DNA of 64,000 bases from Geosiphon pyriformis uo1 (GCA_016748015.1 JAAOMT010000183.1:242052-306051); one strand, 5' to 3'. Positions 1 to 64,000 are shown, counted from the first letter of the stretch. The notes: generated by a model not told the origin, from the letters alone. Numbers and translations: made by a program.

Positions 1-2
1 CT

Positions 3-497
3 ACACACTTTGCAAAAAAAGCTTGGCCACAAAACTTGAAATCCAAAGTCTCCGACCCATTGACGTTAACTCATAATCGCTTACGCATTTACTGGCGTCC
101 AGATGTTGAGAAACTCCTCAAAAGATTTCAAGCTTTGAAACCAAAAGAACGATCAATCTTCCCCGACCAAGAATCAAAAAATTTACTTTTAAAAATGCAA
201 GATTTTGAGAAAAGACGACAAGCTTACACAATTGAGATGAAAGAAAAAAAGGAACTTGTCCGAAGAACCAGGTTTGCCCGAGAAATGGAGGCTTTTGAAA
301 GGGAAAAAAATAGTGATGGTACCCCAAAATATCACTCACCAATGTTCGGGTATTGTCAGACGCATCAGAAACCCTTAAACTTTTTTATTTTCACCGAAAA
401 AGATTGGGAGAATTGGAGACGACAGATGAATAAGGAATATTATTTGATGATGGAACGAGCGAATTCTTTTAAACCAATTATGTGTAATGCTTTGTGA
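3..497 (+). CDS. 3' end of a gene truncated by the window edge; probable F-box-family protein C-terminus
   Basis: The frame is open from position 3. IYWRPDVEKLLKRFQALKPKERSIF..MQDFEKRRQA aligns by eye with LYWLSDIYKAQNEYSLLSPSETGSW..TRDAKIREKA in exon 2 of the F-box gene at 5978-7007. Confidence 0.5.
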   Translation, partial: THFAKKAWPQNLKSKVSDPLTLTHNRLRIYWRPDVEKLLKRFQALKPKERSIFPDQESKNLLLKMQDFEKRRQAYTIEMKEKKELVRRTRFAREMEAFEREKNSDGTPKYHSPMFGYCQTHQKPLNFFIFTEKDWENWRRQMNKEYYLMMERANSFKPIMCNAL

Positions 498-2969
498 AAT
501 TAGAAGCAGATAAAACTCTTCTCTTAAAAAATTTCTTATAATATCTCTTATAAAATTAAAAATTTTATAATCAAAATGGCCCCCTCCGAAACCCTATCAG
601 CTAAAATTTTCTTAGATCACCAAAATAAACAAATTTGAATAAAATAGTCAAAATACCAAAAATCAAAATTATAGCATCAAAATTTTTTTATAAAAAAACA
701 AAACCATATTTTTTACCAAATTGATTTCTTACTTTAAATTACATTTTCCATCAGAATGACTTAGTTTATTGGCTCAATTTTAAATATTTTTTGCAGTTTC
801 TGCATTTCGTCTTTTGTCACAATAATGTGATTATTGTTTTATATAATTTAAAAACTAGAGTTTTTTCTTAATCCGAAAATTGCAACACTTTAAAAACATG
901 AAATATAAAATAATTTACATAAAAAATTATACAGCTATTTCAAATAAAAAAGGTTAATTTATTTTTTCGACCATAATTTTTATGACATCATTTCAGAAAC
1001 ATTGGCCTATAAAATTAAGCATTGTTATCTTGCCCATTTTGTTTATTTTATTGCCCGCTTACAAATATTATTCGCGATCCTGTGATTTCTTTGTACTTTC
1101 TTACCTCTTTCTGCTTATAAACATTAATTTTCTCTACTTAGAAATGCAACTCAGAGCTTTCTAGCAAACTTCAAAAAATGACCCTCTTTTCTACCCATTA
1201 AGCATCCAAATAGCTTTGGAGTCTGGCACGCTCAAGGAAAAATAAGTGTTACACGAACTTTGGGCGAAGTTCGCCTTTATAACATAGAAAATCTCTTCTC
1301 AACTGTTAAAATTTTTGGATCCTGCAGCTATATTTACGCTTGAGGTTTGAGCCTATAACAATGATAGTAGCTTGAACAACAGAAACAACATTATAAACAG
1401 TTCTATCCTTCTTACTAAATCATCATTGATGTTGCCAGTGAAATTAATTTCAAAAAATCTGGCTTTAAAATCTTGGAATTCTCATGCCGAGTTTTATTCA
1501 CTTCTATATATCACATTAATATGTTTTTTTTTAATTGGACAGGTTGTGGTTGCTCATTGTAACCAATTCTGTCATTTTACATACAATATCTTTGAACACA
1601 TCTTTTATCTCAATGGCACAAAAATCATGGTGGTTTATTCTTAGAAAATAATGGATCAACCTTTATTATCACAGCTCAAAAGGTTGGCCAAAGATATACT
1701 TACAATTAATATTGTTTTTATTTGTTTTATGCAAAAATCAATGTAAGGGCATTGATAATAGAATGCAGAACTTCAGAGCAAAGTATATTGTTCAAAAATT
1801 AATTAACTGCTTAGAATACAAAAAATAAATAAAGTATGAGTCATTGTTGGTTTCTTTGATAAAAATATTCAAAAAGAGCATAATACATTAAATTATATTG
1901 GCCAATCATATTGAAAAAATAGATTAATATTCGGTCAATAAAAGATAGCTTCAAAAGCTGAAATTAAAAATACCCACTGTTATACTCTATAAGAAGTCTG
2001 ACCTTAAAATTTTGAAAGCTTCAAAGAATAAGAAACCAAATAATACTTCTTTATTAACTTATTAGAATTACCACAATAATGCTCAAAAACGATAAAATTG
2101 ACAGACATTATAAACATTGAGCTCTGCAACAATGCTGGTTCTAATTGGACACGGAAAATTGTACATATGAATAACGCGTTCGTGAGTTTGTTGAATAACT
2201 ATTAATAGTTAATATTGTTTATCAAAGTCCATTCGTTATATAAGGTGATGAATCACGATTTACTTTTCCAAACCGTATTCAAAACTTGGTATCGTCAGTC
2301 GTTTTTCCCAAAAAGAATTAGGACTATTATTTAGAGTCAATGAAAAGGTTGACTGCCATATTTATATTCAATCTAAATTTAATGAAAAAAAGCCTCTGTT
2401 TATATTGTCAAAGATGTTCAAGACTGGATCAAACAAAATTAGATTAAAACTGACCTTCTTAATCTCCCAACTTGAACTTTGATAAAAGAGTTTGAAGAAT
2501 TCGCAATTAACTTTTGTATCCAAATCTTGGCGATCTTGAAAAAAAATTGCAAGAAGAATCGGTCGCAACTTCTACAGATACATATAAAATTTATTGAAAG
2601 CATACAAAAGAATTAGGAATAAAAATTTAAAATAAGAAAATCTCATGGAAAAACTATGGATCAAAGAGATTTAACTTAATGCTTGAAATAGCATTCAATT
2701 GTCATCCCAGAATTAGTATTTTCAATCATTCCTTTAATTCTATTTCACGTTCACCCATTTTAAATAAAAATGGAATTTTTAACCTCTTAAACTTGAATTC
2801 TTTTCATACCAATAATTGCTCCATGTTTATAAAGCGTGGTCACATATATAGTCATAAAAACAATAAATACGGAGTTCATTGTAATATTCAGATTAATTCA
2901 ACAATTTTTGGAAAATTGCTTTCAATTATTGCTGAGTCCTTTCTAATGCCGATAAAAAAATTTCATTTC

Positions 2970-4499
2970 TCAGGCTGTACTCTTAACTTTCCTGCCAAAT
3001 CCAATCTGAGGTATACTTGTGTCATACACACTGATTACATTTTTTAAAAATGGAACCCCTACAATCCAAGGTGAAGTAGGAGAAGAACTAGAAGAAATTC
3101 CTGAAACACAAACATCTTTGTCAAGTCGTTGAGATGTCATATCTCTTAGGTGAAGCGGGAATTCAGCTCCTTTGAATACGAATGAAATAATGCTTTGTGT
3201 GTCGCACTATTACATGAAGAGTAAATTAAATTTTAAAAGTAGAAAGAAATGCTTAAATTATGAATCAAACCTTTATGAGCCAATATCTCTCGGCTCTCTG
3301 AGCACCCGGAGCAAAAAGATCATGAATCATTTCTGCATCTTTCTCAGGCATTTCAATAAATTTAAACCCTATAAAACCAAACATAATTTAATTTTACATA
3401 AATGAACAGAATTATGTAAAGGTTTTTCATAGTTACCAGAATTAATAGAGAAGCCTCTCGTCCCTAATTGCAGCGACCTCCCATCAACGAGCACATCTTC
3501 CAGAGCCACCTCCCAATCATTTTGTACAAACATTCGTGGATACACTATCCCTCCACTACCTCCTTCAATCATCTCTGTCATAATCCCACCAAGCAAAAGC
3601 TCACCACCAGGAGATTTTTCATCTTCTTTCTGCTCTGGATTTTTTCTTATCAAATTGATTGAAAATACCGGTTTCACAATGCCTTCTCGATTCTTAACAA
3701 TCTCGTCAAATAACATTTGATAAACAGTACATTTTGGACGTAGCCCAAAGACGCCCCCTCTCTCATAATGTTGTTGAACAATACTCATTCCAAATTTCTG
3801 TTGATTCAGAATTAAGCTTTCGCCTAGCTGTATTTCTTCAATCCCAACTTGACATTGAACTTTTCCTCCAAGATAACTAGCTCCAAAGGTTTCATTAGTT
3901 TTATTGTATGTTTTGGATTGGGTATAATCATATTTTTGACCATTGCATGATTTATCGCCTAAATTAGTTTGACAATCTCGACCGCGAACCCAGTACCAAC
4001 ACGAACTGGTGTCAAGAAGCTGCAGAAATTTTATGCCACCAATTTTCACTTGTGCGAAAAAGGTGTCAGTCCCATCGTTAATTAAGGGTACTGAAAATTT
4101 GTCGCTGGTTGTATTGGGTATTAAGGAATTATCAGCAAGAGAGGAGAGTAAATTTGTTTGGTCGTTCAAGAATTCCGAGTTTTCAAGAGTTCCAATAGAC
4201 TCGTAGGGTTCTTGATCATCAAAGGTCTTACTTATTTCGTATGGAAAGCTTATTTCATCATTATCTGGTTCGAGGTTTATGTCAGAATAAAGATTTGATT
4301 GCAAAGGGAGGTTATCACATAGAAATAATTTATCTTGATCACATCTACGCTCAAGTTTTGGAATACGTCTTGGTAGTAACTTCCTTGATGGTATATAATT
4401 CAAGTTGGCTAGATTTTTACTTTTAACTGTGGCTTGGATCACGAGTATCATAAAATTCGCACAAATACATATTTCTAAAACAAAAAACCAGGATTTCAT
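2970..4499 (-). CDS. Secreted pepsin-like (A1) aspartic protease homologue, probably catalytically inactive; 3 exons
   Basis: Signal peptide MKSWFFVLEICICANFMILVIQA and an acidic pro-region. Motifs FFAQVKIG..LLDTSS.WYWV, YDYTQSKTY, VFSINL, GGELLLGG, FSINSG, WIVGVPFLKNVISVYD..IGFG. GT-AG introns at 3369-3436 and 3207-3270 give a continuous frame to TGA at 2970. Confidence 0.9.
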
Positions 4500-5977
4500 T
4501 CTTGTTAAAAAAAAGGTTTCAAAGTTTCCAAAAACCAAGAAAAATACTGGGTATTATCCTGTGAGAAAAAAGCTCGAAATTGATTTTAAATATTTATGAT
4601 GATGAACATAATATTTTTATTGAATAATTCTCTTTGGTATCTTGGTTGGACATAATAGATAAATTTGAAAAATACTCTGGTTCTAATATTACTTCTTCGA
4701 AGACCAAATATATTTGAATCATCTATTAAAATAAACAAAAAATAAGTTCAAGATAGTGCGATGTGCAGATTTGATTTTCAATACTCCAATCCAAAGTCTA
4801 ACCACTGTGATTCAAATTTTTGGGCCAATTGTACGTTCAAAGAAATTTCCAGGCAGGACATAATTGCGCGCAACCTTTCAGATCTAAACAAGTAATCTTG
4901 CACTTATTGACCAGATAATCCCATCGACTAATCGCTAAGGTTCCTGGTTTCTACCACATTATCTTTATCCATATTATATTGTGCAAGTATACCTGAAAAA
5001 TTGGATTTCAATTCCAACTGGAAATATTCAAATGCTGTTCAATTCAATAAATTACTTTTGACTATGACTTTTAAAAAAAATTTTCAGTGTTCGATTTCCT
5101 TGCAAATCATAATGAAAATCGAGATTTTATGTGAATTATTTGAAAATACATATTTTTGGATTAATATTATCAAGGTTACCTAATCCTTGATTAATACCCG
5201 CCAGATCGCTAGCTTTAGTTTAGCATCCTTAATATTGAAAGAATATTTTTCTTTGCACAACATATTTGTGATTCCCATTTTTTCCCAACTCCCGTGACCA
5301 AAATAGTTCTTGCATTTATCATTTTGGAGACGGTAAAAGCTTTCTTTGAATAAATTCTTTCAATTGCCCATTTTCATGGTTCACTTGATCTTAAGTGGGG
5401 AATCAAAAATTTACACAAAATTATCTTTTCGAACCAGTTGTCAAAGATGAGGAAACATAACTTTAATTGTACCCCACGTTAGTGGCTGTATGCTAGTAGC
5501 AGGTAAATTTAAAAATGCAGATGGATAGATGGTGATAAGTTCTGTAAACGAAGTGCTAGAATTCTTTTGGGATCAGATAATTTACACAAAACCATGGTAA
5601 AATGTGGCATTGAAAATAAAGGAAAAAATCAGTGAGTTAAATCCCAATATTTTTCGTAGTACAAATATCCCGCGAGAAAGGAACCGGAATTAACTTGAAT
5701 TCTGAGAAATTCTTTGAAAAAGTATTTTTGAAATTCAAAATTTTTTGAACCGTTATCAATTAAATGCTTAAATTAATTTTCGTCTCCAAATTGATTTACA
5801 GCCCCATGGTTTTGGTCAAAAATTTAACATTTTGAGAAGCCGTAATTGTCTTAATGAAAAAGTAAAAAGGCAGAATTTATTGAGGATTTTTCATTTTATC
5901 AGATTAATTGATTTGATTAAACTAACTTTAAATTTTCTATTTATTTAATATTTACAAATACAAGAAAATATATTATG

Positions 5978-7007
5978 CTAATGGCCTGTTAATTTTCGAC
6001 AAAACCCAGACCAAACACTCACAGAAAAACCAGTTGTTCTTTTACTCACTCTGAGACATTCACGTTTCATTGCCATACGCCACTCATCCCATACTTCTTC
6101 TTCCCAGTCTGGGTCAAAATACTGTTCCCATTCCTGATAGGTCACTGATCTTGTTACACTTTTTGTTTCACACTTTAATTCCTCACCAAGCTCTTTTAAC
6201 ATCATCCATGCACGTCTGGTCCAATTTTCGAAACTTATTCGTAAGCCTACATCCAAGCCGTTTTGGTAAGAAAGATGATTAAACGCTTTTTCCCTAATTT
6301 TTGCGTCACGAGTTATTTGTTGGGCGGTTTCATGCTTTTCGATTAGCCAGCTGCCAGTTTCCGATGGTGAGAGGAGGGAATACTCATTTTGGGCTTTGTA
6401 GATATCTGAAAGCCAGTACAAACGGTAGCCACATGGATGGATGTAAGGTAGACAGGCAAGAACAGCTTTACTGATTTTTCCTTCTTTTAAGATTTTATGT
6501 TTGCTGCCAAATTAAATGTAAAAGATGATGAATTTAATAAAGATTTTAAAGAGAAAAATTCACAGCGCCAATATTTATGATAAATCCCGAATTAAATTCT
6601 CACCTTACAGTTCTTGCAATTAAACAATTTATACAGCAACGCACACGAAAAACCCAATAAACCTGTGAAGAAACTATGACATCCTTGGAATGACAGAATT
6701 CACATTTATTTGTGAACATTGATAACCATATGTATCGTTGCTCGCACATGCCTTGAGGTGGTGGCAGGATACAATGGGGTAGGAATCGTTGCCTTGACGA
6801 GCGCCATATCTTTTGGGTTACGCTTGATATTGTGGAGCTGAGAAATTCACGGTAGAGCCGGCAAACTTTCGAGAGCGAAAATAAGTATTGTGGCTTTAAG
6901 TGTTCACATATCGAAAGGAATACTTCAGGTGGGATTTTTTGTGCTTTTGAGGGATAAGGTTTTGATTGTAAGGCAGTTGTTTTTAGTGAGCACCTTTTTT
7001 GTGACAT
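5978..7007 (-). CDS. F-box protein, 2 exons
   Basis: F-box KIPPEVFLSICEHLKPQYLFSLSKVCRLYR, then IWRSSR..PPPQGMCEQRY, CEFC and RCCINC. An intron at about 6504-6603 joins ORFs 6600-7007 and 5978-6421. Confidence 0.85.
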
Positions 7008-8704
7008 TGTACCTTAAATTTATTGGAGTTTAAGAAACGAAGTTGAGAAAAGAAATTGTTAATTTATGGTGAAAAATGATGTTAAAATCACCCTTTAAAA
7101 ACAAGCGAAACAATAATACTGCAATTTCCATTCTGCTAATATATATGAAGTTAAAGAAATAATGCCACTATCCAAGTATTGTAAGTTGTTCCATTGTCAT
7201 TTTATCTTCACACAGCGCTCTAACAGAAAACTTTGATTGTTACCGTCTCACCATCAATCACTAATTAATGCCCCCAGGCACATATGCATGAGTACAATGA
7301 AAAAGGCAGCTGGCAAGTCACACAGCACGTTTGTTCTAATTCAATTCTTGCCAACTTTGGAAATGTTGGACAATGCTTGGGAATAACCGGATTCTTGTTA
7401 AATATAGGAACGTCAGGTATGTTTTACTGGGTGTTTACCAGACGCCATATATTGTATTTGTTGAATGTCTCTACACCTGAAGATTGTTCTACTGCTTTTC
7501 TATTATTCTTTTTGGTCAAAATTACATGCATCATGTCATCATCTTTCATGCATTTAACCATTAAATTCAATGAAAGCAATTATTTTCTCTGAACGTCCAC
7601 TTGGAAAGGGATAAATTGAAGTGAAATTAACTCTCATCATTTTGATCAAAGCAGTTCGAATATGAGCTTGTAGGAGAAAGCCTATTGGGATTCTCGAGTT
7701 TTTATGCAATTTCTTGATTCAATGAGTCTTTTATCAGAAATATGTAATAGTGAGCTAAGAGGGTATATTAAATCTGTGCATATGCGCAATTTTAATACTT
7801 AAAGCTCGTGAAAATTTAATTTGGATAATAGTTGCTGATAGAATCGATCGATCGATTGACCTTAGATTTAATACGCGATTTTCGTTCCTTAGTTATGATT
7901 TTTACGAGATCATAGGCTTCCTTTGATTGTAAATACTTCAAAAATCTTTATTTACTATGAACAATTTTAAGAAATTAGGGGTGAATAGTCAATATAATAG
8001 TTGGTTAGGGTTTAAATATGTGTTGTTTACTTGATTAGCGTCATTTACCTAACAAGTTCTCAACCACTTTCCTTAAATTCGAGTCATTAATGGGAGCCTG
8101 GTTCCTTTCGGGAAAGTTGAAACTAAGAATCCTAAATTTTATATATTCAATAAGTTTACCTATGAAAGCCTGTATCCCTTAAAACTTATGTTTTCCGATT
8201 CAAAGCGAGCTCATTAAATATATAAAGTGTAAAATTGTCCAAATAAAAATTTATTTTAAATGAATTCTATTCGTAGAAGTTTATTATATTGGATTAAAGC
8301 TTTTAGTCGATTGCAATGCAACCAACTGCAAAATTAGGACCCTAAAAACGTGGCTGATAAGATATTTTCCTAAAGTAGATTTACTGCGTTATTTTTCAAC
8401 AAATAATTTCTGTTCAAAGCACGCAAGTCTATCTGAAATCATGATCAAATTTACACAATAAGAAATTTTTTAAGCTATTAAAATACTTGAAACCAGCTAG
8501 GATTATGCAATATTAGCTGCATGAAGGAATTCAACATTAAAAAGTTTTTCAAAAGTATTAAAAACCATGTTATTTCATTATTGAACTCAAACCGAATCAT
8601 GAAGCTCGAAAACACAAAATTTACGATTTATAACGAAAGATGAGCATGGTTAATTTAGGTAAGAGACAACAAATTCAATAATTTATGAAGTGATAATTCG
8701 AAAA

Positions 8705-9699
8705 TCAAGCTGCGTGTAACCTTCTTTCCGACTTAAATTTCCGATAGCGATAGGAATCTCTTCTATTGCCGTCCCAAATTGTTTCCGAGACTTTTGCGCG
8801 ATTGCCCTTCAATTCTGTATTTACTTGATCAGGGGTCGAATTTTCAGATGAATCCTGAGATTGAGATTTCCAATTTTTTTGAAAAAAAACTGAATCACGA
8901 ATATGATCTTGAATCTTTGTCAAAGAACGTTCAGGCATCGATTCTCGTATTTTTTCCCAATCTTCCCCAAATTTCTGAAGTGTCTTGAGCAATATTTGAT
9001 TCTCCTCAGGGGTGAAACGAGTTGTTGTGATCGTTGGATCCAAGTGATTAGAGTAACGTTTGGATATTTGGACAAATGATTTTTTACCATGAAATAGATG
9101 ACTTATTTTGACCCATCGTTTGCCATATTGTTGAACTAATTTCATCAATTCCTCATCTTCCTCTTTGGTCCATCTACGAGATATTTGCTTTTGGGATGAA
9201 CTGCAATAATGATGTGCCATCTTTTTAACTTTTCTGACCGATGATTTGGTTGTCTGATTTATTATTCATACCTTTTTAATGCTGGTACTCGTTCAATATC
9301 CTCTTCTTGTATTCCCTTTAGGGCTTCAATATCATTCAAAGTTAAAAAAGTATTTCCTCGCTCCTTTTTCAACTTTGACCATTTACAATGCAAAGCGGAT
9401 ACAGTTCGCCAAGGAAAATACTTTTTACAGACCAGTTTCCAATTTGAGCCATGTTCTTTATAGGCTTGAATTAAGTTTTCCTCTTCCTCAATACTCCATC
9501 TCCGAATATACTCTAGGCCAGACGCGTTAATGTCGGTTGATTCGGTCAATTCGTTCAATTTATCTTGCCTCATTAAATATTGCATATTCCCCATTGTGCT
9601 ATATAAATGAGTATGCATTCCAAAGGGTCTGATGTAGATCATCGTAAAAGTCTCCTTGAAATTAGAGCAAAAGAGGACTCTGCAAGAGTTTTTCAACAT
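8705..9699 (-). CDS. Three-repeat Myb/SANT protein with presequence-like N-terminus (Myb-A); 2 exons
   Basis: Repeats RWSIEEEENL..HGSNWKLVCKKYFPWRT, RWTKEEDEEL..YGKRWVKI and RFTPEENQIL..FGEDWEKI. A 71-nt GTATGA..TGCAG intron at 9201-9271 joins ORFs 9262-9738 and 8705-9220 in frame. First ATG at 9699. Confidence 0.9.
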
Positions 9700-9781
9700 G
9701 CTTGAATGAAAATTTTTACTGAACCAGATGCTGGTCACAGATAAATGGGAAAATAAACATACGGTGTGACCAAATCCTGTG

Positions 9782-9811
9782 TTTATATATTAACCTGGAC
9801 AAAATCACGTG
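9782..9811 (-). promoter_or_regulatory. Candidate TATA box and CACGTG E-box upstream of Myb-A
   Basis: TATATAAA on the minus strand at 9782-9789 and CACGTG at 9806-9811, about 85-110 bp upstream of the ATG. Confidence 0.3.
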
Positions 9812-10141
9812 GATCTGGTTTGTTACACTGTGTGATACATGTATTATGGGGAAATAGATGATATGCATGGCCTAATTTTATTTCCAATTTAAAATCAATA
9901 TTACACATATAATTGGAATCAAAATAGTGGATGTAGAGAATCGTAATAGAAATTTACAAAAATCTTGTGACAATTCATTTAATAAAAGTGGTTTGAAAAT
10001 TGAATATTTGAAAGATATTAATTTTTAGTTTATCTTTTCGAAGCAAAATTCAGGACTTTTGTAAATAAAGGGACATTCAACCTCTTTCTAATCAAAATCT
10101 TCCATAACTTTTAGGATTTGTTAAAATCCTGATCAAATTCC

Positions 10142-10945
10142 TTAACTCGTAACTATTTCCTGAGTCGAAGTCCGGGATGAAGGATTGAGATGCTTTTGAA
10201 AACAATATGAATTGTGATAATGAGTTTGAATCCTTCTTAAAGAACGTCCGGGTAGTAATTTAGTAATGTATTTCCAATCTTCACCAACTTTTTGAATCGC
10301 GTTAAGCAATATTTGATTTTCGTCAGGGGTAAAACGTTTTTTATTGATCGCTGGATCCAAATAATTGCAGTAACGTCGGCACATTTGAACATGAGATTTC
10401 TCGGTTTTAAAGAGATGACTTATTTTGATCCATCGTTTACCGTACAGTTGAACCAAAGTGAACAATTCCTCATCTTCTTCTTCTGTCCATCCTCTGTATT
10501 TTTGCTTTGAATTTTCGTTTTTATTACCGGGTTTTGCTTCTGAGAAGGTCGCAAGATTAATTGGCCGTTTCTGAAGGCTTAAATATTTAGACTTCAAAGC
10601 GCAGTGTGTCCGCTGCGGAAAATACTTTGCAGAAATAATTTTCCAGTTGGTGCCATGCTGTTGATATGCTTCAATCAGGTTATTGCTTTCCTCGAAAGTC
10701 CATCTATCTCTACTTTTTGAGCTAGAAACTTTATTTTCGTTTGATTCTGCGGTCATCAATTTATCAAAGTTGAGAGAGCCCGAATTGCCACTTGCTGTAT
10801 ATGAATGAATATGCTGTATTCGACGAGAGTGGACTGTAATTCTAGTAAGAGATTCCTTTAGGTTTGCAAAACGAAGCGTTTCGTTGATTTTGAAGACTTT
10901 AGAGAAATCAAATCGCATAGTTGATCTTCTGATTGTTAAAGACAT
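10142..10945 (-). CDS. Three-repeat Myb/SANT protein with presequence-like N-terminus (Myb-B); tandem paralogue of Myb-A
   Basis: Repeats RWTFEESNNL..HGTNWKIISAKYFPQRT, GWTEEEDEEL..YGKRWIKISHLF and NYLDPAINKKRFTPDENQIL. R2-R3 is strongly similar to Myb-A. Intronless. Confidence 0.92.
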   Translation of the reverse strand: MSLTIRRSTMRFDFSKVFKINETLRFANLKESLTRITVHSRRIQHIHSYTASGNSGSLNFDKLMTAESNENKVSSSKSRDRWTFEESNNLIEAYQQHGTNWKIISAKYFPQRTHCALKSKYLSLQKRPINLATFSEAKPGNKNENSKQKYRGWTEEEDEELFTLVQLYGKRWIKISHLFKTEKSHVQMCRRYCNYLDPAINKKRFTPDENQILLNAIQKVGEDWKYITKLLPGRSLRRIQTHYHNSYCFQKHLNPSSRTSTQEIVTS

Positions 10946-13327
10946 GCCTTTTTTTGGTGAAAAAGGGTCTACAATAGAAGTAGGAAATAAGCTGAATATA
11001 AATATTTACTCTGTCGATATACTTGCAGTAGGCAACGTTTCCTCTTTAAGCCTATAAAAAATTAATTATGACCAAATATTGCGGGTATCAGACAAAATTA
11101 ATACAGGGTAAACCACCCAAATGCTTCTGACCAGGGTGATTTTCACCAATCTGGTACCAAATCATTTAATGTTTATCAATCGGGAAATATGACACGCTCA
11201 ATGCGATCATTCCCCAATTTTCTCTATTGATCAAAATTCAAAAAGGGTTTAAAAAAGAAATAACCAGCCAAGTCATTGAATAAGGGTAATGAAAACTTGG
11301 CAAATTTTCAAATTAATTGCTCACATAACATTAAAAAGGGGTATTTAAGGTTGTGAGTCAAGATTTTAATTTAAAAATGTCAAATTTTGAAACATTGTGA
11401 TATACGACAAGAGTTTATGCGGTACTGTTTAACTAAACATTTTATTTCAACTTTAGAATTATTTGTATCACATTTTACCTCATTCGCATTAATCAAAAAA
11501 GTTAAATTCAAAATATTAACCAAAAAGGTAGCTCGTTTTTGAGTTACAGCTATTTAATATATTAAAAAATTTAGAATGAATATGGACCAACCATGAATTT
11601 TTAGAATTTTTAGTATTTCAATTTTCAACACCATTTACAAATAAATATTTGTGTTATTTATCAAAATTCTTATAATATTTTAGTTAAGCAGCCAAAATTA
11701 TTTTATATTTAAACTTTCATAGATTAATTATTAAATTTTATATTAAATGTCAATTGCTTTTTTTTAGACCTGTTTTTTTTTTGAAAAATTTATTCATATG
11801 TATTTTTTTTTGTAATCTTATGTAATTAATATTTTATCAATTTTAATCAAATATTTTTTCATAAACAATTTATTGTGTGTTATTAGCCTTAAATATTAAA
11901 ACAGTTATATTTCATAACAATTTATTATTTAATAAATATATATTATATATTTTGCGTTAAACCAAACAAAAAAAATGTATTTTATTTATTTTTTTCTATT
12001 TAAGTAAATAAAAATTTTTTTATTAATCTAAAAAAAAGTAATATAATTTTGATTTAATTGATTCCAATTCCAAAAAAAAGTTATAGTTGCTTTGATCATA
12101 CATTCTAGGCTATGTACAAATTGAGCCTTTACAAATATTTAAAAAGTGATATTTTACAATCAGAAAAAGTAATAATATTTTATTTATGTAACAAAGTATG
12201 AAATGTTATTTTTGGGTCACATTTTGTTTTGTTGATATCTAAGTTTTTCCATTTAAATTTAAAACAAAGAGTAATCTTTTGATCATTCTGGAAGGCACAA
12301 AAATTTTTGATTTTCCGAATTCTTGTGACATTAGAAGTTATTTCTTATCCTCAAAGATTCAAGTCACGATTTCTTTGATATGATTTTCATCTCGGCTCTA
12401 CCAATTACCGAATGAAGTTCAGTTGAAATAGGAGAAAAATATAATTAATTAAAGTAAATTAACATAGCAATTCGCTCATTTCATGATAATATAGCTTTAT
12501 CATCAGACTAAGACTCTAATATAAACACTTTTAGAATTGGAAATTTTTGAAAAGCACAAAAAGAAAGAATTGGATATAAATCAATATACCTAATTTCTAA
12601 AAATATATTTAGTCACAAAATTGTTTCTTTTCTTAGATTTCTAATATTTCTGCCGATGAAAATCATATCATAATCTACCAAAAACGCATGGCTTTAGGAA
12701 AATTCAATTTCTCATACTAAAGAAAAAGATTTTGTATACATTCTTCAAAAATTTAATTTCTAAAGTAAGCAAATTATCCTGTTCAAAAACAAAAATTTTT
12801 ATATTAAATTTTCCAAATTAAATACTAGAACAAGGTTTTTTCGGAGGTTGGAAAAACCCGTTTATAAGTATGAATATTATGAACAAAGAAACAGAATAAT
12901 ATTTACTATTTTTCAATCTGCCTCTTGACCTGACCAAATAAACAATATGATTGGTTTGCCGGAAAATTGAAAAAGAATCAAAATTGATAAAAGTGAAATA
13001 TAAATATCCCAAACGTGTCCGAACAAATATTTTGAATGTTTAATCCCTCGAAACTATACATTTGATTTTATGTACTATCTCTATTTTATAAACAATGTCG
13101 ATGGTAAACAAAAAATCTGAAAGGCAGTTTAGACGCATGTAGAGAACTGAAGTCTTGGCATTAGCTATATAAAATCATAAAAGCTGCTCATTGTTACAAC
13201 CGAAACCAGAGACGTCGTAAACCTTCTAAAGTTGGTTTGAGATTCTGTAAACCAAAAAAGTTGGGCGTTTTAATATTGCTTTAAGAATAATAAAATCCCA
13301 AGTGACAAAACTTCAAGAAGTCAAAAA

Positions 13328-13871
13328 ATGATGACAATATTGTTTAAATATGGGTTTATAATTTTAATAATTACTTTTACAAAGATAATAATTGCTGTGA
13401 ATTCCCAAGGAGGCTATTTGAATTTACGAGAGGGGTAAGAAAGGTTTTAAAAAAGTTCTTATTTTAATTCCTTTTAAAAATATAGCTTGACTCTTTATTA
13501 CGTTCAGCGGATCACCAACATCAGCACAAGCATCGAATTCTGGCTTTTTCCCTACGACCGCTCTATTAGAAAACATTGAACCATACATAAATCATCAAGT
13601 GTCTAAGCGTGACACATCAGTAATACCTTTACAATCCAGCAACTCAATAAATTCAGTTCCAAAAATTATTTCTTCTCTGATAATACCAGTTTCTACTTCT
13701 ACGGCGACTTTATTACCTGTGAATTCTACAGCAATAATAAGGTAAACTTAAACATTATTTGACACATTTTTCTCAGCTCATCAAGTGAAAAACTTTTTAT
13801 ACATAAAAAAAAAGCATAACTGGATCATTAAATTCGACGTTAACCTCTACCCCAACAACAACGAAAGCAGC

Positions 13872-13902
<31 letters not shown>

Positions 13903-14112
13903 TCATCATCATCATCATCAAAATCAACGACATCAATTCCAACCAAAAATTCACCTAATATAATTACTCAAACGACTGTTGTTATTGGGGTGATAAAAAC
14001 AATGGATCCTAGGGCACAAAGATCAACTAATGACTCAAAGAAAATTAATTTTTGTTTATTATTTTCGACATCTTTTACATTTTTTGTTGTGATTTCAATT
14101 TTTTGGTTTTAA
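13328..14112 (+). CDS. Secreted, probably GPI-anchored Ser/Thr-rich (mucin-like) surface protein; 3 exons, missed by the ORF track
   Basis: Signal peptide MMTILFKYGFIILIITFTKIIIA. Introns at about 13435-13507 and 13742-13814. Contains a VSKR-DT dibasic site, poly-T/poly-S tracts and a hydrophobic C-terminus NDSKKINFCLLFSTSFTFFVVISIFWF*. Confidence 0.75.
13854..13920 (+). repeat. Compound (ACA)n(TCA)n microsatellite encoding poly-Thr/poly-Ser
   Basis: Directly visible in the sequence; in frame in exon 3 of the gene at 13328-14112. Confidence 0.9.
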
Positions 14113-14549
14113 AACAAAATTTTAAAAATAATATTTATAATTATGGAGTTTATTTGAAAGATGAGGCGTTCAAGATTTGTTTTAATTCCAGCAAAACTGT
14201 TTATTTTTTTATTCAGGTAGAGTATTTTTAGGAAATATTGTGAAAATTTTTCAGAGGTATCTAAAAAAGAATAAATGCAAGAAATTTTTTTATATTTTTA
14301 GAGCATAGACACATTATCCATGTATACAATAAAATTATTAGAGGGTTGCCTCTCAAAATTATAAACTGCAGAAATTGAAAAATGAGATAAACAAAAAATT
14401 GTAGTTCAAATCACTAATTACATTAAAGGCAAAAAATGCATTTGGGAGAAGAATAGCAAAACAAATTCTTAAAAAGATTGATTTATAACTATAAAGAAAA
14501 AAGAATTGTTTTGACAAAAAAGCAAAATGATTTTATTAATTTAAAATTT

Positions 14550-15085
14550 AATATCGATAATCAGCTTGAAACGCTGTGACATTGAATTTATTAAATTGAT
14601 TGGTATAGTTTTCGGCAAAGAGTTCCCCATTCTTCACCTTATAGATCATTTCAAATCATCCATATTTTGCGAAATTCGTTTTCTACTTCACGTTTAACAA
14701 TTCACAGATTTTTAATAGCATTTAGTTCCTGATAACACAACCGTCAGTTAACAATTTGAAGTTCATTTTCCGCATAAAACGCCTTGTTCACTTGACTTAT
14801 ATGTTTGGGATCATTATCTTGTTGAAAGCATCACTTCTTCTTCCATTAACTTCCCAACATACTGTTGCGAAATTTCAACATAAAACTTAGCATTCATGAT
14901 AGGCCGAAAAAAAAATAAACTAGTGCTTTTCCTTCGTACAAAAGCCGTACTACGCAAAAAATCTTCAATGATATTTTGTACCTTGTATTAATGTTCAATA
15001 GTTTTTGGAAATAATTGAAATGACTCTGCCGATATTTAGCTTAGTAGCAATTTTTCGCAGAGACAAAGAAGAGTTTTTAAGAACA
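14550..15085 (-). mobile_element. Tc1-like (DD34E) transposase relic
   Basis: Translation gives SLRKIATKLNIG (HTH-like), MNAKFYVEI, FQQDNDPKH..IVN*RLCYQELNAIKNL*IVKREVE and NLINSMSQRF. There are 34 residues between the second D and the mutated E position. Stops and frameshifts are present. Confidence 0.8.
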
Positions 15086-17011
15086 TATTAACTTACTTTT
15101 CTCGATACATGTTTCTTAGGTAGCTTAATGAGTTTACTTTATTTTGAGACGGAACGTTCACCATTATTCCACAAGTATAATAGCTTTGACTTGTTATTTT
15201 CCTTTTAACCAACAGATTCATTTTTAATGTGGAATTATCTAAAAAGCCGAAAATTAAATCAGTGGAAATAAAACCTATGACATGGAAAAATTTTATATTT
15301 AGTAACGTTTGCCTGTTAATTTTCAAGTTTTTTTTATTACGCATTGTAAATTCATTTTGTTCTCGCCAGATGGATTACTTTTTAAAAAAATTATTTTATT
15401 ATTTGATTTTATCAACAAGACATTTTAGTTAAGATTCAAATTCTCTGAAACCTATTTATGTAATGTGCTATATCAACATAGGGAGAACCATTTAGGGTAA
15501 CATGAACACAATCGTAACAGGGTAAAGAAAGAGGTAGGACTCGTTTGTTGTTACCTTTGTTCAGTGGAAGAGATTTCTTGAGTGGGTTAGGAATTGGCTA
15601 AAGTAATAATAATATCAAAGATTACGTGATTTGAGTTTGTTTCAAAAATCTATTTTTTCAATTTTTAAAGTTAAGTTAATCTTTGTAACCTTAACGAATC
15701 TCTCTTTTATGAAAAATCAAAAGTTTATTTCTATAGGATTTTTCTATTTTTCTATTTTGTAACTAACAAGTTTGATTCCAGGCTCTTCGATTGAATATTA
15801 TGGTAACTCATGAAATTAGAACTTTCTCATTGCCCAATGAAAATTTTTCTTTTTATCCTGCATGGAAAAACACAATATTGAAAAATTATTTAAGAAAACC
15901 AGATTTTCAAGATCAACAAGATCTTGGACTAAATAAGAGTTTTTGCACATTTACTTGAAAAGAAACAAAGGTTCATGATGGTGTAAATATTTTAAAGTTG
16001 AGCAAAGTGTGCATTTTACACAGAAAAATCATGCTTAATGAATTCTTTCCCAAAAATATTTTTTTGAACCTTGGCTAAATACGAATACGGATAAAATATA
16101 TAGTCTCAATTTTTGTAGTATTTTTAATACTATTAAATATTATATATTAGGTTAAAATTAACAAAATTAATATATCATTTTAAAAAATTAATAATTATAT
16201 TTATTATGAATTATATACCAGTTTTTTATTTTGTTGAATGTAATTGCAATTAATTTTACCAGATTTCTTCAGTAAGGTATTTTAATTCTAATTTTAAATT
16301 TAATCAATTGTTTTCATTTGAATCATCTAAAAATATTATTTGTTAATATAGTATAAAATTGACTGTCCCAAAAAAAAATTAGCAAAGCAAAAGATTAATA
16401 ATTTTTGCGGCTTTTCCCGTTGTTTTGCTCACAATTATCCGGAGTTTGGTAGCATCCTACCAAAAGTTTTAAAGCAAGTATCTCGTAGGCTTACCTAAAC
16501 CTGTTTCTCTATTTGCTTCCAATGCTTGACTAGTTAAAGGAGCAATGATAATTTACCCGTCATTATTGATTTGCCACTTTTGTTAACTAGTACATGCAAC
16601 TAGGATTTTATACTTAAAATTCTTTTTTCATTACCTTGTATAACTTCCTTTTTTTTCTTCTCCTTAACTTACGCCAGAATTTGAAGCCTAACATTATTGT
16701 TCCTACTAATTTGGGTAAATAAAATATTTTTTGGTAATACAATTTTCTGGTTTATAAATAACATGGTCGTTTGCTAAAAAATTTCAAAAGTTTTTTAAGC
16801 CTTTAAAGTTCGCTTTCGGCAAGTGCTTAAACCAAGTTTCAAGAATAAGAATTAATCAATCATCCGGCAAAGTAGCAGTTATTCGGTATTCAACACATTC
16901 TAAACTAATAAACTCGGACTTGATAATACTAGGAAAATCTTTCTTTCGATTATTCGTGATTAATCCTTAAATTTCTCTTTTACTCACAGAATAGCAGACC
17001 AATCGTATGAT

Positions 17012-17642
17012 ATGGAAAAAATTCAACCCGATGAAATCACCACGAAAAGCCTTGATGAAGCCAGTAATCTTTCCCAGCTAGAAGAAGTGAATGATGAAGC
17101 AAAATCTTTGCAAAAAGAAAAGAAAATCGGTCCCTGCCGAACTGCCCGGTTATTTATTGGTGTTGCAATAGTTTCCCTAGGAACACTAACTTGGAGAGGA
17201 GTAAAGTGGTTAGTAAAACATGAAATACACGAAGAGGTACTAAGTACTGCCGGGGAATTCATATCAATAATCAAGGGGACAACCATAAGCAAGATATCTG
17301 TGATTATCCCCCAGAATTCAGGCAAGGGTGTCTTGATTCTATTAATCCATTTAAACATACCAGCACTTTTTCCATTTCCAAGTTTACTTTTGAACCTTTA
17401 TCTCATGTACCCTTTCAAACACAGACAACAGAAGAAACGGAAATGAACATGGTAAGCAACTAAAATTTTTTCAAGCATCCTAGTTTTGAGTGGGGTGTAA
17501 GAAATTTAAAATTTTTCAGCCTCCTTTAAAATCTTGTCTATTTTCCTTTTGCTGTCAAAATTTTTTTTTTTTTTGTTCATATGCATAAATTTAATTTCTT
17601 TTCTTTCTAGTCAACTTACATACCGCAAAACCAAGAGGATAG
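17012..17642 (+). CDS. Small hypothetical protein with one hydrophobic segment; 3' exon structure uncertain
   Basis: ATG ORF with an acidic N-terminus and LFIGVAIVSLGTLTW. Downstream GTAAGC donor (about 17452) and ..TTCTAG acceptor (about 17610) suggest further short exons. Confidence 0.45.
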
Positions 17643-17939
17643 CTTGCACCAATAAGATAAATTAATATGGCTTAACTTCATAGCCTGCACCCTTTCTTTT
17701 TCGAATAATAAATTCAGTTTTAAAAAGAAATAATTTACTAGCCTAAGTTACTTATATATTCAGAGTAAAGTTTTCATGGCAAAATGAAATTTCCTTCTCC
17801 GCCAAAAATAATCGGAATTCTTGACCAAGTTATTCCGTTCCCATAATTACTTCTCTTTTTAAAGTGGATAATAATTTCACGTGCTCTTCGTCAAAAGAGT
17901 ATAAAAAATAACTTTGGTATCTAGAGATTAATAACTGTT

Positions 17940-19560
17940 AGAGTATATATAATTCTCAATATTAAATTATCTTAATAATTAAATAATAATAAAATTATAA
18001 TAACATTTTTATTTTAAATATAATTATAATTAATTTTATTATTATTTTTATGATATTAATATAAAAATATTTAAATATTCTTTATATCTATTATTTGTGC
18101 ATTTTTTATTTACAATAATATTATTACAAATTAATTAATTTTGTTTTGTATTTTAGTTATATTATTACTGAATAAATAATTTTAAAAGCATTAATATTTT
18201 GATTATTATTTTTTTAATGTTTAATTTTATAATTATATTTATTTAAATATAGTATCTAATAAACTATACATTTATTATTAAATCTGTTTTTGTTTTAAAG
18301 CCAAAACAAAGCTAAATAATTTTTAAAAACTCAAAATTTTATTAATACAAACTATAATGTGCTTAAGATATTAAATAAGCTTTTTTATTAAGTTTTCAAA
18401 TTTTTAATAATAAAAAGGCAAAACATATAAAATTATAATTTATAAATATTTATTCTTTGCTTAAACTTTTAAATATTTTTAATTTTTAAAAATTGAAAAA
18501 AAATTAAGTACATCACTATTTGAAAATAATTTTTGTTAAAAAATGAATAAACCAGTTATTAATTTAATAACATTATGATAAATTTTAAAGTTTGTATTTT
18601 AAAATAAAAACAGTTTTTTTGTTAATTTTTAAAATTTATATTTATCTGCCAAAATTTTGGGTCTTAAGTTAATAATTAAAAAAAGTTGCATAATTAAATT
18701 GATTAATATTTTATTAATTTAAAAAAGTACATATATGTTACATTCAGTAATATAATTTAATTAAAAATTATTAATAGGAAATCACTTTTTTTTAAATAAT
18801 ACTATAATTGAAAATGTTTATTTAATAAATATATTTTTATATTATATTATTTTAAATAAATAAATTAAAAATTCTTTATTTAAATTATATTAAATATTTT
18901 TGTTAAAATTTTATTTACAGATGTTTAGATTAAAAAAATTATATATGAAAATAAAATAGCTAATTATATAATATCAGTATTTAATACATAATTAAGATAT
19001 TTAAAAATAAATATTATTAATAAAATGACAAGAAAGTTTTAATTATAACAATATTAAAGCTTTTAAAAATATAATAATACAAAATTCAACAATAATAAGA
19101 CAAGTTAATAATAATAAAAACATTTTAACAAAAACAATAATAATTTTTTTAAGTAAAACAATAATATTAAAAAATTAAACAAAAACTTTTAAAAATTTCT
19201 ATAGCAAATATTTATACTAAATTAGATATAATTGTAATTGGCTCAAATGACTAATTTTATGTAAAAAACACATTTGTTATACCTATTATAAATATATAAA
19301 TATATTGTATATAAATAAATAATGGTTAAATTATACTTAATATAACATAAAAAAATGTTTTTAATTTAAACCAGTTATTAAAAATTAAAACAGATAATTA
19401 AAATTTAAAACCATAAATATAAACAGTATTTTTAAAAAGTAATCCTTTTACACATTGAACTTGTTAAAATTGCAGCTAAAAAATTTGAACTAATTGCTAA
19501 AATTACACTATCTTGTAGCATTATTCTGTTGAAGAGTTAATTTTTGTTATCTATATTTTT
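17940..19560. repeat. Extremely AT-rich island, likely a decayed repeat or transposon
   Basis: About 1.6 kb almost devoid of G/C and of CpG, with no ORF of 60 aa or more. Similar islands occur at about 11550-12250, 48150-49000 and 53350-54450. Confidence 0.5.
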
Positions 19561-20181
19561 AACTAATCTGACGAGTTCAAAATAATAAAGGTATTAATTT
19601 CTTTTGACTCATTTGAAATTTACAAATATTACTAATAAAATGTGCGCCATCATACAAAAAAGAAATATACTTTCTAATTTCATTAGGAAAGATGTCATCG
19701 GCAAATTTAAGACTAACGCTATACAATTTTTAGTAGAGCATCACAATTCGCATCTTAAGTTGCTTTTGGAGACTATGAAAAATGGTTATTTTTTCAATGT
19801 GTGATATAAATGTATTCAAATCTTTTGAGGATACTTATTATTAATAACATTGAATAATTTGTCTATTTTAATGAGGCTATTAATGTAACTCTATGCTCAA
19901 AGGTGTGTTCAAATTAAGTTTTCCGGAATCTTGTTGTTACATGAAAAATATTTAAAATGAGGGCAAAGTTTTTTGAAAGGAGATGAAAAAATTGAAAACT
20001 AAAATATATATCTTTTTGGTGCTTAAATTGTTAAATTCAATAAATTTTGGGTCGAAAGAAAAAAGTATTTGTGTTTCACAAATGGATTGATAAACGATCA
20101 AAAATGAGATGAGAGTTTTTGGTTTTAAATGTCTTAATAAGGCTTTCCAACCCTTCTTAACTTTCAAACTTGACTTTTGAG

Positions 20182-21492
20182 TTACTTATGATTTATTCGA
20201 TCAGCCCACCAACGTAATTCATCAGGGCAGCCACATCCAACGACATTAACTCGTCTTAATTTAGGAAATTTGGCAGAGACCAACGGTGCAACAATATAAT
20301 CTTCCAGGCCGGCAGGAAATCGAAATTCCAATGTTTCCAAACTCTGAAGTTGTGTTAGCGGGGCGAGCGTATTCATACAAGTGAAGTTTACTGATTCAAA
20401 TGATAAATGTCTTAATGTTTTTGGGAGACCCATGCATAATTCTTTTACGTTAAGAATCAATGAGCTTGAGGTGGTTTTCAAGCGAAATGAGGTCAACTTC
20501 TGCAAGGTGCGAACAAAATTCGAGAGCCTTTGCATTTCTGCTTGGCCTTCTCTGTTCCAGTCAGATCGTTCGAACTGTAAATCTACACTCAAGTTTTCCT
20601 AAAATAAACAAATACTGTCAGCTCAAAGCCTACTCATGCATGTGATTTGATTTTAGTTGGAGATTTCACTTACCAGGTTTGTGCATCCTTGACACAGAAC
20701 TGGATATTTGTCATATTCTAATGGGTGCGAAACGATCTTCAATTCTTGAAAGCTCGAAAGCCAGTTTACTATTTCTATCGGACCGAGTAATAAAAAATCA
20801 TCCGGTGAATCCAAAACAATCCGTGAAGCAGCCGGTGCTAATCTCGACATCATTTTCACAAGAGCTCGTTTAATAGCCGAACGGTATGTAATGTCTCCGA
20901 TTTCATTTTGTTTAATGAACCGGGGATAGGGATATTCTTTCTCCAATGCAGCGACAATTTCAACCTTTGGGTATAAATCAATTGATATTTCCGAATTATG
21001 GGGAATTATTCCTTTTCCCTTTTTTATCCGGAAACTTTCTTTTTGCCCCATGCTCGATAAAATTCCAATCGATTCCCATTTTTCATGACCTTCTTCTGCA
21101 ACAGCCTTGACTCTACTCAACCACGCACCAACCGATTGTCCCAAATTCCAATAGTCGACGGATTTAAGAAATGCCGGGTATTCAAAGGTTGGTTTTTGTA
21201 TTGCCGGTACAAATACGCCAGCTTTCAAAAGTTCTTCTCTTTCAGCAACATTGAGAAATGCAAGGTATATACTTATTATGGTGTCGTTATTTTTTATTTG
21301 AAAAGGGTCACGCCATAAAAGAGAAACCACGTTCCAGCACCAGTGACGATCGACTAATAAGCAATGATACAAGTCCGCCAGTGCGAAATCCGAGAATATA
21401 GCTTGCCATGTTTCTGGTGGAAGCCGTATTGGTTTTTTTTGAACTTGTTCCCCTATCCTATTATATTTTCCAATTTTCGCTGAAACGTTCAT
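20182..21492 (-). CDS. F-box/LRR (RNI-like) protein; 2 exons
   Basis: RLPPETWQAIFSDF..LYHCLLVDRHWCWNVVSLLWRDPF, PTFEYPAFLKSVD and LRR-like LPKTLRHLSF / LQSLETLEF / FPKLRRVNV. Intron 20599-20673. Confidence 0.88.
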
Positions 21493-22746
21493 CGATTAAT
21501 GCCTTTCAACGGTTGTAGTAGTCAAAAAAATGAAGTTTAGAAAGCCTGATATGATAATTGTGGGAAAATGTGTTGTGTGAAAAAAACGACAAATCATCGA
21601 CCAGATCGTTGATATGCATTGGGCATTTATTTTTACCACATTGCTACTTTGGTGACACCCCATAGTTGTTGGATCATTGATTAAGCGGGATGTCAATGTT
21701 TTGGACTGTTTTCCATTTTCCGGGCGAGTGTTCATGAGGCGCAGTAAGATTTACATTTGTACGAAAGGTACAACTGCACAAAAATTTTCAACAGTTACCA
21801 TTTTGATGAATTAGAACGGTCAAATAGATAAGTAAAAGAAAACAAGTTTAATTTAAAATTCACATTCTAGACTCTATTTTTGTAATTTTATCTCTATGTC
21901 TAAAATTCTTTTAGAATGATGTATCACAACGGCGCTCTTTCGAAAATCTAGAGGAAAAGGTAAGAAGAAATCATTTTAATTGATTCGAAAGGCAAAAGAG
22001 TCTATTATCTCGAGAAATTGTAAACATAGAGTATCAATCGTTAAATTTCGACACAAATTCTAGGCAAATTATTCGTCCTGCAAACAAAATAAAGAATTTA
22101 GACGAAATATAGAATTTGAATGTTGAAAGAAATATTTGTCCTGCAGTTCACAAAGCGTTTGAATTTCTTAAGAGTATGCCGTGTGAAACATCCTGCACAA
22201 ATTGTAAATTCATGCATCGTATTAATTCAATCGCTATGCAAAACAAAAAGTAAATTTAAGGATCAAAAACATTAAACAGAATCGTTGAACCATCTGTCAC
22301 TTGCGAAGAAAGTGCTAATTTTGACATCTCTCCTCTTAATTATAATATTTGAAGATTTGGGTTCCAGACATAATTAGCTTGAACCCAATCTGCAAGGAAA
22401 ATCCTCAAAATGGTAGAAATTATTAGTGGTTTAAAGCATCAACTTAATATACACAGCGTATTTTGATGTTAATAAAATGTTCGTCTGTTTAGAATTCAAA
22501 TACTGCATTAATCCTAAGTTACTTGAAAATTGTCTATAGCAATTTATCTTGAACAAGCCTTTGGATCAGATTTTGCAAGTAAGACCTCGGAGATTCAAAC
22601 TAATGTGGACACTATTAACGGCATTTCTGCCAACCAATCCTTCATTAATGACGACATGAAAGCCAAAGGTTTATTTCGGGTGGATCCGACCTAAAATCGC
22701 AGATTTCAATTAACTGTTGATCCTCAATAAACCGAAATAAGAAGAT

Positions 22747-23879
22747 TCATACTCTACATTCTCCGTTTATTTTTGCAACCCAATCTTCAATCTCTACAAC
22801 AGGTCTTTCAGGTCTGTTAATACAATATAAGACTTTACGTAGAGAGGGAAGTGACGCTGATAAAAGTGGCAAGAATACTTCAAGGCTCATGTTAATTGTA
22901 TACTGAAAATTCATAATCTCTAGTCCTTTTAATGTAGCCAGAACATCTAGATTTTTGGTCCCCCTGAATTTTGTTCTCCGGAGGTCTAGATGCCGAATTG
23001 TAATCGGTAAAACTTCTAAAATCGGATAAATATCCTCATAACTTAAATTTCTTCCATGGTAAAGCGAGAGAGTTGAGAGTTGTTTTTGAACTCTTAAAAA
23101 TTGAATAATTGATTCGAGATGCGCAAGAAACTCAAAAGTTTTAAGATCAAGTTGGATATGAATTTCTTTCTAAAAAAAAATGTGAATAAGTATTCTGGAA
23201 ATAAAGTACAAAAAATTCAAATAGAAATCTTTCTGACCAGATTTTGACAGGTTTTTGCAAAAATTGGCAAAAGTTTTAAGGTTGATTGAGAGATAACGAT
23301 ATCAATTTTTTTTATTTTTACAATCCAAGCGAGGTAATTAGGTGGTGCAATTTCCAAATACGGCTCCGATATTTTTATATCAAGTCGAACTAGAGGCGGT
23401 GAAAGACGTGTAAGCATATTAGTCAAAGCCTTTTGTGTCATCAAATATGGACAATTTCCAGCAGACTGTTCTATCCTGGCTAATGAATCCAAGCCACTAG
23501 ATATTCGACAGAATTTTACTAAATTGACCCACATTACGATCCAATTTTCTAAAATGATAGGGGAAAAATCTCGAATAAACGAAGGGTAAACAAAAGTAGG
23601 TAGTGGCAAAGAATCATGTAAAATGACCAGGCCAGCAGATTTTAACTGTGCTAATTCAGCTTTGTTCAAAAATTGAATACAAATAGTAATTACTTTGCTG
23701 AAAAAGATTGGTTGTTCAAAAGGATTTTCCCAAATTAAAGGAACGGCTATCTTGCAAAAAAGTCTATTTACAAATAGGCAGCGAAACAAATCACCCCTTC
23801 TTGCTTTTCTCAGTATTTTCTCGATGATTTCAAAAGGAAGTTGTATTTTCTCTGTGTATCTTACTAGAGCGGATTTCAT
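22747..23879 (-). CDS. F-box/LRR protein, tandem paralogue of 20182-21492; 2 exons
   Basis: QLPFEIIEKIL..LFRCLFVNRLFCKIAVPLIWENPF and PTFVYPSFIRDF. The intron follows CQNL (same position as CTNL in the paralogue). Exon 2 reads LPITIRHLDL, LKGLEIMNF, LPSLRKV, WVAKING. Confidence 0.85.
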
Positions 23880-24357
23880 TTTCACGGTTGGGAGAATGAG
23901 TGCGGTGAAAAAATGAGCTGAGCGACTCGCAATTGTTACCCTATCTATAATCAAATCATTGAGTAGTACAAAAAACTCCTATTGATTCATCGTGACCTTC
24001 TTAGCATAATTTATTGAAAGTGAAAATCTTTAACTTTTTTGGACATCCAATGTTGAATATTCATTTCATTCTTTATTGGAAGAATGTGTAATGAGCTTTT
24101 TTGAAAAGCAATTTCTTGATAAAGTATTCAAATATTTAGGCTCTTTTTACAACCTTCATGTTTTCAACATCAAAAAGTCGTCTACTGAAACCATGAGTCC
24201 GATATTATAGAAAGTCAAATATTAAAGTATGATACAGTTAAATTGAATTTACCAATTTTGTTTGACTGGTAAAATTTTTTAAAACAAATAAATATTTAAA
24301 CTGAAACATGATTAAAATATATATTTAAAACGAAAATTTCAATCTTTTAGGTTTTTT

Positions 24358-27300
24358 CTATAGTGGAATATTCATCCCAACATCGATTATATCTTCTGGA
24401 GGGATATGCCAATTACCGTGCTCCTCTCTTGAGTTTTTCAACAGGGTCACATAAAAATTCAAGAGCTTCGTTCTCAGCCAACTTCCAGTATTCGGGAGAA
24501 TCTGCTGCCGGCCTACGACATATGTAACGACCTGTTTTTCGGGATTAAACTCCGGTTTCAAAGAGTCTTGTTCAGGATCAATCTTATATATAGCCTCGAT
24601 TAATTTTACCATAAACTCTTTCGATTGAAATACTTGTTCCATATATCCATAGCGTGCAATTACTCGATATGTGCCTTCGTATTGACCCACTTTACGCACT
24701 ACCAATCGATCTTCTTCGCCGACATATGGAACAGCTACAGGACGGATAGAAATAAAAACCAAGGTTTCGGGAACCGCAGGTAAATGTTGTATAAAGTGAC
24801 TAAAAGTGAGTGGTACACCAAGGCCCGAATCTTGATAAAACATCCCGATTCCGGGTAGACGCTGTACTTTGAAACCAGTATCAAGTAGTCGTAATTGACT
24901 TCGTAGACGTACTTGTTGTATTGTGATATTTGTTATACTATTTTGTGTGGTATCTTGAGCATGCGCAGTTGTCATTACTTGATGTTGACCTTTTTCCGTT
25001 TCAATTGATGAGTTAACTTTCTCAGAAAGGTTCAGTTGAGATGGTTCTTTCGTTAGTGAAGTGACGCTGTCGTTTGTGTGCGATTGGTCAAAATCATCCA
25101 TGAATAGGTTGCTAAGTCTTATTTTATTTTTTAATTCATATTCGATCCTAAGATTCGTACCCCATTTCCAGATTAACATAATGCTAGCAAGCAAGGATCC
25201 GAACATCAATGTAAACCAACCGCCATCTGGAATTTTGTTGAGAGTAGAACCTAGGAAACACGCATCGATGAAACCGAAGATAAGTAGAAAAGAGATCGAA
25301 TATATTCTATTTAAGTTCCAAACGACTCGTATTGTGATCTGTAAAGTATTAAAAAGATTTTGAGATAGGAAAATAGAAAATGTAGATATTGAAATAAAAA
25401 AAATTTGGAGAATTGCAAAGAACTTACCGATAGTAAAATTGTAGTTATCAACATGACCGAAGCAACAGCCACACCATAGGCATGTGTGAGGTTCGCAGAC
25501 GCTTTGAATGATATAACCATAATCACAACCAAAATCATCAAAATCCAGTTGACTAAAAAGATTTTCCGTCTTGATTAGCGAAATTTTAATAGGAATGCCA
25601 AAACTTGTTTTCAAATACTTACTTTCTGGAATGTAGATTTGCCCTCGATGGAACCTTGAGGTATGTATAATCTATAAAATTGAATTTAAGAAATTAGCTA
25701 TATTCCGACTCAAATTTTGAAAAATTCCAACTCTTACCTGGACTCGAGGGAAAAAATCAAGTTGCATTCCTTGATGTATAAGAGTAAATGTAGCCGAAAT
25801 CATAGCCTGAGAACCGATAATTGTGGCGCAGATAGCCAATAAAAAAATAAGCCAGTAAATGAAACCTCCTTGAGGAATTGTGCTCCAAAAAGCATTTGAA
25901 TAAAGTTCTGACTCTTCCAATAGTCTGGCAGCTTGACCCATGTATGCTAGAATCAATGGTGGGTAGACGAAACAAGAAAACGAGATTTGGATTGAACGAT
26001 GATTGAAATGGCCTAAATCGGCGTATAAAGCTTCTACTCCCGTGACTGCAAGTAAAACACCGCCAAGATCATAAAAACTGTGTGGTCCGTTACGAGTAAA
26101 GTAATTGAAAGCATAATATGGGTTATATGCTTTGAAGATTTCTGGATGGTCACTCAAGTTCCAGATTCCAACAATTGCAAGACTTAAAAGCCAAAAAGAG
26201 ATGAATGGGGCAAATAACGAGCTCACTTTGTCAGTTCCGAATCGTTGGCCAAAGAAAAGGAGCACGATGATGACGCTGGAAATCAGAAAAAATTTAACTT
26301 TAGCGATATGAGAACATAATTTATGATTGCATTCACCATGATAACGGGACAACAGCATGTTCCATGTGATTTATCGGAACTTTTAAACCCTCCACTGCAG
26401 ATAAAACTGAAATAGCTGGCGTCAGCAGGCCATCACTTAGCACCAACGAGGACGCTAAAGCGACTAAAATCAACAAAAGTTCTTGAACTCTTTTGTTCCT
26501 TGCGATAAGATTTGGCTTGTCTTTCGCACTGTGAATCGATACTGCATCGTAATTTACAATGTTTAGATCGTCTTTTCGTTGTTCACCACGAATAACCAAG
26601 CCTGAAAACCTATTTCAAAAATGATTGAATATATAAGAAGTGAGGACTTTTTGTTTAAGAGATTGAGATTATGTTTATGAATATACTTACCGGGCAATCA
26701 GTGAATAAAGAGCAAACGTTCCTCCTTCACCATTATCATCGGCCTTTAAGACAAAAAAGACATACTTCACTAATGGAATAATTGTCCTTTGAGATTTGAG
26801 AAAGTAAGAAAATTTTTAAAAGTTCAGGAAACGATGGAAGACTTTGAATATAAAGTGGTTCGAGCACATACAAGGACCATATTATGAGAGAAAGAACACC
26901 TGTTATTCGAATTGAAAAAGAGTTAAAAAAGCCTATGATTTAAAAAAATTGTTAAACAAAGGTCTATTATTCCAATTCCTTTACCGTAAACATCATCATT
27001 CTTGGGCGGCTCCGTGAAAATAGAGGAATACACGTAGAGAGGTGATGTACCAATATCCCCGTAGATGACTCCTGATAATTCATTGTCAATGCATTTTTAA
27101 AGGTTTAGAAATTTTAAATATTCCATTTTTAAATTCTTTATAAATTCTTTAGAACACTCACCCAAAGCCTTGAATGCTAACAATAAATTCCCGAAGTTTG
27201 TAAGCTGGAAGGCGAGAAAGGAGATAGGTGTGTAGGTTATTTCAATTAAGTTTTACAAAAGCTTTCGAAATCAAATTAATTTTAGGGTGTATAGAAAAAA

Positions 27301-27429
27301 TATCAAAGCACTTGCCTTCGTGTAGTGCGGCGGATGATTTTCTAGGTCACTATTGATTTCCATTGAAAGGGATACTACATCCTCTTTTTTCTCCAGCCCT
27401 AATATAGTGTTTAACTCAGTTTGAAGCAT
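24358..27429 (-). CDS. HAK1: HAK/KUP/KT family high-affinity potassium transporter, multi-exon
   Basis: Signatures [100 protein letters not shown]. Intron 1 (27205-27315) has a GC donor. Confidence 0.95.
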
Positions 27430-29269
27430 GTGAATTACGAAATGATGAATTAAGGTTGAGACTTTTCGAAGTACAAGTTATTTATTTTCATAAGCAACAA
27501 GAAATTTCAAATTTAGCCCACAGATAAAATCCATTTCCGTTCTCGGGCGTCTACCTGCAGCTTCAAGGTTTTAATATTAAATTTTTTACATTAAATTTTA
27601 ATTGGGAATATGCAAGTAATATAATTGTCACGATGATGATGATATTTAACGATTTTTTGAATATCTCATTTTTGCGATAGTATTGATTCAAAAATTGGGA
27701 GAACATTACCAGGTTTGTCAAAGATTATATGGTCTTTTTCATTATTACTCTTCTCAGAATATTTTTTTGAAATAGAAAATGGTCTAATCTTGTTCTATAC
27801 GCTTATAGAAAAGGCTTGAATATATATACATGTAATAAAGAAGTAAACTAAAAATATTATTTTGAATATAATAAGCCGATAAATAATGATCCATAAAAAA
27901 CCGTCTAATAATATTGGATGCGACGCTTTAGTGATTAACTCACCTTAAATTTGTTTAACTCATAGCTAATTAAATTTTAATTTTCTTTTTAAACACTAAG
28001 CTTTTTTTTATAATTGTCGATCGGGGAACCAATGATTTCTGAGATCTTGATTTTTTAAAGTTTAAATAAAAGATTTAAGTATCTAAAAGCATTAAAATTT
28101 TACGCCTATTACATAAATTGTGCTAATATCATATTGATAAAAACAGAATGAAATCTTGGCATTTTAAAAAAAGAAATTAAGATCAAAGGTAAATGAGAGC
28201 GTCAACATGAAAATAGAATGGTAATAAGATTATTTTATTATCGATCTGAAATTTCAAATAAATGTATCCCTTTTTTTAAAAATTTAAACCATTATTATTC
28301 ACATCATTAACATAATAAATCGGGCAAGGCTGAGGTTGAAAAAAATTTCTTTTTAGATTGGTTTTTCTTGATCCCTTCCTCAAAGAACTTCTGTTTATAA
28401 GAAATGACCATTATCTCTATGCAATCATTGATCTAAAGAAGCAAAATTACTTTCATAAATTTCATTCTAGATTGTACATACTTTTGGGTTAAAAAAAAGT
28501 TTTCATATTTCTAAATACTCGCATGAGTAGGAAAATCTGTACGCTCAAAGAAATTTAAATACATATGGACATGATCAATCGGAATACCCATAAAAGAGCT
28601 TATTGAGGTATCGAATTAAATTTCTAAGATTTCGAGCGACATTATTGATCAAAAATGGAAAAATTGAAATTTAACATCATTTGTGAGGTATCTCAACAAA
28701 ATAATATTACTATATTCGAATTAATTGCTGTTTGAATCAAGTTTTCTAAGGTAAAGTTATTGAAACTGTGAAAGACTTTCTTTTTTCTAATCTCATCATT
28801 GGTATGAAAAATTCTTTAGGTGGCACCCAAAGTGAAAGCCTAAAATTTATCCTTTTTAATTTGTGGTAGAAATTCAAGCAAAGCTTGTGAAATTAGTTGA
28901 TTACTAACAATTCTCACTGAGTAAAAGGCGAAAATCTCATTTTTTGTTTTCTATATATTTCAACTTGGTACGAGAGCAGGAACCCAAATACTTTTCTTAC
29001 TGGTTTGATTTTATTTTGTACCTACAACATCTTTAGCATAAAATACTATGAGAAATTATGATAGGACTTGTTTGATAAATAAATTAAGGCCTATCTTGAA
29101 TCTTAGAGTGAATATTAATATTAAATTGGGGAAATAAAATCTAATAAATGGTAGGAAGTTTTTGAGAGTATGTTTTTTTGCTAAAGTTGTTTCATATAGA
29201 CATGGTGATTTAAATCATACATACTGGCTTAGCTTTTAGCTCAAAAAATTATAAATCAATATACATGTA

Positions 29270-29410
29270 CAGTCAACTCTTTAAGTGCACGTCTTCTGGG
29301 CCAGCCCTAGTGCGTGCATTTAAGGATAATGTGCATTCAAAGAACGCTTTCAAATTCTAGATCATACAATTTGTGACTAGAAAAGAGCGCGCATTTATGG
29401 GAGTTGACTG
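29270..29410. mobile_element. 141-bp MITE of the Tc1/mariner-pogo type
   Basis: TA|CAGTCAACTC...GAGTTGACTG forms a perfect 10-bp terminal inverted repeat that extends imperfectly to about 20-30 bp. An internal repeated motif (TAAGTGCACG / CGTGCATTTA / TGTGCATTCA / CGCGCATTTA) is present. No ORF. Confidence 0.8.
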
Positions 29411-30631
29411 TTTAATTATGCATCTCTTACTTGAATTCTTTTTATTTAAGAAACAAACCAGCCTGTTCCAAGAAAAAAGGAATTTAGGTTTATCAAATGT
29501 TAGAATGTAATTTTTTTTACTAAATTTATTTTTAAGTTTAGTTCGAAAGAATAATTTTTACCAAGAGCTTCCTTGTACATGTATCCATAAATCCACAATT
29601 TTTCCTTTGTAGATATGTGTCTCGACCCAATCCAGATGTCTATTGATTTTTGAGATGATATTGTTTTCTAAATTGAAACTTTTGCATTACATATCTTGTG
29701 TTTAAAAAAAACTTTTCTAATATTTCTGAAAGCCTAATATGAAATATTTCAAACTTGAGTGATTTCTGCGTTTTGAGAATATAGTATTGATTCTTGATAG
29801 CTTTTGCCGTCTGCTGAGTGAAATATCTTTTTGCGATAATTTTTCATTTTGAACTATGTTACCTTCGAGCCCCAATCAAAGTTATAATTTCTTCGAAATT
29901 CCATTTCTTAATTGAGAAGCGGTCAGTGACTCATTTCATATATTAAACTATTTTTTTGCTTATTAAATTTATTATAAAAGGTATTCTCCTAAACTTAAAA
30001 AATAACATATACTAATGATTTAAGAATAATTTAACTCGAAACGAAAGCTAAATAGTGAAGAAACTCTTTAATTTATTTTAAAGTAAGCTTTGGATAAGTC
30101 ATAAACTTGAAGATGGAAAGTTTTATTTTTAACTTTTTTATTCAAAATCTTTAAGTGTAATGTATTTACAAATAAAAATAATGAATTTTTTTTTTGAAAA
30201 AAATTCATAATTATTAAAGCAATTAAGAGATTAAATTAAAATTTTAACAAGTACTTTGTGCGCTCAAGAACTTCAATAAATTCGAAGTGTGTTTTTTGTG
30301 ATCATCGTTCAGTAGACATATTTCAATGAAAACAAAAGGAGAATACATTTATTTATTCAAAAGTTGAAAGTTTTTGCTTCACTTAATTCGTCTCTATCTT
30401 TAACTTTTAGATGTCATTTTATTCTAGTATTGTAAAATTTCTACTGATAATTTGGTAACTCTTAGGTTTTGAAATTTCTATTAAATTCATCGCATTAACA
30501 TTAGCAAGCGCAAAGTAACTTTTCAGGATTATCGTTTCGAAAGAGAAAATGAACTTGCTAATTAAAGTTTTTAGAAGATATTTTTAAAGAAATTAATATT
30601 TTAAAAATTGAAAAAAAGTTTTTATTTCCCA

Positions 30632-31422
30632 NNNNNNNNNNNNNNNNNNNNNNNNNNNNNNNNNNNNNNNNNNNNNNNNNNNNNNNNNNNNNNNNNNNNN
30701 NNNNNNNNNNNNNNNNNNNNNNNNNNNNNNNNNNNNNNNNNNNNNNNNNNNNNNNNNNNNNNNNNNNNNNNNNNNNNNNNNNNNNNNNNNNNNNNNNNNN
30801 NNNNNNNNNNNNNNNNNNNNNNNNNNNNNNNNNNNNNNNNNNNNNNNNNNNNNNNNNNNNNNNNNNNNNNNNNNNNNNNNNNNNNNNNNNNNNNNNNNNN
30901 NNNNNNNNNNNNNNNNNNNNNNNNNNNNNNNNNNNNNNNNNNNNNNNNNNNNNNNNNNNNNNNNNNNNNNNNNNNNNNNNNNNNNNNNNNNNNNNNNNNN
31001 NNNNNNNNNNNNNNNNNNNNNNNNNNNNNNNNNNNNNNNNNNNNNNNNNNNNNNNNNNNNNNNNNNNNNNNNNNNNNNNNNNNNNNNNNNNNNNNNNNNN
31101 NNNNNNNNNNNNNNNNNNNNNNNNNNNNNNNNNNNNNNNNNNNNNNNNNNNNNNNNNNNNNNNNNNNNNNNNNNNNNNNNNNNNNNNNNNNNNNNNNNNN
31201 NNNNNNNNNNNNNNNNNNNNNNNNNNNNNNNNNNNNNNNNNNNNNNNNNNNNNNNNNNNNNNNNNNNNNNNNNNNNNNNNNNNNNNNNNNNNNNNNNNNN
31301 NNNNNNNNNNNNNNNNNNNNNNNNNNNNNNNNNNNNNNNNNNNNNNNNNNNNNNNNNNNNNNNNNNNNNNNNNNNNNNNNNNNNNNNNNNNNNNNNNNNN
31401 NNNNNNNNNNNNNNNNNNNNNN
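30632..31422. other. Assembly gap (N run)
   Basis: A run of N; the ORFs spanning it are artefacts. Confidence 1.
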
Positions 31423-31762
31423 GAGATGGAAAATAATTTTTCTTTAAAAGCTCCCAATTATTGCCATGTTCCATAAAAGCCTTTAAAAGTATTTTCTTAT
31501 CCTCAGAGCTCCATTTTTGGTAGGTTTTTTGGCCAACCATTATATGATTACTTAGTTCAGCAACGGGCAACGATTTTTTTTCCTCTATAGAGGCAGGGGA
31601 GTTTTGATTTAACCTAACTGATGTGTTAATATGTCGAAGCCCATTTTTATAGATTTCGGTGTGTAATAATTTTTTAAATCCTTGACAAGACTGTCTTCCA
31701 GAAGGAATCTTTATAAAATTCAATAAAATCATTTGGTAGTGACCGATGTTTTCAAATGGCAT
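31423..31762 (-). CDS. Myb/SANT protein (Myb-C), 5' part only, truncated by the gap; presequence-like N-terminus
   Basis: KWSSEDKKILLKAFMEHGNNWELLKKNYFPS matches repeat 1 of Myb-A and Myb-B. The N-terminus contains LRHINTSVRLNQ. Confidence 0.85.
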
Positions 31763-32807
31763 CTAAAGTTGGGAAATTTTCAGGTGTTAATAAACTGAAA
31801 ATTTAGAGTAAACGATAACTGTAATTTAAGTTCATGCATCATAAAAAAATTACCAAAGGTAACCTATATTTTGATGATCCTTTTTCAATCGGTAATAAGG
31901 ATCCTGATGAAAGGTTATATGGGGTGTGCTGCAACAAAACCAGACAAAGCGAACATCAAGCAATTGTAGCTTTGGTTATTGAAAAGGCGTTATCTTTATC
32001 TTTTCGTTGGCTTCCTCCTCAGCACTCAGAATAACATTGCTGTTATCCCAGCTATCATCAAGATAGCTGGAATTAGTCATAAAAGAGATAATCACCTTGA
32101 ATTACTTTTATCTGAGAGCTGGGCATAAGGTTGGACCGTCGAATGCATTCATCTCTGGTGCCCAGCAAGGAGGATTAACCACACCACAAGAGGAAGAGAC
32201 ACAAACGCGGCTCTTTCTGAGACCTCCATCATCCTCTCGTCTGACCACCAGCCTCTTCCTCCGTTCCGTCGCGATGCCAATTACACAAGGTACAACCTTT
32301 CAAACAAATTCCTTTTAGTCATGACACCAGGATTGGTTTCCTGTGACTCCATTTGAGATGAATGAATATGGTGAAGTAGGAGATTTTTAAATTTTTAAAT
32401 TTTTCTGATTGTTTTATTCCACATGTTCCCTTTGTCTGGGTTTGTTGTCAAAAAATAAAAAAAGTAAATAAAAAAATATTTATTTTTATAGGCAATTAAA
32501 CTTTTATTAGTTCGTTGCTTAGTACTGATAAGCAAAATATTTGATTGGGCCTTTTTTCTGAATTTCGTTTATTTTCTGATTACAAGACAAAAAAAGAATA
32601 CATTTTTGTTTTTTTGATTATTCACTAAAAGTACATGGGTTAGATTTCTTATGACTAGCGATCGAATCTTAGTAAAAGCACCCTCAATGAAAATAATTCA
32701 GCCACAACTGATGATTAATCATCATCAGAATTACAAACGATGCCAATTATGGTAGATTATGTTTTAATTTCAAATTCGCAGGAAAAAGCTCCTTGACCAA
32801 GATATTA

Positions 32808-33499
32808 ATGTCACAGATTTTGCCAGACGATGTTTCGAACCTCATTTCGTGGGATTTACCGCTTGATGTTTTGATCCATATTGTTTCGCAACTTTTGGAC
32901 AATGCAAGGTTGGAAAATAATTTCGAGACGAAAACTTGACAAGATTTACAATCCGATTTTCTTTTTTTTGTTTTCACAGCATTTCTCATGTTTGGAAATT
33001 ACGAGCAACATCACGAAGCTTTAAAGAGGCTTGCGAGACAGCTATTTTTGACCATCTGCGTAAGAGATTTCAATGGAGAATCTTCGCAAAGGTAACACGT
33101 TCAACTCAGGCTCAATAAAATATTGAAAAATATTAATAAGTCATTCCGTTTCGGTAGATTGCTGGAGATAGTTGGGATGGATGGGCTCTGAAGCTTATTC
33201 GATTAGCGGAACCTGTGCTAAGATTTTCTTTTGTATGTCATCCTCGTCCAAAGATACTTTCGATCGACAATGATAATTATTGTTTTTGGATTGAAGCAAA
33301 AATGTCTTCAGATCGAATGTTTCGTCCAGTACATCCAGCCGAGGATTGGCAAAAAGCGCCTAAAACATGGAGTAATATCATGATTCAGTCAATCTGGAAA
33401 GAAATAGAGGGGAAAAAAGCTAAAACTGTGATAGTTTTTGGCGTTGATATACTTTCAGAATGTCATCTGTTCGGAAGAATGGAGAATTTATTTCATTGA
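32808..33499 (+). CDS. Small F-box-like protein; 3 exons
   Basis: DLPLDVLIHIVSQL..SISHVWKLRATSRSFKEAC is F-box-like. Introns at about 32909-32979 and 33092-33157 link it in frame to ORF 33215-33499. Confidence 0.65.
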
Positions 33500-35349
33500 G
33501 AATGGTAAAAAACTTGACAAATTGTATCAGATTTTTTGTGATTGCTTGGGCTTTTCTGCGGTACCCAAATAACTTATTTTCGGAAAAGAGAAGCAATTTT
33601 TAATGTTTCGCCGTAATATTTTACGTCGACCTCGCTCATTAGATTTTTATGTCTCTGAAGATATCATTTTTACTTTAAAAATTTTTAATCTTCAATCATA
33701 GCACTGGAAAATCAGAATTGCTCTAATTTGTTTTTATGTAACAAAAGTTATTGTATCACCTGAGAAGATTTAGATATCATGTCTATTTTTGTAAATTTAT
33801 CAATTAGAATTTGTTAATTAATTTATGTACGAATATGCGTGTAAATAAATGATTGTGTTATGCTTCTATTACCACCTTGTTTACCCTTTCTAACATCTGC
33901 TATTTTATTGGAGCCAATCAAGAACCTCAATATTATTGTCCCTCAAACCACTTCTTGGTAATGTTTGGGGTCATTATCCGTTAGAGGGTGATGTTTTGTG
34001 TATCCAAATCAACTTGATGATCATTAAGACTTTTGATTTTTATATCTTGTAATTAAAATAGGACGATTTAAAATGTTTATCTGTATACAGTAAAATTTTC
34101 TGAAACTACTGGCAACTACCATCTTTTTCACTTCATACTGGTGACTTGTTAGAAATTTTATCGGTTTATTCTATATCAATGGAGGATAAATATTCTTTTT
34201 TTTTATTTTTGTGAGCTAATTCCAAAAATGACAGGAAATGATGATAAATCAATTAAGAGGTTTGGTGTTCCCTTCCAATTAAATTTTGAATAATTTTTTT
34301 TTAAAGTCGTGCCGACAACGATGACTTCCTGAAATACCTATTTTACATGATCTTATAAACATAATTTTATAATAGAAATAAGGCAATACTTGAGAGAAAA
34401 AAATATCTTGATTAAGGTTTCACATTTTTTAAAAGTAAAAGATCTTGAAAAACTTAAGAGTTACAAAAATTATTGGCTACCTAGCTTCGAAATCAAGGTG
34501 AATAAAAATATTTCAATATTTTTTCCTGAAGGTATATGTTTTGTATTTAGAAATTAAGTATCCTTTTTAATTTATCATGTTTTATTAACAATACCATTTA
34601 TTTAAAATAAAATTTTTTGAAAAAAAGTAAAAAAAGTATCTTTCAATCAAAGTTTTAATCTAAAAAGTAAAATACAAAGCAAGGAAGTTTAAATCAAAAA
34701 ATTTTCTAATCCAAAGATTTAAAATTATTTTGAATATATATCACATTTTTCAAAAACCTTATACATATATTTATAAAAGCTAAGGGAGTTGGCAGAGAAA
34801 ATAATAAATTCTTTGGTTTGATGAATTTAAAAGATTATAAACCTCATAGTTTTACATTATATTCTATAGAATTCCTTCAATTTTGAACTCAAAAATTTTT
34901 GGAATAAAAGGGCAACATATTACAATACGTCCATACATACTTCTGAAGAAAATTTCCAGCTTTCCTTGAGACCAAACTAATAAATTTTGCTTGCTAGGAT
35001 TAGAGAACAAAATAAATCTAACAGCTGTTAAGGCGAAAAATGCTGGAACCCTGAACAATTGTAAAAGATAACTAACCGTGAATTAATGAAGAATGAAGCA
35101 ATTATTAAGTTACTAGGTTTAAAGCTCAAGATCATTCCGTTAATCGAAGTGGGTCATAATACGTGTAAGTTAAAATAGTAGCATTAGATTCTATACTTTT
35201 GATATTGTGAAAAAGGTAGTTAATTTCCTTTATCAAAGTATTCATATTATTCGAAAACCTAATCTATCTCAATAGATTTTTAAATAAAAAAAAAATAACC
35301 ACAACTAAACTTGACATTTTCAATTTCGAAATCTTTCATCAAAAAATAT

Positions 35350-36661
35350 CTAAGACACTCCTTTTACACAATGTTCTTCTGACATCAGATGTCCAAAATA
35401 TGGTCCAAGATGGGGCCCATTGTCTTGTGCCAATTGACTTTCGTGATACTTATTATTGCAAACCTAAAAATTAGCGAGTTAGTTCATTAGTTTTTTGATT
35501 GGATGATTTTAAAATAAGAGTAAAAATAAAACCAGATGTAAAAAGTATCTTACCTCACTCTCTAAAATATCTAGTGAAGTGAGATCCGTTCCGCCAATAC
35601 AAAGGTAAACTTTATCAGAGCCATTTTCACATTCACAATCTTGTTCGACTATATACTCGGCAATAGGATGCCTTAAAAGTAGTTCAGTGTCCTTCTCCTT
35701 TGGGTCCTTTAGGAATGTCAATCGTGGCACATAATCATTTGTGTGTATGATTCGAAAGACGTTTAAATTTGGTTGTCTATTTATTATATTTACGAAATTT
35801 CTGTTCCCAATACGAGGTCCACCAAAGGTATAAACAAAAACCTGAATCTTGCTTATTGACTCTCTTTTACTTAGATCTATACCTAGTAAAACTGCATATG
35901 CTAGTTAGTATAAGAGCAAAAACATAGGATAAGTAAGGTTGTGGTTATAATTTTTCCAGAATTTAGGACGGTAACTCACCACCACTAAGACTATGCCCAG
36001 TAATCGAAATTCGTTCTAAAGTTTTAACTCCATTCAAAGGGGTTTTTAGAATCTCGCTTTGTTTCAACACTGCTCTTTCCACTAATTTGTAACTTTGAAA
36101 AATTTCTTTAATAATCCATGGGACATTCTTCTTTCGAGTAGTTAAATATTTCATTAGCTGGTAATCCTTATTAAGCCACTCTGATCTAGTAAGAACTGAA
36201 GCTTTTATTGATATAATCAAATGAGTGGGAGTTTCTTCTATTTTGACTATTTTTAAAGATAAAAAAATCATCAAATTATGGAATGAGAATACTTCCAACT
36301 GAGTTAAAACATTTATAAATTACCATAAGTTTGGTCCCCAATTAAATATTCTTCATTTTTAACAAGTTGCCTATCATTAAATAATTCCGTATTTTTTGGT
36401 TTCTTAGGGGTAGAACCTGCTATTTTAAATGATTTATTTTCGTAACTTCGACGGCGAAGTAAAAATTTTGTTGACTTTATTTTGCGTATGATTGTATCCT
36501 TGATTGTCTTTGGATATGTCAACTAAATTGTTTTTATTGTAAACCATTGAATATGCTCTGAACAACTCTAAAGTGAGGAATAATCCGGCTAAAACGATTA
36601 TGAAGAACAAATATCTTTGAAAAAAAGCATTTTTAGGAGTGAATGTAGTACTCGTTAACAT
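35350..36661 (-). CDS. Class-3 (fungal triacylglycerol) lipase-like protein; multi-exon, 5' structure unresolved
   Basis: ISITGHSLSG|AYAVLLG, VYTFGGPRIGNRNFV, FRIIHTNDYVPRL, RHPIAEY, last exon GPHLGPYFG. N-terminal hydrophobic segment YLFFIIVLAGLFLTL. Confidence 0.85.
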
Positions 36662-37074
36662 TTGTAATTTTTTTTTGATTAGAAATCTCCAACTTATAAA
36701 ATTATAATATTGAGAACGTACTATTTTCATCTTTAAAAATATTAATTATTCTAAAATTAATATTCTTTTGACCATTATATAGTGTTTACACTAAAGCGAT
36801 AGCTTTTGTCTGTTTTCAAGAGATCAAAAAAAATATCCTAACAATGTTATCATCTAATCCTAAAATATAAATACGGACAATTTGATAACTATAAACAATA
36901 ATGACGCGTTTGATATCCCTAATCCAACCAAGGAAAAAGATATACCATCAAAGACAAAATTTCAGTTTTCCGAATAATATTCAAACAATAATTTAGATGT
37001 ATGTCTTAATTAAAAACATTTCAAATTGAGATTTTAAAGAAATTGTATTTCTTTCACTCTCGTAAACTTTATGT

Positions 37075-37730
37075 CTACAAAAAAGGGCCAGATTCCTGAC
37101 ATTCATCGTCCTGACCGCTTACGCAAGTTTACTCGCCAAATCAGCAAAATTGTATAAGCGAATTATTTCGTTACGGTAGCCGAAATCAAACCACGACTCC
37201 AAGAAATGGATCCGGGGTTCAAAGTCGGCGAACGAACTGTCCGGGACGAGCTTTGTGTCACTCTCCTCATCGAAAGCTCCAAGGAGAATCGCTTGTAATG
37301 GGCACGTGACTATTTCCATTCCCCGACGAGACAACTTTGGAAACACCTTTTTGTCATAATTTCATGATGGACAACCTATAGCATCATCATCAATGGCAAA
37401 TCATTCCTTCAAGCTGACAATTAGCGTTTGGTTTTCATCTATTTAGAATAATTTGAACCATCATACCTAGAATGTAATAATAATAAACCACCTTTGTGAC
37501 AATGAGGCCAGGAAATGTGAACATAAATAGGTGTTCCAGCGAGTAATGATCTAAAAAACATTTCTAATAATATATTCATTAAGAATACTTTGGGTTTTGC
37601 AGCATAGCCTGAAGAAAAGTAAAATGAATTTTGGCAAAGAAGAAAACATGCATCTGTAGGTTCTATTGAGCTGGGAGAGGAAGAGTGGGTAAACCTTCCG
37701 TATATAATCAACAACATGCCTAGTCATAAT
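37075..37730 (-). pseudogene. Degenerate gene fragment of unknown family
   Basis: Locally GC-richer and coding-like, with splice-like sites. It reads YVHISWPHCHK ... AIDDDAIGCPS*NYDKKVFPKLSRRGMEIVTCPLQAILLGAFDEE..FEPRIHFLESWFDFGYRNE..LA*, with in-frame stops. Confidence 0.35.
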
Positions 37731-38897
37731 CAAGCTTGTATAGATGCCACACTAAATATTATTAGTTTTTATTAATTTTTTTATATTATAGCGTTGGTCT
37801 TAAGATATCTTTTATAAATTTTTCTCACCACCAGCTTGGTTGACATGAGCTGTGAACCCCAAGATAAAATTTACAATTGGGACATTTTATACCCAGGTAT
37901 CCTAAAAATATGCGGCACGATTTTTTTATCTATAAAATATAAAATCCCATTCATAGCCATATTGAAACTTTCGTTTGAAATTTTATTTTTAATTTTTTTT
38001 GAGATATTTTGTCATAGGTTTCTTTTTAGAAACATCTTTTTAGCAAATGGAAAAATTTTAAAATAGATTTATCACAAGATTTCATCAATTATTTACCCCA
38101 TTATTATTTTTCAAAAATCTCCAATTGGATATGCAATTATTTGCATAATCTTTTTTCGGATCATTAGATTCTCAACCTTTTTTAATTTTCCAAATATGTG
38201 GTATCTTGTACAACTCATTTGGTCATACCTGTTTTATTGTACACCATAAAAGTAGTTAATTAGTTATAATTTCATAGTTTCAAAAACTGAAAAATCCTAG
38301 CATCAAATACTTTACTACTAAAACTTTTTTCCGTTTTCGTTCTTTAAGGAGATAGCTTTTTAGTTATTTTACAAAATCAAGCCATATTTTGATTTTAACA
38401 ACAATGTTTGGAAATGTTTAAATGGAAAAAAGCTGACTTCAAATATTTAGGCCTCTTGCTCTTTATCAGGCTAAAAACATTTTTTTTTTTTTAAACAACA
38501 TCCGAAATATTTTAAATAGTCCAATTATTTTGGTGAAAATAATTATTTATTAGGCTATTTAAAGAAAACTATTCATATTATATTGCCTTGTGTTACAAAA
38601 TTTTTATTGAGAATTTTCTCTTGGTAAATCTCAATAAGAATATGAGTACAAAATAGGTTTAGGTTGCTCAACAAGCTTGTTTCTATTAAAGGTACTTTTT
38701 GCGTGATTCAAGTTTTTGAATTTAAGGAAAAATGCGCAGTCCAGTAACGAAATAAATTTAAAATAATTTCTGTTGTTTAAAAGTAGTTGCAGTAATTTAT
38801 AAATAAGATCAAGGTGATTTGTTTTTGAGACAAAATTTTTATGCGTTCACTCAAGAAACATTAAAAATAATTAAAATTTGACTTTTGAAAAAGAAAA

Positions 38898-39898
38898 ATG
38901 AGCAATTTTGATTTAAATAATGAGAAGAGTAACTCTGGTAATTATAAGCAAATAAAAATATCTTTATATATTTGAGAAGAATGAGCATTTTTATTATTAC
39001 AGATCAATGCTAAAAACATTAACACATTAGAAACAAGTACATTACATAACAACCAAACCTTAGTCATCAAAATAAGTGATTCAGATTTTAGTCAAACGAG
39101 CATTTCATCTGGTAATTTAAGCCCTTCATAATGTATGAAATTTTTATTAAACCCGGTATGCTTTCTATAAATGTATCGTTAAAAAAAATGGTCTACTTTT
39201 TGAAATCAATTTAGATCTCTCAAAACCCGTCTATCCACCTTATGCGCCCCATAAACCATCTCCAGAATACAATGATTATGATTTACCGGAAAACTTTTTT
39301 GAACAAATACTAGCAGCTGAAAAACAAGAAAAAGAAAAAAGAAAAAGTTTTCCGAATTCACAAATATCAAAAAAATCACGATTATCCCAAGTAATAAATA
39401 TTGGATTACAAGGTTTGTCATTGTGTCAAATTTTTAACGCCTTTATAAGTTGATAATCACATTTTTTTATTTGTTTCTATAGTGAATAATTCAGCCTCAA
39501 ATTTAACTAACATTAGTAACTCAAATCAAGGTAAGTTTCTTAAAAAGATTTAAAACTTCGTTTGTAATACTCGTTAACATTTATAAAAATATTCCTTCAT
39601 AACATCTTTAAATCATAGACTCTCGGATATCACTCCCCAGTGAAGGCGATCATAACTTGGAAATTGGGGATGCATCCCCAAATCTTAATGATAAATCAGG
39701 TGTGCGTTCGAATCGAAGAAATTTTTTTTCGCTTAGAATTCTCGGTTATTTAACCAGATTTTTTTGCTTTGTATCCCAGAAATGAAAAACCCAATATCCA
39801 TAATAAAAAATTGGAAGAAAATAATTTTAATATTTTTGATTTTAGCTTTTATTATTATAATTACTTTGACTGTAATATTGTGCTTTTTTATTCGTTAA
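38898..39898 (+). CDS. Small tail-anchored membrane protein; 6 exons, missed by the ORF track
   Basis: Five GT-AG introns, all phase 1, give MSNFDLNNEKSNSETSTL..DLSKPVYPPYAPHKPSPEYNDY..KNWKKIILIFLILAFIIIITLTVILCFFIR*. Confidence 0.7.
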
Positions 39899-39939
39899 AT
39901 TCTCTAGGTAAAATAATTTATTTATTTATTAATTAAATA

Positions 39940-40535
39940 CAGTGGTTTATAAATTATAAATTAATTAAAAAATGAACAAACGAGAAAATCAACAATAACT
40001 TGGTCGCGTTTCTTATTGCACTATTTAGATTGTCTTAATACAAATAATTAAAGAAAAGAATTTTTTTTCTAATTATATATAATGAACCTGGAAGAAAGTC
40101 CTCAGAAATGAATTAAAAATCTTTTTTTAATAAAATAGTAACAATAATAATAATAATTATTATTATTATGACCCACCTTTTTATAGAAAAACGCATAAGA
40201 ATATATATCATTCTTGAAAAAGGTTATTCTACCCGAAAAGTTGCTTTTCATGAAGTTGTAACAAAATCTTTTTGGAAGAATTCTATAGAGTGGGTTTTAC
40301 AGGAAGATAATGATCGAAAGCATTGTTCAAAAAAAGTGGCTCATTGGAAAGAGCAAAATGATGTTAAATTTTTTGGAGGTTGACAAAAATTAATAAAGCA
40401 AAAAAAATCAATTCTTTTATAGGATTAAATGTGCAATTAGCAAAACAATAAAATTATTAACTGATAAGCTTGCTACAAATCTTGTTCAGAGTATGAAAAA
40501 TCGAGTCGAGGCATCAATTGAAGTTAGGGGGGGGG
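39940..40535 (+). mobile_element. Internally deleted Tc1-like element
   Basis: Possible left end TA|CAGTGG at 39940. The ORF joins HTH-like GYSTRKVA directly to WVLQEDNDRKHCSK..WKEQNDV. The downstream LATNLVQSMKNRVEASIEVRGG matches a Tc1 transposase C-terminus. Confidence 0.75.
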
Positions 40536-40938
40536 GGATTTCATTCATCGTTTAAACCTTTTTTAAGCAGTTTACATTGTCCTACGACCCTTAAAGTTCT
40601 ATTCTAAAACCTTGTAGGCTTTAATTCCCTTGCATTAACTTAATTTTACACTTTCTCTTTGCCTTTTGCATGTTTCCCTGAACCTGTGGTTACACTTATG
40701 CACACATTTTATATGCAAGAGGCAAGCATTAATACCAACAAAATTAAAAATTCTACTTGTGCGCGTAAAATTGTAAAAAGTAATGAAAAATGTTTTCATT
40801 CATGTTTTCCTCTTAAAAAACTCTACGAGTTAACTGCTATAGAGAAAATAATTGTAGAAAAAAAGTTTCGAATAAATAATCTTCTTATTTTCTAGGTTTT
40901 TTTGACCAAATTTCAAATTGCTTTTTCGAATTAATTAA

Positions 40939-43900
40939 ATGCTTAAAATTAACCTTATTTGAGAAAGATATATTACTCACTAAAAGCTCACCAAATGACG
41001 CCATCTGGAATTCGCGTCCAGTTGCCGATTTTATCTATTCTTTAGACTGTTCAGGCACACCGCTAGGCCCTATTGAGACATGGTCTAATTGCTTTAACAT
41101 AAATTGAAGAGGTAGAAATTTTAAAAATATGTTCCACTCCTTAGAATTTTTCGAATAAAATTATTACATTTCTGATTCGGTTATTTATAGAAACTTTGTC
41201 TCCACTCGGTATTTCCAATGACAATGTACATTGGACCTGAAAGATTATTAATCTATAATGAGAGTAAGTCCCTACAAGATATAACTTAAACATACTAAAG
41301 AACCTTACGTGATGTACAATAAATCAAAATATTCGACTAACGCATGATTTTATATTTTTGCTCAATTTTTCAGTGTGTGTGCCTTTACTGCAAAATAAAC
41401 ATCCTCACGGTAGGAATATTATTTTTATTCTAGACCCCCCCCCCTCCCCGCCGCTTATAGAAATATATCTTGTTTAAGTGTTATGAATTTCTTTTTACTC
41501 AACTAAAGTCGCTTCTAAGGTATTGAATATTATTGAATTCCTCCTCCTTTTAGCATTAGGGAAACCGGCCAGGGAAGTTTGGCCCGATACATGGTGTCAA
41601 ACGAAACATTTGTTTGAAAAGTAAATTTTTTATTTTTTTAAGAAATAAAACTTAAATTCCCCATGAACTGATTTTAAATTTGACAAAACCTAAATAGCAT
41701 CTCATCATCGGGTGAAGGAAAATTTATTTATGATCATAAGGCTTGTGTTGAGAGGGCCGGATATAATGAAGAATGCTACTTTACTTTCTCGTATAGTCCA
41801 ATATTTGCTCAGGATAGAACAATTATCGGGTTTATAAGTGTAGCATATGAAACAACACAAAAGGTAGTATATGCTCGTCGTCTCAAAACATTAAGCGAAT
41901 TAGGAAATAGAACTTCTGGTACGTGTTTGAGAAAAGTTTAGCATTTCAAAAATCGTCAAATCAAATCGTGCTAAATGAATTTTACTTGAAAGGCACGAAA
42001 TCACTTGAAACTTCCTGTCATTTAGTCGCAAATGTTCTTCAGGTTCATAATGTTGACATCCCCTATCCCTTGATTTACCTTATCGAGGAGAAAAATCAAG
42101 CTGATAAAAAAAGACAAGATTCTATAGTCCACTTAGCCGCAACAACCTTTGATGAAAACGTACTCGCCCAATCTAGTGGAGATGGAGTCGACGAATTGAT
42201 ATTTGTAACGGGACAATCTGAAAGGATCCTACAGGATCATTTACTCAACTCACCTGATTCGTTTAATATCACTGATGGAATAGTAAAACGTTCTAACGGA
42301 ACGGACAATATCGGCGATCAACTTTCTAAAGAATTACCAACAGTCAAAGATAATACATTTTCACCAAGTCTTTCTTCCTCATCCAATCTCATTACATGGC
42401 CTCTTGGAGAAGTCATCAAAACCAATGAATATGTTGTCGTTAAACTCGCTAATGAATCTCGGGCAATCCTTCTTCCTGTATCAACATCCTTTTCTGGGAA
42501 AAATATTTTGACCGCCATTCTAATATGTGGCATTAATAGCCATCGCGCTCTTGACAAAGAATATTTAGAATTTTTCAAGGTCGGTGCTTAAGAAATTTCC
42601 AAATTCCAGGGAGCATTATGCACTCTAATGCTATTTTCATTATTATTTCATCAGCTAGTAGTTGGTCATTTCAGCTCTAGTTTGAAAAATGGACGTTCAC
42701 GTGAAGAAGAAAGAAAGAAAGCAAAAATTTTAGCCGATCTTAATCGTCAAAAGATTATGAACATTTGTCATGAATAGTAAAATTTATGATTTCATATGTC
42801 TATTTTTTATTCTTCTTATTGTAAGATAGTTTGCCTTTTCCATTATTAGTCCCACTTGAGGATGTCATTGCCACATGCGAACCAGATTCTTTAATTCTTT
42901 TCAATTTAGAAATGATTCAACGCAATTCCCCACGGTTATTCAAATTGGTAAACACGCTGTTACAGGTTGGCCCAAAATCCAAAATATTACTCGTGTGTTT
43001 TTGCCAAGTATTTATAGCAAACAACTATCAAACTTTGCCAAATTTTCTAGTTCTCGCGTATTGAAGCAGGTCATGTGAAAGCATATTATTGTGAAACGGA
43101 AATCGCTGGGGTCACTAGGGAATTGGTCTTAAACTTTCAGAGCATGGCTAGATCATTTGGGTTAACTCTTCCAATCGACATCCCAGTCGATGAAGTCTTA
43201 GAAAGTCAATTAGAGTGCGAAGTCTATCTTGATTTAGACTTGTATGAAAAGATCATATTTAATTTATGTAATATTTAATTTTTATTTTAAATTTGGACGG
43301 CTAACATATTTCTAATAATTTTAATCACTCTTTCTCCAATTTACATAACACACATGAGATGGAGGGGTAACTATACATCTTTACCCTGGAAAAATAGAAT
43401 CTCGTGAGGTGGTTTTTATAGAAGTTTCTGATAAAGGTTTGTTTGCCTTTTAATTTCATTTGGAGGGATTTTTTTATATCCTGGCAAATTCTAAAATTTT
43501 TCACTCCAAAGGTGTCGGACTCCCAAAAGAGATCCTCCCAAATATTTTCCAGCGTTTTTATCAAGTTCAATCAAAACAATCCCGCAGTCATGAAGGCACC
43601 GACATTGGACTTGCTCTTGTTAAAGAATTAATAAAACAACATGGAGGAGATATAAAAGTGACTTCACAAGTCGGTGTTGGATCTACATTCAAAGTTTAGA
43701 TCCCAACTGGAAAAGATCATTACCAAAAAATAATATTATAAAAAGGAATAATCCAAGTCCATGGAATACCCAATTTAAAACCTTTGAGTTATATTTAGAA
43801 GAAACCAAACAATGGATCACGACCAAACATGAAACTCGAGATTTACACTCAAAATTAGAAGATGATAAGAAAATGATGGACCATTTAAAGACTTTGTCTA

Positions 43901-46900
43901 TCGCCTCGCCAAAATTAGATGCCTCGAAAGAAACTTTGGGTCTAACTATAGAAGAGGTTTCAAGTGATTTGCAAATACATTATAGGGTTCTTATAGCTGA
44001 AGATAATGCTGATATGGGGTAACAATTAAAAGCTCCTTTCATATATCTCACCATGATGGTGTTTTTTTTTAAAAAACCTTCATAGGTAATGTTCGGATTT
44101 TTTTACAAAATTTAGAAACTATCTCACCAAGATTCTCGAATCTGAGTTTGACGTTATTTACGCGTGCGATGGCCATGATGCTCTCAAGATCATAAATAAT
44201 GGTGTTAAGTGGTACATTTTTAAGTTGATTTCTTTTTGTTTTTTTGAATTATATCCTATATTCACTTAATTTTTCATAACAGATATCATGATGCCTAGCA
44301 TGAATGGCTTTGAACTTTTGAAAATCATACGCTCTGATCCATTTACTCAAACAATTCCTGTAATTCTCTTATCCCCAAGAGCAGGTGAAGAAGCGAGCGT
44401 GGAAGGTTCGTAATAACTCAAAATCTTTTGATTTCATATTAATATCTAACCGTGCTTAGTTTAAATTTTAAGGACTCGATAAAGGTGCTGATGATTATAT
44501 GACCAAACCTTTCAAGCCCCTTGAACTAATTGCCCGTGTACGAGCTAATATCAAGCTGTCAAAAGTATGTAATGAGCTCGTAGCTCAACAATATCAACAA
44601 AACCAAGAGCAACAGTTATTATTTTCTATTAGCAACAAAATTTATTCCGGATTAAACACTCAAGAAATCTTATCAATGGCAGTCGAAGAGCTTAATCGAA
44701 TTATCACCTGTGATTCGATACTTGTCCTCTTAAATGATCCAATGAATAAAGGCATGGCGAAAATTATGGCTGTTTCGACTAACTACGCAGAAATACAGGC
44801 TCTATTGGGCATCCAAGTTCCTTATAGAGCAATTGGTGAAAATCAAACATGACTTGATCAATTGGATATATTACCAGAAATCAATTCGTCTTTGTCATCC
44901 CTACCTGAGTCATTAGTTCCAATCAAAGGTAATTCGGTTCCACTTGTTAACAGAACTTATAAAAAAAGCAGTTTTTCTGATTCTGAAGTCCAAACCTACA
45001 CAAATCATTTTTCACAAGTCCTTAATCAACCTGTCTCTTCAATATCGGTCGCTATTCACCTTAACTCTTCTTGTTGAGGGTGGATCTTTGCTCATCGAAA
45101 ACCCAATCAAACTTGGTCTAACGTTGAGAAGATATTCTTGCAACAGGTTTCAAATCAAATCAGCCTGGTTATAACTCATAACAACCTTACTGAAGAAAAT
45201 TAAACCATGAGGCACAGATGGAAGCAGTCAAAGCCGCAAATAAGGCCAAAAGCCAAATTCTCGCCAATACTTCTCATGGTATGTTAAAGATGTTCTCGAT
45301 ATCCCAAAAAGAAATTGATACTGAAGAATAATCTCTTTAGAATTACGTACACCCTTGGGGGCTATCATCGGAGTTTTATCTGCCTTTGAGGATACGCGTC
45401 TCACTGCCGATCAAAAAGATATGGTCCGAATACTGGATCATGCTTCTGATGTAGTTCTTGCCATCATAAATGATATTCTGGACGCGGCGAAACTTGAAGC
45501 TCATAAGATTACCCTCAACAATCGAACCTTCGATTTATTTGACCTTGTCGAAAAAACCGTTGAAATTTTTGGGGAAAGTGCTGGCGCCAAACACATTGAA
45601 TTAGTGTTACTCTCTGAAAGGTCGAATGAATTACCGAAATATGTGAAGTCTGATCCTGAAAGGTAATAAATTTTGCTTTAAAGTTATGGCATATTATTCA
45701 AAATGAAATCTAAATTTTCATGAATTGGGTATTAATAATACAGGTGCAACAAATTTTAATAAATTTGTTATCAAATTCGTATGTAGTTGACTTTTTATAG
45801 CATTGAATTTTTAGCTTTCTGCTTTTGAAAGACTTATAAAGGTTTATTCTAGCGTAAAATTTACCAAATCTGGAGAAATTGTACTTAAAATTTCTTTGGC
45901 TTCATCTCGGGATACTGAAATTAAAACGGGTGGATCCAATAGTAAACAGACGGATTTAACAAATGTAGTCCTACTTTTTGAATTAAACGATACAGGGATT
46001 GGGTAATATGCATTTGAAATACATTTATCTAGTTTTCAAAAGAAGCCTAAGTTGAAAAAACCTTTTAACCTTGAATAATTTTTTAGGATCGATCCAACTT
46101 TCATTAAAGATATTTGGAAAAGCTTCTCACGAGGTGATTCTTCAATAACTAGAAGTCAAGATGGCACTGGCTTAGGTCTATCGATTTGCAAAAATTTAGT
46201 AACTATTAACGGAGGCAATATAGGAGTTCGGAGTGAGCTAGGAAAAGGCAGTCACTTTTGGTTTACTTGGAATGTAGAATTTCTTGCATTGGATGGAACG
46301 TCATCGACATCATCTACTCAAATGACACCTATTGAAAGAATTTTAGTTATACCACCCATAGTAAAATCAAAGAAAATTTTCATTGTTGATTCGGTTGAAG
46401 CCTCTCGATCTGCTATGGTAACAATGCTTAGTTCTAGCGTTCAAAAAGTTGAAGCATTTGAAGATGGCTCCAAGGCAGTAATAGCCACAAAAGCTTTGCG
46501 TGATCAATATCACTGCTCACCATGTGATGTAGTTTTCTTTAATGTTGATGAAAAAAATGCTGACCAAGTATTAACGACGGCAAAAGAATTTCAATCCATT
46601 TGTGGAAAAGACAGATTAGCTATTGGATTATTCGTATTTCGATCCTTGGAAGGCTATGCTTTGGGCAAAGAATTAACAAGAAAAATTGGTGGTCATACGG
46701 CGGCATACTGTAAACCTATCATGCAACGACGATTACTAGACTGTTTGCAAAATATGGAGCTTTCTAATTCAGCCAAAATGGATGAACACAAGCCAACAGT
46801 CGGATTATCTGTTCGATTTCGAGTTGAAAATTTTGGTTATCAAAATCCCCCAAAACTTTATAGCAGCCCGGAATCTCCGATCATCAGCAACTTGCATGTT

Positions 46901-47762
46901 GAGGTCAAAGAAGTTAATGATGTCAAAGTTGGAACAATGCAGAAGATTTCAGCTTTATCATCAAGTTATTCCCCCTCTGAAGAAATATCAAAGGCAATAA
47001 CAAAATCAGTTGCTTCAAAACTACCGAAAAAGAGATCCGCTTCCAATGGAATTCAAGACCTAAAATATTTAGAATCATCTAATAAATCTCGAAATCGAGC
47101 CATCTCACAGTCAAAGTTAATTCTATGCGTAGTATGTGGGTTTCTCTATTGTTGATTTTCTAACATAAATTCCTAATCTGACGACTTTGGAATAAATCTT
47201 GATTTTTAGCAGCATAATTCTAACAATTTGAAGTCTTTATGTCTCTTCGGTATTCTACTTATATCAAAAATGCGGATATAGAAGTGACTACATTTCAATT
47301 GGTCATTTAGGTTATTCAACATCAGCTTACCACTTTGGCTACCAATCATTATGTGTCATGAATGGGCAAGAAACAGTGAATATAATGCAAGGAGAAGTCG
47401 GCGCTTCTATTGAATCTGCTGAGGGCTCGAATCGGCAAAATAAAATATCCTTGATTCTAATGGATTGCACTATGGTAATTTTTTGTTTTACTTGAGTGAT
47501 TAATTTCTAAAATTCTTATATTTTGCGATAATATCAAGCTGCTTTTTCTGCTATAGCTAAAAATGTCAGGATTTGCTACGTCCAAAGCCATTCGTGCTTT
47601 AGGTCACCTCAATCTGAAATTCCTATTGTTGCATTAACCGCTTCTGCCGATAAAGACACTGGATATCAATGTTTAGAAAATGGAATAAATGATTATCTTT
47701 CAATGCCGTTGAAGATTTCCCAACTTAAGGATAAGCTAGTCCAATCGATTAGTGACAATTAA
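40939..47762 (+). pseudogene. Dual hybrid histidine kinase pseudogene (PAS-GAF-HisKA-HATPase-REC-GAF-HisKA-HATPase-REC-like-REC)
   Basis: Motifs D[C]SGTPLGPIETW, EECYFTFSYSPI, ARRLKTLSELG, degenerate H-box KIMNICHE*, IFQRFYQV..HEGTDIGLALVKELIKQHGG, VLIAEDNADM, DIMMPSMNGFELL, GADDYMTKPF, LANTSHELRTPL, DTGIG, DGTGLGLSICK, LMDCTM, IPIVALTA. In-frame stops at about 43697, 44850 and 45075, with frameshifts near 45200 and 47610. Confidence 0.88.
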
Positions 47763-49422
47763 ACAACCTTCAAACCACATTTAAGAACTAAGGCAAAAAT
47801 ATAAGAGCAATGAGAATCTCCTAATTTAAGATTTTTCTCTTTTCAGCTCTACATTTAATTGTAGAATTCAGCATATAAGGTCTATAATGAAGACTTGACT
47901 GTATTTTATCACAATACCCAATTTCAAGCCCACATCATCTTTTTTTACACGCAACATATATATTTTCCTAGATAGCTCTTACCTAAAATTTAAGAGATAG
48001 AACGAATTTTACTTTGGAAATATGTTTTAAAGTAAATTTCTTTTTTGAAATATGAAAATTTTCTAATTCTATGGTTTTAAATCGTAAAAATAACAAATTA
48101 AAACGATTATATAGTATGAAAAATTATATTAATTGAGATAATAAAAGTCGCAAATTCAAAATTATTTTTAAAGAAAATATAAATTGGGGGGAAATTCTCT
48201 TTCATAAAAAATATCAATAGAATATAAGATGAAACAAATAAGTAGCATATTAATTACGTAAAAGATCTTGAGATAATTGAAAATATTTAAATGCTGTATT
48301 TATATATATTGTTATTACAAATAATTATCATATATATTAATAAGTTTATAAATTAAAGTTTTGTTAATACAGAGGATAATCAATATTAAATTAACAGATA
48401 ACTTTATTTATACATATAAATCTCAATTTTATGATTAAATTTAGAATTTTAATTACAACATAATAAAAAAATGATCATTTAAAAAAAAAACTTTTTTAAA
48501 TCACTTAATGCATTTAATTAAATGATAAGAATGATTTGATTTTTCATATATTTTGTGCTTTTTAAAGTTGGTTTTAAACAATCTTTATGATGGTTTTCAT
48601 ATTATATCCAATTTTTTTAATAATTTTAAATCACTTTTTTTATTATTTGTTTTTAAATTAAAAAATTTTGAAAATATAAGATTAAAAACCATATAAAATT
48701 AAATTTTTTTGGTTTGATCTAAATAAAATTTTAATTGAATCAATACTATAAACAGTCATCATAAGCAGAATTCTGTTATAGATTCGTTTTGATTAAAAAT
48801 TATTATAATTTATTTATATTACAATTGGTACTTATTAAATTACAATTGAAATTTATAACCACTTTTTAATAACTACCTAAAAGGTTTCATTTGATAATAA
48901 ATTTCCATCATTCCTAGAAAGTTTAATAATTTTTCTAGAAATTGGATTTCATAGTTATATTCGAAACTAAAATCTCATTTTTATTCTCCCGAGTTATTGT
49001 CAAAAAATTGATTATATATATAATTAATACTACTTCCTAAGCAAAGAAAAACAGAATAACAGTGATGGCACCGAGGCATAAAAGCCGCAAATTCTAGTAA
49101 AACGTATACTGGCTATTGCTGAGCCAATTTTAATGCTAAAATAGTTGATTAGTAAAACGTTTCCAAGTTTAATATCTTTCTTGAATAAAGCATGTAAATC
49201 AACCGATTCAAGATTTACCTTACTCTTAAATGATTTTAATTTGCTTCTAATAATATTTTGGCAATTTAATTTGAATTCAAATTTAGGTATGCCATGGGAT
49301 AGAAATTGAAAAAAACATATCATGGCAATTATTTTTTTGATTCACAATTTATACCTTTGATTTTTATTTAGCAAAGATCACGACAAAAACTGATTACATA
49401 AAAAATTAAATTATGTGATTAG

Positions 49423-49452
49423 TGATTTGATGATTTGATGATTTGAGATTTG
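49423..49452 (+). repeat. TGATTTGA x3 tandem repeat about 120 bp upstream of Myb-D
   Basis: Three exact 8-mers plus a partial copy are directly visible. Confidence 0.7.
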
Positions 49453-49570
49453 TCACAAACGAAAACGGCAAAGATAGTCGACGAGTTTGCTATTTATTCA
49501 AAAAATCTTTTGTGTAGATTTTCACAGCCTGTCCTCTTTGATTTACCTCTCTAAAATTTAAATTAATAAA

Positions 49571-52018
49571 ATGCTTTTAGTGACGAGATCGTTTCGAATA
49601 CTTAATTTTACAAAGCATGTTTTAGCCACAAAAAATTTCATCACTTCAAAATCTTTTATTTCACAGATGCCGAAAATTCTTATCTTAAAGCAGTGGACCG
49701 CGGTTGAAACCAAAAAGTTGATGGATGGTGTGAGAAAATATGGCACAAATTGGGAATACTTACAAAATACCTTTTTTCCAGAAAGAAAACCTCAAGATTT
49801 GGAGCGAAAATATCGGCGAGAAATGGAATATTTCTCACCTAAAAAAAAGCTACCTATTCGCAAAGGTACACGGAAAAAATCTAATTCCCCACTTGTTGCG
49901 ATTTGGACACCGAGAGAGGATCAAAAGTTAAAGGAAGCTGTCGAACGACATAGTAGAAAATGGGATATGATCTCCGAAGAGTATTTCCGGTCAAAAAGAA
50001 CACCAGAAAGTATAAGAAATCGATATTTTATCATTTCATCAGATACAAGATTCGTCCAAGGTAGCTCTGACTGGAATTCTCAAGATTCACAGAAATTAAA
50101 AACAGCAGTGGAAAAACATGGCCGAGATTGGGCATTTATCACACAAGAATACTTTGATTCAAAGTGGACCCCAGCCGCTTTATTTGTAAGATTTTGCCAA
50201 ATACAGAGAAAAGAGGCCGTTAATGAAAGAATTCAAAACCCGGAATCACATATTACTTTCGATACTCAACCAAATATAAGGCCTTCAGTCTTAACTATTC
50301 CTCCAACGACGGGAGTCCCTTTAGTCAAAAAAATAGTTGCAGCGAAAAAAACTAATCTAGTCGTACAAACATCCCCAATTGAACAAAGCAATGCACCAGA
50401 AAAAGTAATAAATGCAGGGGAAAAAGATCCTATAATTAATCAAAATCGCGTAGCGACAGTAAAACCTTTAATTAAAGAAATATCTCGAGGAATAAATTTG
50501 CCCACAATAAAAGAGCTATCTCAACCTAAAGCAGTAACTGCAGTGGATGACAAAAATCTCATAGTGAAAGCAACACCCTTAATTAAAAACATATCTCAAA
50601 TCACGGAAAAGCCTATTGTAAAAGGGTTTTCGCCAACGATAGAAATCTCGACAAAAAACCAAATTCCGTCTGTGGCAAGATTTTCTCGAACGAAAGCATC
50701 CGAGAATGAAGAAATAAATCAAGAAAAAGAGATGCCTAAGATTAAAGAGCCTTTGCAAAACAAAGTTATAACATTAATCAAAGAAATACCTGAAATGAGA
50801 AAATCGCTTAATATCAAAGAGCCTTCGAAAACCAAATTAATATCAACAACATCTGTAATGAGAAAACCACCTACAATAAAGGAGTCTTCACAAATCAAAA
50901 TATCACTAATCAAAGAAATACCTGAAGCTAGAGAAACACCAACCAAAGCAATATCACCATTCAAAAAAATTTCTCTAGTGAAAAAAGCGCCTATTGTCAA
51001 AGAGCCTGCGCAAAGCAAATCAATATTACCAGCCAAAAAAACATATGAAGCTATTAAAGAGCCTTCGCAACCCAAGTTAATATCACTGGTCAAAGAAATA
51101 AGTTTAATCCAAAAGCCTTCGCTAAACGAATTAAGATCCTCAGTTAAAGAAATACCTATAATCCAAAAACCTTTACAAATTAAATTAAAAGAACCATTTA
51201 AAGAAATACCGAAAGAGACAAAATCGCCTCCCGTGAAAGAATTTTCGGAAACCAAAGTAATAACACCAGTGAAAGAAATACCTATAGTGAAAAAAACGTC
51301 TACCATCCCAATAAAATCATCAATCAAAGTGAGAAAACCGCCTACCAAAGTAACATCACCAGTTAAAGAAATACCTGTAGTTAGAGAGTTATCAAAAGCA
51401 GAGTTATATCTAGTAGTACAATTAATAAAAATGAAAGAGCAAGGCCCATCGTCATATAAAACTCTGTCAACAGGACTGATTTGTGAAAATGAAATTCCTC
51501 TTGAGATAGGTACTTATTCAGCGAAGAGGAGTCGGTTAAGTAAGTGTATAAACGAATTGTTGAAATCTGCCTTCATTTTTCTCACTTTTGATTTATTTTA
51601 TTTAGGTCAAAGCCTAGCCATGGAATTTCAAAAGGAATATAGTCGTCATCGAATTCGGCTTTCGAAAATATTACAAAAGCTAGTTGAAATCGATTCGCCC
51701 ATAGGAAATAAAAAAGTTTATTATTCTCCATCTATCAGTTCCGGAAAAGACAAGAATCAAACCTCTAGCGCACCTACCGAGTTGAGTGAAGAAGACAAAA
51801 CTAGGCTTCGTTACCATGAATTGCTCCATCCGACCATACCCATAGTACATGTAAATCAGGGTCCATTCAATCCTGATGAAAAGATGGCTTTTGATTACGC
51901 CTTCTTGAAGTATGGAGATAGTTGGGATGAAATATCTGAGAAAGTTGGGTCTAGAACCCCACAGCAATGCATGTTGCATTGGCGTAGTTTAAAAACTTCC
52001 AAACAATTGGGGAAATGA
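49571..52018 (+). CDS. Multi-repeat Myb/SANT protein (Myb-D): presequence-like N-terminus, 3 Myb repeats, K/P/I/E-rich repeat spacer, C-terminal SANT
   Basis: QWTAVETKKLMDGVRKYGTNW, IWTPREDQKLKEAVERHSRKW, DWNSQDSQKLKTAVEKHGRDW, repeated (I/V)KEIP units and a C-terminal GPFNPDEKMAFDYAFLKYGDSWDEISEKVGSRTPQQCMLHW. Probable 96-nt in-frame intron at 51510-51605. Confidence 0.92.
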   Translation: MLLVTRSFRILNFTKHVLATKNFITSKSFISQMPKILILKQWTAVETKKLMDGVRKYGTNWEYLQNTFFPERKPQDLERKYRREMEYFSPKKKLPIRKGTRKKSNSPLVAIWTPREDQKLKEAVERHSRKWDMISEEYFRSKRTPESIRNRYFIISSDTRFVQGSSDWNSQDSQKLKTAVEKHGRDWAFITQEYFDSKWTPAALFVRFCQIQRKEAVNERIQNPESHITFDTQPNIRPSVLTIPPTTGVPLVKKIVAAKKTNLVVQTSPIEQSNAPEKVINAGEKDPIINQNRVATVKPLIKEISRGINLPTIKELSQPKAVTAVDDKNLIVKATPLIKNISQITEKPIVKGFSPTIEISTKNQIPSVARFSRTKASENEEINQEKEMPKIKEPLQNKVITLIKEIPEMRKSLNIKEPSKTKLISTTSVMRKPPTIKESSQIKISLIKEIPEARETPTKAISPFKKISLVKKAPIVKEPAQSKSILPAKKTYEAIKEPSQPKLISLVKEISLIQKPSLNELRSSVKEIPIIQKPLQIKLKEPFKEIPKETKSPPVKEFSETKVITPVKEIPIVKKTSTIPIKSSIKVRKPPTKVTSPVKEIPVVRELSKAELYLVVQLIKMKEQGPSSYKTLSTGLICENEIPLEIGTYSAKRSRLSKCINELLKSAFIFLTFDLFYLGQSLAMEFQKEYSRHRIRLSKILQKLVEIDSPIGNKKVYYSPSISSGKDKNQTSSAPTELSEEDKTRLRYHELLHPTIPIVHVNQGPFNPDEKMAFDYAFLKYGDSWDEISEKVGSRTPQQCMLHWRSLKTSKQLGK

Positions 52019-54003
52019 GGATTCGAATTTTTGACTGGCCGGGCCCTCAAGATCAAAAATCGGGCAATAATTTCGGAATGTTTTTATGTAATCAAACGAA
52101 AACCGTTTTTGATGTAAAAATTCAGCTTCATTTGTATGACCTCGAATTTCCATAACTGATGTCTGCCTCTCTTTTTTCCTGAATTCCTAATGTTGCAAGA
52201 AACCAAAATGTTCACAAAAAGTCCTAAAAACGAAATTTGTTTCAGAGGCATTTAAAAGGTTCTTTTAAAAGTAATCGATAGAAGAATAGGATATTCACAG
52301 GTTCGACTTGAAAGATATATCGAAGAGAATATTCTCGCGTCTAAAGGTTGAATTCTCATTACAACTACAGCAGTTAGAAGACAGTCACTTGGTTTAACCC
52401 GGAACTTGGGCAGGTGAGTTCCAGCTTCGGGAAGAAAGTATGAATTCTAATATGCAAGCGTGACTAGGCAAAAGATTAACAATACAGGGATCGTGTTACT
52501 GGAACAGTCTCTTTTTTCCATGGTGCACGTAATCTTAATGTTAAACTCTAATAATTTCCATATGAATGATTTCCCTCATTCATATTCGCTAAATTGAATA
52601 GCAAAGATGGACCTTCACGACCAACACAATATTTCGTAAGATCTTTTTTTTGGTTGTTCATATTAATGTAAATAAAAATATATTTAAGAACATCGAAACG
52701 AGTTTTATTGGCAGGTTCAAAAACGGCTTCAATCAATGAGTGTTCAATAGTATTCGATTAATTCATTTAACACTTACCGATCAAAAGTAGTTATTGTGGA
52801 GGGAGAGAATGCGTTTTTTCTCAAAGCGAATGATAAGACGAAAAAACTTTTCTTTTAATTTTGATCATTTCTTTAATCAAATTTTCATTGATTGTGAATA
52901 TAGACTTTAAGTGAAAATGGGTACGAAATTTTTTCGATGAGAAAATTTTGATTTTTTTAAAACAGACAAATCAAATCATTGAATGACAATAAAAAGTATT
53001 GAAATATAATTGATTTTCAAGGCATACAACTTTCCATTATTTTTAATATTAAAATAAATGTGTTTTTTATTTCGAAGGCTAAAGTGACAAAGGGTTAAAG
53101 CTGAGTAAATTTTTGGTTCGGTAGCGGATTTGGCTACCAGTTGCTGCGGCAAAAAAAACTGGGAGGAAAAAATTGCACCAGTAGAGACATCAAGGAAAGG
53201 AATTGTGGCATCTGGTGTGGGAACACAGCATTTGGCTGCCATAAGCAAGAGGGTTTAAAAGAATTGGTAGATGTTAACAGATATATCAATTTTAAAGATT
53301 GGGTAGGGAGCATTTCAGGTGGCCGGTCACATGTAGAAAGCACAATCTTCGAATTCTTATTTAATTTATATTTTTCAAATTTAGTTTATAATATAATTTA
53401 AATTTTCTTTTTCTGATGAAAATTTCCAACTTATATTTTATAAAATATTTTTTATTGACATCCGTTTATTTAAAACATGTTTAATAGATATTTAAGCGTT
53501 TTACTGTTATAATATTTTGACATGCTTTATTAAAAGTGTGGCTGCAAATATTAAATTTTGAGGTTTAGGTTTATGTTTAGGTTTTATTGGCTATATATTT
53601 TTACAAACACTCAAATTATCTAAAAAAAAAGTTCATTGAAAAATATTGTTAATTTATAATACATTTGTCATTTATTTTTTTATACTTTAAAAATAGTAAT
53701 CATAACAAAAAAATATGAATTAAAAAAATTATCACTAAAATTTATTGTTTTTTTACAGTATTTCTTTCAAAATTTTATTTATTTTGTAGCTGTTATTTTC
53801 AAACTTTGTAAAAATAGTATTTTATTAATATTACAAGTATAATACTTATTTTTAGTTAGAAATACTTAATTTTGACTAAAATTAAGTGCAAATTGTATAA
53901 TAAACATCTAAAATAAGTTTTTAATAAATTGTTACATTTTATATTAATAAGACTTAATTAAATAAACTTTATATAAAGTTCATTTGCTTTAATTTAAGCT
54001 ACT

Positions 54004-54004
<1 letters not shown>

Positions 54005-54037
<33 letters not shown>
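54005..54037. repeat. (AAT)n microsatellite
   Basis: About 11 copies, directly visible. Confidence 0.9.
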
Positions 54038-54952
54038 TAAATTTTAGTTATTAAAAATAAATTATTTAGCCAAAATATAATTTAAAAATTAATATGATTT
54101 AAAAAACAAAAAAAAAGAATAGCAACAATATTATTAATATTTTGTTAATATAACAAAAAATGACTATATTGTTTACATTTTTTTAGTAATCGTATTTTAA
54201 TTCCAAACTTAAATTTAATTAATTAATTTCTTGAAATAAAATAAATATTATGTGCTAATATTAAATTTTCTAATCGTAAATTATTTAATTTATAGTTAAA
54301 ATATATGTTACTGATGGTTTTATTTTTTTTTATTTAATTTTTTATTTAATTTTTTATTGAAAAAAAATCATCCTTATGCAGAAAATAAAAAAATATATTA
54401 CTTTATTTATTATAATTTATAATAAATCTTTTTTGTTTCAGTTATGTAAAATTATTGCCTTAAGCAGAGTATTAACAGCATCATACAAAAATTACTAAAA
54501 AAAAAGCCTCTCGCATACTTATACGGCTAAATATTCAATAGGGCTTACCTAATCTCCATGGCAAAGAAATCAAAAAGTCCGCACCAATTTGAAATAGAGC
54601 GCAAGTCCAATATTGTTTTATTGTTCATCCTAATTTGGATAAATGGCTATTTTTCTCAAATTTTAATATTCATGTTGCATATGTACATGAATAATAGAGT
54701 TGGCGGAAAGATAACTTATATTCCCACGTATGCAAGTTCTAAATGGAAACCGTTTTGCTAGATTACAAAATCCCTTTTAAAAAAATATTAAAGACTTATA
54801 TCTATCATCAAATTTGACCTTTTTTTGAAATAATAAAGAGGATTATGGTTTTATGTCTGATGATAAAAGGAATCAAATTTGAGTAACCTTAGCAAAACAG
54901 CTAAACCACTTATATAGACTTATTTCTAAGGAACCTTTTTTTTGGATCAAAT

Positions 54953-56942
54953 ATGAACACCAATGAAAAAAACACGCTAGCTAAAAACCAATTTGAAGAG
55001 GAAAATACTCGCCAAGAAAAAATTTCAGTTATCGTATCGGATGGCGTGTCTAGCATTGGTGATGGATCAAGAAGCTCGCAAGCTTCCTCCACAAGGAGAT
55101 TGATTCGAGATATTAAAGTCAAGAAACGAATTTACGGTATTAATAAAGTTAAAGTGCAATCTATTTTCGCAAAAATAAAACTTTTGAGATAATCTCTATC
55201 TTTATACCTTCATAGAAACATTTATACAAACCAATAGCGTAATCAATCTCTTTTTAACCTTCTCCTCTGTACTTTTATCCTTCTTCACCCGCATACACAA
55301 AAACTACTTAACGGTGCTCAGAAAAAATATCTCCTTATTGTGGAAGACTACCCTCGCCTTCATTTTGTTAAAATGCAAGAAATTCTCCTCTGTACTTTTA
55401 TCCTTCTTCACCCACATACACAAAAACTACTTAACAGTGCTCGGAAAAAATATCTCCTTATTGTGGAAGATTACCCTCGCCTCCATTTGGTTAAAATGCA
55501 AGAAATTCAAGGCCTACATATTAAACAATTTTTTGAAAGATCTTGGCAAATTCCTTAAAATGATGGGCAAAGGCCTCTATTTATTAGCTAAGGCCGCCTT
55601 ATTATTTGTCAAAGGAATCCTCATGTTATTATTTGGGACCATCGAGTTAGTTGCCGGTATTTTTTCGGTTCTATTGATTTTATTGATATTATATTACATA
55701 ATTATTGCGGTATGTGAAATTGTTAACGCTTAAATTAAAAAAGTATAATCAGTTTTTAACAGTCTTTTTATACAGATTCCGCTTTTGATTCATGACCACC
55801 AATGCAATATTTTGAAGGCTTCTAACGGCCCTGTAACTCGTTTAATTTACGATCCATTAATATTTGAGGACTTGGATATTAGTGCATTTGGTAGTAATTA
55901 TATCGTGAGTCTTAATAAGCTCGTCTCTTTCAGTATGAAAAAAATTAATATTTTAAAGTAAATTCTATGCTTTTCTTGATTAGAACCGAAATGTTTTTAT
56001 TTATCAAAATAGCGCAACTACACCAAATATCAAAGTTGATTTTCAATCGATTACACTTCAAAAAAAGGCCATCGAACATACACTTTCTCAAGGTAGAGAT
56101 GCACAGAGATTAAATTTTGTAAGTAAATTTTATCAAACGCATTTAAATATTAACTAAATATCTAATAAGACTTTTAAATAACGCTTACACAAGTATTATC
56201 CAAGCAGTTCGGGCTTTTGGAAGTTTCTAAGTGTAGATAGATTAATAGGTAGATGTGCAAGCATTAACATAGATATTCACCTTCCAAATAAGCTAAAAGA
56301 CCCTCAAAAAACGATAACAAATTTGAACATCAAAAATTTCAATGTAAATATAATGGAAAACTTTGCAATCTATAATCATTCGGGACTAAATATTAAGGCA
56401 ATTAATGGAAATATCAAGGTTTATGTAAATATTAAAAATTTTATAGTAAATTATTAGAATTCACTTTCTAACGAATGACTTAATTAAATTAGGACTTATC
56501 AGCTAGTTCGGTCTCTTTATCCACAGAGCAAGGTGGAAATATAACTGGAAGCATCGCTGAAATCCAAGATAAATTATACGCAAGCACTAGCAAAGAAAAT
56601 TCTATTAGCCTTATTATTAAATCCATTACTGGTAAAGAATCCCCTAGAATAACAGCTAAAACAGAGAGAGGAGGTATATCGTTGATTTTTGTAGGTGATA
56701 TTCCATTTTTATAAAATTATTTTACATGTTCCTCATAATTAAAATTTAAAAATCCTTCGTAGGATAACCATACTTTTTCGGGTATTTATAATCTAACCAC
56801 AAACAAGGGTAATATTACTATAAATTCTCAAAAGCAAGATACCAAAAGAACATCTGGAACTGTTTATGGAGTAGGAATTAAAAATCTTAATGCAAGCTTA
56901 ATAGCAAATTCGGTTAGCGGTAATATAAAAATTAAATTATAA
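54953..56942 (+). CDS. Type-II membrane protein with an extracellular DUF4097/adhesin-like beta-repeat domain; about 7 exons
   Basis: Acidic cytosolic N-terminus and TM segment GIFSVLLILLILYYIIIA|IPLLI. Later exons give CASINIDIHLP and repeated xNGxI-like units (AINGNIKV, TEQGGNITG, TERGGISL, TNKGNITI, SVSGNIKIKL*). Splicing is in frame throughout. Confidence 0.72.
55260..55505 (+). repeat. Two near-identical 123-bp in-frame tandem copies (41 aa)
   Basis: TTCTCCTCTGTACTTTTATCC...AAATGCAAGAAA at 55260-55382 and 55383-55505. Confidence 0.95.
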
Positions 56943-57538
56943 TCTCCTTATTTCTTAACTTTTGTATTGAGTTTTCCTTTGTAATTTTTTTTTAAATATT
57001 TTGTTGTATTTATTCATATGGTTATTATTATAAATTTTTTCGTTTTCAAATGCTTTATGGGTTTGCTTAACTTTTTCAATATTTGAAAATTAGAAAAATA
57101 TATCAGACTTCGTTCGAATTTCAATGAAATATTCATTTGTCCACTATAAAAATATATAACTAAATTTTTACTTTGAAATAGGTTTGCAAAAGATATTTAA
57201 TCTATTTACGTTTGTTTTCAAACCTGTCTGCAAGAAAGCAAAAAATTGAATGGTTTATTTTTTTATGAAAAGTTTTATAAGGAATTTTCAAGGGGAAATC
57301 AATAATTAAAATCTTAGTCCATAATTATGAATATATCTTAAAAAGAATTACTTAATCTTTATTTAATGAAACAATTAATTTCACCACTATGCGAAATTAT
57401 GTTGCAAATGTTACATGTATTTAAAAAAAATAAAGCATAAACTTTATTAATGGAAAACAAATGTTTAGCTATAGGTTGGATAAAAATTTCTTTTTAAAAC
57501 TTATTTTAGCATCGAGTCAATAAATTGAAGAATTATTT

Positions 57539-58425
57539 CTAATGGAATAACATTTCATTCAATAAAGACTGCCTCTTCCAAGTCAGCTCTGTTTGTGGCT
57601 TTGGGTTTTCGTGAATCCAATTTTTAAATTTCCCCCAAATATTTCGATTAGACCAAAGGTCTAGCGATTTTGGGAGCCATTTTGAAGTCATAATTTCAAG
57701 ATTATCTTGGAGTTCTTTCACAAGCTTGCACTTGTGAATTGGATCTATATGCTTCACCAGATATACGTGAGAGGGTACATCTCCATACCATGATAGATTT
57801 TACGTTCCCTTTTGACGGTTTTTCGTGTATGATCAGGGTTATGAAGTTCACTTTTTATAACAGCATGCACGAAATTTTCCCTAAGAATTGATGCAATCTC
57901 TAAAAATCTTAATCGTCTTTAGAAAATCATCCTAATTTTGTGTCACCCGTCTGTACTTAAAAGTATAAGAAGCATTGAGTGTTCCTGATAATCAATTTGA
58001 AATTGAAATCAACTAAGAAAATCCCACAAAAATTTGCCGACGTTATTTCCGAAAACCTTAAACTTTTGAAGTTGATCATTTTTTACCAACAGCGAAAGCC
58101 CCACTGCTGAAAATCCTTAAAAAAAACCTGAACCTGACATCATTAAATATTTTCCTGATGATCTCGAAGACGAGTGCATCCATGTCACTATAGAGCCATC
58201 TGCTTCCACTGATAGATAATCTCTTTACCTCTGGCTTAGCTTTTTAGTGTTTATTGAGAAAAGGCTTCATAATTCGCTTTTTAACTTTGTTAACGTCAGT
58301 TTATAGTGGACAGAAAAGTTCCCGCTTCTACGTGAGAGTGGCGCAAACAGATTATTCAGTGACAAAGCATTCGCAATCCCAGACTTCCAAAGTCTCTTTG
58401 TAAACATGATTTCTTTAAACATCAT
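57539..58425 (-). pseudogene. Possible decayed Myb paralogue
   Basis: Presequence-like start MMFKEIMFTKRLWKSGIANALSLNNLFAPLSRRSGNFS. Fragments RWLYSDMDALVFEIIRK, KIYHGMEMYPLTYIW and KHIDPIHK..LVKELQDNLEIMTSKWLP lie in broken frames. Confidence 0.3.
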
Positions 58426-60136
58426 AACTGGTGCTGATTAGCTGATGAGCAAATAAACTTGGCAGCTTAAGAAATATCAAAATTTAGCTGAAACTAAAAA
58501 TATATAACATTGCTATACAATTATTTTTATTAGCCTTGCAAAAATATTAAATATACCAATTTTAAATAATATGTTTAAATTTTTTGTTTCATCCATAACT
58601 TTGGTAACTTTCTATTCATAGAATATGACAATAATTTTTATATGAGTCATAAATATTAATTCTTAAGTGTTTGTAATAAAAATGATTACTTAAAGTTATT
58701 TTCGGCAATAAATATGGTCAAAGATTAAATCTAAACAGAAAATGTGATATTGTAGAGTCATATTCCTCCCATACGGATTCTTCCAAATTTCCGTGAGAGG
58801 CCTTTTTGCTATTAAAAACAAATTAGGCTGGTAATTCTGACGCTTACTCGAAAATTTGTTCACATTAAATGTATACTTTAAAGAAAATCTTTTAATGCAT
58901 TATCCAATTTGCTAGTAATCCCAGTTAAAATTTTATCATTGAGCAGAAACTGGTTTATCAAAATTTTAATTTCAATTTGATTTCGCATACCCAATTCATG
59001 TGCTTCAAATTTCTCATATCACAATCTTCTTTACAAAAGAGGGACTCGTTAGTAAGCAATTAACTCTTAAGAAGGGTTGATTTTAAAATTCCTTAACTAT
59101 ATCTGCAATTGAATCGATATATATCTGTGTAGGGCAACTGAAAAGTTCAATAAGATGGCATGTATAGAAAAAATTCCAGATTATTAGCAATCTGTTTTAG
59201 GGGAAGATTTTCGTGTAAAATGCCTAATATACTAAAGACAGGCTGACCGCTGACCAAAGGCATTTCCAAAAAAGATTGTGGCAGATAAAAATTATTATGA
59301 TCCATATCTTTTCTAACTGGAAAAATTTATATACGGGAATCCAATAATACAGTGAGAAAATAACTATTGCTGGCAGGTTAATATCTTTATATCACAATCA
59401 TAAGCTTGATTTGCATATTTCAGCTTAGACTTTACCTTATCTGGTCATTAAGATGAATAAAGTTACAGCCAAAATTTCCTTCTGAAAAACCGGATGAACG
59501 TCCCTGGAAAAAAAATTTCACTGGAAGGCTAGCATTGCGGGACTGACACGTTTTGGGAGCTTTCTAATCAAATTTTATTTCCAAAAATATTAGGTAATCC
59601 TTATTTCTCTACGTCACAATGAGGAGATTGACCTCTCCTCGTGATATCACTAAAAATCTTTCAATCAGTCGCTGGAAAAAAATCCTTGGTTGATGAATCG
59701 TGGCACCCCAGATCTGGAGCTGCGCTAAAAACAAACTTTTACGCCAAACCCGAAAAAATTTTTGTTGTACTTTGATGCTAATTGTTGATGATACCTCGAT
59801 GTAAATAGATATTACCACGTTATGTGGTGGCATAGTGCATATTGAATTTGCGAAAATCAATCAAACATGACAATGTGATTCAAATTATCGGATCACTCGT
59901 CATCATTTTCTTGGTTATTTATAATTTTTGGCAGAAGCTTACTTGCTTATTGATCGAACCCCTTCATTAAGATTTCAACAAGATTCCAGGATCACTTAAG
60001 ACTTTTCAATCCTTCAAGATTTGAAGCTTTACCCTGTGAAAAATCAAGCTTTTATTGGAAAATACATACTCTTTCGGAATTCATTATAGCTGAAAAAAAA
60101 ACTACACAGAAGATTTACGTTCAACTCAATAACCCG

Positions 60137-60841
60137 ATGTTTAATACTGGTGAAAATTGGCGAGCAGAAATTTGTAGCATATTAGTAAGAAGGACCCATT
60201 ATTTAAAACAAATGATCAAAAACTATGGGTCTCAAATTTACAAAGGTGTCACCCAGGTACAAAATCCAAGTTCATTACAAATTCGATGGCACTGTAAATA
60301 TCTATACGAAGGTTGGGTTACTACCATGAAGTCAATGAACATCAATTTATGTCGACAACCAAATTCGTGGACAACTGAAGAGATCAATATCTGGATCTGG
60401 CTCACGAAATATATTCGGGCTCTGCTAGGCACGGCAATGAACGTCTTTTCATGGACTGCTCAAACAGCAGACCCGACTTTCCTGACTGATCTTGATGAAT
60501 GGGAATCAGAGCTCATCCGACTCACTCTAATCCCTAATAAAATCGCGTTTTCTTCGATATTTCCACCTGATATGCAGCAACAATATAACAACATATCGAG
60601 TAATCCTTATACTGAAGTTCATGATTGTATACCTTCAGAATTTTACAATCATTGGGGAGTATGGATATATAATGAAGGGAGGTCTTCTTTATCATCCTTC
60701 CGAAATCGACCCTTAAATCCGGTTGAATTCTTGGATCGGCAAGAATTTGGAAGAATAATTGAACAGGAAAACGAAACAACAAGGAACACCCTGAATATAA
60801 TTGAGCTTGGTATGATTTCAAACCCAAATGCTTCTCTCTGA
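60137..60841 (+). CDS. Intronless 234-aa Trp-rich orphan protein
   Basis: A clean ATG-to-TGA ORF of 705 nt in a stop-rich background; no domain recognised. Confidence 0.6.
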   Translation: MFNTGENWRAEICSILVRRTHYLKQMIKNYGSQIYKGVTQVQNPSSLQIRWHCKYLYEGWVTTMKSMNINLCRQPNSWTTEEINIWIWLTKYIRALLGTAMNVFSWTAQTADPTFLTDLDEWESELIRLTLIPNKIAFSSIFPPDMQQQYNNISSNPYTEVHDCIPSEFYNHWGVWIYNEGRSSLSSFRNRPLNPVEFLDRQEFGRIIEQENETTRNTLNIIELGMISNPNASL

Positions 60842-63322
60842 ATTCTGGAGAGTCAAAGAAGGATCATTGATTCCGTCAAATTTAAGGGAGGAACTATTAT
60901 GAAGTTTGATCGGCAGCTCTTTGATATACGTGGGAGAAGCTTGCAAGTATTTTTAACTTTAAAGATTCTTGAAATACTCCTTAAGGTGTGAATAAAAGTA
61001 TAGCATGTATTATCAGTTAGCATTTATTAGTGCAACAAAGGTCTTGATAAAATTCCAAATTTAATCTTGCCTGCATCCTTAATTGGGATGACCAAAATTT
61101 CAGCGTGATCAAGAAAGCCTTTTTGATCTTAATAATCTGCTCTAATTAAATTCGATAGTTTTAACCGACACCATAATTAATATAAATATTCCAAGGTTTT
61201 ATTTTTAGCTGTGAAGGGGATTTGACACTGGGCCTATTTTCCATGAAATCTCCATGTTTCTTGCCTTTAGATTCAGTCATTCTCGGTGATAGTGGACCCT
61301 GATTCAATCTGATAAATTTTGCCTCATTTTTCAAAGGTTGATGGTAAATTCAATCCTAGAGAGGGGCTCCCTAATTGGAATAACAGTCTTTCAATCACGA
61401 ATTAGATAAAATTTTCAATTTTCTTGGGGATTCAAAGTTTGCCATTTGACATCAATTTGGTTTATGGCTTAAGTTTGACCAAATTCTCATGTCTATCAGC
61501 TACCAGTTGCACAACAGAGTCAAAAACAAATTTTGGGTTCTTTTGGAAGAGCTTTTTATTCTAGAATACAATCAAATTATTCATAGATTGATTTTTTCAA
61601 AAAATTTTATGCAGAAAAAAATTTTACGTTGTTTTTAATGCTTATACTCTGCTTCTCATCAAAACCTTGAAAAGATATATCGATTATAATAAAATTTGTG
61701 AAAAACCCAAAAGTATTTCTTGAGTTATGAAGAAAAAATGGGATAAAATGGTTGGTTTAATTTAAAAAGTTATCTAAACACTCGATTTGAATCAAAGCTA
61801 AAAGTATATCTTTACATATTTTTAAACACATTTAGCATTTCTTGAAAAGGATGGCATACAATAATGAAGTTTTTGAGTTTGAAAAAAAAAGACTGCGATC
61901 AACATTTGAAATTCAAAAAAGATAAAATAGGTAATTTATCTCAAAGTAAAGATCTATGAATAATTAAAATTACTAATTATTTATTTGTTTATAATTAATT
62001 TATGATATGATTGTCTTTACTAGTATTTTACTTGGGATTGGATGCAAGGGGGAACCCTGAAAAGCAACAAGGTTAGTAGTAATACCTAAACTAGTGGTAA
62101 ACGCATTTACACCACTTTCTTGATCAAAGAGGTTCTATCACCTTCTACACTATTCTATCGTTTTCGCCAGGGGGGGCGGGGGGTTAAAGTATGGAATAAA
62201 TGTGTAAAGCGACTCGTGACAAAAAAATGCTGATTATTAGTTTGTAAAACAAATTGGCAATAAAATATACATTAAAAAATCGATATTTTAAAAATATAAA
62301 GATTAAAAAAATATTGATAATGCTAAATAATGCTGATTTATTGTTTCATAAAAAATTCTAAGATCTAATTTAATCATTGAGTATTAAAAAAATAGTTTAA
62401 TTAATATTTCAATCGATTAATTAATAGGTAAAATAAATTTAAATTTAAAAGTGCATAATACTAATGACTAGCCAATCACTTTTGATATTTATTAATAAAC
62501 CAATATCTTTTTTCAAATAAAATATCACTAATAGTATATCATTATCATTAAACAAAATCAATTCCGGATCAATTTGACTTTTAAAAATGACACTTTTGAT
62601 AATAAATCTGTTAAATGATAAATTAATATTATAAAAATAAGAAATATATATATATATTTAAAATTTGAGTTAGATTAACTTCATAAGATTATAAGATTTA
62701 ATCTAATTTACTTTAGGAATCGTCGGTTAGAAAATTTTTAATTTGGTTAACAACAACCTTCTTGCTTTCCAAATTTCGCTACGTAATAATTTACAATCAA
62801 TTTAATCTCCAGACTACCAGCACTACGAACGACCATAACGGTATTTGTAACACTAAAAGTGGAAAATATACCAATGAGAAAAGATCAAAATTATCAAAGT
62901 AAAATAATACAATAAAGTTTTCTAGATTTATTTAAGAGTAATGACAGCTTCAATTCGGCGAGGCATAGAGCTAATCAATTTTCGATATATTTTTGTGCTT
63001 TGGACTGGTTAAAATTTGAGGTTGTCCTAATTGTTTTGGAGAAGTTTTTTTGTGTCAAAACTCGGTAAATAATTTGTTTAAGACATGGAATAAGATTTTT
63101 ACACGCAAAAATGCCATGTTATTGATTATAATTAATTTTTTTTATCTATTGCATCCAACAAGATACGGTAAATACTAATTTTTTTCTCTCTTAAACCCTA
63201 GCAAATTAGTCAAAATAAAAGCATTTTTTTATTTAATAATTAGGACGCCTTTATATTAACGCCTTTATTTCGCGAATAAATAATAAAAATATTGCCCAAA
63301 AACTTGTAAATAATTATTCTTA

Positions 63323-63344
63323 ACTTTTGTCACCCCCCTCTGTA
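63323..63344 (-). mobile_element. Solitary Tc1-like terminal inverted repeat
   Basis: The minus strand reads TA|CAGAGGGGGGTGACAAAAGT, resembling Tc1-family ends. No partner was found in the window. Confidence 0.3.
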
Positions 63345-64000
63345 CACCAATAACGTTATCAAATTATTAGTAAATTTGAGGTTTTAAACCAATAAAAAAC
63401 TGAAGAACAGTTTTTTAAAAGTATTTTTTAATTAATATTAATGCAATATGGTGAAATCTATAATGGATAACTTATTCAAATATATAATTAGGAAAAAAGA
63501 TTTTGATCTAAAAAAGATAAAAATAGAATAAACAATAATCATTAAAAGTAAAATTAAATATTTATCAAAATTAAAAATATTCTAATGTATAAATTAATTG
63601 GATAATATTAGGATTATAATTTAACACATTTAATAATCCATGGATTTCTTTAATCCATTCATTTAATCAAATCAAATCAAATCAAAATGAGGCAAAGAAA
63701 AATGATTGATATTCTTGGCTTTGTTCTTTTAATATACTGTTGACCTAAACATGTGAAAAAAAATCCTTTAACATCGACTTTGATCTGGGGATAAATAATT
63801 CTTACTAAAACACATTATGCAACAATTTTATTTCTCGGCATGTGAAAATGTGGTCACAATATTTATTTTATGTAAGTTATAATGCGAACTCAGCTTGAGA
63901 TAGCATCATAGATTTGAAAGAATTAAAAAAAATGATAAAGAACCATTCAAAACCCTTAATTTTTATTATTTAAAATTAAAAACTATTGATTATTACAATT

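Follow-up and report, generated by a model that had tools for sequence, protein, structure and literature searches.

Four genes for Myb-repeat proteins, Myb-A to Myb-D, lie in a 64,000-nucleotide stretch of the genome of Geosiphon pyriformis, a member of the Glomeromycotina; this whole stretch is called the window here. An earlier reading of the sequence alone had proposed that all four proteins carry N-termini resembling mitochondrial presequences, and the question raised by the locus was whether these N-terminal segments (leaders) are targeting signals or something else. The four genes were found where the sequence-only reading had placed them (Table 1). Scores against the Pfam profile PF00249, whose cut-off is 24.4 bits, were far above this value for Myb-D (111.8 bits), Myb-B (107.6 bits), and Myb-A exon 2 (75.1 bits), and reached 34.7 bits for Myb-A exon 1 and 26.3 bits for the Myb-C fragment; the two Myb-A exons were searched separately, not as a spliced protein.

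Table 1. Myb-related features of the window
Feature	Position	Strand	Basis or remark
Myb-A, whole gene	9699..8705	-	one 71-nt GT..AG intron
Myb-A exon 1: Myb repeat 1 preceded by leader residues 1-67 (9499-9699)	9272..9699	-	ORF, Pfam PF00249
Myb-A intron, 71 nt, GT..AG	9201..9271	-	run X1 contig links 9200 to 9272
Myb-A exon 2: two more Myb repeats, C-terminal tail, stop codon	8705..9200	-	Pfam PF00249, two stretches, E 4.6e-21
Myb-B, 267 aa, no intron: three Myb repeats preceded by leader residues 1-81 (10703-10945)	10142..10945	-	Pfam E 3.3e-31, three stretches
Decayed Myb repeat 1 relic	29745..29936	-	tblastn matches of N-terminal parts of Myb-A and Myb-B; two in-frame stops in translation
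Assembly gap, 791 N; should contain the remainder of Myb-C	30632..31422		flanks colinear with L029
Myb-C 5' part: leader and first half of repeat 1	31423..31762	-	ORF, Pfam E 8e-6; truncated by assembly gap
Myb-D, 815-aa ORF with 32-residue leader (49571-49666)	49571..52018	+	Pfam E 1.6e-32, four stretches
Myb-D repeats	three at 49694 to about 50230; last at 51860-51991	+	

The family to which these genes belong was expanded and fast-diverging, as had been claimed: it comprised about 55 Geosiphon loci, many of them in tandem arrays, at least 13 matches contained in-frame stops, and some clusters included pseudogenes. The family ancestor was a five-repeat Myb gene common to Ambispora, Paraglomus, Acaulospora, and Diversispora, and the tryptophans were invariant across the family alignment. 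In the tree, Myb-D grouped with the Ambispora, Paraglomus, and Acaulospora orthologues, every other Geosiphon copy fell in a single clade (support 99/98), and the leaderless clades were derived. The four window genes are most likely products of an amplification, specific to Geosiphon and largely in tandem, of a c-Myb-type DNA-binding protein with five repeats that is common to Glomeromycotina. We assign Myb-D as the conserved orthologue, carrying a long low-complexity insert rich in K, P, I, and E between its third and last repeats. Myb-A and Myb-B lie in tandem and have been cut down to three repeats (Myb-A exon 2 was 55% identical to Myb-B residues 144-262), and Myb-C is a recent duplicate interrupted by an assembly gap. 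Word-index searches with Myb-B and with residues 1-235 of Myb-D returned almost no match besides the genome's own models, and the Protein Atlas returned generic Myb clusters only; homologues beyond the genome's own models were collected with an exhaustive HMMER search.

The Myb repeats themselves were well defined. In an AlphaFold2 model of Myb-B, the repeats were predicted with a pLDDT above 90 and formed three helices each, and residues 1-79 had a pLDDT of 40 to 54 and were unstructured. The closest solved relative of Myb-B was c-Myb R1R2R3 (chain 1h88_C), which matched residues 79-246 in one stretch (E 4.3e-19).

Myb-A and Myb-B, the two of the four genes that the transcript evidence covers, are transcribed, and Myb-A is spliced. 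The Myb-A intron was absent from the run X1 transcript contig, and the junction agreed with the public gene model P0005. Transcript contigs spanned 8596-9754 for Myb-A, with no ATG from 9754 to 9699, and 10163-11080 for Myb-B, with no ATG upstream of the start. The sequence-only reading had named transcript starts downstream of the leaders as evidence against it; in both genes, the first AUG instead preceded the leader. In these two genes, the leader occupied the position of a presequence, which follows the first AUG of the mRNA. In the public models of Myb-A, Myb-B, and Myb-D, the leader was partly or wholly missing; P0005, for instance, began at the internal Met 28 of Myb-A.

The predicted N-terminal extensions were real as reading frames, with 67 (A), 81 (B), 83 (C), and 41 (D) residues upstream of the first repeat tryptophan. 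The further claim that all members carry them was not borne out, as about 15 of 27 family ORFs began just 10 to 27 residues ahead of the first repeat. Two pairs of near-identical copies differed by a leader frameshift alone (a 14-nt deletion or a 1-nt indel), and in near-identical copies the Myb ORF after the leader lesion stayed open for at least 190 codons. One such copy, L029, lies elsewhere on the same contig and is near-identical to the Myb-C leader. The gap flanks at 31423 and 30631 were colinear with L029, in which 742 nt separate the flanks, compared to 791 N here, and these 742 nt encode repeats 1 to 5 and a stop codon. The 14-nt deletion affects the leader of L029, whose repeat 4 also contains an in-frame stop. 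Everything past the start of repeat 1 in Myb-C falls within the gap.

The N-termini had also been described as poor in acidic residues. This was true of Myb-D, whose segment ahead of the first repeat was free of acidic residues, but in Myb-A, Myb-B, and Myb-C the first acidic residue stood at positions 16, 13, and 4, respectively. A matrix presequence is 15 to 60 residues long, carries a net positive charge, and nearly lacks acidic residues. The acid-free stretch and net charge were 45 residues and +5 for Myb-D, 15 and +3 for Myb-A, 12 and +5 for Myb-B, and 3 and +2 for Myb-C (25 and +4 when read from Met 11). Taken singly, the leaders of Myb-A, Myb-B, and Myb-C were unremarkable. As a group, the 12 long-form leaders ran for a median of 25 residues without an acidic one, compared to 11 in 322 small ORFs (p 0.013) and 7 in 21 long non-Myb ORFs (p 0.003); these control sets were small, and the small ORFs were mostly non-coding. 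The long-form leaders were more basic than both control sets, and their net charge exceeded that of the non-coding ORFs. Many leaders combined basic with hydrophobic character, an uncommon feature for a DNA-binding tail.

It had further been argued that the N-termini do not align with each other and that unrelated leaders had kept this composition independently. In our comparison, however, the Myb-A leader could be aligned with that of Myb-B over 28 residues (36% identity, E 5e-4), and the leaders share ancestry. Since the leaders are homologous, their acid-poor excess should be weighed as about a single observation and not as four. An acid-poor, basic leader was kept in the Ambispora, Paraglomus, Diversispora, Funneliformis, and Acaulospora homologues while its sequence diverged. 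In other Glomeromycotina genera, leader and repeats shared a single ORF, and the leader portion was uninterrupted over 60 to 100 codons, a length beyond chance. The analysis established the leader as an ancestral coding segment, disordered and basic, with few acidic residues.

The leaders were then compared with genuine presequences of the same fungus. The positive controls were four proteins (Sod2, ATP synthase alpha, MPP alpha, and MPP beta); mitochondrial Hsp70, whose presequence is located in an upstream exon, was left out. Like the window leaders, Geosiphon matrix presequences were N-terminal and net positive, with few acidic residues in the first 20 to 46 positions, but they were rich in Ala and Arg and had a higher hydrophobic moment. 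The maximal moment (18 residues, 100 degrees; a crude measure) was 0.26, 0.32, 0.40, and 0.36 for Myb-A to Myb-D, and the mean leader moment of the Geosiphon family was 0.383, compared to a background of 0.385, so there was no excess of amphipathic helix. The leaders of six other Glomeromycotina homologues were also at background level (0.24 to 0.55, mean 0.36), whereas the genuine presequences, few as they are, ranged from 0.44 to 0.66 with a mean of 0.566. Ala and Arg made up 1.2% and 6.2% of the window leaders, 14.4% and 10.0% of the genuine presequences, and 3.8% and 5.0% of non-coding ORFs. Residue usage in the leaders was thus near that of translated AT-rich non-coding DNA and unlike that of the four presequences. 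AT-rich coding alone was partly rejected as the source of the composition because the acid-free length and net charge exceeded those of non-coding ORFs.

An exact match to the MPP/Oct1 R-10 motif had been reported in Myb-C. The pattern was present there, and also in the leaders of Myb-A and Myb-D, but R-x-[FLI]-x-x-[STG] occurred in 10 to 11% of control N-termini as well, and the matches appear to be at chance level. Within the family, it was part of a recurrent element, R-x-[IL]-[NG]-x-[ST], which was found at the extreme N-terminus of leaderless paralogues.

Our preferred reading, which we hold at about even confidence, is that the window proteins work in the nucleus as Myb factors and carry a disordered basic tail. 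This reading is supported by the placement of the repeats with c-Myb R1R2R3 in Pfam and in the solved-structure search and by the unstructured leader in the AlphaFold2 model. It is also supported by the roughly 55 clustered loci, with pseudogenes in some clusters, by the many leaderless ORFs and the derived position of leaderless clades, by the background-level moment and the composition of the leaders, and by the frameshifting of leaders and their partial or full omission from public models. Against it stand the excess of the leaders over both control sets, the persistence of the trait beyond sequence divergence (as in targeting peptides), the open leader ORFs of other genera, the combination of hydrophobic and basic residues, and the number of positive controls, which was only four. 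In the nucleus, the proteins would bind specific DNA sequences through the recognition helices of their repeats, and the leader would be a fast-evolving disordered tail that may tune how the protein binds DNA, how stable it is, or which partners it contacts. The resemblance of the leader to a presequence would then reflect a basic tail encoded in a genome of 30% G+C, not a canonical matrix-targeting helix.

A second reading, which we consider possible but tentative, is that the leader is an ancestral mitochondrial or dual-targeting signal, that leader-bearing members, among them Myb-A, Myb-B, and perhaps Myb-D from Met 1, are imported and bind mitochondrial DNA or RNA, and that nuclear forms arise from leaderless paralogues or internal start codons. 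The acid-poor and basic character of the leaders, their disorder in the AlphaFold2 model, their place after the first AUG in the Myb-A and Myb-B transcripts, and their ancestral presence in the same ORF as the repeats across Glomeromycotina would all suit such a signal. The moment, at background in Geosiphon and in the six other homologues, the departure from the fungus's own presequences, and the repeated loss or frameshift of leaders do not. Many family members also had an acidic, activation-domain-like spacer after the leader, which suits a nuclear activator, and dozens of sequence-specific binders for one small mitochondrial DNA would call for special explanation. A literature search found no paper on a mitochondrial Myb protein.

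Proteins of other fungi also bear on import. Among 26 Mucorales ten-repeat Myb orthologues, chosen by homology alone, the leaders were 20 to 68 residues long and contained 1.4% D/E, compared to 13.3% elsewhere in the protein, and 17 of the 26 had no D/E at all. Identity was 19% in the leaders and 41% in the rest, and the leader moment was above background. Similar leaders were found in Basidiobolus, Paraphysoderma, chytrid, and Calcarisporiella homologues. The leaders of the Mucorales orthogroup thus look presequence-like in textbook style, and these findings count for targeting. The weight of the Mucorales group for Geosiphon is reduced, however, in that it forms a separate orthogroup, apparently unrelated to the Geosiphon family, and a search for a one-to-one Geosiphon orthologue of the ten-repeat protein found none. 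An aromatic-F/L-P-x-R repeat signature was considered as a link between the two groups and dropped, as ordinary three-repeat Mybs matched it too.

A broader proposal is that early-diverging fungi have an unrecognised class of Myb-repeat proteins with mitochondrial presequences, made up of the single-copy ten-repeat proteins of Mucorales and the five-repeat proteins of Glomeromycotina, the latter amplified to dozens in Geosiphon. Some Geosiphon copies would be imported and others would be nuclear after leader loss, and the imported ones would act on mitochondrial DNA (transcription, replication pausing, or mobile-element control). We regard this proposal, too, as possible but tentative. If targeting were true, the organellar proteins that bind nucleic acids, such as HMG-box, mTERF, and PPR proteins, would include Myb repeats as well. 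This would also open a way into the control of mitochondrial genes in Mucoromycota, to which the factors described in Dikarya and animals may not extend. The most clear-cut object for the targeting question is the Mucorales ten-repeat orthogroup, which lies outside the window and belongs to an order that includes genetically tractable fungi. If the leaders are disordered tails only, the locus documents a Myb family that one lineage, an unusual symbiotic fungus, has amplified on a large scale, which is useful for annotation but ordinary.

An improbable third reading is that part of the leaders is untranslated, such that Myb-D and possibly Myb-C start at an internal Met before repeat 1 and the sequence upstream is an open 5' UTR. 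In the case of Myb-D, the public model P0003 (G9A89_007266) begins at Met 33 and omits the leader, the bases preceding Met 33 resemble a splice acceptor, and the leader has an intergenic-like GC content of 0.29, compared to 0.38 in the rest of the ORF. The frame is open for only 3 codons upstream of the ATG and for 35 upstream of Met 33, a length that would be open at random in 6% of cases. Moreover, L029, with its frameshifted leader, restarts at the Met preceding repeat 1, where many paralogues also begin. This reading is opposed by the first AUG of the Myb-A and Myb-B transcripts, which is the upstream ATG, by the length of the 67- to 83-codon leaders, whose chance of staying open is 0.5% or less, and by the long leaders that Myb-D orthologues elsewhere have in the same ORF. 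The idea that the leader is a decayed extra Myb repeat or other folded domain was rejected, as the leader gave no Pfam match and AlphaFold2 predicted it at low confidence with no bundle.

Returning to the repeats, the Geosiphon family resembles c-Myb, A-Myb, B-Myb, and plant MYB3R in having consecutive repeats with regularly spaced tryptophans, and the repeats of Myb-B are colinear with c-Myb R1R2R3 and modelled confidently as three-helix units. Unlike that group, the family has a five-repeat ancestor, a basic leader of 40 to 100 residues, and about 55 loci in one genome, and in repeat 1 the aromatic-F/L-P-x-R signature replaces the usual PGR motif. The analogy with PPR and mTERF families that the sequence-only reading had drawn is limited to an expanded repeat family with presequence-like leaders; the fold differs, organelle localisation is putative here, leader amphipathicity is at background, and expansion alone is shown. 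The nuclear protein SNAPC4 (SNAP190), a subunit of the snRNA-activating complex that has multiple Myb repeats but no such leader, matched Myb-B at E 1.6e-10. Its Myb region was colinear with the Mucorales ten-repeat group over 295 profile positions (E 1.6e-39), but this match may reflect repeat number only, since SNAPC4 gave 0.47 bits per position, compared to 0.77 for c-Myb.

Trichomonas vaginalis also has a lineage-specific Myb expansion, a large and fast-diverging set of short Myb proteins. The Geosiphon expansion differs in being a tandem birth-and-death process within Glomeromycotina that goes back to one five-repeat ancestor, which already had the N-terminal leader. Sequence matches included PDB chains named MYB21, MYB3, and MYB24, which we take to be T. 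vaginalis proteins.

The four Myb genes named in the sequence-only reading were real, with Pfam PF00249 scores far over the cut-off; in the case of Myb-A, the two exons were searched separately and not as a joined protein. A public Geosiphon pyriformis protein, G9A89_007266, was identical to part of the Myb-D open reading frame (ORF), and the Myb-D insert was missing from the orthologues of other genera.

Features of the window (C596:242052-306051, in a 128-Mb assembly of approximately 30% G+C)
Feature	Coordinates	Strand	Description
Aspartyl protease ORF	3369-4538	-	between Myb genes
Myb-A	9699-8705	-	one intron, 9201-9271 (71 nt, GT..AG)
Myb-B	10945-10142	-	intronless; three repeats; tandem neighbor of Myb-A
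AT-rich stretch	18000-20000		approximately 2 kb at only 15% G+C; short degenerate AT-rich tandem repeats
F-box-like ORFs (two)	20653-21492, 23217-23954	-	between Myb genes
KUP/HAK-type potassium transporter exons	24358-26358	-	between Myb genes
Decayed Myb repeat-1 relic	29745-29936	-	two in-frame stops; approximately 700 nt past the gap; a fifth remnant of the family
Myb-C	start 31762		half a repeat, then the gap
Myb-D	49571-52018		three N-terminal repeats, long Lys/Pro/Ile/Glu-rich insert, last repeat
Myb-D insert	50275-51700		low-complexity, Lys/Pro/Ile/Glu-rich; 54-nt unit x2.2 at 51092-51210

Nearly all of Myb-C would fall in the unread gap, and a copy of the locus (L029; C596:180644-183778), which was located approximately 60 kb upstream of the window on the same contig, indicated what the gap should contain. 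The Myb-C leader (the segment before the first Myb repeat) and its upstream flank were 92% identical to L029 over 472 nt with gaps counted, and near-identical apart from indels; the DNA just past the gap was 99% identical. The gap flanks were colinear with L029, because both matched it and their spacing was 742 nt in L029 versus 791 N in the window. These 742 nt encoded repeats 1 to 5 and a stop codon. L029 was a pseudogene: its leader carried a 14-nt deletion, and repeat 4 was interrupted by an in-frame stop.

Scored matches to the Myb repeat numbered at least 150 in the genome. The 88 matches to Myb-B merged into approximately 55 loci on 12 contigs, most of them in tandem arrays (contigs C669, C507, C520, C788, and C310 and the window's own contig), and at least 13 matches carried in-frame stops. 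According to the family alignment, the ancestral architecture had five repeats, the last of them distinctive, and single proteins with this architecture also occurred in Ambispora gerdemannii, Paraglomus occultum, Acaulospora morrowiae, and Diversispora. Myb-D clustered with these orthologues in a maximum-likelihood tree, the remaining Geosiphon copies formed a single clade (support, 99/98), and the two most amplified subclades, both leaderless, were derived. Thus, the leader was ancestral and repeatedly lost. In each of two near-identical copy pairs, Myb-C/L029 and the genes at loci L030 and L040, the two members differed by a leader indel. In the latter pair, which was 98% identical overall, the Myb ORF downstream of the indel was intact, and seven of the eight differences in the displayed part of the alignment fell in the leader.

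For a c-Myb-like family, the prior was nuclear, and our literature search did not turn up any publication on a mitochondrial Myb protein. We gave an even chance to the family being nuclear Myb factors whose basic tails are disordered. The sequence-only reading had taken the leaders to be mitochondrial-presequence-like. Twelve long-form leaders of the family were set against two control sets, one of 322 small ATG-ORFs that were mostly non-coding and the other of 21 long non-Myb ORFs; the positive controls were only four Geosiphon presequences (Sod2, ATP synthase alpha, MPP alpha, and MPP beta). The acid-free length of the leaders differed from those of the small ORFs (p 0.013) and the long non-Myb ORFs (p 0.003).

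Leader properties relative to controls (Ala and Arg are for the four window leaders; the hydrophobic moment is a crude measure)
Property	Myb leaders	Small ORFs	Long non-Myb ORFs	Genuine presequences
Median acid-free length	25	11	7	20-46 (range)
Acid-free over at least 20 residues, with net charge of at least +3	58%	17%	5%	4/4
Mean hydrophobic moment	0.383	0.385	0.386	0.566
Ala	1.2%	3.8%	7.0%	14.4%
Arg	6.2%	5.0%	4.3%	10.0%

The moments of Myb-A, Myb-B, and Myb-D were 0.26, 0.32, and 0.36, respectively, and 10-11% of control N-termini contained the R-10 pattern, which had been pointed out in Myb-C. That the leader-bearing members are targeted to mitochondria, or dually targeted, was a tentative possibility: a leader that was conserved yet sequence-divergent and acid-poor raised its odds a good deal, but amphipathicity was at background level, the composition was unlike that of genuine presequences, an acidic spacer lay behind many leaders, and the leader was often lost. 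The claim that the N-termini do not align with each other did not hold, as the Myb-A and Myb-B leaders shared a 28-residue segment (36% identity; E, 5e-4). Local alignment of the long-form leaders suggested patchy recurrent elements, which global alignment did not keep in register. The shared composition was thus largely inherited and did not represent four independent cases.

An exhaustive HMMER search with Myb-B yielded 16258 relatives, and acid-poor basic N-termini were present in 24 of the best 134 that started with Met. The bearers that were looked up all belonged to early-diverging fungi (Ambispora, Paraglomus, Acaulospora, Funneliformis, Basidiobolus, Paraphysoderma, two chytrids, and Calcarisporiella). 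This look-up was biased toward the trait, and two further sets were free of such bias. In a set chosen by the C-terminal repeat signature, all three non-Geosiphon species with a complete model had the leader. A single uninterrupted ORF encoded both leader and repeats in Ambispora, in Diversispora, and in a Funneliformis homologue, and the leader moments were mostly at background. In Ambispora, the gene (L081:455-1311) directly upstream of the one for the five-repeat Myb protein showed weak matches to MIX23, which resides in the mitochondrial intermembrane space; this proximity was probably a coincidence.

A search with one Mucorales protein identified a single orthogroup across the order, a single-copy protein of approximately 620 aa with ten repeats. 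In the 26 members measured from the orthogroup alignment (A2; P0078, P0058, P0150, P0161-P0182, and others), the leader was 20-68 residues long, non-conserved, and basic. Acidic residues made up 1.4% of the leader versus 13.3% of the remainder of the protein and were entirely absent from 17 leaders; identity was 19% in the leader versus 41% in the remainder, and the mean moment (0.449) was over background. Presequences behave in this manner, and nothing in the window was as clean a candidate for a mitochondrial Myb protein as this orthogroup. SNAPC4, which is nuclear, gave a long colinear match to the orthogroup profile, but with fewer bits per position than c-Myb. A search for a one-to-one Geosiphon orthologue of the Mucorales protein did not find one.

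It was unlikely that the leaders are partly untranslated, a reading that concerned mainly Myb-D and Myb-C. The Myb-A intron was absent from one contig of the public sequencing run X1 over the Myb-A/Myb-B region, which indicated that the run was RNA-derived. The X1 contigs extended to 9754 (Myb-A) and 11080 (Myb-B), with no further ATG ahead of those at 9699 and 10945. Thus, both leaders were within the mRNA, and the upstream ATG was the first AUG in the transcript contigs; transcript starts downstream of the leaders, which the sequence-only reading had named as a refutation, did not apply to Myb-A and Myb-B. The public gene models started at internal Met residues (Met 28 in Myb-A, Met 10 in Myb-B, and Met 33 in Myb-D), and those of Myb-A and Myb-B were therefore probably too short. 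The probability that their leaders (67 and 81 codons) stayed open by chance was at most 0.5%. For Myb-D, only 35 codons were open upstream of Met 33 (chance, 6%), leader G+C was intergenic-like (0.29 versus 0.38 in the remainder of the gene), and the bases preceding Met 33 resembled a splice acceptor; in itself, this leader was weak evidence. The contig end at 9754, which preceded the Myb-A ATG by 55 nt, carried ten extra G/C-rich letters similar to the terminus of a template-switch cDNA adaptor; if they derive from one, 9754 would be a true mRNA 5' end.

The leader was neither a folded domain nor a decayed repeat, because AlphaFold2 with the family alignment modeled the Myb-B repeats confidently and gave residues 1-79 a pLDDT of 40-54. 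A separate Geosiphon protein of 306 aa with two Myb/SANT repeats (L010:1381-2298, minus strand; contig C726, approximately 797 kb) had a strongly presequence-like N-terminus that was Arg-rich and free of acidic residues in its first 25 positions.
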